This document shows positions 1-64,000 of a stretch of 64,000 nucleotides of DNA, in pieces (positions within the stretch are counted from its first letter, which is position 1; each line of letters begins with the position of its first letter). The position numbers were made by a program, and so were the translations under genes. The notes beneath the pieces were generated by a model. That model ran no database searches, had not been told where the DNA came from, and was given only the letters and a program-made list of their open reading frames with translations. This DNA is from Raillietiella orientalis (lineage: Eukaryota), in the NCBI GenBank assembly GCA_036172245.1, contig JAYWIR010000001.1, positions 6,944,001-7,008,000 on the forward strand, read 5' to 3'.

Positions 1-489
1 AAGCCGCGCAACCATCCCGGAAAAGAGCGCGCACGCAGTTTGCCTCTGCGGCCGCCAGCACGGCCTCAGCACGTAAGGCGTGCAGGTCCCCAGCCTAGCA
101 AGGGGAAAGCAGGACTGGGGAGCGATGGACACGGGAGAATGGAGGAAGAAGGTAAAGGAGATGAGGACTACCCTTGCCCTTCGGGAAGCGACGGCTCGTT
201 ACAGATCGCAGGCAAGATGACGGAAGAGCAGGCGCGGCGCGATCCTCGGCCCACCCGACGCCGACCGAGCAGGACAACGCAAGGGGCGATTCGCTACACG
301 TGAAGCCGCCCTCGTTTACTATACCCGAGAGCGCGATGGCAACGAAGCGCAAGCCAAGGAGTGCCAGGTGAGCCTCACGAAAAACGGCTGCAGTTGGCGG
401 ATTCCAAAGTCGAGTCCAAAAGTAGTGTAATGGAGGGTGCAGTGCCGACCGAAAACCCGAAAGATTATGAAAAATAAACGCATGTATTT

Positions 490-792
490 GTTTTATATAT
501 TAATACATATTATAAATGTATATTCAATGAACACACAAATATGGAATTATAAAAAATAAATAATAATGATGACACTTGAACATATTAAAATAAAATGAAA
601 GAACAAATTAAAAAAGCAAAAAAGATTTTTCGCATTTCATTTTCTTTACATTTCCAACACTCAATAAATAAAAGTTTCTCAGGAGATGATGAATTCTATT
701 TTCGGGATTTGAATTGTTTCATAAATATATATGTTTATAATTCAATATTTATACACTCATTTAATATATATTTATGTATATATAATGAAAAC
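490..792. repeat. AT-rich imperfect inverted repeat (MITE-like relic)
   Basis: The left arm ~490-570 (TATAAATGTATATTCAATGAACACACAAATATGGAATTATAAA) aligns with the reverse complement of ~719-792 (CATAAATATATATTAAATGAGTGTATAAATATTGAATTATAAA). The block is extremely AT-rich between GC-richer flanks, and low complexity inflates the similarity. Confidence 0.4.
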
Positions 793-3604
793 CTAAAAAC
801 CTGAGCGCTTGCTGACGCGGCACTCCAAGAAACCTTTCTCTTTTTTCCCTTTTTTATTTTAGGAGATGCCATCATTGGATGGGTGGACGTTTGGGACTGT
901 ATGAGACGGCACCTGCCCAAGATGGTGCAGGCGTCGTTGGATGGCCATGGTTTCATATCGGTCGTAACAGGATGGCTTGTCGGGAGGATGGTGGGAGGCG
1001 TGTGCCACGAATTGGTGGAGGTCGAAAGCATTCGAGGACGTGTTTTTATTGCTGGGTGAGAGGACCGTCTAAATCAAGTAATCCTTTTGATGCAATTGTG
1101 CAAAGAAAGTCTGTGCAAGTGGCGTATGAAAATATGAATGCATGCTTTGATTCGATGCCCATTGTGGAGTATTTGTAGCGTGAATCAGCCAGGATTGAAG
1201 GCTGACAGGAGATCGTTGTTCGAATCGAGGAATAGTTCGGAGTGTGTGGTCATTTGCAGAAAAAGTGTTCCCACTTGTAGAACGATTTGGAAGATGCATG
1301 TGGAGTGTAATTTTCTGTTGCATATTGGAGTAACTGATATAAGAAGATTAAATTTATTGACATCGCTTTTATTCATCTTAGAATTGGGTATATCACAGAT
1401 TGAAAGGAATGCTATCTTTCATTTGATGGTTGGGAGGTAGAGAATATTTTTTCGATGTAGTCCTAAATCGGGTTTAAGATCTAACATTGGTATGGAAACT
1501 TGTTGGTTTCTTGTTGGTATCTGCGCATAATCTTCCATGCTAAGGCTCCTAGCTTGCAAGGATGAATGGACGTGAAATTTTAAAGAGTTTACACTGTATT
1601 AAATTATTTTTTAGTTCTGATGCTATACAATAGCATAACGAAATAAACTAATGCACACAGCACTCATACATAGCAATACAAAATCCACAGATGTTTCATT
1701 ACTAATTTATAATCATTTAATGATCTAAGAACCCAGCAGTAATAGGTATCACCGGAATCCATGCTTGTTCGCCACTCCATTACTTTTTTTGTAATCAAGA
1801 AAAGGAACGAAAACGCTTCTAGTAGAGAATTGGAAAAGTGAATTAAATTCCATTCAAATAAAAATTTCAACTTGCTTTTCTACTCGAAATTTTAAACTTC
1901 GATACATTGCTTATGTATGAAGAAATACCTCATATTAAGCGAATAGAGGTTTTCCATGATTGATAGAAACTTTACATTTTAAAGTGTAAATACAGCTCCA
2001 TAAAGCTTAGGCTTAAAAAAAAAATTACTTGCATGCGAAAAAAGAAAAAAAAAGCAAAGTTATGCCCTATGTTTTTTATGCAAGAAAATCGTAGAAATAA
2101 AACAAGCTGATAATGAACATGAAATGTAATTTTTCAAAACAAAAAATGTGAGCATTTCTTCCAATTCATGTAATAGGGATACACTCATATATCATTCAAG
2201 TCAACGAAATAAAATACACATATAGAGTTATAAATGATCATGATAATATTCATAATGCTTGCTTATATACTGGCATTTCTGTTCATGAGAATATTCCCAG
2301 ACTGTTTCGTGTATACATTAAGTTTAGAGATGTACAGTCAGCAAGTTCTAAAACTCGAAATGGGGTTTTTAATAAACTGCGAACTGAATAGGAATCCCAC
2401 TGCACATGGTTTAGCTGCAAAACTGTAGTATTAGAATGTAGCAACTCCCATTATCCTTTGGAGATAGTCTGAAACATGAATGACTGAAATAAGAGGCAAA
2501 ACCTCACCTTGATCAATGGCGTAAGTGATGCACACGGAAATGCGCTGAGTTCAAATGACACACAAAAATTTATCAACTCCTATTTCATATTTCTTGAAAA
2601 ACTCCCTCCTGAACAGATGCAATATTATAGAATTAATACTCGTGCTGTTCATGATTGGAAAGACTTAGCTATATCTGTGTGATCCTTCTACCCATAATGA
2701 TTTCAAATTATTTACAATATAATGATGTTTGCATATTTAGGCAGTAAGAATTTTTCCAATTGCCCTAAGCCATTTTTAGCATTATTGCTTTAATTCAAGG
2801 CATTTATGCTACTTCCATGTTACGTACCAGATATTGGGTGCCCAATATTAGATATCTATTGCTCCTTTTTGCAAGTTGCATTCATTTATCTGTGTATATT
2901 TTTCCTTTGTGCTCGTCGAGCTGTTCATGTCTGTGTGCATAAAACGTGCTCAGTTAAGCAAACTCTCAAAGCATCTTCAGGCACGAACACACCGTGGATG
3001 CTGCTGCTGAACGGGATGGTAGACCTGGTGGGGGAAGCCTGGCTCGCGCAAGGCCTTGGTGAGTCCCTTCTTCCTGATGCCGCACGGAGAGTGGATGCAG
3101 GAAGAGTGAATGGTTCGAGAGAAGACAAAGATGCCTGGTGAACGTGCGCTGGCAGTCTGCTCGTATTTAGTTCAACCCCCAGAGAAAATGATGTTCCGAC
3201 GTTCCGGAGGCATTTCTTGTGTGCGGAATGGTTTCCTTTTGTTCTGCAGTTTGATGCATTCTATCCAGATTGAGGGTATAACTGCTTTGAAACCGGCTGT
3301 CCACATTTTTGTATTTATCGTGGCAGATTCATCACGTGTGGTAACAAAGCTCCTTACGAGCGGTTTTCAAGTTTTTTCTTTTTTTGGCTTTTCACGTTTT
3401 GTTGTAAATTGCTAGCGGAATCCGAGGTAGGTTAGGAAAGAGTGATGCTGGGATCGCACTTTGGCATCACACTGAAACTTCTACAGCATAAGCTTGTAGT
3501 AGTCCTTGTTATGCAACACGCATGGTGGGCTGGCCCGCCACAGCTGTGGTGGTGGTGGTGGTATTGTACTGCCTACTTTGTAGGGCGGCTTTTTTTTTTT
3601 TTGC

Positions 3605-3656
3605 TTATAATGAAGCTCCGTATAAGGGTGAGCCCGTATACGGAGCTTCATTATAA
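3605..3656. repeat. Perfect 20-bp inverted repeat (hairpin/cruciform)
   Basis: TTATAATGAAGCTCCGTATA (3605-3624) and TATACGGAGCTTCATTATAA (3637-3656) are exact reverse complements. The 12-nt spacer AGGGTGAGCCCG adds a GGG/CCC stem. Confidence 0.9.
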
Positions 3657-4706
3657 AAAAAGATGGAGATGTGTCATTGTGCCGATAATTCTCGTGCATG
3701 AAGCGCTTCACAGTCTAAAAAGGCTGTAAAAGAAATGGTAGCAAAATACTGGAAATAAAGCCTGGTCATCATCCTCGTATGTACACTTATCAATTTTGTT
3801 GATTTTGGTTTAATAACTGTGGTCAGGTGGTTCCTGTTGAATATCGGTTGATTCGATATTGATATTACGGTGGACTTTTGCATGCGTTGTGGAAGTGAAA
3901 CTTCTTTTTTTTTTTGAGGAAGTTGCTGTCAACTTTGTGACATCAAAAGCAATTTCCAAGCTAGGGAAAAAATAATGGTGATGATGCAAATGGTTCATCG
4001 TAATTTCTGTATCACTTTTGAACGTAAGAACTGGATGAGATCTATGCAAAATACATAAATTACGTTTATAAATCAAGTCCATCTTATTCTTATATTAAAG
4101 ACAAAAAGTAAGGCAAAAAAAATAGAAAGCACTCTTTGTGCAACTAGGTCATTTTTTTTTTTGTTCTTTCTCTTCAAGGTTGTGTACTGTTGTATGCACA
4201 GTGTAAGTGGCATTTCAGTGGTGATATTTTCATTTTACGTATGAAAAGTAAAATTGTAAAACCAGTCATCCAAATTACCTTCAATTTAAGAATAGTGGGA
4301 ATTTTATCTCACGATCTCATTTCTTCATGTTTAAAACAGTTTGGCAACTTTGGCAAATTTACTTCTGGTTTAACTTTAAGGAGACATATTTCGGCAAAAA
4401 TTTATGACCGGTGATTTAGAATTTAAAATGCAGCCAAACAAACACGGATTATTGTATATTCAATTCATATTTGTAGAGACTACGTTTTAAGAATGCCTAA
4501 ATTTTATTTCCAGAATTATAGTGTTATTCCTGACATTTGAAATTACATAACATTTTAGCCCTTGAGCAATTTATGAGTTTTATTTTCCCTAATACCATTT
4601 AACTTTATGTGGAGGAACATAAGAACAGTTTTTATTATTGTGTATCACTCGTCATGACATTTATCCAGTCTTTTCAATAATTAGAGAACTAAAGTATCAA
4701 GAAAAC

Positions 4707-7700
4707 ATGGGAGTTCCAGCTTTTTTCAGGTGGTTATCAAAAAAATATTCATCGGTTATTGTTCATTGTGAAGAAGACAAAGTAAGTTCTGTTCTTTTTA
4801 TTTTGTTTTTGTGTTAATTGCAAGACATGGACAAAAATGTGTGAGGCCATGTTTTAAAAAGGTTTCCTTATCTTGAATAAACTCTTATTTACCACGGATT
4901 CATTTTACAATTTAATCAATTCTTATTGCAAAATTTTTAACCGAATTTTTACCATCATTTGAAAAAGAGTGTTTGTATAATACTTGGCAATTAAGAGTTT
5001 TTGTATAATGTTTGGATTTATTATCTTAACTTTGTTTTTGATGAATCATATAGTAAAAGTTAATTTATAAGCTTTAGCAGATATTGTGTATTATGCTGAC
5101 ATTTGTAGATTGATTTACAAATGTTTTTCACTTCATGTTATGTGACGACACTAAGATTGTTGGCATGTATTGGTTTCAAACATGTTTTCCCATGTGATGT
5201 GTACTAATTCTACTGAGAAATTTGCTTATGTTTGTCTCTAATAGCCTAAAGAAATCAATGGTGTAAAAATTCCGGTAGATGCTACAAAACCTAATCCTAA
5301 TGGTATTGAATTTGACAATTTGTATTTGGATATGAATGGAATTATCCATCCTTGTACACATCCTGAAGACAGGTAAGTATTAGACTTTGTAATCATTCAT
5401 TTTCAGTTTCATTATTAGCTACAAATCACACATATTGTAACAGTTTCATTCAAATGTTTGTTTTAATTCTCACTTTTTTTTGATCTGAAAGACTGAATTT
5501 TGTAGCTGAAACAATTAAAGAATGAAAGGTGGAAAGGTATTGCTTCATGTTTTCAATCTGAGGGATCTATACATAAATATATGTGTGGTAATTTCGGACC
5601 ATTCCGATCAAATAGTGTGTTTGTATAGTGGTCAGAGGTGTAGTAGGCATTATAGATCTTCTCAAGTTAATATTAAGTATGAGTACATGTAAGTCATGTC
5701 ACCATTTAGGTCCTTTGATTATCATGTGCATTAGACTTGTTTTTAAAAAATAAACTATGCCATGTGTGAAATGTAAATTGATTGTTCTCTTGCAAGTAAT
5801 GAAATGGTAATGTGGTAATTTTTTTCTGTTGCATTTCATTATGTACTTGGATATGAACAATATCACTGATTATTATTTTGATGTTCATTAAAGTCATTTA
5901 CTTTTTTATGGCTATATTCCGATCTTCGGGGTGGATGTATTTGTTACAATTTAGTGGGAAATTCAGAGCTTTTTTTGTCCATTTCAAAAAGCATGTCTAG
6001 GATAATTAAAGCATAGAATTGTATAAGTGTTCTGTTTCCTCATGTTGTCTGTGATGCAAACCAACAGACATTTTCAGAGACTAGAAAGGGTTCATTCACT
6101 TTTTTGATCTTGAAAATTAATGTAATGCTTTAAATGCCATATTTTCCTTTGATCCATAATGTGAACTTTGTAAGTTAGTATTTGTAAGTACAAAATTTCA
6201 CATGAATTAGATTTTTTGTTGAATTTTTGATGAGTTTGGGAAAAGCTTTATTGATTCTATTAATCACTTAGTTTCCTGTTGGCTGTTTTCGTTCTAAATT
6301 AAGAACGTTTCTTTTAATGATTATTATCGTTTATCAGTGCCCTTCAACTTTCTAGTTTTTTCAGTTTTTTGTGGAATGCAGTTTGTTTGTACTCTCTGGT
6401 GTGAATTTTTAGTGTCCTATTCTTCAAGTTACAATATTTTAATATTTTGTATTACCCATTTAAAAAGTGATTGTGAATACTGACTACAAATTTCAAGTAA
6501 TTGTTTATTGCTGGTCTGACTAGGCAAATGGTAATGTGGAGCATGTGTGTGATGCATTTATCTGTAAACAAATTCTGTCTACATACAACTGAATGTTTTC
6601 AGACCTGCGCCAAAAGATGAAGATGAAATGATGATAGCAATTTTTGAATGTATTGATAGAATTTTCGCCATCGTAAGACCACGAAAAGTACTTTATATGG
6701 CTATCGATGGTGTAGTAAGTAGTCATTTTTACAAAACTATAAGCATCTTCAGTTTGTTAAAGTACAAAGATTTTTTTTAAACTGGAAAGGATGGAAAAAT
6801 GATGCAGGATGTAGAAATTTACCAAAATACCAAAGACTTTCGTAGTTTCATTCTTTTCTTACTGTTCTTTTTATAATTTCATTTTGATTGCTTTTCTTGT
6901 TTTGCATGTTAGGCTCCCAGAGCAAAAATGAATCAACAAAGATCCCGACGGTTTCGGGCATCCAAAGAAACTCAGGAAAAACTCATAGAAATGGAAAGAA
7001 TTTGTTCGGATTTGCAGAGTAAAGGAATTCTTGTACCACCAAAAAAACCAAAGGAGGCTTATTTTGATAGCAATTGCATAACACCGGTATGTTTGTGTTT
7101 TGGCAGTTTCTTCTTGCAGCCTGTTCTAAGCTATTAATGTTTTATTTCTAGTAAGCAATAGACGAATGCAATGAAACTACAAATTGTAATTGTTACAAAT
7201 TGTAAAATCTCAGTATCACGACAGTGCCGATATTATTGTACTTTAACTTGCTGTTTTCCATCTAGGGTACACCTTTCATGCATCGATTGGCAAAATGTTT
7301 GCATTATTACATCCATGACCGTCTCAATAATAATCCGGCATGGCGAAATGTTGAAGTGATTCTCTCAGATGCTAGTTGTCCTGGTGAAGGAGAACATAAA
7401 ATCATGGATTTTATTCGTAAACAACGAGGTGAGCATAGAACGCTTTTGAGGGTCGTATATCATTTTAAGAGCAGCTAATCCACATCATGACCCAAACACA
7501 CATCATGTGTTATGTGGAGCAGATGCTGATCTCATCATGTTAGGACTGGCCACTCATGAACCATATTTTACTATCATCAGAGAAGAGTTTAAACCTGTTA
7601 AGGCCAGACCTTGTGATATTTGTGGGCAGCTTGGTGAGTGTTTCTATTGCAGAAACATGAAAGTAATATGACTTAGGTCATGAGATGAAAGATTGTGTAG

Positions 7701-10147
7701 GTGGGATGAAGAGTAAAGAAGGAGAATATGATGAATTGGTTCATCCTTTACCTGCAGAAACAAACTACATATTCGTCCGCCTCAGTGTATTGCGCGAATA
7801 CTTAGAACGTGAGATGTACATGCCCAATCTTCCTTTTCCTTATGACATTGAACGTGTTGTTGATGATTGGGTGTTTATGTGTTTCTTTGTGGGAAACGAT
7901 TTCTTACCTCACTTACCCTCATTGGAGATCAGAGAAGGTGCTATCGATAGACTTATCAATTTGTATAAGAAAAGTGTGTATCGTGCTGGCGGTTACTTGA
8001 CTTGTAATGGCATGGTGAACTTGAATCGAGTACAGACAATCTTGCAAGACTTGGGTCAAGTGGAAGATCAAATATTCCGTGAACGGCAAGCACGTGAAAT
8101 TGCTTTTAGACAGCGAGAGAAGGCAAATCAAAAGAGAGCTAGATATGAAAGTGATGTGCGACCATCCTTTATGTTAGAGGGCCAGTTTCATCCAACAGTA
8201 ATCAGTGTTCTATATTATGATCCTTACTAAAGAGAGCTTGCAGCCTATTGGTTCAGTCACTTCTGCAGTGGAGCACCCTAAGCAAGAGGCCCAGAATATT
8301 CGGCGTGATAACTTGCGAAAGGAGATGAATGCCAACCAATTAGGCCAAAAGCGCCAGCATGAGGAGACAGATGAAGATAATGTTGAAACTGATGCAGTGC
8401 GACTTTGGGAGGCTGGCTTTAAAGACCGTTATTATGAATGCAAATTTGATGTAAATTCAAATGATATTGCATTTCGTTGTCATGTAGCAGCCGAGTATGC
8501 TTTGGGATTGAGTTGGGTATTACGATACTATTATCAGGTGAGCACTGGTATGCTTGTCCTTTTTGTAGCAGCGTTTGTAGGGGTGTGGCTGCTGGAAATG
8601 GTTTTTTCCTTACCATTATGCCCCCTTCGCTTCAGACTTCTTGGAACTTGGAAAGGTCAAAGTGGATTTTCCCAAAGATACTAAACCAGTAAGCATATGT
8701 ATGTTCTTGTTTCAAATGTTTGAGATATTTTTTTTTCAGTTCACCCCTTTTGAGCAGCTAATGAGCGTGTTTCCAGCTGCTAGTCGAATTCATGTCCCAG
8801 AACCTTTTGCTCAACTAATGGTTGCAACAGTAAGTTCTTTTCATCTTGTTCATTTTCTCAGATGGGTGTATATTATCTCAGGATTCATCTATTATAGATT
8901 TTTATCCTGAGGACTTTCGAATTGATTTAAATGGCAAGAAGTATGCTTGGCAAGGTGTTGCATTGCTGCCATTTGTTTGTGAGGAGCGTTTAAAGAACGC
9001 ATTAGCTCCATTATATCCACTATTAACTGAGGAAGAAGGTGGGTTTGTCTTTCAGAATCTATTTAGATGCTAGCTCCTTTTGTGGTTACAGTGGAACGTA
9101 ATCAGGAAGGTGAAAATCGACTGTATATTAGTAAGGATCATCCTGGATTCTCTTTGCTTCATGCTATGTATGAAGATGGTTTTACCAAAGATACAGTGGT
9201 AACTTTGGATCCCAAGTTGTTTGGCGGATTGGCAGGACAAGTGTTAGTGGCTGCTGATTTTGTTCCCTTAAACAGGTAAGGATACTAATGTAGAAACCCA
9301 TGAATCTAATATTTCTTGAAGTGTCCTTATTACAGGAATTCAAAGCTTACCGGATTTAAAGAATGAGCGAGTTGTGTGGTAAGTCATTGTGCACTTCAGT
9401 ATTGTCGGGATCGAAAATACTTTTTACAGTGTGAATTATCGTGATCCAGTTTATCCGAAGAATTATGTCTTTTTAGCTCGTCGTTTACCTGGAGTAAGGT
9501 CAGTCCAGCGTTTTGACATAAGAAAAACAGTTTGCAGTTTTTATTTCAGGGAGCCACCAAGAGTTCTTAAACCTCAAAATCTCAATCACAGTGACAGTCG
9601 TGCTTGGCGACCTATGATTGGCATGACACATTCCACAACAAGAGCTTCTTTAGACATCAGTGGCCATCGGATGCTAAGGTTATCTGTAATGTTAATTGTT
9701 TGCATGTTTTTTTTTTTTCCTGCTTGCAGGCATTCGGTCAGCTATCCTGGCAGCCACAATAAAAGATATGGTTCCCAACCTTATTTCGGTGCAATGGCAA
9801 TGCAAGGATATAATGTAATTCCATATCCACTTATGGATCAGGAAGAACAATTTGTTTCCCGACAAAGATACGAGCAACAGTATCGTTCTCGATGTGACAA
9901 CAGGTATTCTGTGACACCATACAACAGTCAGTATTATGATAACAGGTAAGGAAACTTGGGCTGTTAATAATTGATGTCATGGATTCAATAGGTATGAGAA
10001 TTCATATTATGACTCCCGCAGCCCTGCCCAGAGAAACGAAACATGGGTATGAACAATGAATAATTAATCTGTAAACCTTTTTTCTTCTTTTCTTTCCAGC
10101 ATTCTAGGGATGCCACAAGAGCATCCGGCAGATATCGATATCGTTAA
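4707..10147 (+). CDS. XRN2: 5'-3' exoribonuclease 2 (XRN2/Rat1), 18 coding exons, 912 aa
   Basis: Exons, all GT-AG and in phase: 4707-4781, 5245-5372, 6603-6714, 6913-7086, 7266-7428, 7475-7633, 7677-8197, 8244-8537, 8581-8688, 8740-8829, 8882-9038, 9092-9275, 9322-9378, 9430-9498, 9550-9678, 9730-9945, 9992-10046, 10100-10147 (2739 nt including TAA). XRN family motifs: [112 protein letters not shown]. The CCHC knuckle [14 protein letters not shown] and the length indicate XRN2 rather than XRN1. The last two exons rest on splice signals only. Confidence 0.97.
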
Positions 10148-10339
10148 TGTGTTTTTTTTTTATTTATTGCTTGATATTATTAAAACTCAGGTACAGGACT
10201 TCAAGCCACAATTACATGTTCAGTTTGAACGTGAGTTCTTATTTGACTGGAAAAGGAACACATAGAACAATGGAGAATGCCTTGAATCTGAATCTTTTTA
10301 CTGAATGAGTTGATTGAATTTTTAAAAACTACAATTGGT

Positions 10340-10345
10340 AATAAA
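10340..10345 (+). terminator. Candidate polyadenylation signal of XRN2
   Basis: AATAAA about 190 nt after the stop codon; an ATTAAA variant lies at 10179-10184. Confidence 0.4.
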
Positions 10346-10639
10346 ATGCTTGAGTTCTGTATCCCTCGAAAGAAACTTAAATTTTTATCGGAGAGCACTG
10401 TGTATACTGATGTATACGGGGTAAACAGAAAAGAAAGAAAAAAAAAATTATGAGTAGGTGTGAATGTAAATCAGAAGCATGACTTTGGATAGAACAGTAC
10501 TTGCGCCGTCTACGTATGAAGCTGTGTGCACACACGAGCCAAGCGTTATCACCTATCTTTTCCTGCGGACAGTGGTTCGATGCTTCCGTGGGGGTTGTTA
10601 GCCTTGTGGACACTGCGTGGTATTGCAGTCATAATCAGA

Positions 10640-10880
10640 ATTCAAGTGTCTGTAGGTCTGGCGCTGCTCCTGGACAGTATCTCATCTTGTGCGCTTTGAC
10701 AGGGCATGCTCAGAATCAGTGGAAGGGAGCAAGAACTGCTTCCGTTTTAATTTACTAGCCATCAATTGCACAGTGAGGCTTAGGAAACGGTCACTTCTGT
10801 TTTAAATGTTCGCTCTCGAGTTACTATCGATCAGTGGAGTGCCATCACTTCCAAACACGTTGGCGACGGGCCACTTTTAT
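10640..10880 (-). mobile_element. Highly decayed RTE-like LINE fragment (post-RT region)
   Basis: Frameshifted minus-strand translation gives RVWK, TRERTFKTEV, CN*W, LAPFH, DEILSRS in order. This follows the RTE pattern RVW..TKxRIFKxxV..ETW..LExFH..EEVLxR. Confidence 0.3.
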
Positions 10881-13800
10881 CATCGAAGAAAGGGTCTGGT
10901 GCAAATCTGTTGACTCCTATCGCGCATCGCCATCCCAAAAATGTGCCCCTCGATGAGGATTTCCGCTGCTCTTAAGGACAGGGAAAAGGGGGGGGGGGGT
11001 TCCTCTACTTCAGTAGGCATCGGAAATACGATTTTCACTCTTGTGGATTATGGTAATCGTAGATTGAGAGGATTGTCGGAAGACGACCTTTCTGATTCGA
11101 AGGAATTAGCGTTTTTAGGGAAGCGTTGGCGTCTGTCGTGTTGATGAGCAGGAGATGAGAGGATGGCAGAGAACAAAGGGGCAAAATAAACTTGAGTTCT
11201 GATTTAATGGTAATGTGTTTCCATTTAGTCGGAACTTATGACTTTCGATTTAAAGCTCCCCGTGCACAACACTTTCGTTTCGAGGTGGAGAATAACACCC
11301 ACTTCTGTCTTACGGCTGTCTCATATACTGGAGCAGCCTTTATGCCCATGCACTATTGCGGGAGGTCCATTCTGATAGCAGCCTCAGTGTTTCCATTTCC
11401 GTGCAGTGTTTTTATTTCGAGATGCAGGGATATGTGATGTGTGTATTGTTCCATTCGTTTTGCAACAAGCCCTTAAGAGGCGTAGCAGCCACCATACTGA
11501 TCATCTATGTATAGCATGGAGAGTGGGTACTAAGGATTTGCATTAGGAACTAATTAGGTCATAGGTGTAAGGAGGTCACCGTGACATACTTGAGAGAACT
11601 TTCATTGCTATAATCCTCGTGATACGTCCACAAAGTGCTGCAGTCATCGATCTTTAGTGACTTTGCAGTTTTACACTTTACAAGAACTTACGTTACTCTT
11701 GTAAGAATATATAGAGTGACTGATGTGTTTGAGTAGTTGCCGCGACACCAAGGTTTACTCTAATGAATAAGAGTGCCTATGTAGTTTTGTATTTCTTTGT
11801 TTGCAGTGTGATGGAAAAAAAAAAAAATTTCAGCACGGCAGTTATTTTCAGCCAGTGTTCCTTCCTGCAGTATTGGCTGCGTGTTCACTTTTACCTGGAA
11901 AACAAATCTGGAGTATTTTCCTACCAGAACTGTGCAGTAAAGAGTTTTTTTTAAAAAAAAAAGAGAAGTAATGAAGAATGGAGTCAAGCTGTATAAACAA
12001 AGCGTGTCATTGATATCATTTCGGTTGTGCACTCAAAAAGCGAAGGATAAGTGCCTAGAGCTCTCATCGAGGAGAAAATCATCACATTCGTCCGTATTTT
12101 AAGAAACCAGGTTTGCTGGGACATTGGTAAAAATGTCTGGAAAAAAAAAAAAAAAAAAAGGAACGCATTCTATAAATTTTCATACACAAGATTTGTCCCC
12201 TAAATATTACGTGTGCCAAACAACTGGACCGATCCATAGTCAATTTCAACGCTGTCTCACGAATCAGAGAACCACAAGTTGGTCCCCTATTCCGCAGTAA
12301 AATCTCATTTGCATCACATTGAACGCACAAAGATGAACGCTGTGCTCAAATATCCAGCTTCGTTCTCTCCTCCAAGACGCTTAAAAGAAATTCCACATCA
12401 TCAGCGACAACGAGACCTTAATAGACAGCAGGCATCAGAGCCCAACGTACTTGATCCTGAATCATCTACTCTGTCCCCATCTCATTATCATCACCACTGG
12501 AATTATTCCACCATCAAAAAATAAAGGAAATGTAAAATCCAAAAAACAACAACAAAAAAAGACCCTCTTGTAAACCTTGGTAATACCTACTAATACTACC
12601 GTTAACACATAATCACCTCATCGTTCTATGTTTTCGCCGCGCCGTAAAGCACAGTAAGACTACTGTCGGGTCACACTATCGCCCCTCATTTGTCGAATTC
12701 CCTTCTCGTGAGCCACCCCTACTCCCAATCGCGCCATAAGACCTACCACTACCAGCCTTCAAGATGAAGGAACCCAACACTTCATCTTATAGAAACAATC
12801 AGTCCCACCATGAAAAGAAGGGACTCGAACATGCGCCGCCACTCATGGGGTCACCCTTCCCACCATGCGGGGTAGCCAAAACGGTCGACTCAAACATAAT
12901 TTCACATCTCCCTCGCAAAACCTTTGATTGGCACGCTCCTCTGGCAACCGAATCTGAGGCTGGCTGATTAGATCCGGAGTTACCATAAAACCGAGCATCC
13001 CACAGTCATTCCACACACACAAATTTAAATAAAACGCGATTATCTACCACGGAGCACCTCACGTCAATTATCCTTCACGATCTGGACCGCCTTACCGCTC
13101 TACCACCGATTTTGTTTTGTCACCAACTCAGTAATCCTGGAGCTACTCATCCTGCACCTCTCTGTTTCCGCTAACCCTACGTGTGTACTCCCTCTACCGA
13201 TCTTCCTGTTTTCGGAAGATAGGTGCAATGACCTCTCATAGATGGGATTGTGCCGACCTTCAGTGGAACGCCTGCCATCAACCTCAAACTCCTTGCATTA
13301 TTCCTCCTCACCCTCCTACGTCTATCCCCTCATCTACTAATGCACTACTATTCTAGTATCTACTATTATCCACCAGTTTGTTATTATCATTTCTCCTGCT
13401 CTGTTGGCATTCTGCTTTCATCCTCGGCCATTCCCCTCACTTCCTCTTACCCTATTAACGTCCATCTACCCACACATAATCCTCCAGCTTCCGTACACTC
13501 CCTCAGCGCTTCCAGGAATGACAAGCTGCATGGAAACATTGAAATGTTCACATCAGTCTGCGCATGCCTTTTCATCGACTCCCAGCTCTGGAATCCGGGC
13601 TCGCTGGTGGGAACTACCCCTAAGACCCCCCCGTCTGTGCTCATCGCTAGTTGTTACCAGCTCACCGCTCTTGGCTCGCTGATTGCTTCGAGCGTGGAGT
13701 CCGAACGTGGTCGGCTTCCCATGGCATGGAAAATTCCCGATGGGTTTCCCCTCCTCCTTGACATTTCGTTTTCGGGATTTCCAAACCTCTAGGAACGCGT

Positions 13801-16800
13801 GCAAAACGCGTGGCTGTTTCCCACAGTTTCGCCAGGAACTTGGCGTCCGCTCTTCAGGACGGTCATCGGACGCCAGTCGCCGATGCTCCGTAAGTCTCCG
13901 TTTCTGGGGAGGAGGAGCCTTACGGAAAATCCTCCACTGCGAGTTTCGGCACCGGGGCTGCAGAGACTTGCGGACACGTACTGCCGAAGAGCGTTGTTAC
14001 CTTTCCATCAGTCCCGCTTTGGATACCTTTCTTCTGGAAGGGGGAGGAGGAGGTACCGTTGTAATTGCTGGTCTCTTTCGCAACTCGAAGCGTCAAGGTG
14101 AAGATCCTTTCCGTGGACGGATTCGTCTCGTCTTGTTCGCGGAGGCGTTTCCTCCTGCTACTTTTTCCATCTGCTGCTCGCTGAAGCTCCCACTGGAGCT
14201 CACCGAGAACTGCGTGGATCCGGGAAGCCCTGGTCCATGCAGTTCTCTCCGCGCGGACAGTTCAGGCACAGCGAGTGCGATGCTGCTTCCGGGAGAAACG
14301 TGCGACGAAAACGACAGCAGCAGCAGGGAGTCCAGGACGGACAATGGTGACCGGAAATCATGGAATGATGATCAGTAAACTGATGAAGCTTTCGGAGTAC
14401 CCAAGCAAGAAAGAAGCGGCACTGCTGAAAGTCAAAAATCCCGGAATCACATCTCGAAACACGTGCGAATTTTGCTTCGTCTCTCTCTGTGCGTGCGCGT
14501 GTGCGTGCGTTTTTTGGTGAGCATCCCGAAAACATCCACATCCGGCACAAAGTTGATACGTGTTGACACCGCTCTTCATCGGCGGACGGTCCCCAAATCA
14601 GGCGGCGCGGAACATCCTGAGAAGACACGGATTTTTCTGCGTGCGAGAATGTGTGGAAGGAAATGGAGGATACGTCGCTCGGTTCCAACTTTCCCTCCGG
14701 GGAAAAAAGGGGAGGGGGGTGCTAGGTGCAAAAAACTTGGGCATCAGGAAGCGACGCCGCACAGCTCGTGTTGAATGACCCCCACACGTCTCCTCACTTC
14801 GGAAGCGGGAAGAGGAGGAGGGAGGGGGAGGAAGAAGAACAACAAAAAGTGTTCTCCGGTACTCTGTGAAACGATGAAGAATCAGTGTGTCTGAAAGCGG
14901 TCGACTCCTCAAAAAAAAAAAAAAGATGTCAAAATGGGTCGAACAAAAGCGACCCAACAATGATGAGGCCCACGGAAAAGGTGTGCCGAAAAAAGCTGCA
15001 GCTGAAAGAGAATTTCCAGGCTGCGCTGAAGCTGCCATAATTGGGGGCGGGATGAAGGGGGGGAGGGGGGGGGGGAAAAAAGGAAAAGGGAAAAGGAAAA
15101 AACGCTCTGCAACTTTCCTGTAAACAGTTCCCAACTTCACGCGGAAAGATCGCGGGGAACGGAGCGAGTTCCCGGAACCGTTTCGGGCGCGGCGACACGC
15201 CGGCCGTCTGGCGCGCGAAGAGGCGGCGTGACGTCACCGTCCGCCATCGCAGGAACCGCCGCCGCGCAGAGCCGGCAGACCATGTGATATTGCCCCAGCC
15301 CTCGGCCTGCTCCGGGTGTGCTCCTCGCTTCGCGGCTGGGTCCCAACCTCCTCCTCCCCTTCCTTCCCTTACACCCTCGCAGACCCGCAGTTTCCTTCCG
15401 GAGCACGGAGCCGGAAGCGGCTTCCGGTCTCGTCCTTTCGCTCGGAGGTAAAAAAAAAAAAAAAAAAAAAAAGATAGCAAACGGATGGAACCCGCTGCCC
15501 GCGAATCCGCCTCCGCTCCCTCCGCAGGCCGCCAGATTAGCACGGGTGGAGGGTGTCATCGGGCGCGTGGTGTCCAAGTGCGCATCCCGAGGGGGGGGGG
15601 AGCACAGAGGGTAATCCTCTCGAAAGATAACCGCGGTGTTTGCGAGGAAGGGGGGGGGGGGGGGGAAGCAGTGGCAACGTGCGCGGGACGAAGGCGCGCC
15701 CTCCGCCACCACTCCCGGAACGCGAGCGGGAGAAAAAAAAAACTCCATAATGGGTGAAGCGGAGTAAAAGAATGCGACCTCGTTCCCAGTCCTCCCCGGA
15801 ACGGAAAGATAAATCGGTTCCCTCGCTCCGATAAGATCATATTTCGCGCCTGAGTGACCTTTCCCAGAAGGGCCCCCGATGTGTGCGCGTCCGACCTCCT
15901 CGCCCGGCCCCATTGTGGCCCTTGACCGCGCGACAAAGGGAGAGCTGGGAAGGTCCTCCAGCGGAAGGACCTTTGTGTCCCATGAGGCGCGCGCGGAGCG
16001 GGAGCCTGCGAGCGCTCCCGTCCCGCGCCGCCGGCGTCGCAGGGGCGGGAACACCCGCAGGAAGCCCTCCTGGGGCGGCGCCGCCGTTCAGTGGGAAAAC
16101 CTTGACATGTCCTGGGAGCGGCGAGTCTTACGTGTTAGACCGCGAGAGGGTGCGTGCCCGACCCTCGCTGCAGCGAGGCGCGCGCGCAATCTCCCGGGGG
16201 ACGCCGGCGGTGCAAAGAGCTACGAGGGGGCGGGGGAGGCATCCTCCGCGCAGAAGTCCACGCCGAGCTGCCGCACCCGCGCGCGCACGTGTGGCATGTC
16301 CCCCCCTCTCCCTGGCTGCCGTGCGCGCTCGCGCGCAGCGGATGGGGCGCCCATGCGCCGCTGTCAATCCTCCCGGGCTCGGACAGCGGGGTCCCTCGGT
16401 GAGATCTCGCTCCGCTTCGCGGTCCAGTCTTCTCTTGGTCGTGGAGGTGACCGAGGGGTCAGCGTTGACCGACGGCGCACTAGGCTCTGCAGGGCACTCC
16501 ACCTGGTCCAGAGCCCCTGAGTAGAACACAGAGGACCAAACCACTCCGTTGGGAGTGGCCGGGCGGACGCAGAAGAGGAGCAGTCCCGGAGGTCAAGGCT
16601 TGACCCCGGACCCTCTTAGCGACACCTTCGGAGGCAGCAGGGCTCCCAACAGGGAGGATTCCGCCGAAGTCAGCCTGACCACGGCATCTCGGGAGCGGCC
16701 GGCGGCTACAACCACGATGGGACGCCTCCTCCGGCCTGCCCGCAGGGCGCATGAGCCTCCCCTCCCTTCTCCTACGACTCGAAATGGGAGCCGCCTCCCT

Positions 16801-19800
16801 TGCTCCTGGGGAAAGGGGGCGGAGGCTCGGTGAGCGTGGGAAGGAGCTTCTATGGGTGCGCATGCACCCCCGAGCAGGGCTCGCTCCACCTCCCGAAGAG
16901 GGTTCGCCGCCACCATCATCGGGATCAGAAGCCGGACCTCCTTCTTCCCCTTCTTGTCCAGCAGGCTCTCTGCAGGCCGTGGGCGAACAGGCACGATGGG
17001 CGTGCAGGGCAGCGGGAGGCGGGGTGGGACCGCCATCGCCGTCGTCGCCGCTGCTGCTGCTGATGATGAGGAGGAGGAGGAGGAGGAAGAGAGAGTTGCT
17101 ACTGCGCCCGTCTCAAGAATGGTCAAGGAGCAACCAAGTCAAAAAGGGAGAGGTGAAGGGAGGAAGCGCGCGCGCGCGGACTGTATCCACCTTCTGTCCC
17201 GCTCGCCCGGTTTCCCGGCGCGCTACCCTACGCCTTCTTTCTCTCGCGGTCCCTCCCGGCCTACCGGAAGCGTCCCCTCTCCTTCCCACTGCCGTTTCGA
17301 GCCAGCCCACCGTCCCTCCAGTCCCGTGCGCGGATCCGGAAGGTGGAGAGGGAAGGGAGAAAACCTCGTCCGCCCCCGCCCCCCCCTATGCCCAGAAGTC
17401 GTCCCACTTCCCGCGCGACGGACGGAGGAAGGGTCGCGTGGGTAGGGAGACTGGCTCAGCCAGCTCCCGACCAAACCAGTGGGGGCAGGCGGCTGCGTGC
17501 CTTGGAGACAAAGGAAATGGGAAGGGGGAGGGAAAGGGGGCGAGGATGGGGAAGGGGGACGGGTAGGATCGGGCGGGGGTTTCAAAGCCGACACGGGGTT
17601 GCGTGGAGACGGTCGCAAGTCGTCCCCCTCTCTCCCCTTCTCCTTTTCCGGATTGCGTCCTCTGAGCACGAACGATCGGCCCCGTGGCAGCAGATAGGGA
17701 GGGGGGAGGTGGTTATCCGGGACTTACATCCGGTCCCCGACCCCCTCATCTGGAAGAAGGGGGAAAGGAAGAAAAGGAAAGGAGAAGAAGCTAGGGAGGG
17801 AGCAAGCGACCCCGAGATGACCACAGTCCGTGTGGGTCGTCCCTTTCCCCTGCTTGCCCGTAGGCCGTTTTAGGACCGCACCAAGCGCCAGATGGCACTT
17901 TGACCCCGGAATGGAGAACGGATAACCCGTCCAGAAGAGACCCTCTCCGACAGGGCTGCAAGGGGCCGTCCCCTTACAATCGGCCTGCTATAGGGTAGGT
18001 CGAGGTCTCTTCTCCGTGCCTCATGGGGAGGCAGGAGTTGGGCGTTTGTGGGACTGAAAAAGGGTGGGGTGGGGGGACGATAGGAGGGTCATTCGGAAGC
18101 GCGCCACACTCTCCTTGCCCTCTCTCTCTCCCCCTCCCCAGCAGGTCGATCGGTTCGCCTCGGAGTCCTTCGGGGTGAGGCAAAGGGCTGGAGGAGCTGG
18201 AGAGGTGTTGCCGCTGGGACGCGCGTGGCGACGTCATGCCGGGGAGTCCTCGGAGTACCCTCCGGAATCACGCTGAAGCGGGAATGGGGCGGCAAGCCCC
18301 CTCTCCTTTCCGATAAGTGACTTGCTTGCCCGGGGACTCTGGTCGACTGCCCAGGAGGGCGACCAGTCCTCTACCCCGCGAGGTCACGCCCTCGCAGGGT
18401 CTACCACCAATCGAAGGGGCACGGGGGGTGCAAGGGGCCCTCGGAGGAGCCGCAGTCAGCTTCTCCCCTCCTTTCTTGCCTCCGTGCGCGCCTTCCGCGG
18501 TGCTTCGGGTAAGCCGTGCCCGGCGCACTTGGTCCGTCCTCTGGGCCTGCTGGGAGACGGCGTGGAGGAGACGTTTCCTTGGGGACAGCCGGTTTCACGC
18601 GCGCCCGGCACGCCCGCCCCGATCTGGGGAGACGCTGGTGCTCCACGCTCATTGGAAAAGAGGAGAGACCTGATCCCGGAGATCCGACCCGGCGGAACCC
18701 TCCGACCTGGTCCCGGGCGCCGGCGCGACGCCCCTGAGAGATAAATCCTTCCTGACCGGGAGCAGGGACTCCTCCTCAACTCCGCGGGCTTCTCGCTGCT
18801 TTCGGCGGCCTAGGGGCGTGCCGGGAACGATTCCCCCTCCCTCCTCTTCCCCCTTTTCCTCCTCCTCCTCGTCCGCTACTTCGTCCCGGAAGCGGCAACG
18901 TTCCAGGACCGCCTTCCCATCTCCCCAGACGGAGGGAAGGGTGGATTGCGGATGGGACGTGGGGGGGGGGGAGGGAGGAGGATTTCTCCCCGTCTCCTTC
19001 CCTCGTTCGGCTCGCTCCCACGTGACCTTCGCCCGGTCGGATCATCTCTTCCCTCACCCACCCCCTTGATCGCAACCGCCACTCCCCTCCATCGACTGAA
19101 TGCCTTCGTCCCGGATGCCATTCCTCTCCTCCGGCAGGGTCCTCCTGTTCAAGATGAAGGAAATGTTTCCCCCCTCCCTTTCTCTGCAAGCGGCAGGACC
19201 AGGCAGGGCTCTACGCGGAGCTGTCCCTTTTCTTCCCGGGCACTTAAAGGCGGGAGTCCCTTTCCTGGATTTCCTTCTTCGCTTTTGCCGGAAAAAGGGA
19301 CTTTGAAAAAAAAAAAGAAGGGAGGAAGAGGGGGAAGGAGGGGAGGAAGAAAGTCGTCCTGTGTCTCCTTTGCTAGAAGAGAGTAGGCTCACGAAGGAGG
19401 GGAGCCGTTGACGTGGTTTCCCGTGGCGACGAGGGCAGCCGGGATTCGGGGCCCGCATCATAGTCGCCAGCGCTTTCCCGCGCCCCATCCCGACAGTTTT
19501 TTGGATGCGCGTGGAGTCCCGAGAGCCTGTTTCTCAGTGCAGATGGCGCGGGATGCGCGATGGAAGGAACAGGGGTGGCGGCCTTCGTTTCAACGCGCCC
19601 CTCCTACTCCTCGCCCTCTGCCTTTCTCTTCCTGGAGAGCTTTCTGGAAGGAAACTGGCGCAGAGACGGCCGTGTCTCCAGAAAGGTCCGCAGGATGGCG
19701 GCCTTTCCACCCGGAAAATTTCGCGTCTCCTCCCTTTCGTTGCACTTCCACGCGCGTGAGGGACCGCAGCAGTGCCCCGCACCGCCCGCTGTTTGGCCCG

Positions 19801-22800
19801 ACGAAATGCGTGGGCGCACGCCCTCCCTCCCCTTCTCGGTGCGGCGCAGCGGCTTGCGCCCGGTTTCGACCGGCAGTGACGCCCTGGCAACTGTGCGCGA
19901 GGGGGAGAAGAGGGGGACGCTCATGTTCGCCGGAGCTCTCCCGCTTCTCCTGCCAGCTCTCCGCGCCCGCGCGAAGGGACCACTGTGGGCGCAGACTGGC
20001 TCGCTCCCTCCTTCCCCCGTCGAGGCCTTCGAGAGGAGGCTGCCTGGATCCCCCCGCCCGGATCGCCGCCGTGAGCCTCTCCACCCGCCCGCTTCGGAGA
20101 CTCGCCCCAGGGAGAGGGAGAAACCCAGGGCAATTTCAGAGACGGGCGCAGCTCCACGGGATGGTGATGATGATGACGAGGGAGAGGGGAAAAGAGTAAG
20201 GAGGGAAAGGGAGCAGTCCCTCAGCAGCCTGTGCGGGGTCGCTGGTGGGGGAGATTCCCAGGGACCTTCCTGGGGCTGTCTCTCTTTCGATCCCTCGGGG
20301 AGGCGAGGCGGCGGCCGGGATGGGTGCTGCATTGGGGCTCTTCCCTCCCCTGGAGGAGGAGGGAACGCGCGCCCTAGAAAGGGATATGGGGCTTCCCGGA
20401 AGGCGCGGTGGGCTGCTCCGCTTCCAGCGCCCCTTCGGGAAGCAGGTCGCGCGGGCAGGGAGAGGAGAGATACTCCAAGGAACCGTGCAAGCTCCCTCCC
20501 CCTCTCTCGAGGAAGAGAAGGGTGAGGGCAGCTACCCGCCGCCGCCCCCCCTCCCCTCGGATAGAAGGAAGGAAGGACGTCGCTAGTCCCTTCCCTGTGG
20601 GGCCATGGCGCGTGGCCCCGGAGACGACGTGGACCTGAATCCCGTTTCCCTCCACCCCTTTCCGCTGGCAGCCCGCCCGCTCGAGCGCGCGCGTCCCTCC
20701 CTAATCCCACCAGGAAGCGGGAAGAGCCGAAACGCAAACGCCGCTAATCGCCAATAACAGAGAGAGTGCGGACTCCTCCAGGACACCGCCGTCCCCTCCC
20801 CTTTCCGCGCGCCGCTTCCAGGGAGGGAGGTGCGCTCCCACGACCCCCGTCGGGTTTTCCGAGGGGAGGGAGAAAAGGGGAGGGATGGACCCCTCCCCGC
20901 GCGCCTGTCGGCGGCCCTCCGGGAGCCGGCTCCAAGCGGGAGGAGACGGCCCTCTTCTCTCCTGCCTCCCCCGCGAGGAGGGGGGAAGCTCGCGCGCTTC
21001 CCTGCTCCCCTCTCCTCTCCTCCTCCTGGCTCGACCTGTCACCGCGGATCGGGGAGGGACGCAGTCGCCTCCCGGTCCCTCCTTCCGCGAAGGACGCGCA
21101 GGGTACCGTCATCGCGTCCTGTCACCCGCACAGCCCCCATAAACGGTTTCCCGCCGGGAGCTGTCGGCAGTTAGCGGGGGCGCTCCCGGACGGGCCTTCA
21201 GGAGCAGGCAGCCGCCGCACGTCCTGGATTTATGGCTGGGGAAGGGAAGGCCCGGCTTCGCCGCATCTTCCCTTCCCCGCCGAGAGAGCGCCCCGCGCGG
21301 GGGTGGGAGGGGTAGGAGTCGGGAAGCGCCGGGTAGTCGGGGACGCTCTCGCACGGAAGATGCACGCGGGGAGGCTTTGGAGCCGGGCGACAAAGGGAAG
21401 GAGATCGATAGCGCCTAGCCTCCGGGAGGAGTGCCCGCCGCCGGGATGCGGGCCACGGCAGGAGCACCGCCCCTGCCACGGCTCCCTATCGACAGCGTGT
21501 CGGACAGGGGGCGCGAGGGGCAGGGCGAGTGGGTTCCTCTCACGCGCCCCCTCCACCATCCTTCGTCCCCGTGCCACCAGGAAATGCCCGCGCGGATCGG
21601 ACGCTCTCCGTCCGACCCGGAGACGAAGGGATGCGTCCATGGAGATGCCGCACGACAGCTTCCGTGATGTCTTCCCCCCTTCCCCCTTCTCTCCGCGACG
21701 CCCCGCCCTGAGCAGGCACGCGTGCAAGCTGAAAGCAGCCCTAGGGTCATATAAGAAACCCGCAGGAGAGAGGGGGCGCAAAGGGGAGAGGATACGCCCA
21801 CGAGAGGGGCGTGGGGCTTGTGTGAGGGGACATTTTTCCATATCTCGTCTGCGGCCGCTGGAGCTCCCGAGCTCTGGAGCTTCTTGTTTGGGATGGGATG
21901 GTGGGGTCCTTTTCGAGCTTGGAATACGCCTTGGTGGAGGGAGGAGTAGGAAGGAAAAAGGAAGAGGAAGAAGAGGAGGAGGAGGAAGGGTGCAAAAGAA
22001 GGAAGACAAGGAGGGAGAAAGGAGGAGGAGGAAGAAGAAAGGAAAACGAAGAGGGGCAGGAGGAAGAAGGGAAGAAGAAGGGATGCTGATGGTGTTTGCT
22101 GGCAGATTGGGGCTGGCTAGGTGGAGAAGTGAGTTTCTGCCGCATCGGAGGGGAAAGGGGGGGGGGGAGGGAGGAAGCCTTGCGACGCGCTCTCCCATGG
22201 TCTCCTCCGACGCGCACGTCGTCGTGCGCCGTGAGTGGGGCCGCTCTCCTCGCGCGCGCGTAGCGGGTAAACACGCACAGGGACGCCGGCGTGCCGGGCG
22301 CCGGCTGGGCACGCGGCCGGCGGTCGAGACGGCGTCCAGTTGGAACGAAGGCGACGCCCCCCCTCCCTCTCTCTTTCTTCCCTCCCTCCCTCCTTCATCC
22401 TCCCTCATCTTCCTTTTTTCCCTCTTCCTCCCTCCCTTCTCCCTCCTTCCTTTTTTTTTTGTCCGCGCGTTTCCTCTTGGATGGAATTTCTGGAATTCCG
22501 CCCGAAATTCCTGGGCGACGCTTCCGTTTGTTTGCGGAGGAGGGGTGGGGTGGTGCCTCGCACCGGCGGCAGGAACGGGGAAGGCTGCCGCGTTTTCCGG
22601 ATGAGCCCTGACCGGACGGCACGCGGCCGGCGAGGGGCGCGCCCGTCTCGCTCTGCACCCGCGCGCGCGCGCGCACGCTCGCGACATCCTGTTTGCGCCC
22701 GGCCCTCAGGGGAAGCGCAGGAGAAGTGCGGAGGACCAGCCCGCTGGCGGCGACAGCCTGAGCTCGACGTCACGCCATCAGGTACAAAGGGAAAAGTCCC

Positions 22801-23718
22801 GGCCCGGAGGCGGAGGTCACTCCGCGGGTGCCCCCGTCTCCGTGGCAACCTTTTGCTGCTGCTGCTGCTGCTTCTGCTGCTGGATTCTCCTCTGTCTGCC
22901 TTCTGTTCGGGCCTGCTCCCTTTGAGGAGGAAAGCAACAGCAGAGGCAGCGCGGAAAGGGGAAAACAAAAAAAAAGGAGGAGGGGGGGGGGGAGAACCAA
23001 AAAATGGAATGCCATCCTCACGGCGGCATACTGGAAGATGCAGTCAGGAAAGGATGCTGGAATCCGATATCAGGAAGAGCAAACATTTGCATTCTTCCGC
23101 GACTTTCAGCGCGAAGTGTTTGCCGTTCTTCGGGAAAGACAAACAGAGACGAGGAGGAGGAAGAGGAGGGAGGGGGGGGGGAGTGGACGCTAGCGATGCT
23201 CGCGCACCCCGCGAGGTGCGAGGGAAACGTGTCGAGAACGAGCAGCCGCCGCAGCCCGCCGGCCTGCACGCCGAGGGCACTGGGACGGCCTCTCCCTCCC
23301 TTGCAGGACGTCCACAGCCCGCACGCCTCACGTCCCGGCACTCCCCATTTTCTTTTTTTTTTTCCTCTCATCCCCACTGCTGCCCGAGAAGGGCGCCCAC
23401 GGCGCAAACGGCGGCTACAGGCTGGTCACGTGAGCTCCAGGGTGGCTGCAGGTCCGGAGATCAAGTAGCACGAGAGGAGCCGCGCGATCCGGTCGAGCGC
23501 GCGAAACATTCCACCTTGCGCTGCCGTGGCAACGGCCGCGATCGCATCACGACACTTCATGCACGCGAGCAAAAAAGCAAAGCAACAAAAAAACTTCTCG
23601 TGGCGCCACAACGCGCGGCTTTTTAGGACGGAAATTGGTGGCACTTGGTGATGGCGCAGCGACGCTCCACTCGCCTCGCCCACGCTTGCAGCGCTGCTGA
23701 TGTTCCATCTCGGCGCTG

Positions 23719-23766
23719 CTATGGTGTAATGATCCTCCACCGGAGCCAGGATCGTGTTCGAGCCTT
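23719..23766 (+). mobile_element. Degenerate tRNA-derived (SINE-like) head
   Basis: A-box-like TGGTGTAATGAT (23722-23733) and B-box-like GTTCGAGCC (23756-23764). The spacing is too short for a cloverleaf, so this is not a tRNA gene. Confidence 0.3.
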
Positions 23767-23780
23767 GCGCCACCTAGTGG
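23767..23780 (-). promoter_or_regulatory. Candidate CTCF site
   Basis: The minus strand reads CCACTAGGTGGCGC, matching the CTCF core consensus. Confidence 0.5.
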
Positions 23781-25276
23781 GAGTCGCTGGCTCCTGCGGA
23801 GGGGAGCATGGACTTCGGCTGGCGCGAATACCGTCGGACGCCCCCTGGGAGAGAGCCTAGCTGGCGCCCCTCCTGCAAGAACACCTCGCGGAAACACTCC
23901 GGGGGCATTGCGGTCCAAGCGCGGGGTGGCGCTCGCGGTGTACGGGCGGGTGTGAGTCACGTGCAGACGCAGATCTCCCTATGGGCACCGGTCGCTCCCC
24001 CTCGCGCCCTATGGAGACGGCGGCAGCTCACTTCCTGGCCTCAGGAGAACGACGACGGGGGGACTCCGAAAGTCCTCCCGTCTCTGAAAGGAGGAACCAG
24101 GAATCCTCTCCCGTGAGCCTCCTTTCCGTCCTCTGACGCCAGCCGCTCCACTCCTCCTGAGTTGGCTCTCGGGAGGGATCCCGAAACGCTTCTCGAGGCA
24201 GCAGGAGGAAACTTCCTGGAACGTACTACCCCGGCTGATCTCCCGAGCAGCGCTACCTTGCGGCCGCACGCGCGTCAGGGGGCGAATCTAGGAAACATCC
24301 AGGAGGGGGAAGTCCCGGTCCACGGCGGGTGAAAGCTGAGAACATGAAGCGGCCGACGGCGAGGGGGGAACGCCAGGGCGCCGGTGCAGGTTGGGAATGG
24401 GAGGGAATCGTTCTCTGCTGCCTGTGGACGTCTTGAGGACTTGGCCCAGAGCAATGAGGGCGGGCGTCGAGAGGGAGGTAGGGTTGCCACTCCTCCTCTG
24501 CCTCTTCCTCCTCCGTTCATCCTGGAGCGAGGTGCCCCCTGTGATCGGCCCGACGAGCCTGAAGCCGCCTCGAAGGCCCTGACGCGAGGCGTCCGAGAAA
24601 GCTGGAGCATCGCCTCCCTGGAGCCCCTCGCCTGCCCGCCAAGGATGGTGAAGCGTCACGCTCGCGGACGCCGCAACTGGCGAGAGGCAGACGGAAAAGC
24701 CCCAAGTCCGACCGCCGACCGGGACGGGGTCAGGGCGACTGACTCCGCTCCCAAGTTCGTCCCGGGGCTGAAAGTGGGGTCCGATTTGCCCCAGGGCTCC
24801 AGTGCACCCGTCCCGGGAGAGGAAAGAAGTGGGCGCGGGGACGCAGAAAAGCAGCCGCGCTGCCTCAGTGCAGGGAGGAACGCGTCCACGGAGACGGAGA
24901 CATCTCCCTCCCCAAAGAGCCCGGCGGTGGCGGCGGCCTGATCCCGTCGGGAAGCACCTCCTCGCCTTCCCGTCGAGCTGCGTCCCGGAAAAGATTCCGG
25001 GGGATTCGAGGAGAGGCGGAGGAAGGACGCAGCGATTGGACGCCTCGAGGAAGGGGGAGAGGGGATCGGCAGGGGGGAACGAACGCATTCCATCCCTGGA
25101 GCCAACCCGCCGTCGGTCCTTCCCCTTCCTGCCTGCCTCCCTTCGCTCCATTGCGGGAGTTTGGACCGATGCCCAAGCAAGCCGCCGATGCCCCTCCCCG
25201 AAGCGAGGACTTGGCCCAGAGCAAGGGTGAATTCTATGCCACCTCCTCCTCCCTCCTTTCCTCCCTCTTTTGGTAG

Positions 25277-25277
<1 letters not shown>

Positions 25278-25375
<98 letters not shown>

Positions 25376-25421
25376 GGAGGAGGAGGAGGAGGAGGAGGAG
25401 GAGGAGGAGGAGGAGGAGGAG
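25278..25421 (+). repeat. Compound microsatellite (GAT)32(GAG)16
   Basis: Uninterrupted GAT repeats at 25278-25373 are followed directly by GAG repeats at 25374-25421. Confidence 0.97.
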
Positions 25422-25587
25422 AAAAGGGGGTGGTTGGAGAACTGGATTGTGGAGCTGCCGCCGACCGCGCTGCGCCCATTCGGGCCAACCGGTCCCGGGA
25501 TTCCGTCCCCCTGATCGCTCCATCCACGGATCGGGTTCCCCCCCTCACGATGCTTCCGTCGAGACCATTCCGTCTTCCCTGAGCTTT

Positions 25588-25593
25588 TTTATT
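25588..25593 (-). terminator. Candidate polyadenylation signal of NK2.1
   Basis: First minus-strand AATAAA I found downstream of the proposed stop, about 1 kb away. The hexamer is rare in this GC-rich DNA. Confidence 0.3.
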
Positions 25594-26623
25594 CCCGTGG
25601 GAGAACGAATCTACCGGTCGCGCCCCTGACTGGGAGGGAGGAGTCGCCAGCGTCGACGCGGTCGGTACTCTCTCTTCCGGTTCCCGGATGGGGGTAAGAG
25701 AGGAGTCGTCTTGAACTTGAGGCTCCCTGGGCGGGGGCTCCTCACGGATCCCCCTTACATTGGAAAGGAGAGGCACGTCAGGGTCTCCGGCGTCCTCCGT
25801 GATGTGACCACGGAGATGCGGACGTGTGGGAGATGGCCGTCCTTCTGCCGGGGCCGCCCGGCAGGGAGAGAGAGCCGAGGCGATGCTTCGCGGGACCCGG
25901 AGAGGAAGAGCGAATCCCCCATCTTCCCACATGGGGCAAAGGGGTGGGTGTCTCCCTAGTAGTTTCTCCGAAGTGGACGCCCCGCAACATCCCCCCCCGA
26001 AGTTTCCGGGAGGGAGGGAGGGAGAAGAGGCAGGATGATTTGCCTTCCCGTCAGACAAGCCGACCCTGGATCCCTCCTTCCTCCTCCCCCCACGGCGGAG
26101 CCGCGAGGTGCCCTCTCCTGCGGGACCACTCGCGGATCATTCGAGTTTCCAGGGACTTCCCGTGTCCAGGGCAGACGCGACTCGGGAGCCCCTGGAGGCA
26201 TCCCACTTCCCATCTTCTCCCCGGTCGGATTCCTGCCTCCCCGGAGGAGGAGGATCAGGAGACCAACTGCTCCCCCCTCCCCTTTCCGGGACGGCGACGA
26301 ATATCCCCTCCCTCCCTTTTCCTCGCTTCCTTCTCCCCTCCCCTTTCCTTCCCTCCTGGCGCCCCTCTATGGATGCCTGCTCCAAAGAGGGAGGCCACGC
26401 TCTCGCAAGAAACGTTTTTTATCACACAGATCGGGGGGGAGGGTGGGATGAACGTCCAGGTCCACCTGAAAGCGGGGCGCCGGCCGCGCCGCTCGCCAGT
26501 GGCGCTGCTGCTCCTCTCCTGTCCTCTGCCCCCTCCTCCCCGCGGGGAGGGGAAGGAGGCCTCGGTCCTCTACTCGTAGAGAAGACGAGAAGGGGGTGAG
26601 GGGGTGGGGGCTGGACGCGAGGC

Positions 26624-26947
26624 CTAATGGCCGACGGACGGGCAGTGGCCACCGCCGTAACGACCGCCCTCGGACTTGGCGGCGGCGGCCGAGATGGCCG
26701 CGGCTGACGACAGGCCGAAGTCAAAGTGCGGCGGTCCGGGCGCAAACCATGATGAGCACTGCTGGATGGCGTAGCCGGCGCCATCGGGCAGCTCCTCCTG
26801 CTTGGGGATCCTCTGGTCGACGACCCCAGTCGGCTGCCTCTGCTGCTGCTGCTGCTGGGCAGTGGCTTCCTCCAGGATGAAGTCCCCGCTGTCCCTATTG
26901 GATTCGGCCCGCCGCCCTTTCGGGTTGATGGGATCGTTCACAGGACT
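26624..26947 (-). CDS. scro: NK2.1 probable terminal exon 5
   Basis: Acceptor CCTTTTCTTTTCTCGGCAG in phase 0, matching exon 4. Open for 107 codons to TAG, with poly-Q and poly-A runs typical of transcription-factor tails. No conserved motif recognised. Confidence 0.6.
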   Translation of the reverse strand, partial: SPVNDPINPKGRRAESNRDSGDFILEEATAQQQQQQRQPTGVVDQRIPKQEELPDGAGYAIQQCSSWFAPGPPHFDFGLSSAAAISAAAAKSEGGRYGGGHCPSVGH

Positions 26948-29900
26948 CTGCCGAGAAAAGAAAAGGCTTAGGGGGCAATTGCGAGGTTGGATGGGGGGTG
27001 TCATCTCTCCTGGAAAGCCGCTTCCGGGACGGAGACGACTCCTTCCCTCTACAGGGGCGCTGGGAGGTCGGCATCCGAGGAAGAACCAAGCCACGCAGCG
27101 ATCCCGTGTCTTGCTCAGAGAAAGGGGGGGAAGACAAGGTGGAACCCGGAAGGGAGGGGAAGCGCGAGGTGGCATCCTTCCCAGCATCCTCACCAATCTG
27201 ATTTCGGTCTTTTTCCCGCGGAGCGTTTCCTCGGAGGCAGAGGCGAGGTGGGGAGAGGAAGGGGCGTAGGAGGACGCGGAAGAGCAGGATGAGGAGCGAA
27301 GGGTTCACTTTCTCCTCCACCTCCTGCCTCCTGTCCTCGCGTCCTTCGGAAATCCCCACCACGAGGGGCGGCGCTACCATCGCGCAAAAGCCACTCCCTT
27401 TTCGTTACTACGCCCCTGGAAAGGAGGGGCGCAGGCGCAAAAAAAGGGAAAGGAAAAAAAAGAAAAAAAAAGCCAACACGGGAGGAAAAAATGAGCCTAT
27501 AAGTCCCGCTGATTGGCGAAAGGGGAGAAAGGAGGCGGCGATTGCGCGTGGAGGCTCGCGCGCCGGGAGTGTCACTCGGAGTTTCGCGGGGGAATGGGGG
27601 AGGGAAGAGAAGGGTCGATACTCGTCTGATCCCCTTCCTTACCTCATGGGAGAGGGGAAGAGGGCCAAGAGCCGCCCTCCCGATCTACGCTGCCGGGAGC
27701 CCTTGCCCACCTTGCCCGGGAGAGGATCTGAGATGGTTGGTGCCATGCCGACGGAGGCTCGAAGTTTCCCCTTCGGTCAACGGGGGAGGAACGGGAGAAG
27801 GAAGGAGCAGTGAGATCGGGAAGGAGAGGAGGGGATCGTCCGGACTTCCAGAGGGTGTCTGATCGGTCGCTGGAAGCGTGCGCACCCCCTTCCCACCCCA
27901 CACCCTGAGGGAATGCACGGGAACGTGGAAGGGCCTCCCGTCCCTCTCCCCTTGCCGCGCGCGCCTTCTCCCGGTCTCCCGAGAGGTCGCGTATGGCTGC
28001 AGGCGCAAGGGACGTCCCGGACCACTCCTTGCGGCAGGGGCGGGGCTCACAGGGACTCTTCCCTGAGCTCCGTCTTCCGCAACCGGGTCCGCGGGTCCCA
28101 ACTCTCCCAGCTCTGGATGCACTCGCGGGAGCGGCCAGGGTTGGCAGGGGGCAGGGAGCTAGAAGCTTCTCCCGGGAGGGCTTCAACCTCCTTCGTTTGC
28201 CGCAAGCCGCCTTCTTGACCAGTGCTCTCTTCCTTTTCTTACTGTCCCCGACGCCTCGACGGCTTCCCGCTATGCTCGCCGGTGTGCCTGCCAGAGGATG
28301 CGGTTCCGAGGGGTCGCCAGGAACGGGAGGGAGGAGGTCACAGGAAGGCTTTCCGGTGCTCCCTTCTGTCTCCTCGCTCCCCCTCACCTTTTCGGCACCC
28401 CGGCGAGCGCGCCAGCCATTGGCGGCTGCAGCACATTCATTGGAGGCGCGTCACAGTGCCCGTTGTCGAGCAACCGAGTTGGAGGGTGGTATCCAGCACT
28501 CCGGCACGCGCCTGCCGGGATGAACCGGACTGTTGCCGCCTCCGAGGAGGGAGGATCGCCCTCCATGTCCTCTCTTGGGCGCTTCCTTCTCCTCCCCTCC
28601 CAACCTCCTGCGGGTTGCGTGGAGACCAGCGAGGAGGCTCGCGCTTGGAAGTGACCCCGAGACCTGACGCCCGAGCGCCCCGCAGGCCGGTCAGGGCGAG
28701 CAGGACCGTACGCGTGTTCCAGGCGGCCCTCTGGGATAAAATGAGAGGAAGGGGGCAAGTCGGGGACTGACGCCGAGTCAGGTCACGGGACTCCGCTCCC
28801 TCCGCAGCAGCCCGGCGGCGCGAGAGGAGGTCGCGCCCTCCTCCTGCAAGGCAGGACTCGCTCCCCCCCCGTCCTTAGAAGGCGGAACGCTCGCGCCGGG
28901 GGACCTACCTGGTCCAGCTGCTGATCCGACATGGCCTTCTCCTTCGCCTGCCTCTTGCACTTGTAGCGATGGTTCTGGAACCAAATTTTGACCTGCAAGA
29001 GAGATGAGCGCGGTGAGAGACCCTGGGGGAGCGGCTATTCCCTCCCTACCCTCTCTTTGCCAGGAGGAGGCTCCTAGGCGCGCCGCCCTCCCTGCCCCTT
29101 TGTCCACCTGGGAAGAGGACGGGCACCCCTAGCCCCCCCCCCCCCAGGGAGCCGAGGAAAGGGCGGAAGGGTTCCTTGTTCCTACCTGTCCGCTCCCCTT
29201 CCGGGACAGGGAGAACCCCGCCTCCATGGCTTCCATTTTCCTCTCCCCTCCTCTCCCCGCCGACTCCGTCCCGTTCCGCGGGAGGGGAGTGCCAGGCGCG
29301 CGCCGCCTCCCGCCCCGCGGTTGAGTTCCGGACAGAGGTCCGGTGGGACTCGCGCGTCCCTCCACTCCCCCGTCAGCCCTCTCGCTAGCAGTTGAGGGAC
29401 TCGGTGAAAGGGGAATGCGGCGCCGCCGGGAGAGAGGGGACGGGAGGAGGGATGCTCCTTTTTCTTCCCTCTTTTCCTTTCTTCCTGGTACGGGTTCTCC
29501 GGGAACCGTCTGGCGTTCTCCTCTCTCCCCGCCTCTGCTTGCGATAGCCGGGATGAGCGGAAAGAGCGGTAAGAGGGAAGAGTGAGAAGGGAGCGGAGAA
29601 CGCCGGGGTAACAGCGTTTCCCCCTCGCCGATTTCACGCCCTCTGCGTCCCGCGTCCCGGAGAGCTGCTGCTTCTTCATCTCCGTTGGACCGCGCTTTCG
29701 AGCGCGCGTTGCCAAGGACGACGGGCGGGAGCGAGTCGGACTCGTCGACCGCCCTCGCCCCCGTCCGGGAGTGAGGGAGAATGAGAAAGGAAGAAAAGGA
29801 GGGGGGAAAGGGAGGGAAGTTGGGAGGAGACCCACGAACGGGTCCTCCCCGCTTCCCTCTTTCTTTCAGAGGGGGGGGGGGCCTCTCGGGAGAAAGCGGT

Positions 29901-32900
29901 CCTCCTGGATGGAGGAGGTGGAGGGGGGGAGGGAGGGAGAGGAGTCAGAACGTCGCTCCCCTCGGGCGCGGAGGGCGGCGGCGAGCAGCTCAGGAGAGGT
30001 CAAGACGGAACGCAGGGAGAGATAGGGTGGAGGAGGCAACGTCGGGGTAGGTGGGATGGCAGCGGGTCGTCGCGCTCGCCCTCGTGGCCGTTCGCCCTTC
30101 CTCTCCGAGCCCCCGGTGTCAGCCCTGAAGTCTCTCCCGTACCACCACTCCTGTCGTCTCCCTCAGAGGGAAGCGCCTCCCTTCTTCCCTTCCTCCAGGC
30201 CCCTCCCTCCCCGCTTTCCCCCTGCGGGGGAGGGGCCCACTCCCCCTGCACCTACCTGAGTGGGGGTGAGGTGGATGAGGCTGGCCAGGTGTTCCCTCTC
30301 TGGCGCCGACAGGTACTTCTGCTGCTTGAACCGCCTCTCCAATTCGTAGACCTGGATGGGGGTGGAAGGGGCCGAGCTGGGGAGCACCCTCGCCTCCCTC
30401 CCTCACCTGCGCCTGGGTGAACAGCACCCGCCGCTTCCTCCTCTGGACCAAGGGGAACTGCATGCCTTTGTTGTCGGCCACGTTGCACGAGGAGAAGGGC
30501 CCCACGTTCCCGATGTTGCCCACGTTCACGTTGACCGCCGATGCCGAGGCGCCCATGAATCTCGTTACTAGGAGACGGGGAGGAAGGGGGGAAACCACCC
30601 TATCAGACTGCCCTTACGGATGTGGGTGGGAAGGCGAGGAGGGGAAAGAAAAGGGGGATCAGGGCAAGGCAGGAAAGGGCTCGCGCGGCTGCTGCTGGTC
30701 TCGGACCCTGAGCCGCTAGTCGGGTCGGGGCCTCTTCCCACCTCCTCTCTTTTGCCCCGGCACACGGCTAGAGCCGAGGACGAGGGTGAAAAGGAGAAAC
30801 AGGGAGCGAGGCGGGCAGAGGAAGCAAAGAAGGGCCCTTTCGGCCCCAGCTGCCTTCCACCATCGAGGTCGCTTCCCTTCCATTGCTGGAGAGGAGGAAG
30901 AAGGGGGAGAAGGAAAGACACCCCTAGTCCTCGGGGTCGGGGACCGATCTTTTCCCTGCCCGTAGGACTCGCGGGAACCGGAGGATTGGCAGCCCTCCCG
31001 GGTTCCCCGCCCCGTGTCGCTGCTTCAGTCTTTTCCCTCCCGGATCCACTCTCGCGCCCTTAACGCACCCTCGTGAAGGGGAGGGGCAGGGAGTCCCAAT
31101 CCCGGAAGCTCACGGGGGCGTTGCCTGCGCCCGTTTACCCCACTCGTCTGCGGGCAGGAAAGGGGGCGCCGAGGAAGAAAAATAGGTGGGGAGTCCAGGA
31201 GCAGGATGACGTCCTCTCCCCTTTTCTCTCCCCGTCCGTCCCGGGCAACCGAGCTCCCTTTTCCGAGTTCCCGCACCGACGCTCCTGAGGGCTTTCCAGG
31301 AGACAGGAAACGAGCCCTTCAGAAGAGGGGCGAAGAAGGAGGGGAGGAGGAAACGGGACCTCCCTCCGCCCCGCCCTTCCTCTCTGCGGGGCGATGCCGT
31401 CGAGCCCTCAGAGGGAGCCAGTCGGTACCACGCGCGCTCGCCGGTCCGCCCCTGAGGGTTCGTTCCTCTGGGAGTGAGTCGCTCCTTCCTCGACTTCTCC
31501 CCGGAGGAATGGGACGCGACTGGGAGGAGAGTCGGCCGACGCTTTCCCGGAGCCCTCCGTCGTCAGGGGAAGGCAGGGCTGCTCCTGGTCGCCTCCAGGA
31601 GGCAGGAAGATGCACGGAGGGAGGGGGGGAGCGGGGCTCATCTTCCCGTCCCATTTCTCTCTCCCTCCCCTCCCGTGCTTCCTCCGTTTCCTGGGAACCT
31701 CTGGAATCTCCGGGACTTCGCCTCGCCACGCGGCGAAGAAAGCAGCGGGGGAGGAGGGGAGAAGCGAAGCCGGAAGGGGGCGGCGTCCCGGACGCGTCCC
31801 CGTCGGCGTGCCGGAAATTCCAGGAGCGGGAATCTGTCCCGGACCGCATCGAGACTGGGGCTTCCCTAATTCGATTATCCGGTCAGGAATCCTCTGGTCC
31901 GCCTCCTGCCGCCTCTGCCTTTGTAGGGGAGGTGGGGCAGCGCGCGTGTCCCGCCCGACCCCTTCCGCCCGACCCCTTCTTGCGCGCCCATTGTGACGCC
32001 AAGAACCCCCGAGGAGCCTATCCTGCGCGCAAATCCGGGACAGCCCTCGTTTCCAGGCGAGCGCGCCCTCTCAAATCCCATAATCCCAACGCTCCCCGCC
32101 TCCCCCTCCGGCCGTCCCGCGCGCGAGGTCTCGTCTGTGGGGAGGGAGGACTGGGATCCGGGGCATAAGGGGGCTTCTTTTTCCTGCCCCCCTCGCCGAG
32201 CACCCCTTCCCCCTTCCCTGGAGGTCAGGGTGCCCCGCGACGCTGTCACGGAGAGGGGTGAGGGACCGGATGAAGGAGCAGGGGTGAGGTAGGACCCTCG
32301 CGAGCCCTAGAAGCCTCTCTCCCGTTCCTGCAGAGCGAACGCGTCCCCACCTTAGGTCTTCCCCGACTCTCCCGAGGGACAAAGGGTGGGAGCAAGAACG
32401 GCTGGTCCCACTAGCGGAGGACGTCTGTGGGGTCGTTCCTCTCCCGGGCAGAGAGCTCATCAGGGTGGGAGGGGGGCCTTTCCTGAAGTGGGTGAAATTC
32501 CTCGACTCCTCCCTTAGGACGCGCTCCAGGATCTTCCCCTTCGTCCACTTAGGGGAGGAGGGGAAAGGAAATTTGCGAGGGCTTGCGCGGCCCCAGGAAG
32601 CACCTGGGCAAGGACCGGCTGAAAAAAGAGGGCGTGGAGTCCTGGAGTCACTTGCTATTCGATCCCCCGGGCAGCCTCGAGCTGGCCCTCCAGGGCGTCC
32701 GGGAGGCTGTCCTGAGGCGAGAAGGGGGTAGTGGTGGAAGACAGCCAGAAGCCCTCATGTAGCGGAGGGGAAGAGTGGAAGCGCCAAGGACCGGGTAGGA
32801 AGGAGCGGTTCCCGGCCCTGGGGAACCGCATCTCGACCGACGCTGTCCCATCTGGAAGTGCTGGGGGCGACTTAAGGAGGAGATGCGGTGAAAGGGAGGG

Positions 32901-33967
32901 GGGATCGGAGTTCCCGGAAGAGGGAGCGGAGCAGCCGGGGTGGTCCCATCCGACACCTTTTCCTGGTTCTCCCATCCCTCCTTCCCCTCAGAGTTCCTCT
33001 CTGGCAGATGCCCGGGAGGGCGAGGGGAATCCAGTCCTCGGTCCCTGCGCCTACTCGCCCCTCTGCGTCCTCCCCGCTGAGGGCGGGGGCGGCGGGGAGA
33101 GAGAGAAGGGGGGAGAGTTCTCGGACGAGCGGGTTGAGGGGCCAGGCGCGGGACCTCGCCCCGCCCTCGCGTCCGTTTAGAGTGGGGTCAGGGGCTGAGG
33201 GGGGTGGGCTCGGAGCGGCACCTGCCATCTCCAGGGCGTATGCAGCTGGCAGTCGGGGCGAGGGCGCCCCGTCATCCGCAGGGCACTGCGTAGGGGAAGG
33301 GGAGGAAGAAGGGGCCGTCTAGAGCAGGAGGCAACTGGGGCGTGGGGTATGAACGGGGGTCGCGAGCGCGCGCGCAGGCCTTACTTGAGGAGAGCCGCGG
33401 GTCTGCATTGGCCGTGGGACCGTACCAGCCCGCGGCGGCGGCGTTCCGGATGTCCCCGTAGTGGGCGGAGAGGTGATCGGCGGTGCCGCAGCACTGGGGC
33501 GGGAACGGGGGTCCGTGGTGATGGTGGTGGTGGTGGTGGTGGTGGGGTGGGAACTGCGGGACGTGCATGTGGGCGTAGGGGCTGGAGGCGGCCACGGGCG
33601 CGCCCATGCCGGTCGCGGGCTGGGAGCAGCGGTAGGGAGGGCTGGGGCTAAAACCGTCGAAGGATGGCTTGAAGCGGAACGACTCGTCCACGTAGGGGCT
33701 GAGGATGTCGGTCACCGAGAACGGGGTTGAGTGGAGGTACTTGGGGCTGAGGGTCATCGCCGCCCGCGGGTCGTGGAAGTCGTCCGGGGGGGTCAGCAGG
33801 TCGGCCCTGCACCCGGGGGGACCCACCTCCCTAGCAGAGGGGTGGTGGTCCACGTCCGTTGCTGAGCCTCCTCCTCTTCCTCCTCCTCCTCCTCCTCCTT
33901 CGGCCGGTATCCTGGAGATCTGCACGGCTGCTGGGGGCGGGGGCGCGCCCTGGTGCTGCACGTGCAT
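26624..33967 (-). CDS. scro: NK2.1/scarecrow-class homeobox transcription factor (NKX2-1/NKX2-4 family), 5 coding exons, 415 aa (345 aa from ATG 33757)
   Basis: Exons 33967-33385, 30567-30407, 30351-30256, 28992-28909, 26947-26624, all GT-AG and in phase. Motifs: TN/eh1 [42 protein letters not shown]; homeodomain [60 protein letters not shown] with the NK2-diagnostic Tyr54; then KEKAM as in arthropod scro. The last exon is less certain. Confidence 0.93.
28909..28992 (-). CDS. scro: NK2.1 exon 4 (homeodomain helix 3)
   Basis: Acceptor TCTCTTGCAG, translation [28 protein letters not shown], donor CAG/GTAGGT. Confidence 0.95.
30256..30351 (-). CDS. scro: NK2.1 exon 3 (homeodomain residues 13-44)
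   Basis: Acceptor CCCATCCAG, translation [32 protein letters not shown], donor CAG/GTAGGT. Confidence 0.97.
30407..30567 (-). CDS. scro: NK2.1 exon 2
   Basis: Acceptor CCCGTCTCCTAG, translation (I)[15 protein letters not shown]...[20 protein letters not shown], donor CAG/GTGAGG. Confidence 0.95.
33385..33967 (-). CDS. scro: NK2.1 exon 1 (TN/eh1 motif, His10 run)
   Basis: Encodes [11 protein letters not shown] and GWYG..DPR; phase-1 donor A/GTAAGG at 33384. The start is ATG 33967 or ATG 33757. Confidence 0.9.
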
Positions 33968-34335
33968 GGGAGGGGGGCGCCGGCCGCCTTCCTTCCCGCC
34001 GCCGCCGGCTCGCTCGCTCCCTCCCCCCCTCCTCCTCTTCCTGGCGCTGCCTCGAGTCGCCTCCTCCTCTTCCTCCTTCTCCCCCGCGCCCGGTCGCGAC
34101 CGAGGGGGGGCGTCTCTTCAGCTGGAGGAGGCCCCCTGGGGGGGAGCGTCCCCACGCGAAGAGGGTCCGGGGTGGTTCGACGCCGCTGCTGCCTCCGCCG
34201 CTGCTGCTGCTGCTGCTGGCGCCGCCGCCGGGCGCTGGTCCAGCGTCAACGCGCACGCGGGTGGCTGCCGCCGTCGAGAGCGCCGCACTCTGCACGCGCG
34301 CGCGTCCCCGCCGACTGCCTGGCCGTCGCCCCGAC

Positions 34336-34576
34336 GGGGCGGAAGCGGCGGCCCCCGGACGGCGGGAGGGAGCCGTGCGACACCCTCTGATTGGTCCCGC
34401 CGGAGAAGCGCCCTCTAGCGGAGGAGAGATCCGGAGGGCGGAGCCTGCCGGTCTCTCCCGGCAGCGCTCGCCAGGACGCCGCGTATTGGCTGGAAGCAAG
34501 CGGCGGTGGGAGGGCCTGCGTGCCCTGCTATGGCCAATCGCAGATCCGCAGACGGCGCGCCGCTCCCAGCGATTGG
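34336..34576 (-). promoter_or_regulatory. Probable NK2.1 proximal promoter (4 CCAAT boxes, GC/ETS box, CTCF motif)
   Basis: CCAAT at 34390-34394 (GACCAATCAG on -), 34485-34489, 34534-34538 and 34572-34576; GGGGCGGAAG at 34336-34345; CCGCTAGAGGGCGC on - at 34408-34421. The cluster lies 370-610 bp upstream of the first ATG. Confidence 0.55.
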
Positions 34577-36929
34577 ATTCCCCCCCCCTCGCCATCTCCC
34601 CCCCTCCTCCTCTTCCTCTTCCGTCGCTGCCGTCGCAACTTTTTCTCTTTGCCATTCTTCCGTGCAAGGGGGTCCGACCCCGACTCGAAAGGAGATGCCT
34701 GGGGAACCCTACGTCTCCTTAGCCCTCCCCCCCACCACCACTCGGAGTTGCCTGCGACACCGCTCGCTGCGCCCCCTGGGAGGGGAGCAACAGCGACTGA
34801 AGGAGAGAACCGACGGGCCACCTCCGAAGTGGCTGACCCCGAGGGTGCTTTTTTTTTTCACACCCGGAGGGAGGGAGGGGAGCACCGGCCCATTCCCCCC
34901 CCACTCACCCATCCCTCTCCCGAGGCTGCCGGGTCGTTGAGGGACGGCCGCCGTTCGAGGACTTGCGAGAATTGTTTTCTCTCTCCCCCGCGGGAGGAGC
35001 TCTCCCGGAGACGGAAAGAGGAAAGCAGAGGGGAGGAGGAAGAGGAAAAGCCACCGCCGCCGCCGCTTGATTTACGGGTGGCGCGCGCGTCCCTCGGGAA
35101 GAGCCCCCTCGTCTCCCTTTCCTGGCTGCGAAGGGGAGTCCCTGGCGCGTTCGGATCAGCGTGCGGGGGAAGGAAAAAGGACAACCGGGATGGGAGCGTC
35201 GCGCGCCGTCCTGTCAGGACCAGCTGCCGTGACTCCTCCGAGGATGCTCCCCCTCTCCTGCCTCTTCCCGGAGAGAAGAAGGGGGAGGAGGAAGAGGAGG
35301 GGACGCGTCCCTGAGATCGATCCGAGGCGGGAGCGGAGACGCAGACTGCCCTCTCGCGGGTCGTCCTGGGCGCCGGGAGCGGAAGGGGGAGGAGAGGAGA
35401 ACTTCCCCGCGATTCCTCGGTTCCCGGTTGCTTCCCGTTCTTCCCCTCCGTGCAGGAGGGAGGGGGATTCCCTAGGGCGACCCAGGACGGATCGGGTGCT
35501 TCGAGGGGCACGCCGTCGCCCGCAGGCCCGGAGCTCGTGGGCAGCTGACGAGGAGGGCGAGGGGAGGCTAATCACCATCATTTCTGGCATCCGCTCACCG
35601 CGTGCACGCAATCTCGGAGGTCCCGCCGAGCTCTGGGCCGGACGGGCTCTCCCCTGGATAAACGCGAGGGGGCCTGACATAGATCTCCCGCGAGATCTCC
35701 CCGAGTCAGCGGAAGAAAGGCGAGGCAGGCGGCGACAGCCGACTGCGTTGGCGACGGGCGCTCCCGGGACCGAAGACGAGGCGGGACCGGGATTCTCGCC
35801 TCTTCTCTCCCCTTCCAGGTGGAGTCACGCTCCTCCGGCCCTGAAGCGGCGAGCGCCCACGGGGAGGTGACCGCCTCCCTCCCCCCTTCTGATTTCCGTA
35901 TCCCTCTCAGCGGCAGCTCGGCTAGGGACAACCCCGGGCAGTCCAGGGGAGGTGGGGTCGCACCGCGGCCCTCCAACAGCAAGTTTGGAAGGGCGGGGGC
36001 AGGGGAGATCTCGACTCGACCCGCGCCTTCCCACACCGCGTGCAGCCCTGAGGGACCCTCAGGGCGTTCCCCCTGGAGACGGGCGGGGCAGAAGGGGCGG
36101 CTCACGCGTGCGTTTCCGAGAAGGTTCTGACGTCATCCCGGAACCGTCCATCTCCCGCGAGGGATTACGGCTGTGTCCGGAAGGTCGCCGGGCGCATAGG
36201 GAGCGCCCGTAAGTCCTGCAGGGCAGCACAAGGGGGGAGGGGACGACGCTGATCTTCGTTGTTTCCTCTGTCCGTGCGCTGCTGCGAGTGGCGGGCAGCA
36301 GTGACTGCCGGTCGCGTCGTGGCATCCCGTGGTTTCGAGGGCGCTTCCCGAAAGCCGGGACGAATGCGCGGGAAGGGGGGGATCAAGGGCGCCTGCAGCG
36401 ACGGGAACTCCCCCCTTCCTTCGCACTGTCGGTTCGCCCACCACCGCGGCCACCCCGAAGTTCCCCCCCCAACCTTTCCCGCGCGCGCCTTCCTGCGTCA
36501 GGGGGGAGGTGGGGCGATGAATCGGCAGATCCGCCGGGCGTCCGCCCTCTCACGGAGCGGGCAGGCGCGATACGGCGTGGTCCGTCCAGGGAAGGAGAGG
36601 AGGGAGAGGAGAAGAGGGGGAGGGGAGAAAGGAGAAAACAGCTACCCTCCTCCGCCTCCTCCCCCTCATCGGCCAGCGGGGCGGCCAGGTAGGGTCCGTT
36701 TCTCTCGTTGCTCCTCGAGGGGCCACGTGGCAGCAGCTTCCCTCGAGAGCCGGCAGACGACACCCTCCATCGCCCCATTACTTCGCACCTCGGAGATCCG
36801 AGAAGCATACTCCCATCCGGGAGTGCTCAGGGGCCATTTATTTGCGGTGTTCTGCCGGGAGAGGGCAGGGCAGGACCTGACATCTGCCAGCGCGTGGCGG
36901 AAGCTCCCACACTCCTCCGGATCCGAGTC

Positions 36930-38250
36930 CTACCGGAGCGGGTGGAAGGGCCGACGGACGAGCGAGAACAGGGAGGAAAACCCCCCTTGCGGCGAGGGTC
37001 GAGGTCCCCGAATTGCCGAGTCAGGAAGGGCGGCGGAGGCGGGCTGTTCATCCGGCGGCAGTGCTCGTGGCAGTACCCTTCCTCATGTTGGTGGCGCCGC
37101 CACACGTGGAAGACACGGGTGCCGGCTAGGAAGACAGTCAATGGGCGCGAAGAGAGGCGATGCTTCTTCCTAGGGGGAGAAAGCGTCCAAGAGGCATCTC
37201 GCACGGGTACACCCCCTCTGCACGTCCTTCGCTGAGCAGAGGAGGGTGCACCGTGCGCCGTCAAGATAGAGGGGTGGGAGATGCGGCGAGGGGAAGGGTG
37301 GGCGGCGCAACGATCGGGAGACTTGGGGGAGCTACAACGGCTCGGAAATGCTTCCCGGAGCGTCTCTCTTCCTGGAGGAAGCGTCGCCTCTCTTCGCACT
37401 CACCGACCGCCTTCCTCGCCGGCCACTCACCGACCTCCACCTTCCTCAGGCGGCGGTGCCATCTACGGGAGCTCCCAGTTGCCACGAACTAGCAGAAAGT
37501 TCCCTCCTCTTCTTCTACGAGATGTCCCGAGCAATCAGCGCGTGGAAGAGGAATCGACGTGAGGTCACGACCCTTTGACCATTCCCGGAGACTTCACGGG
37601 GTTGCCCCCGTTCGTTAGAGTCCTGAATGGAGGATGGGATCTTTCTGGTGAAAGGGAGCGGCCGAGAGCATTCCTGCGAACAAGGCGATCGGGCGCTCCT
37701 GATCTCAGAAGTCCCTCCGTGACCTCTGCCCTCCATCCTGCGTGGGGACTCGGCAAAGAGGCTGCCCTCTTGCGCCGATGCTCCGAGATGCCACAGGACC
37801 CTCGCGGGGGCTGCTCGGCTCCCTCGCTGCCGGTGCCCCTTTGAGAACCGATGGGACGCCGGTTCCACGGGACCACGGGACCGCCCGCGCAAAGGAGAGG
37901 GAAGGAGACCCCTGAGAAAGGTCATCATGACGGAGCTCGCTTATCCTCTGGGAAGCGTCCTCCTTTCGAATATCCCAAAGCCGGATGGATGTGTCTGGAG
38001 GACGCTGAGATGACCACTTCCACATCCAGCAGGTCATCGAGGTGTCCTCTTATTCCTGGAGACGGTCACGTGCGGCTGCGCGCCTGTCGAAGGGGCGGCA
38101 GCACGCGCCCCGCGGAGACCAAGTAGGAGAGGAGCAGCAGCTTCGAAGACGCTTCCAGCTTCAGGCGTCGGGTAGGGTCCACCCCATCGCCCCATCCAAC
38201 ACGTGGAGAAAGGAGAGACGGGAGGTTCCCGAGGAGTGGTTCGCCGAGCA
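36930..38250 (-). mobile_element. Decayed RTE-like LINE, RT core to C-terminus
   Basis: Collinear frameshifted motifs, each with the RTE pattern it resembles: VGWGDGVDPT (VRQGDxLSP), HLDDLLDVEVVISASS (LxDLDFADDxxLLS), LWHLGASAQEG (FxYLGSxxxxDG), EIRSARS (EIxxRI), LFHALI..GNW, KVEVGEW (RLEAFEMW), HCRRMN...RRKGGFP (GHxxRM...RxxGRP). Recognised by eye. Confidence 0.5.
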
Positions 38251-39619
38251 GGGAGGGCGGAGCGAGTGGGTGAATGCGCTTCCGTCCTCTTCCCTTCTGG
38301 AGGGAATCCATGACTAGAGAGCAAGGCGAGGGACCCCTTTCGCTGGAAGGGGTCGGAGGACACGGGTCAGATCTGAGACCTGCGGCTTTGCGGGGCAGAG
38401 CGTCACAAGAGCCAATCAGGCAGACGGACTCCCGTGGCAACCACCTTCAGGCGTGGGTGCTGCGAGTCCCACAGGACAATGGGATGGGGCGAGTCGAGCC
38501 TCCTCCTCCTCCTTCTCTCCCTCGAAGTGCCGACAAGAGCGGGAATTCAGAGCCCATGCCTTCTGGTGGTGTCCCTGGACCAGCCCTTCCCAGCTTTGAC
38601 CCCCTGGAACAATCGGCGGCAAGAAGAGGTTCGTCCCTCCTCCCGAACGGAATCTCCGGGAAGCCGTGATCGGTGCTCCACCTGCGCCCACCGCAAGCCG
38701 GAGGCGGGCGGCTCTGCCTCGGGGGCCGGGGAGCAACGGCAGCGGCTCCCCCAGGACCAACGCCGGAAGTTCAGCGGAGTCCCAGCTTTCACCAGCGCGG
38801 CAAGGGACCCCCTGCCTCGCCGCGGTCGCGAAGAATAGAGAGGAGGGCGTCCCCGGGAGATGAGAGAAGTGCGGGCGCACGAGGTGAGCGACCAGTCCAG
38901 CGGGTGGGACTCTCCGTGGCTAGGAAGAAACCGGAAGCGGGAGGGAGCGGGGCATCCTGGGGCGCGGCTCCGGGCAGCCGGAGGCAGCCACGCGTGAGCG
39001 TGAGCAGCAGCCCACGGACGCCCCGGAGTCCATCTCCCCCTCTTCCCCATCCTATCGACTCTGATCTTTCCGCATGCCCGCGGTGATGAACCTCCAGTTC
39101 TCCCGCCTTTGTCGCGGGCCCCCGCACCGAGGGAAAGTTTTTCCTTATTCCCCTTGCCCGCTCTTCCAGATGCCGCGCAGCCTGCCTGCTGGCACGGGCG
39201 CGTACGCGTGGGCGTGTTTTTTTTTTTTTTTTTATCTCGTCCCTGATCTGTTTCCGAGGGATCCAGTGTGCATCGAGGCGGCCCAGCGCCAGTGGACATC
39301 TATCGGAGCTTTGGAAGCCCTGCGAGACGGAAGAGGACGAGGAGACGGGGGGGGAGAGGCCCCCGGCTGAGAGGAGCAGATGAGCCAGAAAGAATCGTCT
39401 GAAGTAGAAAAAATGGCAGCTCAGCGAGCTGGTGGCGGCGGCTTGGGCAAACAGGCGCGGCCTCCTTGTTTGTACAGCAGGAGGGGGGGGGGGAAGGGGA
39501 GGAGGAGGAGGAAGTAAGGAGAAGGATGAGGAGGAAGAAGGAAAGAGGAGGAGGAGGGGAGGAGGACTTCTCGTTGGGAGAGGTAGGCGCTGTCTCTGAA
39601 GAAGAAGCGCATGTCGGCG

Positions 39620-40066
39620 CGTATATCCCCTGCATGTACACACACGTGCCGATTTACGTACACAACGAACAGGTAGGCATTCCCCTAACGACGGATCTGC
39701 TGTGCAGGCACCCACGTGCTGGCACCAGCGCAAATCAACGGCCTGCGGGCATACATCGCTTCTCGGTCCTTTGGCTAAGATCAAAGTGCACATCGTTGTG
39801 TACACGCACGTGTCAATCCCAATGCATATACGAACGAATATGCGCAGAAACAATACATGCATACATATGTGTTTCCTGTTTTCTGTGTATACACGTTCCA
39901 GTGTGTACATGTACATATGCACAGACGTGTGTACCAGTTTCTGCTCTCAGCTGCAAGTGTACACTAATTATTGCTAATGTATATGTAGAAACAAATGTAT
40001 TGCGTGCAGCTTTGTGTGCGTTCGTGCACCAGTGCCAAAGCATGTGCAGTACAAGCGTGTGTACGC
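39620..40066. repeat. Degenerate alternating purine-pyrimidine (TG/CA/TA) simple repeat
   Basis: Dense TGTGTA/CATACA/TGCA-type runs form an AT-richer island inside the GC block. Confidence 0.7.
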
Positions 40067-43000
40067 TTGGCGGGGATGGTACGCCTCCTCCAGACGAAGA
40101 ACCATTGCCACCGGGGGCTCCCGAGAGCTCACCTTCGACCCGCAGCGCTGCGACCGGGGTGACCTCTGCTACCCCTCCCGACCGAGAAGGGTCCACGTCA
40201 AACCTTCGTGGGTGCGGCGCTCGCCTGTGGGCCGGGGGAGTAGTCTGCCCTCTGCGGAAGGAGAGGGTCCGCGGGGACGGGCTCGGCGCTCCGGAGGATG
40301 CGGCCAGCCGCAGGCGCTTCTGCTCGCACATCCCCCCCCCTTCCCCCAGTAGCGAGGCGATCCCTTCTCTCCCGCTTGGATTCTTTACCTCCGACTCCAT
40401 CACTCTCCTCTTCTCTCCCTCTCGGCTGCTGCTGGCAGGGGCGCAACGGTCCCGGCTGGCCAGTGCTCGAGACTCGTGACCGAGAGTCCCCGGTCGATGA
40501 TTCCTCGGTGGTCCTCTCCTTCCCGGCAGCAACGCGCGCGCGCGCACGCGGCTGTGTCCTTCCGTCTGAGCGCGAGCGAGCAAAGAACAAGTCTGGCGTC
40601 CGCCTGAAAAAAAGGGGGGGGGGGGAAAGGAGGAGGGGGGATGCGCCTCCCTCCCTCCCCCCCCCTCCCGACCAGCTCGCGAAAACGAGAGAGAAACGGG
40701 ACTGCCGGGCGAGCAGCATTCCTGGCCGCGAGCTCGGAGGTCGAGGTTCATCTTTCGGGTCTCCAAAGAGTCACGCGCTCTCTCGCTGAGCGCACCGGAG
40801 GGCTTCGGTAAACACGGGGGAGCCAGCCGGCCGTCGGGAGGCAGGGCTCTGGACCACGCGCGCGTGCTTTGGTTGCGGTGGAGAGGAAGCTGGGGGAGCC
40901 GAAGAACGCCGCCGCTACCTCTCGTATTCCGCAGGCCTCTGAGGGGAGAAGCCGGGGAGACCTTGCCCCGCAGCACAGGCTCTGGCACCGGGACTTCGTG
41001 TCTGACCTCGAGAAGTGGATGAGGAAGGGAAGGGAAGGAGAGGAGATCCTAAGGTTGCCGAAGCCTCCAGAGGGGTGGACCGAAGGAGCCCTCCACGTGC
41101 AGCACCCGGGAAAGCACCTCGCGCACCTCGTCGCGGGCAGGGGGTTTGGGATGGATCGAGGATTCTCTCTGCGCCGATGCCGGGCTCCCGAGAGAGGTCT
41201 CCGAAGACTCCATTTCGAAAGCTCTGCGGTGCCTCCAGGGCTCCGCGGACTACTTTTTGCAAACCGAGCGCTTCGTCACCTCGGTCAAAGAAGCGTGCAG
41301 AGGGCAGGCATCTCACTCTCTTCGTTGATGTCAGCCCCACCATCGTCCCGACGCGCACGCAAACTGCCTGCTAGTCGAGAGAAAAAGTAAGAAAGGAAAG
41401 GAAGGCAAAAAAGAGAGAGAGAGAGAGGGGGGGGAGGGAGGAGGAAGAGGAGGGAGAGGGAGTGAGAAACAAGAAAGCGATCGGAAGCTCCTACGAATGC
41501 ATCCCGTCTTCGGAGAGGCTCCGCTGCCGGCATTCCTCCCTACGAATTCCACCGCGCAGAATCAACAGATTGCAACCCTTAAGCCCTTGTCTTTCCGAGA
41601 TCGCGGATGTTAGGTAATAAGATTCCATGACTAAACATTACACAGTGAGTTTACGCAGGTGGTCCCCACCTTTTGGAAGGCGGGCATTGTGGTGCTGTCA
41701 TTTCGCGCCTCATATAATCTGCTCGATGCTTCACGCTCACAATTACTCCGGGATTCTCCGAGGGAGTGCAGTGACAGAAGAGGCGAGCACGTCAATCAGG
41801 ACCTGCAAGAATGCTGATAAAACACGAATCATTGTTCCCGCTCGCGGTTTCATCTTTATTTTCGCCAGCGCCAGCGTAGACCTGCGGTTGGGCAAACACC
41901 CGAACGCGACGAATGGTATGCCTGCTATGTCTCTCCCAGAAGCGGCGGCGGTGGGTATTCGGGCTCGTCGCGGGTCCTCCTCGCCTGGAAGAACTGCAGG
42001 AGTAGCAGCAGCCCGGGAACGGCTCCGTCCCCGCTCCCTCCGCTTCCGGAATTCCGGACGTGGTGGGGAAGGGAGGGGGCGAGCGGCGGAAGAGGGGTGG
42101 GGGAGGCGAGCAGGCGATGGCGGGCGGAGGAGGCGGTCTGCCGCCCGCGCTCGCGAGAGCTCGGCAATGCCTCATTGGCTGTGGATCTCGGCAGAGACCC
42201 CACGGTGACGCTGCTCATCGCCACTGATCACGTCCTGCCCGACGCCTCCGTGCTGCATACGGTCAGCCACCGTGACAACCACCGAGAGCCCGAGAAATTG
42301 AAATCTTTTCGCCTCGGATGCTGGGGAAGCGGAAATTCCGCGTTGTTCTCTCTCACCCTCGCGCTGTTCCTACATGATCGGATGCAGTGACCTTGTCTCA
42401 TCTCGCCATTTCGGGCAGGTGGGCCTCTTGAGCGCTTCGCCTTGTCATCCGAACGCCTCCTTAAGTCTTCAAGTCAAATCCTCCGCCGGAAAATTCTTGG
42501 CTTCGACAGAGTCTCCGCGGCGCTTTGCACGCATTCGGAGAAAGGCAGACGGTGGGTGAAGAAAAAAGGGTTCACCGCCGCTTGATTTTGCAGCAGCAAA
42601 ATCAAGCAGCGGTGTGCAGTTCAAGAAAAAAGAGACCACCATCGACTACAATACGCCCTAATGTTGCTGATTTCATCATTACAGTCCGCGAGCTTCGATG
42701 CACGCAAGTGATCACAGTAGGGCAGCGGTGGGCAGCTCCCGGGATCGCTAAATATTTTGATGCTGTGTAAAGCGGATCGTTTTGATTTTTATCAAATGCA
42801 CTGAAGATGCTCCACGGGAGAAAGTGGGTCTCGGAGAAATTTCCGTTCCGCTCGTCGTCAAGCTAACAGTTTTTTTTTTCCATCCCACGCTGCGTGCGTT
42901 CGTTTTCGTACCGAAATTGAATGCAAAGATGACCAGCCACGTGGTGGTGCCCAGCCAACCACAGCTGGTCCACAAGCAAGTTCTGGAACTTGGATTCCGG

Positions 43001-46000
43001 AAGATGTGTGTGGCAAGGCTTCAGAACACATTTTGCTGCGGAAAGCGTTTTCATAAACAAGCTATCACGGAGAACGATCACGGGCCTCTTTTACCGCCGA
43101 GACTGTTACCTCTAATAAGTCTGGGCATCGGGCGAGCGCAGCTGCCGCATCTTCCATCCTGCTCGAAGCTGCGAAGCTCTGGCTTCAAGTTTCCGCTAGG
43201 CTTCCGCTCGTTTTCGCCAGGACGCGTGTCGAAACAAACGACGAGAATGCGCTAGGGCCAGGAAAAAAAAAGAAAATAGGAAAAGAAAACCCACTTGCGA
43301 TTAACACAAGATCACTAAATCACAAGAACCTGAGTCTTCCTCCTCTTTAGCTGGCATCACCATTCGTACATCATCTGCCATATGACACCTGTCCCCTCCC
43401 AATGGCAAGTATCGTCCAGCACTGGCTCATTACTTGTGATTAAGGCATCAACTGGCCGGACAAACAAAAAGTGCGTTGCTAGGCGATCTTCCAACAAAGA
43501 AAATCCAACACGGATCAAAGAGGCCTAGGAAGCAGGCAGAGAGAACGCGAGCGTTTGGCGACAGGAGAAAAATTGCCGGCGATGGATGTGTGTAGCGCTA
43601 AATGCGTGTGCGCGCGTTTCGAACACGAAAAACGGCACGGACTACACCATCTCTGCTGCCTGAAGAGATCGGAACACCCAGCATCTGAAACATCTGTGAC
43701 GAAGCCAGAGGGATGTGTGGAGCAGAGGACAGATGAAGAGCGAATGTTGTAATTGAATAAGCTTACAACTCGGAAGGAGAGAAACTGGACTGACCCGTCG
43801 TCGTCTGCGTGTGAGGGAACTCTTCCAGCAGGAGTTCTCCTCTTCCCCCTTCTTCAGGTGGACAGCCTCCGTTCAAGGATCGCAAATATTTGCGTTACGT
43901 CCTTTCCATGGAAGTCTGCAGGAAAAAAAAAAAGGAAAGAAAGGAAGGAAACTCGCTTCTCGCAACCGTGAGTGGCTGCTCCGCGTGGTGGAGCGCGCGC
44001 AAGCGCGCATCGGGCGGGAGCGAGACGGACATCAAGTCGGCGCCGCCGCCTGGCGACCATCGCTCGCTTCGTGCGCCCTGTCCCCCCGCACCGGGAGGAG
44101 GCGCAGCGAGCGCTCGCGCTGCCGCCGTCGCTCGGTACCTGGAAATCGCGGACCCCTGCTGCCCCCCCCCCCTCCGCTCGCGTGGAGGCGAACGAGGAGA
44201 CGCCCGTCCCCTCGCGTTTCGACGAGCGCGCGCCTCCCGTTGTCTCTTTGCCTTTTCCTCCTGCGGGTGCGTCGCGCAGCGCGCCTCCTTTCCGTGTTAT
44301 TTTGTTTGTTTTGTCAGGGATTTGCACGGGATGAAGCCACAGGGTGGGCCACTCGGACGCGCGGGGCTTCTCCCCCTTCCGGGGGAAGCGCAGCAAGAAA
44401 CCCTAAAAAAAGGTCGCCTTTCTCATCGCGTGATCGTCTCCCCCTCCTCTCCCTCTCCCCTCCCCTCCCTTCCTCCCTCGCCAGGCAGAGCACGCACATC
44501 TCCTTGCAGAAAATCAGAGCAGATGCGAGCGCGGAGGAAAGGAAGATGTTCGCCCGCGTCCGCGAGGGTGGAGCTTCAAGCGACAGATGCCGCGTTCCCT
44601 CTCACCCGGGGCCCTCGTTGCGACACTTGCGGGAGAGCCTCCTCTCTCCCTTCCCTTCCTCCCTCTCCGCTCACGGCGGAAGACCCCACAAGACGAAGCA
44701 GCAAACGGGAAGGCTGCAACACGCGCGCGCGAGAGAGAGAGGGAGAGAACGGGAGGGCGAGCGCGTCGCGCAATGCGAAAGCACGACGGGAGACACGAGC
44801 GAGCGAGCGCGCATGAGTGCGTGCGTGCGTGCGTGCGTGTGCCCACGCGCGCGGCATCTCTCCTGTAGAAGGAAAGAAACTCCCTCCCTTCGGAGAGCGG
44901 CGGCGGCGACTTCGCGCGCACTGCCTCGCCCTCTGTCTGGAAGAGGAGGAGGAGAGGCCGGGGGAAGGGAAGGGAAGCACGAGGGAGGGAGAGCATCCAG
45001 AGACTCCCCTCCCCCGCATGTCCGCACGCGGGGGCGAAAGTGGGCTCGGGAGACGCCGGGATCCGCCCTGCCCGCAATGATTTATCCCTAGGACGAGCAG
45101 AGTCCGCGCGGGGCCGTCTCTCGGAGGAGGACGCTGCTCCCGATACCGGGATGAAAAATGCTGCTTCGGGAAGAAACAAAGGAAGGAGGGAGGCGGGGGG
45201 GGGAGAATGAGGAGGGGAAAGGGGGGAGCTCTCGTCTCGCCTTCCCGGAGCAGCAAGCGCGGCGGCATCCCTGAACAGATGGGCCCGTCCGATCCTCTGC
45301 GAACGAGGCACCCGAGAGTCCTCCGGGTCAGGAGGGGAGGCAGCCCCCAAGTCGCGGTCCACCACTTCATTTCCGGGATTGCCCGTTGGGGAATTGTCTG
45401 CTCAGATGCAAGGCAAGGGCGAGGGACTCGCAGAGTGACTCGGAGAGCAGCCCGTCGCCTTCTTGGGGTGGAAGGGGAGGAGGCTTCTTCTACCCTTGTA
45501 TCGAGCCCCTGTCGGAGCCGGACGGCGAGGAACGGGAACGTTCCAGCCCTTCCCAGACGCCACTTCCGGATTTCCCCGCGCAGACTCCGCAGAAGTGCTC
45601 CCTCCTCCCGTCGGGAACGCTACCCCTGAGCGCGCGCGCGCACGCCCCGGAAGTCCGCCCTGCCTTGCCGGAAACGCTCCCGGAGTGACTTCCCTTGGAG
45701 CGATCGGAACGCCCTCTCGAGGCCACAAGGGAGCTCCTCCTGCCATCCCCAGAGCAGAAGAGGCGGATCGCAGAAGGGTACGAGCCCTTTCCCCCCATCC
45801 TCCTTCACCCCTTCTTCTCCACTGAGAGGCACGAGGCGGCGTTGCGGCCACTGGCTCAACGGAGAGGTCCGCTCTTTGTGGGTCCTCGAGAGGACCACCG
45901 CGGCGGCAGCGGCGTCCCGGCGCGCACCCGAGGTCGCCGCGGGTCGCGTCCACGGACACGACGGCAGACTGCGTCCGTGAGCCGCGCCATCGGAAAGAGT

Positions 46001-47406
46001 CTCATTCCGGGTCCCTCCGACAGCCAGATCCCACGCAGGATCGGCTTGTCCCGAGCCGCGTCGAGGGCCACGCTCACGAGCCCCGGGAGGCCGACTCTCC
46101 CCGCAGGGAGCGCATCCGCCGGCGGCAGGAAAGCGGCTGACACGCATCAGCAGGGGGGAAGGAGGAGGTAGGACCGAATCTGGGAAGGAGGGAGGGAGGG
46201 GGTGGGTGGCAGGGAGAGTCTCTGCCGACGCGAAGGAGGAGCAGGTGCCTCTTCTCCTCGGCTGTTGTCCACGCCCCCTGTCTCCTGGGGAAGGCAGCCA
46301 CGAGGGGCGCGGGGCACATCTCTGGGCTCGTTCCCCGTTGCCGTTCCGCCGGGCGGTTTCCTCCATCTATCAGCTTCCTCTTTCGCACCTCCAGTGTTGG
46401 GGGGGGAGTCTCCTCCTCCCTGCCTTTGTTACTGGAGAGGGCACCGGGGCGCCTCCGCCATAATGGACGCGCCCATCCCCTAATCTAAGCGGCCGAGCGG
46501 AACGCCGAGCTCCTAATCTGCCGGGGATAAAGGGAGGACGGGGGGAGGGGGCGAGGGGGGAAGGGAAACGATTGGTTTCTACCGCGTCGCCATTTTTCCT
46601 TTCTTTCAGCGGTCCCTCTTGAAGGCCTCGAGTCCTTTGATGGCGACGATCAGTTCCGGAAGCTCGTCCCGTTCGAGAGTACTTAATGTAAATTACATTC
46701 CGGGAAGCACCTGGAATTGTATTTTCCCAACTGCTCCAATTCCGGGATCCGCTCGAGATCCACTCCACGTCCTCCGCGTTTATTGAATTGCCAACCCCAA
46801 AATCTCTCGACGAGATCACGGGCGCCGGAGAAGAATCGGAGTAGCTCCCCCTACCTCTTCGCGGCGCCTCTCCCTCCCTTCGCTTCCCTTCCCGTATTGT
46901 CCCTCCGCGCGCGCGCGCGCGCAATTGTTCCGGTGATTTTTCGTTGCCAGAGGATACTTCCTTCGGCCGGGGAACGCCTTGGGGTCAGCGCCGAAGAGGA
47001 GAAGGTGGAGAGGCGGCATCAGAGGCGGTGGCAGCCATTGCCGGAGTCGCCTTCGGTCCGACGGCGGCGGCGGCGGCGAACCGGCGCGGCCGCCCGCCCG
47101 CTCGGGAGCGCGAACGTACACGCGAGGAAGAGGCCCTCTCGTTTCTGCACCGTCACCTCTTGTTTCCCCCAAAACAACTCGAGAACGGGGGGAAGGGGGG
47201 GAAGAAGGGAAACCTGGAGGAGGAGGAGGAGGAGGAGCAACAGCGCCGCCGTCGCTCGCTCAACGGGCGCTTCGAAGGAGGCGGCCTCGGCCCGGGCGTG
47301 CACACGTAGCACATCGGGGCCATGTCGAAGAAGAGAGGGAGAGGGGGGAGGGGACATTCGGACTGCAAGCCTGAAAAAGCTTCTCTTCCTCTTCTTCCGT
47401 CACCCC

Positions 47407-47630
47407 TTGCATTTCTTCCTCTTCTTCCTCCAAAGTCTGTTTTATCTTCTCGTTCCCTTTTTTTTTTTGCTTCTCTACCTCTTGTTATCTCCCTCTTCCT
47501 CCTCCTCCTCCTTTTCTTGCATCTCTTCCTTCTCCTCCTCCTCCCAGCTCTGTTTTACCTTCTCGTCCCTTTCTTCTCTGTTCCTCTACCTCTTGTTCTC
47601 TCCCACTTCCTCTTCTCCTCCCCCCTTCTT
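47407..47630 (+). repeat. Two diverged ~110-bp pyrimidine-rich tandem units, with a third copy at ~49350-49455
   Basis: All three copies share the skeleton TTGCA..TGTTTTA(C/T)CTTCTC..CCTCTTGTT..CCC(T/A)CTTCCTC. Confidence 0.65.
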
Positions 47631-48399
47631 CCCCGTCATCGGCTTCCCCGTCGCGCGCGGTACCCACCAAAGCTCCCCCTCTTCCCTGCCATTCCGTCAG
47701 CATCTCACGTGCGATGGATTTGCATACGTCGCCCAGACAATTAGCACGCGCCGGAATTGCAAAGAAGCGGGCGCCACTCGCCCCTGCCCCCCTCCCCACA
47801 AATCCCCCCATCAGTAGCCTCGCGCGCAGTTATTGGATGCGGAGCATCGGAAATTGCAGCTCGAGGCGGTGGAGTGCCAATTTTTCCCGTTCCGCTGTCA
47901 AGACAAAAAGCAATCGGAGACTGGGGATTTTAGGTGGAGGGGGAGGAGAAGAAGGAGGAGGCCCTGCGTCGGGGTCTGTGCATGGGCGGCAAGCGGCGGC
48001 GATCGCCAGGGAGTGTTTGCTCAGCGAGAAGCAGTTCAGGAGTGTTCATCCGCCATTCTGCAAACAGACCATTTAGTCCACGCGGGATGCATAATGGGGA
48101 ATCGAAGGGAATCGAATTTTCCTGACGGAAGAGAGGGGGGGGGGGGGGAGAACAGAGTCTTGTGATTGCTGGTCTAAAAGAAAAGTCTCGTTCCAAGTAC
48201 ACGGGGGGAGCAGGACATCGACATCTACAATTACGCCCACATCTACATTTACATCTACATCATGACGCAACAGACCGGGTGCGCAAGGGAAGGAAGAGAG
48301 AAGGAAGACGGGAGGAGTGGCCATGGTGGTGTGGGAGGAGGAGGAGGAGAAGGGAGAGGATGCAGGGGAGTTTAGAAGGGCAGAAGCGAGGAGCAGCAG

Positions 48400-48800
48400 T
48401 GACGAGCAGATCACCTGACTATGTTGCCATCTACTCTTCGTGGAAAACACTTCGAGGGAAGTGGGGAGACTTCGAGCGTGGACTCACTGGAATCTGTCCT
48501 TCCGTTCGCCCCTAGCCCTTCCACTTTCCTCGTAGAAATGTGCACTGAGGGAAGGGGTTGGATCCCGGTGCCGGACTGGAAACTGAGCATCCCTCCCGAC
48601 TCTACCACCTCTGCCCCTCATCATGACTGCTGTCTCGCAAAGCCAGGAGCTGGCGGGCCATGTGGGCCGTAGTCGCACGTGGGGACGCACTGCTCGTGCA
48701 CGCCTGGACCCCAATGCTGGAAACACAACATTGGAGAGGCCTTCAGATTGTTTATCCCCACAGTCTAGATTAATGGGTGGTTCGCGAGCAAATCATGGGA
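48400..48800 (+). mobile_element. Decayed RTE-like LINE 3' fragment
   Basis: LAGHVGRSRTWGRTARARLDPNAGNTTLERP, with AWTP in the shifted frame, resembles the RTE C-terminal pattern WAGHVxR..RW...WxP..G.R..GRP. Confidence 0.45.
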
Positions 48801-49164
48801 GGAAAACGAGGAGCGATTTGACGCTCCTCGTGTTCGGACTGTCCCTTCCATCTGCTCTTCCTGATGAGCCTTGATCCTCGAGGGTTCCTTTCCAGTGTGC
48901 ATCTTCAAAGTGGACGTCCGCTCACACGGTTGCCGGTCTGCCTCTTGCCGCTGAGTTCTCGAAGAAGCAACTCATCTGGCACTAGACGCGGTGGAAGCTG
49001 AGTGTCCGGAACGGGCTGGTCAGTAGCCACTGGATTTCGATGTTTTAAAGAGGCCCTCGGATCTGGGCTGCCAGTTCGTCTTGCCTTGCGGCAGTCATGA
49101 TTTTCCTGTTGACTAAATGACTGAGGACGTGTCTGAGGGACTCTTCCGCGCGATGCTCACACAG

Positions 49165-49232
49165 GTAGTGGATCGAACCGCGCCACGTAGCTGGGTCGGT
49201 GACCCTCGAGTACCATAGGCTCTCCGCTCGAA
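49165..49232 (-). mobile_element. Degenerate tRNA-derived (SINE-like) head
   Basis: B box GGTTCGATCC at 49179-49170, preceded on the minus strand by A-box-like GAGCCTATGGTA. No cloverleaf. Confidence 0.3.
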
Positions 49233-50849
49233 AGCAAGATGTCCTGGATCCAAGATCACCTTTATTATTCTCCGGCGCGATTCTCCCTTTTTATTTCATT
49301 TCTCCTCTTCCTCTGTTTCTTCACCCTTGTTCTCTCCCTCTTCTTCCGTCTCTTGCACATTTTCCTACTCTTCTTCCTCCTTTGTTTTACCTTCTCATTC
49401 CTTCTCTTCTATTCCTTCGCCTCTTGTTCTTTCCCTCTTCCTCCCCCTCCTCCTCTTCCTGTTTCCTCGTGTACTTGGAACGAGACTTGTCTTTTGGACC
49501 AGCAATCACGAATCCAAATCCTCTTCCTCCCCACACCTCACCCCACCCCTTCTTCCGGGAAGTCGATTCCCCATTATGCATCCTGCGTGGACTAATGGTC
49601 TGTTTGAAGAATAGCGGATGAACACTCCTGGACTGCTTTCCCTGAGCAAACACTCCCTGGCGATCTCCGCTCGCGAGCGCGCATGTTTCAGACTGCGTGC
49701 CCAAGCTGGAAGAGGTCACTTTCCGTCTCGTGCGGTGGTCGGGGGTCGGATCGCCAAATGCGACCTTCAGCTCCTCCCGCTTCGAGTGTCCCCTCTGCCC
49801 GCCAACTCGCTTCCGGATTGTCGTGCTGGGAGCGCAAGATGCGCGGCGCTTCCATGGTCAGCTTTTTCGGGGAGGAGGAGAGTTGGTGACGAAGCGCTGA
49901 TCATTCCGTTGCGGCTTCGAGGAGTATTCCGGTTATACCAGCGCAGCAGCCGCCGTCCCCCTCGCATACCGTAATCATTCTTGAAGCAGCCCGCTTCCGG
50001 GAGCGATCCTCTCCCGCCGTGCAGACTCCGACACCGCCGCTGCGAGAGCCCGGATCGTCCTCGAAGAGCAAAGACTTCTTTTCCTTCATCTCCCGCGCAT
50101 TCGGACGGAGAGGATAGCCAGAGATGCGGATAGTATCGCCCATCCTCTGGATGAAAGGCGCTCCATTCGGACGGATCTCCAGTTGCGTGCGCGGCTCCTT
50201 CCTGTCGCCATGGCAGCTTCCGAGAGAGTGAAACGAGGATTTCCTAGACGGGGTCCCCCTCGGGGCGTCGCGCGGAGGATCTCAGCAAGGACGGCAGTCT
50301 CCTCGTTCTGCACGGAGGACCCAACGCGCGTGCGCAGGTTATCGACGCAGCCTAAGGGCGGCGACTCCGCATTTTCGCCTCGGCGCGCCGATGCGGAATC
50401 GACCGGACTGCTGGAAGAGAACCCGATCGCGGGTCCAGAAGGAGGAGGAGGAGGAGATCCATGGTCACCCCTCCTTCTGATTGAATCCAACGGGGATGCC
50501 GCCGCCGCTGCCGCTGATTCGATTTTTTTTCACGAGCGGGATGGAAGAAAAATATTGACTCTTGGAGAGCGGTTTCCATGGGGATCCCTGGAGCTTCCCC
50601 GCGCATCTCTGCATCATGGGGACCCTGAGGAGCCACAACGGGGCGGGGGGACATCTCCGCGGGATTGCACAAGGAGGGTTCCGGGTGCGTTGGTTGCGTC
50701 TCAACCGCATAACCCAGGCTCTCAGAGATTCATCCGTCGTCCCGGACTCCGCACCTCCATACGCTTTGTGCTGGAGCTTTGACAGAAAATGGCGTGTGGA
50801 AGAGGGGAGAGGAGGCGGGTGGGAGTGGATGCAGCCGATGCGCCGGGGG

Positions 50850-51320
50850 ACTCACTAGTCCTTCCCCGTCTCTGAACCGCAGGACCGGGAGGGAGATGCA
50901 CCACCCGCGGCTGGGGTCCCGCGAATATTTTCATCCGGACCGGTGGTCCAGCCTGCGCCTTTAGCAGATGTCCCCGAAGCGGCGTGCCTTGAGTGCTCCT
51001 CCTGTCGCCTAGAGACCTTCGGCGCTTCGCCGTTCGCCGGGTCCCACGACCCTGGAGATTCTGAGGTGACGATCACCCTGACTGATGCTGAGATTCCTCC
51101 GTCGTGGCACACCGAAGAGCCAGGGTCCCTGCTTCCCTCCTCTCCCGTGCTTCAGGAGAGAATCCGGGGAGATGCTGGGCTGACCTGCCACGGCTTCCGG
51201 AACCAAGGAAGACCCTGCCAGTCTTCTTGGATAGATGGTTCCTCTCCTTCTTCTTCAGGGGTCCAGAAAACTTTTCAAACTACCCAGTCGAGAAGGCGCT
51301 TCCAAATAGGAAAGATAACT
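50850..51320 (-). mobile_element. Decayed RTE-like LINE fragment
   Basis: Ordered motifs FLFGSAFS, WLFGVP, RHLRISRVVGPGERRSAEGL (resembles RCLRRILxxxWxDRVSNEEVL) and GHLLKAQ..KIFAG. Confidence 0.35.
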
Positions 51321-52865
51321 TCGAAAGATTTCCCCCCCTATTCGAAGGCGCTGGGGGACCGAGGTCGAAGCCAGCCTGCCAGCTCCTCGTTTCAGTTTCC
51401 AGCCGAGGGCTTACTGGCACGGTGGCAGGCCGTCTCATTCGCTCGAGGACCATCGGAGGAGCAGGCGGGCACTGCGCCTGCGCAGCAGCATTTCTCGGGT
51501 CCTCTCTGGAAGCTGTGTCTTCCGTCCTCAGCGAGGCAGGGGAGGACGCCCGGGAGAAACGTCGCTCGGTCCAACTCCGCCTCGCCCTGGAATGCTAGAG
51601 GTAAACCCCCCTCCTCCTCCTGGTACTCGAAGAGGGTCGGTCGAGCCTTCCTGCCCCTTGGGGAACTCGCCAGGCACAGACCGGACGCGCGCGTGCTCCT
51701 CTTTCAGGCCGCGGCCGGTTTAGGATGACTACTCGGAAAGAGGGAGGCAGAGCAAAACGGACGTCGCGCATCCCTCTCCCCCTCCCCTTCTCCAGCGACG
51801 CCCGGAACCGTCCCGGAGGTGGCGAGTCTCTGGGCCTTCCGGAACCATGCGGGCCGAACCTGGGACGGGAACGTAGCGGGCGCGGAGGGAGAACTTTCCG
51901 GAAGACTGACGCTTTCCGGGCAGGAAGGGGTGCTCCCTCCATCCGGAATGGGAAAGGAGAGGAGTGGTCGCTCGCTATTTGCCTGTCAGACGGCGGGGAG
52001 GCTGGGGAAGACGCGGCCCCTGCCTGCTCCTTCTGTGATCGAGTGTGAGGGTCCCCGTCGCCATGAGCGACCCGCGACGCCTTTCCAGTACTCAAATGAT
52101 ACTTAATTAGCGCCCTCCCCCGCGCGAGGGGAAGGGAGGCTGCGTCGAACTCGAAAGCACGTAGCACGAAGGGCAGCCCAGGTTGTTTTCCTCGGTCGCC
52201 TGGGGCGACCGGCTCCCCCGAGCAGCACAGTCGAAAAGCTCTCTGTTTACGCCCGGCGCGACCCGCTGTCCGAGCGGAGACCGCTGGGCATCTGCGTCGC
52301 CGTGCGCAACACCCGCCGAAGAAAGCGGACGACCGCTTTCCTCGGCGCCAGCGCACCTCGTCTTGTCACCCCGCTCCGCTCTCCCCTCACCAAATGGAGG
52401 CGACTCCCATCAGCCGGCTTCCTCCCGCCCGCCCACGCGCCGGCGGCCCGTGTCCCCTGAGAACTTTCCTTTCGAGCTCCTTTCCGTCCTCCCGGCCGAG
52501 GGAGGTCGCGAGGGCGGTCGACCGTGCACTCCCTTGAAACGCGGGATGTTCCCCTCCCAGCCTGGAGCCCATGCAACTGACGGCCGGCGAGGTTTGGCCG
52601 CAGGGCATACGACGGTGCTTGCACCGTCCATACCATCACCGATCAGCGCCGTGCTTCGGGAAAGCTACACGCTGATTGCGCCACTGGGCACGAGCTTCAG
52701 GAGTAGCGTGTGTCGACTCGTCCGGGTGGGAGGAAGGCCCTCGGTCCACCAAGGCATCCCCAGTTCTGAAGCGCGCACCCCTACCTGCTTGCCGCAGCCC
52801 TCAAGGCATTCCACGGTCACACTCCTTCCGAGTAGAGAGCAACGTTCAGCGATTTGCAGGGCAAT

Positions 52866-53200
52866 AAATAGATAGATAGGTAAGTATAGGTATGGGCATA
52901 AAAAGATATAACCATGGATACGGGCATGGACTACCTAGAATTGGATTTAGACGTAGACGTAAAGTAGACACATAAACGCAGATGTAGACGTAAATGTCGA
53001 TGTCGATGTCGAAATAGGTGTAGATGTAGATGTAGACGTACGAACATAGCTGTCCATGTAGATGTCGATGTAGGCGTAGGCGTAGATGCAGATATCGTAT
53101 ACTTACAGATAAAGATATACGTATAAATACAGATGTAAGCAGAGACGTGAGTATAGGTACAGATATAGGCATAAGTATACGTACGCATATCGGTGTAGAA
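52866..53200 (+). repeat. Degenerate hexamer repeat (TAGATG/TAGACG)n
   Basis: Six-bp periodicity, e.g. GTAGATGTAGATGTAGACGTA and GATGTCGATGTCGATGTC. A short opposite-strand copy (ACATCT)n lies at ~48215-48262. Confidence 0.8.
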
Positions 53201-53599
53201 ATAGGGGGAGGCATGCAGAGAGTTTATTTCTTCTTTCATTGTTTGGTTTGGATGTTTCACCACCCATCTTCCTGTGGGGAGTTGATGTGAGCCGGAATTT
53301 TCCACCCTAAGTGGAAACGGGCTGCGTGCTCTGGGAGGGATGCGGTGACTGGTCTGCTGTGCGCGACCTCTCGGCGGTGTGGGCCATGGGCTGGGAGACT
53401 CCTTGGACGGAGCACCCTGTCCCCCAGTCATGTGGCTTCTCTCCACTCCCATATCGTCGGCGCGGGCAAGAATCTGGCAGAGGGATTGAGTGAGATCTCG
53501 GGCCGCTGCCATCTCCCGAGCGTCGAAGGAAGGACGAGGAGGGGGAAGAGGGGGGTCGATGTATTTCCTCAGGAACGCGGACTCGCGTCTCGCAAAAAT

Positions 53600-54230
53600 G
53601 CGTGCCTCCCCCGTTTCCTCCCTTATTCCCGAGGCGGAAATTGCCTCCTCCTTCCAGAGACGGCTTCCTACCTCGAAATCTCGGAGGGAACGCAGAGCGC
53701 TACATGCTGCGCCGCCATTGGATCCCAGAGTGATCTGGTGGCAGCCCGGGTGACTTTTTGGAGATTCGTGTCACGTGACCTTCGTCGACACTGCACGCAG
53801 GGTGACACGTAAGTACTGCTGGCGAGGTTTCAAGTGCCGAGACGGTGCGCGTGCTTAGATCGGGTGGTCCAGTTCCCGCAGCTTCGGGATTTCGTTTCCT
53901 TCTCCCGCTCTGCAGGTTCCTTGCTTTCGGCGCAACCTAGTTCACTCACAGAGGGTCCGCTTTCGGATCTGATGAATCTCCGCGCGTTCCCCCGTGCGCT
54001 GTTCCCAAACGGGACGCGTTCGAACTTGGGGGAACGGTGGGAAACGCCCACCGCGGGGTAAAGACTGATGGTATCGGCGACTTCTTCGTCCGAAACTCTA
54101 CCAGCACGAGAAGGACAAGTCGGGCTCAACCCGGCAGCAAAGAGCAGGTCGGTTGTGCGTGACGTCGATCCGCTGTCTACGCGGACCGTGAAACCGGATG
54201 GCAGCTCTGGTGAAACACGAACGCTAGTAT
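53600..54230 (-). mobile_element. Decayed RTE-like LINE fragment (RT motifs 5-7 and downstream)
   Basis: TDLLFAAGL (DLLFADD), AVGVSHRSPKFE (GLxIxxxKTE), SELGC (YLGS), then CHQITLG/IQWR (CLRxILGIxW). Confidence 0.4.
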
Positions 54231-56469
54231 CCGGAGGAAGAGTGTGACCGATGCCCAAGGGGCGAAACTGCATAGATTTGGGACTGATGGTTCCTTACCA
54301 TTTTAGGGCGTGCTCGCGGACTCGCGGCTACTGAGCGCCTTGCACTGCTGCAGATTTTATGGTACTTCGTAATAGGGAATCAGATCGGAAGCTCTGGCCT
54401 CAGTGGTCACGTGAACCGATAGCGAAGCGATAAATTCTCAAATAGGGAACCAATCTTTTCTTTCCTTGCTTGCTTTCAAGCATCTTCCGCCTTCCAGTAT
54501 TGAAAATGCTCGTCATGTTGAAATACGGTTGGCTATTAATTTAGAAGATGCCGAGGACCCTCTTTTTGGGCTTGCCATTTCCCATAGGTGCTGCCAACCA
54601 GGAGCCCCTCAGGAAACTCTGTCTCTCAGATAACTGGAAAGCCATGCGTGTTTTTGAAATCTTTCAAACGACCGTTTGTGCTTCTTCATGAATTCTCTTG
54701 TGTTTTCCAACAGTGTATTTTCCTTTAGTGCTTGAGATTCCTTGCAAATAAATGCAAAAATGACCGTTAGAAAATTCTGAGTGCGCCGTAAGTAAGGATT
54801 AGGATGACCGTTAGCTGTACCTTTCCGTAATGCACGATTTTTTTTCCACGCGAGCAAAGCGTTGAGTTACCCTGACTTGAAGTGACGTCATAATTACGAC
54901 CGGAATCCTAATCATGGAGGATGATATTGTTTGCATTCCACGAACGGAGACGTGATAAAACTCAAACGAGAGCTGCTCTGCAAACCGGAAAAAAAAAGTG
55001 GAAAATTTTGTTTTTATCCTTGCATTGCGACCTTTTCCAATCTGTCTGTTCTAAATAAAATACGCTAAAAGTTTGGTTATTGTGATTATGTTCATCATAG
55101 CATCGTATTCTTTATGCACCGCGGAGCATTGTGTCACGTTTGTGTTTATTCTACATTTCCAGAATATTGTACGGTGTCTGCAAGATTCCGGAAATGGTTT
55201 CCATGTGCGAATCTTTCCATGTCTGTAATTTTCACTTCGGTTCCGTACTCTTGGATTTTACTCGGCCTCGTGTAGGAACTTCAGAGAGACTAGTCTTTTT
55301 ATTGTGGTAATGCGCAGTGCTTTTTTTTATCACAATGTTTCCAGAGACAATCCCATATGGCATTTATAAAAAAATGTAAATCAGATCCCACATCTTCAAA
55401 GAACGAGAACACCAGGAGAACTCCTGCGTGGAATTCCCATGCTGAAGACGCGAACGCTTTCGATCTCTCGGCAAAACAAGCCAATTCAACATTTCTTGTA
55501 TTTACAATAAGAATTTCACAGACGCGATTGCATTGATCACGTTACTAAAGGATGATGAGTAATCCCGATGCGGCTTCTTTCCCGGAAGGAGTGAGAATTC
55601 TTTTTTTTTTTTTGGCTACCCTGTCTTGCAGCAACATCTCATAAGCAGCTGCAGAAATTCGTCATGGGGAAGCAGTCGGTCGCTGGATAAAATGTTCCTT
55701 GAAGCGCCAAGGTGTGACTTTTAGGAAATTAAAAACTTAAACTGTCGCGGAGAATCAGGAAGATTGCATTCTTCTAGCTCTTCTAAAAGATGCTTTCTGC
55801 GTAGGAGTACAAACCAGAGGTACAAAGGCGGCTGGGAGGAATTGGAACAGGGTTCTTGAGCCGAAAGGAGGAAATTAGTAAAGAAGCGCAAATAAGCTGT
55901 GTAATTTCGTAAGGATCACCTCGGGTTCTCACAGGTCATCCTGGTCATATGTTCCCTCTCTCCTTCGACTTTGTGTCCCCTTGCAGAACAGAATTCGGAA
56001 AACAAACTTGAGAGTGCAGCAGCTCTTTGAATGAAGAGGGAAAGTCACCATTCAAGACTGACAGGGCGGCGGCTGCCATGATGGGGACAAACGGATGCGG
56101 AAGCATGCGCGTAAAGCATATTTGGCTGATATATCGGGATCACATATGCATGACGAGCGTCAGCCGATTCGGCATGCATCCCCAGCTTGAAAAAGGTCTT
56201 CCCACTCACGTTTCAAGGGTTTGTTATCTCAACCAGAGTGGGAAGGCAGGTTCTTCGATATGGGAGGAGATCTGATTTTTTACACGCCCGACAAGCTGTT
56301 CGCGGACACAGAGGAAGAGCCCCCCACACGACCGTGCTCGACAAAATCAACACTCGGAAAGGTTAAAAGCAAAGAGTCATGAGTGTCCATCGACTGCCCC
56401 TCATCAGTTTGCAACGTGTGTTGAATTGCAGAGGCCACCTAGCAGCGTTCGCAGCTTCGGCCCATTCCT

Positions 56470-56960
56470 TTGTTTCAAGATCAAAGTGTAGTATCTGTTC
56501 CTGTGTTGGCGATGTTTATCTACATGCATCGACCTCATGCACCAGAGGTCGGTACTGAGCATGTGGATGCGGGAATTCCAACTCGCTGCGCGTGGGGGTG
56601 TATGACCGGTCTTCCACGCGGTGACTTCGGCGTCCTCCCTGCAACAGCAGAGTCGTACGATAATCTTGCAGACTAAAGGGTGCTTAAGATGCCAACCCTA
56701 CTAGGAATAAGCGGCTCGCAAGAAAGCAGCCACCATCCCATTGATAGATAGCAGCTCCCGATCCGGAATCTTCTGCAATGGGAACTCATCGCGTCGATGG
56801 AAGATTGGCGGCAGACCTGTGGAGGCTGACAAGCCAGTCAGAAAATGCATCGCTTCTGAACTCAATCTAGTTAAACAAGCACGGAGATGCTGAAACCTTC
56901 GATGAGGGAAACACGGCGTCGTCCAGGAAGACTGGGGAAGAAAAGATAAATAAATGAAGT
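56470..56960 (+). mobile_element. Possible decayed RTE-like LINE 3' fragment
   Basis: FKIKV*, VLAMFIY, TRC, QLPIRNLLQWEL and KIGGRP occur in RTE order across frameshifts. Weak. Confidence 0.25.
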
Positions 56961-57118
56961 CACAGCCAAGGGATCCAATCGCTGAAGGAGGATTTCAAGT
57001 GATCTCGAAGCAAAGAAAGGAGAACTTGAACTGGACATAGATTGGTGTAGATGGATAGGCAGGTTATAGATGATGGATCGGCAAGCTTCGCGCCATGCGA
57101 GCTACGCAGAAACACTCC

Positions 57119-57490
57119 TTACAAGATCAGGCGAGATGACCAAGTGGACGCTACGGCTAATGGCAAGAAGTCAAACGGCCCAATGATCGGGGGAACGGAG
57201 CTCCGATGACGCTGGAAATTTTCGGAACCGTACGGCAGCACGGATCTGGATGCGTCTGGTCTGGAAGCAACCGCGCTGCCAGAGAAGACGAGACGGCGGG
57301 AAAAAAAGCCTTTGTGAATCTCGTCAGCATCAGATCTTCGCATCTGATATACATTCAAGCTCCAGAATGGTGCGGTTCTCTTAGAAAGACACGCCAGCTG
57401 CGTTTGTGAGGGAGAAGCACATTTTGACCCGGGGTGTCGATCTCCAACAGATGACTCCAAAATGTGAAAGCGTATAGAACTGGAATGGCC
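57119..57490 (-). mobile_element. Decayed RTE-like LINE fragment
   Basis: One frame gives FHILESSV (FxYLGSxI), APFWSL (AFxxL), RSVLPYGSENF (SVLLYGSETW) and IGPFDFLPL (LxxFExxCL). Confidence 0.55.
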
Positions 57491-58136
57491 CTTCCTGATG
57501 CAGCTCACAGTCACCTACCTCATCTAAATAGGGGATACAAAAATTCTGTAGGCAAACCGTCCTGAGACCAGTTTTTGAAATTTGCTCTGTGCATTCTACA
57601 GCTACAAGTGAAATGCTGCCAATTGACTGTTCCGTGCGTGTGTGTGTGTGTGTGTAACGTAGGATTCAGTACAAGAGTAATCTGGTAACAGTATCTCTTC
57701 AGGCACCAAACCATCTTTTTGGTCAAAGATGGTTTGATGCTATCAAACCATCGTTTGCAGAAATATGCGGACGTCACGGCTATATTCACTCGAGTCGTTG
57801 TTTCCATTGCACTACTCTCGAATTCTTTCCTTTTCTTCTTTTTCACTTTTCCGGACTTCTAATAATCAAAAAAAAAAAAAACAGCTTCGCAATATAGACC
57901 TAACGGATGTGCCACTTACCAACCATCAGACCTACTTTCCGTCATTCCAAATTTAGTACGCGCCTACTCCAGTACTGTCCAAGCTCGGAAATCGAATTGA
58001 ATTACATTGAATTAAATGTAATTTCGGTGAGCTCTCAGATGAATCAGGGAATTTTCCCGGCTGAAGGTGTCGCCATGACACACGAAAGTAACAAAAGCGC
58101 GACGGCGGACGACGCAGCAGCGACCGCGGATGTAGG

Positions 58137-58406
58137 CTAAACGCAAAGCCGGCGCGAGCGATAAGGAACGCGTCGGAAATGACGGTAAGGGAACGAGCAT
58201 GTTTCCCCTAAGTAAATAGAGATGGCAGAGTGTTTTAAGAGTTCCCTCACGGATTCACCTACGGCGGCGGTGAGCTGGCTTCTCCATCCGTGTGCAGTTG
58301 GATCTCCTCCCTCCAAGTTTAATCCAAAATTAATGAAATCCGGCTTGCAGGAACTCCGGTCCAGCAGCACACCACTCCGTCGCCGGCTTTCCGCGGGTAA
58401 GAACAT
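58137..58406 (-). mobile_element. Decayed RTE-like LINE fragment (RT motifs 6-7)
   Basis: LLDRSSCKPDFINFGLNL ... SIYLGET matches LLDR...FGLxIN...YLGS with plausible spacing. Confidence 0.45.
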
Positions 58407-61400
58407 AAGAGGATATCTGTCAATGGCGGTCTCGTGATGCAGAATTTACAGCATAGGAACACGTACAACCTACTTTGTGGAAGAAACGCGCGCGCGTTAC
58501 ACCCGTTAGTGTTTTAGTGCGTGTTAGATCGTAAGGCATTCCCATCCTTGGATGATTCTTTTGCGAGCAGTCGTTGCCAGGTCCAGCTGGGGTGCAAATG
58601 CAGTCTGGTGCTTACAGAAGGCAGGAAAACGGATCAAAAGACACGATCATCGTCATCCGAGTAGCTTTCCAAGAAACCCCAGGATATCATTCGTCCACGG
58701 ATCATGAGACTCTCTGAGCTGTGTGCAAGCGCGTTGATGTAGCAGCGCCAGTTGCCATGGATGCTAGAAGAGTCAGCAGACTGTCTGAAATGACGGGGCG
58801 CATGACAAGACATTTCCTCTTTGGTTATGCCCGCTTTGCCGCGACCTAGGAACCCGCAGCGGCAACTCTAGAGAGGTTCTGAACCCTTCCTCGTTCGAGA
58901 CACCCTCCAGCCCACAGCCTCGCTAGCAGCCCACGTGGGATCGCTGTAAGAGGAAGCACAGCGACAGGGGTGCCGCCTCCACCTTGCCGTCCGCTTCATT
59001 AGGATGGCAACAAGATGGCCCCACCTGAAGGGTTTCTGCATACAGAAAGAGTTTGCCGACATCCTCGAAAGGATGCGGAAGACCTCCCCCAGCAGAATGT
59101 GATGCCTTCCCTCAGCCCACCTCCCCTCCCCCAAAGTATTTATTTTTATTTTTGTTTCCTTTTTTTCTCCCCCTCCTCTCCCCTCCCTTCTGCAACCTTG
59201 GTGGTCCTCACCGGTAACCCAGCAGACTCCCGTTCAAACGGACGTGGTTGGACAACCGCTCCAACACAATCTTTGTGAATGTTTATTTTTACATTCAATA
59301 AACGTCCAGGCGCACCCAGATGACCACTCTTTGCTTATCCCAGGGAAATTCTGGGACCCCTTCGAAATCCCCTCCATGCCATTCCGTCGGGATGACCCGT
59401 GAGACTACCGGAGGTCTCACGAGTCGAAGATAGTGAGCCATTCCTGGACGGAACGAAGGCAGAGAAGAACGTGGCTGGAGGGCGCTTGGAGATCCCCAAT
59501 TGGTCGCGGAAGGAAGGGAGGTCGAGCGGAGCCGCCTAGCGAGCGAGCGGCCCAGAAGAGACCCCGCCGCCCCGCGAAACGATCTCGCCGGCTGGACACG
59601 TCGGTTCAGTTTCCGCGGCAGCGGAACGCTGGCGACCGCAGAGGCCGCCGGAAATCCCCAGGAGAGTGCATAGCGCGGCTCCCGCCCGCCCGCCCGCCGG
59701 AGCACGAGCGGCTCCGGAGGTGGGCAGCGACAGTGGCTCGAGAGCCGAGCGTCCGTCTCCAGCCTCCGAGGCGGAACCACGCCCGCCTTACGGCGTCGCA
59801 GGGCGGGAATGGAGGAATGAGGCGTCTTCTCCCACTGCGGGATCGTCAAGCCGGAAGGCGTTCCGTGTTCCGGAGGAAAAGTCCGTCCTCGCGCTCTCAG
59901 GGCGGTGCGACGGAGGGTCAGGCGAGGGGAAAACCATTGCGCCCTCGGAACCCTTCCCATTAAAGAGGACGGGAAGCTGCGATCCACGTGACGGATTGAG
60001 TGACTCGAACCCGCATTCTCCCGTCCACATCCCCCAGCCCCGCTCGCCACGTCTCGAAGGAGGTTCTTTTTCGGTGCCGAGAGTTCCCTGCATCAAGGAA
60101 TGGGCGGCGGTTCGCTCGGTGCATCCTCAGTGGGCGCGTCCGCCTTTCTCATGCCTGCCCAGCGCATGCGCTGGTAATCTCCAGGGATCGCCGCCAGCAC
60201 GCGCCACGCCGTCTAAGAACGCATCCAGGATAGAACATATCGCCCCTTGCTGAAGAGGTGTGGTTCGCGCGACCTCCTCTTCGGGATTCGAGATCAGGCG
60301 CCCTTGAGACATTGCATCGGATTCCCGAATAGAACAAGAACTCGCAGCTGAGGCCGGAAAACATTCAGCAGGATGTGTCCTTGAACTCCTACTCTCCCCC
60401 TAAGCTTGCCTGCAGACCGTTTGTAGATGGCAGCACTCTTTTGCACAAATGCCACTTTTCATTTGGGACGAGGACTCGGCTGCGATCACTCCTCTTGCAG
60501 GATCCTTCCGAGTCCAGTCGATGGTGCTTCCGGAGGAAGCGAGTTCACCTAAAACGCTCCTCTAAAGAGGAATAAAAACACTCAAAACCCCAGGAAGGGG
60601 AACAGCGGTGCTAGTCTGACCCAATCTTCCCGCGAGCCCGAAGCAAATGAAGGCGGGTGGTCGTTTTAGAAGTCGGTGCGCTTCCCTGGGCAGGAACATG
60701 CCCGTCCAGAAGAGACGCCTATTCCTCGGTGCTCCCCACTCTTTCCTCGCACATTCCTCCCTACCTTTTTCCGAAGTCGAACTGTCCCGCCGCCGGAGAT
60801 TTGTCTCGAACGGGTGCGTCGTCATTTCCAGCTTGTCTGCCAGGGTCCAGCGGCTGCTCTGTGCATTCAGGAAGGATCCGTGAGGCCCACCCACTCCTCT
60901 GTGCACGCGACCTACCCGGACCCCTCGAAGCGAAAGGTGAATCGGGCAAGGACAACAAGTGCCCAGAAAGAAAATTTCAAACATGGACGGGTGGACCAAA
61001 CGGTAGATGCGACCGTCGATGAGGATGGGCGATTGGGACAGCTTGTGGTCAGTTGGTTCTGTCCGATCGATTCCGTCGTCACGTACGTCTATGCGCCGAC
61101 GAGGTCCGTCTGCGACTGACCACTTCGGCGTCCTTCAGATCCAGTGGCTCGGAATGTCTCGAGGGAGCTGCTGCTGCCGCAGTGGGTCCAGAAACCGAAA
61201 CAGGATCGATTGCTGAAAAGAAAGCGATATGAAGAGAATTCTCGAATCCAGTAGGGTGGCCCCAAAAGAGGGTGCAGGAGATTTCTGACAGACTGCCGGT
61301 GTGCTGTGTATGCCGCCCCCTGACCTTCGACAGGGGAAGGAGGGTGCCACAGAAAAATGCTATCCGGGCCTTCAAGCTGAAGCACCAGATTCACTCGGAG

Positions 61401-61518
61401 GAGCAAAGAGCTTTGGGGATTCCCTTCCCCTCCCTCGCATCCCCACGGTTCCGCGTGTTCTCATCTTTTCTGCTGTCTCTTCCCAGGAATCAGCATCCGA
61501 ACGCACCGAGTGACCCAC

Positions 61519-63503
61519 GTCGGAGGCCACATGACTGCGGTCTCCGCGCGCAGCACCAGGAGTCGCCGGTTCGAATACTCGGCAAGAATCGACGCCAAGA
61601 GATTTGGGGGGCGTCGTGGATGTATGGGGTACAGGTGGGTTGAGCTACGGGTTCCACCCACGAGATGACGCTGGTTCATTCGGCTGAGGCACCGGTAGCG
61701 GTTCAAACTGGATGCTTCCAGTGAGTGGTCGGAATTGGGAGTCGACCCTCCGGGGTCCTTCCAGGAATCAAGTAGTGGGAGTCTTCTTCGGGGTTCCCCT
61801 CCGCTTGTGCAAAGGAGAGGACCCCTTACTTCGAGAGGGGGGGGATCACCGTCTCGCATCATGGAGCTGTTGGATTGATGGTGCCTCTCCGGAGTGCAAA
61901 GAAGCGTGCTGCTCCCTTCGGGGAGCGGCCTTCTGAGAAAAATTCGGAAGCGTTCTTTCGGGGTTCTCTTCGGAGGAGTAACAAGGAGCGGTTCCGTTTC
62001 GGGTTCCCTTTGGACAAGAAAAAATGAAGAGGACCCCTTCGGGGGTCCCTCCGGAGGGAATGAAGAAGGAGGTTATCTTCGAGGTTACCTTCGGAGACAA
62101 CCAGGGTGGAGATTCCCTTCGGGGCTCCCTCTCCAGTGTGAGAGGAACGGACTCCGTCCTCCGGAGCCCTTCCTGGATTCAACAGTCTCCCTGGATACCC
62201 CTTCACATAGAAGGCGATCCTGCGAAGACAGTGGGAACTGCGAGAGACGCAGCTTGCGGTAGTGCGGCACCACGCACGAAGAGGAGTCTGAAGAAGTTCC
62301 TGGGACCACCCGCCGGGAATCCTAGGATTGTCACGAGGCAATCCCAAAGATGTCGGAGGGCAGCATGGTCCAACAGCAAGTGCGGGAGGGTCTCCTTCTC
62401 CCTGTTCCACTTAACACCCTTCTCCTCCCAATATCTTGCGGTGAAGGCGCGCTTTGCATGGGATTCCCCAGTGCAACATCAACGCCGACTCCCGCTATTT
62501 GATGGAGGAAAGGGGGAGCGCCTCTGTTCCAGCACGCTGGGGGGCACTTCTCCTCCTTTGGAGAAACGTCGAGCAGCTCTCCCCAGCTTAAGGTGGGACA
62601 ATCGGTGTCTCAGAGTCCTTCACTTCCCAGGTTGTCCACGTCCTCAGGAGTTACTTCTTTGCTGCTAAGCAGCAAGTCACTTTCCATCTTGCCGAGATTA
62701 TGCTAACCCTCGTAGTTGTCCCTCAGGGAAGGCAGCACTGGGGCAAGGGGAAGGCGATGGAAATCCTTCGAGGCTCCTTCAAGGTTCCTTCCATCTTTCT
62801 TTTTTTTTTTCCTTTTTTCGTCACCCGAGAGTGTGGCGTGTCAACTCTTCAAGTTAGTTTTCCGAGGGGGGACACCCAATGAATCAAAGAAGGATTCCGG
62901 AGGAGGAAGGAGTCCGCTCCTCTTACGCAAGGGACGAAAATCCCGAAATGAATCCCTTCCTTATTCCCTCTGGAGGGACTCCCCGGAGGAAAAAGCTCCA
63001 TTATTTCTTCTCCGTATAGACCCCCCCGAAAGAATCCGCTCATCGTTTCTGCTCCTCTGAAGAGAACTCCGAAGGGACGCCTCCAAATTTCTCTGAAGAG
63101 TCGCTCCCGAAGGGAGCGGCGCGCTCCTTCACACTCCGGAGAGGTGCCAATCAACCAGCTCCGTGGTGCAAGATGGAGGGTCCCCCTCCAGACGAGGGAG
63201 GACGGCTCCATTTGCGTAACCGGAGGGGAGCCTCGAAGGGAGCCGACTCCTCGATTCCTGGAAGACCCTTCCCTTCAGCCTCCAAATCCCGGCCAGTCAG
63301 CGGGAGCAGAACCCGGTTTCCGGCTTCCGTCGGTGCCGCCGCACCCGAAGTCTACAGACCGACCAGAAACACCCTGCGGGAGAAAGGGAGAGCTCTCGAA
63401 CTTAACGACGCATCCCCATTTCTCTAGCGTCGATCCTTCCTCCCCCCGGCGGGAACCCGCGACGCCCAGCGCCGCGAGACACGCGGCCAGAAGCGGCCTC
63501 CGC
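61519..63503. repeat. Long diverged inverted repeat (arms ~61519-62210 and ~62865-63503) with internal subrepeats and tRNA-like outer ends
   Basis: Collinear matches between the left arm and the reverse complement of the right arm: AAGAATCGACGCCAAGAGA / AAGGATCGACGCTAGAGA, CTTCCAGGAATC, CCTCTCCGGAGTG, GCTCCCTTCGGG, GTCCCTCC(G/A)GAGGGAAT, GAGGA(A/G)CGGACTCC. Confidence 0.85.
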
Positions 63504-64000
63504 CAGCAATTTCATCTGCAGCCTCGCCCTATTGGCGGCCGCCCGGTCATTTCGGGGCTCCTGTCGAAGGAGCAGCAAACATGCAGGAGTGGCGGTGTGG
63601 CACGTGGTTCGTCCAAGCTCGTCCACACAGGGAATCTGACAAGGGTACCGATGCGCAGACCGGAGAGGTTCGCCTCCCCGAAGCAGAGAGGGGGGAGGGG
63701 GTGGGATCGCAGCCTGCTTGAAGACACCCCCTGCATCTGCCCGCAACTGCGCCTCGCTGATGATTTGCCGCCGTTCGCCTTCCGTAGGGAAAGCGACGCG
63801 CTGCGGCGAGGGAGGTGCGAGCACCCACGCTGGGATCCCCCAGGGCGCGCCTACCTGGACCGGTGCCGTAACCGCTGAGGAGGTGCGGTGGCGGGGGGGG
63901 GGAGGAAGACACGGCGAAGAGTCCCCCTCCGGCTTGCTGGGGGAAGGGTCTACTGGTGGACCCGCTTGCGGGCGTCCGTCCACATCCGTTGCTCAAAGGA

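Follow-up and report, generated by a model that had tools for sequence, protein, structure and literature searches.

We asked whether the adjacency of XRN2, a housekeeping nuclease gene, and an NK2.1-class homeobox gene in Raillietiella orientalis is real, how it relates to gene neighbourhoods known from other animals, and what might hold the two genes together. The DNA analysed (the window, 64,000 nucleotides) carries XRN2 on the plus strand and the NK2.1 gene on the minus strand. With a probability of about 0.8, we read it as a genuine, natural tail-to-tail XRN2-NK2.1/scro pair in a pancrustacean and as a further instance of the known xrn2-nkx2 block.

The two genes and their surroundings

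The XRN2 gene was modelled from tblastn searches with three XRN2 proteins combined with reading of the DNA (Table 1), which gave 18 exons, 2718 nt, and 905 aa, with a TAA stop at 10145-10147. An apparent stop at 9950 was rejected: the position belongs to a GTAAGG splice donor, downstream of which come two further short exons. All 17 introns of the spliced model are GT-AG, and 13 of them measure 43-70 nt; introns 1-4 (463, 1230, 198, and 179 nt) are the only sizeable ones, and together the introns account for ~2.7 kb of a gene 5.4 kb long. Membership in the XRN2/Rat1 family is evident from the XRN_N and XRN_M domains, which Pfam detected in individual exons (XRN_N, E 1.6e-9 and 1.9e-12; XRN_M, E 2.6e-45 and 3.5e-14). 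The best protein matches are "5'-3' exoribonuclease 2" at 65-67% identity; among the best matches listed, those with a descriptive name are 5'-3' exoribonuclease 2 or 5'-3' exoribonuclease, the rest being unnamed or hypothetical. The model contains a readable internal CCHC knuckle, which is typical of animal XRN2, and the protein is nested among arthropod sequences in an XRN2 tree that was built without an XRN1 outgroup.

The first four exons of the NK2.1 gene encode a TN/eh1 motif and a complete homeodomain. A search with exon 1 led to Nkx-2.1 and Nkx-2.4 proteins, and its junction with exon 2 (DPRLSS/ITRFMG) coincides with the end of Penaeus exon fragments (DPRFA/). Exons 2 and 3 are parted by a 55-nt intron. 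Against a profile of 120 NK2.1-type homeodomains, the three homeodomain pieces scored E 5.9e-20, 9.4e-13, and 4.6e-8, and the assembled 60 residues equal the consensus of an alignment of five arthropod NK2.1 proteins. The domain contains WFQNHRYK, with the Tyr54 of NK2-type homeodomains and NK2.1-type residues; the assignment to NK2.1 rather than NK2.2 draws on diagnostic residues and on a comparison set free of NK2.2 sequences. An earlier sequence-only reading had extended the gene to 33967, an in-frame ATG that precedes the conserved start by 210 nt, but orthologue alignments start at MTLSPK or MSLSPK and not at this upstream ATG. The same reading had described the homeodomain flank as arthropod scro-type. 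This is borne out for a 12-residue flank, which is shared by 102 of 117 orthologues that are arthropod or unnamed and lacking from all 7 non-arthropods, but not for QFPLxQRRK, which is not arthropod-specific because nemerteans and Priapulus carry it too.

Table 1. Features of the window; positions count from its first nucleotide, and minus-strand coordinates run in the direction of transcription.
Feature	Position	Strand	Remarks
XRN2 (5'-3' exoribonuclease 2) CDS	4707..10147	+	tblastn and DNA reading
AATAAA, likely XRN2 polyadenylation signal	10340..10345	+	DNA reading; ~190 nt past the stop; putative function
Spacer between stops, sequence-only model	10148..26623		no recognisable gene
GC ramp, 44% to 69% over ~5 kb	12000..17000		1-kb values 0.438, 0.516, 0.530, 0.623, 0.692
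Perfect (TGA)33 then (GAG)16 microsatellite	25277..25421		Tandem Repeats Finder; in spacer
Probable last NK2.1 exon, ...GGHCPSVGH	26947-26624	-	TAG stop 26626-26624; coding part 26947-26627
Frame-broken NK2-specific-domain look-alike	28901-28846	-	PRR..VP..KDG..PC across three frames; 8 nt past exon 4
NK2.1 exon 4, homeodomain helix 3 and flank	28992-28909	-	followed by GTAGGT; E 9.4e-13
NK2.1 exon 3, homeodomain residues 13-44	30351-30256	-	E 5.9e-20
NK2.1 exon 2, homeodomain residues 1-12 at its end	30567-30407	-	
NK2.1 exon 1, with TN/eh1 motif	33757-33385	-	
Open in-frame extension to upstream ATG	33758..33967	-	no conservation in orthologues
NK2.1 upstream region	34000..64000		at least 30 kb with no recognisable gene or second homeobox; GC 42-71%, CpG o/e 0.62-1.11

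Both gene trees agree on the origin of the DNA. The window falls inside a 17-row Pancrustacea clade in the XRN2 tree (SH-aLRT 100) and likewise inside a 17-row Pancrustacea clade in the NK2.1 tree (SH-aLRT 96), and the species is therefore a protostome and not a deuterostome, a possibility that the sequence-only reading had proposed to check by an XRN2 phylogeny.

The gene models and their strands confirmed the convergent arrangement that had been proposed, and nothing recognisable lies between the two genes. A distance of ~16.5 kb between the stops had been given; this fits the last exon in Table 1, whose stop lies 16,477 nt from 10147, while the spacer extends to 18.6 kb under two shorter models of the NK2.1 tail. 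Searches of the spacer returned no Rfam family and no tRNA, and no Pfam family scored above cut-off among the 10 longest of its 206 ORFs of at least 60 aa. Long ORFs in the GC-rich DNA (618 and 444 aa) were considered as genes and rejected, as they look like non-coding translations; the long spacer ORFs are R/G/P/A/S-rich translations of GC-rich DNA. The spacer microsatellite mimics coding periodicity. Upstream of NK2.1, the 10 longest of 330 ORFs likewise matched no Pfam family, and no second homeobox was found anywhere in the 64-kb window. The XRN2 and NK2.1 orthologues are directly adjacent here, as in the published microsyntenic block.

The two genes differ in base composition. The XRN2 body has a GC content of 0.29-0.41 and a CpG o/e of 0.28-0.64, whereas from 15 kb onwards the values are mostly 0.55-0.71 for GC and 0.8-1.1 for CpG o/e. 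NK2.1 sits in at least 50 kb of gene-poor DNA rich in GC and CpG, and this block adjoins the compact, AT-rich, CpG-poor XRN2; the window contains no N.

The 3' end of NK2.1

The candidate last exon of NK2.1 begins at a phase-0 acceptor after CCTTTTCTTTTCTCGGCAG, behind a pyrimidine tract, and is open in only one frame. GC at its codon positions 1, 2, and 3 is 0.67, 0.53, and 0.81, respectively, and the difference between GC3 and GC2 (0.27-0.29) exceeds the 99th percentile of 1871 background windows from the GC-rich block (0.248). A comparison with orthologue C-termini by HMM gave nothing significant (E=22), and the exon had no Pfam match and no usable ESM Atlas match. Two shorter tail models end at 28785-28783 or 28780-28778. 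Codon periodicity is weak in both model A, which reads through (GC3-GC2 of -0.07 on 123 nt), and model B, which has a 65-nt intron (0.19 on 63 nt). The candidate is probably the last exon of the gene, and models A and B were kept as alternatives.

Comparison with scro, NKX2-1, and NKX2-4 proteins disclosed both likeness and difference. The TN motif, the consensus homeodomain, the arthropod-type flank, and the Penaeus exon 1/2 junction are common to the window gene, in contrast to two C-terminal motifs. VAVPVLV, the core of the NK2-specific domain (..RRVAVPVLVKDGKPC), occurs in 120 of 124 retrieved NK2.1 orthologues but not in the window, where the top profile match (E 0.2) is on the wrong strand. 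The C-terminal GR(T/A/S)W end (..YLPLQGR(T/A/S)W), present in 116 of the 124, was not found in the window either; the top matches reached E 0.12-0.29, and none has a stop after it. The frame-broken look-alike just past exon 4 corresponds to a frame-free pattern, devised only after its site had been seen, that, with both strands searched, had a single match in the window and none in 200 simulated 40-kb sequences. The candidate last exon opens with a second, weak look-alike. Judged from the sequence, the canonical NK2-specific domain is absent from Raillietiella orientalis NK2.1. As this domain was not found, we class the gene as an NK2.1 orthologue on grounds of descent and regard its C-terminus as atypical.

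The pair in other animals

Human XRN2 and NKX2-4 are oriented tail-to-tail. As in the window, XRN2 on human 20p11 stands beside an NK2.1-class gene; there, however, the gene is NKX2-4, a vertebrate paralogue of NKX2-1, and here it is a single pro-orthologue. The human adjacency named in the sequence-only reading is on record (PMC5766544, Table 3), at a distance of 5,540 bp, compared with a spacer of 16.5-18.6 kb here despite an XRN2 gene of only 5.4 kb.

The sequence-only reading had also suggested that the pair dates to the bilaterian ancestor. Its antiquity is already in print and goes deeper: in the text of Lin et al. (2024, PLoS Biol 22:e3002661, PMC11175523), xrn2 adjoins nkx2.1 in every deuterostome examined and in 6 of 6 spiralians, xrn2 and nkx2 are adjacent in two corals, and the block is inferred for the cnidarian-bilaterian ancestor, with xrn2-nkx2 forming the first part of the 10-gene complement of the "pharyngeal cluster". 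The window shows the same two genes directly adjacent, with XRN2 at the outer edge and a spacer with no recognisable gene, but in a pancrustacean, whereas that text reports the block from deuterostomes, spiralians, and two corals. As in the spiralians described there, in which only xrn2 and nkx2 are tightly associated, the window has no nkx2.2, msx, or cnga within 30 kb. The neighbourhood having been published as ancient in 2024, with evidence from three of the four large branches of animals, the window therefore adds only an arthropod example. The text of PMC11175523 calls ecdysozoan chromosomes highly reorganised and names no ecdysozoan for the xrn2-nkx2 cluster; its S26 Fig and S1 Table may differ.

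In order to follow the pair through Ecdysozoa, we took the 13 species shared by our XRN2 and NK2.1 protein lists. Twelve were comparable, Amphibalanus being set aside because its two proteins stem from different assemblies. In 10 of these 12, XRN2 and NK2.1 lie on contigs of identical size: Chamberlinius (6,011,642), Centruroides (401,027), Priapulus (828,292), Orchesella dallaii (5,570,140), Oedothorax (45,659,719), Pollicipes (47,009,503), Cylas (53,128,360), Ceutorhynchus (57,682,032), Anthonomus (30,256,041), and Anabrus (1,806,822,858); a shared contig is taken here from equal size and not from names, and the six chromosome-scale cases speak for the same chromosome only. The contigs differ in size in Tachypleus and Sitophilus. 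Accessions are consecutive in a millipede (Chamberlinius, GAB6024456/57), a weevil (Ceutorhynchus, CAG9766386/87), and a scorpion (Centruroides sculpturatus, XP_023232029/30). Near neighbours were seen in Oedothorax (locus tags 016249 and 016255), Orchesella (CAL8090200 versus 203 and 206), and Priapulus (XP_014676796 versus 805); RefSeq accession order is not positional in Cylas, Anthonomus, Pollicipes, and Centruroides vittatus. Among 80 metagenome loci (622 kb) with XRN2 relatives, none contains an NK2.1 homeobox, but most are short or non-animal and the insect-like ones end inside XRN2, so that they carry no information on linkage. The species comparison of contigs and accessions, which bears on linkage alone, indirectly supports an extension of XRN2-NK2.1 linkage to most comparable ecdysozoans. 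We found no paper on the pair in ecdysozoans, a point on which the supplementary material of PMC3514665, like that of PMC11175523, may bear.

Explanations for the persistence of the pair

The GC jump from ~0.4 to ~0.65 could suggest an assembly misjoin or contamination at 12-15 kb, in which case XRN2, on the AT-rich side, and NK2.1, on the GC-rich side, would not be true neighbours in the animal. However, the change takes the form of an N-free ramp, both genes fall within Pancrustacea and contain very short introns (43-55 nt), and a chance join would hardly recreate a pair that is adjacent in other animals, which makes this explanation highly improbable. If the neighbours are genuine, their adjacency could also be a neutral survivor of the ancestral gene order, since small gene pairs may last by chance. 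No functional datum ties XRN2 to NK2.1, and the genes lie on different contigs in 2 of the 12 comparable ecdysozoans. Such inertia is harder to reconcile with a pair that persists in cnidarians, deuterostomes, spiralians, and many ecdysozoans, the more so as ecdysozoan chromosomes are described as highly reorganised (PMC11175523), and we consider it a doubtful but not negligible possibility. The chances are about even that cis-regulatory constraint on NK2.1 holds the pair together. It could act through NK2.1 elements in the spacer and on the 3' side of XRN2, or through a constantly active XRN2 marking where the regulatory domain of NK2.1 ends; any one mechanism, taken singly, is unlikely to be the right one.

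Constraint could take the form of a classical genomic regulatory block, with XRN2 as a bystander whose introns (introns 1-2 in the sequence-only reading) hold NK2.1 enhancers, so that a break would sever NK2.1 from them. The deep conservation of the pair across animals and the sizeable introns 1-4 of XRN2 are in line with this, as are two proven bystander pairs of the same cluster, slc25a21-pax1/9 and mipol1-foxA, in which, according to the text of PMC4729200, a non-developmental, unrelated gene has likewise long been kept beside a developmental transcription factor gene. Regulatory elements are documented in the bystander introns of those pairs, whereas none are known for XRN2-NK2.1, and XRN2 has almost no intronic space here: with 13 of 17 introns at 43-70 nt, there is little room for enhancers. 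The XRN2 body also differs from the NK2.1 block in being rich in AT and poor in CpG, and "xrn2" does not appear in the main text of a systematic microsynteny survey (PMC3514665). Enhancers in the XRN2 introns are an unlikely reason for the linkage. Alternatively, a constantly transcribed, germline-methylated XRN2 might insulate the edge of an unmethylated NK2.1 domain, and the tail-to-tail layout would keep the XRN2 promoter off the NK2.1 enhancers. In flies and mammals, domain boundaries are enriched in active housekeeping genes, the GC rise starts just 3' of XRN2, and the low CpG o/e of the XRN2 body against ~0.8-1.1 in the NK2.1 block points the same way. Against this, methylation and chromatin state are read from base composition alone, and nothing shows a need for XRN2 specifically as opposed to any active gene; we regard insulation by XRN2 as quite unlikely.

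A more speculative and rather doubtful proposal joins these strands. The pair would be among the very few non-paralogous ones found side by side in all major eumetazoan branches, including ecdysozoans as far apart as Priapulus and beetles, and would have been kept as the XRN2 3' flank borders or belongs to an unmethylated NK2.1 domain, while NK2.1 would have lost its NK2-specific domain and C-terminal motif in this lineage. NK2.1 would then represent a natural deletion of an otherwise almost invariant domain, and its odd C-terminus is a lead for students of the NK2-specific domain.

Returning to the genuine pancrustacean pair as our preferred reading, what is new is a clean arthropod example together with an indirect sign that the linkage has survived widely in Ecdysozoa. 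The step from a CpG-poor XRN2 to a CpG-rich NK2.1 block is sharp and suggests a concrete, testable border. Should gene coordinates confirm the ecdysozoan linkage, the case for constraint over inertia would be strengthened, and tractable arthropods would become the place to ask why a nuclease gene with a housekeeping role has remained next to one that patterns the head and foregut.

Gene structures of XRN2 and NK2.1

Gene models on opposite strands (table below) confirmed the convergent layout that had been proposed from sequence alone, with XRN2 (5'-3' exoribonuclease 2) on the + strand facing an NK2.1-class homeobox gene (scro/Nkx2-1/Nkx2-4) on the - strand. In tblastn, XRN2 proteins from a barnacle, a horseshoe crab, and a priapulid covered the gene piecewise from 4707 to ~9800, and 17 of 17 introns in the spliced model are bounded by GT..AG. 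The product ends in ...RASGRYRYR before a TAA stop at 10145-10147; a stop at 9950 was rejected, as it lies inside a GTAAGG donor with two further short exons downstream. Only introns 1 to 4 are larger (463, 1230, 198, and 179 nt), the remaining 13 of 17 measuring 43-70 nt, including four of 43 nt exactly (short-intron region 7429-10099). Single exons matched Pfam XRN_N and XRN_M well over the cut-offs, and exon 7 as a query retrieved 4595 proteins at E <= 0.001 among 4877 candidates. Within the best 120 of these 4595, the top matches were named 5'-3' exoribonuclease 2 and came from Pollicipes, Amphibalanus, Darwinula, and Tachypleus, with an identity of only 65-67%. Upstream of XRN2 (1-4700), the ORF listing showed no recognisable gene.

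Features of the XRN2-NK2.1 region, including alternative 3' ends of NK2.1 (models A, B, and C)
Feature	Position	Strand	Basis or remark
XRN2 coding sequence, 18 exons, 905 residues	4707..10147	+	DNA reading and tblastn
AATAAA downstream of XRN2	10340-10345	+	DNA reading
Perfect (TGA)33, running straight into (GAG)16	25277-25421		in spacer
NK2.1 exon 1, carries TN motif	33757-33385	-	exon model and protein search
NK2.1 exon 2	30567-30407	-	exon model
NK2.1 exon 3	30351-30256	-	exon model
NK2.1 exon 4, GTAGGT directly after	28992-28909	-	exon model
Model A, read-through past exon 4 to TGA	28785-28783	-	
Model B, 65-nt intron, then stop	28780-28778	-	
Model C, last exon, stop 26626-26624	26947-26627	-	phase 0, immediately after CCTTTTCTTTTCTCGGCAG

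The NK2.1 homeobox, on the - strand, is the only one in the window. Its homeodomain is identical to a consensus drawn from five NK2.1 proteins of arthropods and is split by two phase-0 introns, one of 55 nt (30352-30406) at residues 12/13 and one of 1263 nt at residues 44/45. Against a profile of 120 NK2.1-type homeodomains the three pieces gave E values of 5.9e-20, 9.4e-13, and 4.6e-8, with zero other matches at E < 1 in the rest of the window. Exon 1 as a query matched 15 proteins at E <= 0.01 (among 625 candidates), six of which, from arthropods and vertebrates, are named Nkx-2.1, Nkx-2.4, or NK2 homeobox 4a. The exon 1/2 junction (DPRLSS/ITRFMG) coincides with the ends of Penaeus exon fragments, and position 33967, the end coordinate in the sequence-only reading, is an upstream in-frame ATG that is not conserved.

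The 3' end of NK2.1

Of the 124 retrieved orthologues, 120 contain VAVPVLV, the core of the NK2-specific domain, and 116 have GR(T/A/S)W at the terminus. Both motifs were absent from every frame of the window, where the best matches (E 0.2 and 0.12) fell in irrelevant places. We lean slightly towards model C, the 3' end proposed by the sequence-only reading. Its exon is the sole open frame at the site, with a GC content of 0.67/0.53/0.81 at codon positions 1/2/3, and the GC3-GC2 difference of 0.27-0.29 lies above the value (0.248) that marks the 99th percentile across 1871 background windows free of stop codons. The start of the exon weakly echoes SPRRVAVPVLVKDGKPC and its end reads ...GGHCPSVGH. 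The stop codons of XRN2 and NK2.1 lie 16,477 nt apart under model C, in agreement with the 16.5 kb estimated earlier, and 18.6 kb apart under model A or B.

Directly 3' of exon 4 (28846-28901, - strand), PRR, VP, KDG, and PC follow one another as in the NK2-specific domain, distributed over three frames, and ~90 nt beyond (28700-28760, - strand) is a stretch resembling the barnacle end CASYLPLPGRSW. Judged by these sequence resemblances, the two segments look like a decayed copy of a compact barnacle-type C-terminus. A frame-free pattern for PRR/VP/KDG/PC had one match in the window and 0 in 200 simulated 40-kb sequences, a figure that overstates the case because the pattern was devised after the site was seen. 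Under models A, B, and C alike, the canonical NK2-specific domain is missing from NK2.1.

The spacer, base composition, and integrity of the join

Within the scope tested, no recognisable gene lies in the spacer between the two stop codons, as the sequence-only reading had stated: across the whole window no Rfam family reached its gathering score and no tRNA was detected. Of 206 ORFs in the spacer, the 10 longest gave no Pfam match above cut-off (one sub-threshold match, in a proline/histidine run), and on translation the long ORFs yield R/G/P/A/S-rich strings, as is typical for GC-rich non-coding DNA. Past 34 kb, where 330 ORFs were listed, the 10 longest also lacked a Pfam match above cut-off, and NK2.1 is the sole recognisable gene across at least 50 kb. 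NK2.2, Msx, and any other homeobox were absent within the 30 kb upstream of NK2.1 (34000-64000); therefore NK2.2/vnd is not a close neighbour of NK2.1 here, whereas NK2.2 is close to NK2.1 in deuterostomes.

On the - strand, the trinucleotide tract of the spacer reads as a ~33-His run after a Pro run, within a 300-aa ORF whose sole Pfam match is sub-threshold. At 20748-22601 (+) and in overlapping ORFs, GC-rich DNA is stop-free for 618, 491, and 451 codons on both strands, far above the length from a simple base-frequency estimate at that GC; the translations are non-coding in appearance. Repeats with a purine/pyrimidine skew occupy 21948-22446.

The GC content of the window is 30-42% over 1-12,000 and mostly 55-71% from ~15 kb to the end. 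The XRN2 body (4000-10000) is AT-rich with a CpG o/e of 0.28-0.64, and the NK2.1 block (14000-64000) is GC-rich with a CpG o/e of ~0.8-1.1, showing no depletion. This contrast suggests the pattern expected for a germ-line-methylated, active housekeeping XRN2 beside a large unmethylated NK2.1 domain; the GC gap (~0.35 vs ~0.65) is far beyond what CpG loss alone gives. The first kb of the window, with GC 0.45 and CpG o/e 1.18, contrasts with the XRN2 body.

Several points argue against a misjoin between the XRN2 and NK2.1 parts as the source of the pair. The composition shift is a ramp over ~5 kb (GC 0.44, 0.52, 0.53, 0.62, 0.69), the window contains zero N, unusually short introns are common to both genes, and the join reproduces a pair adjacent in other animals. 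The two genes also agree in broad placement. The XRN2 tree (39 rows) nested the window in a Pancrustacea clade of 17 rows (SH-aLRT 100), outside the springtail-plus-insect clade, on a long branch (0.77) with no firm position among ostracod, Daphnia, and copepods. The NK2.1 tree (30 rows) also assigned it to Pancrustacea (SH-aLRT 96), beside springtails (93, not starred), and there too its branch is long. From both trees, therefore, the species is a protostome, not a deuterostome, and the protein collection contains none of its close relatives.

Linkage in other animals and retention of the pair

The antiquity proposed by the sequence-only reading was correct, deeper than suggested, and already in print, because Lin et al. 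2024 (PMC11175523) report an xrn2-nkx2 block dated to the cnidarian-bilaterian ancestor, with xrn2 adjoining nkx2.1 in every deuterostome they analysed and in 6 of 6 spiralian genomes, and xrn2 beside nkx2 in two corals. In that paper's passages on xrn2 and the pharyngeal cluster and in its figure legends, ecdysozoans enter the chromosome-scale analysis only, not the cluster one. Table 3 of PMC5766544 gives XRN2-NKX2-4 distances of 5,540 bp in human, in line with the adjacency stated in the sequence-only reading, and 6,391 bp in axolotl. The deuterostome cluster and bystander pairs as presented in Simakov et al. 2015 (PMC4729200) do not include xrn2, the main text of Irimia et al. 2012 (PMC3514665) makes no mention of the pair, and a full-text literature search found no further paper on it.

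Linkage in ecdysozoans was read from the length of the contig carrying each protein, equal length standing in for contig identity. The XRN2 list held the best 120 of 4595 matches, and the NK2.1 list, from a profile of five arthropod proteins, the best 120 of 3405 (E <= 1e-20, 8000 scored candidates). Thirteen species appeared in both among the matches listed; Amphibalanus was left out because its two proteins belong to different assemblies. Among these matches, XRN2 and NK2.1 sat on contigs of identical length in 10 of 12 comparable species and on contigs of differing length in Tachypleus and Sitophilus, a measure of contig sharing and accession order only, not gene orientation. Four of the ten involve tellingly small contigs (Centruroides 401 kb, Priapulus 828 kb, Orchesella 5.6 Mb, Chamberlinius 6.0 Mb); the other six (Oedothorax, Pollicipes, Cylas, Ceutorhynchus, Anthonomus, Anabrus) show the same chromosome or large scaffold only. 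Accessions are consecutive in the millipede Chamberlinius (GAB6024456, GAB6024457), the weevil Ceutorhynchus (CAG9766386, CAG9766387), and the scorpion Centruroides sculpturatus (XP_023232029, XP_023232030), RefSeq numbering being non-positional in several species. The genes are six locus tags apart in the spider Oedothorax, and the accession gap is three and six in Orchesella dallaii and nine in Priapulus.

Two gene models resembling XRN2 (CAL8090203, CAL8090206) lie near NK2.1 in Orchesella dallaii, and one Pollicipes chromosome carries a pair of NK2.1-like proteins together with an XRN2 protein that is listed under two accessions. These extra models may be local duplicates, or isoform or haplotype models.

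The existence and arrangement of the XRN2-NK2.1 pair, and its retention across many lineages, are demonstrated by these data; any mechanism that keeps the genes together we infer. XRN2 offers little enhancer room because 13 of its 17 introns are at minimal size, and if constraint exists, its elements would more likely reside in the 16-19 kb spacer than in XRN2 introns. Alternatively, XRN2 may serve as a border of the NK2.1 domain. Neutral survival, in which the pair would persist unconstrained, appears less likely given its wide spread. A preprint (10.1101/2022.06.10.495707) reports that in deuterostomes the xrn2 and nkx2 genes follow opposite courses of expression over time, and speculates on post-transcriptional control by Xrn2.

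This kind of pair is already known, and the window adds an arthropod case. The ecdysozoan spread of the pair and the atypical C-terminus of NK2.1 are modest new leads.
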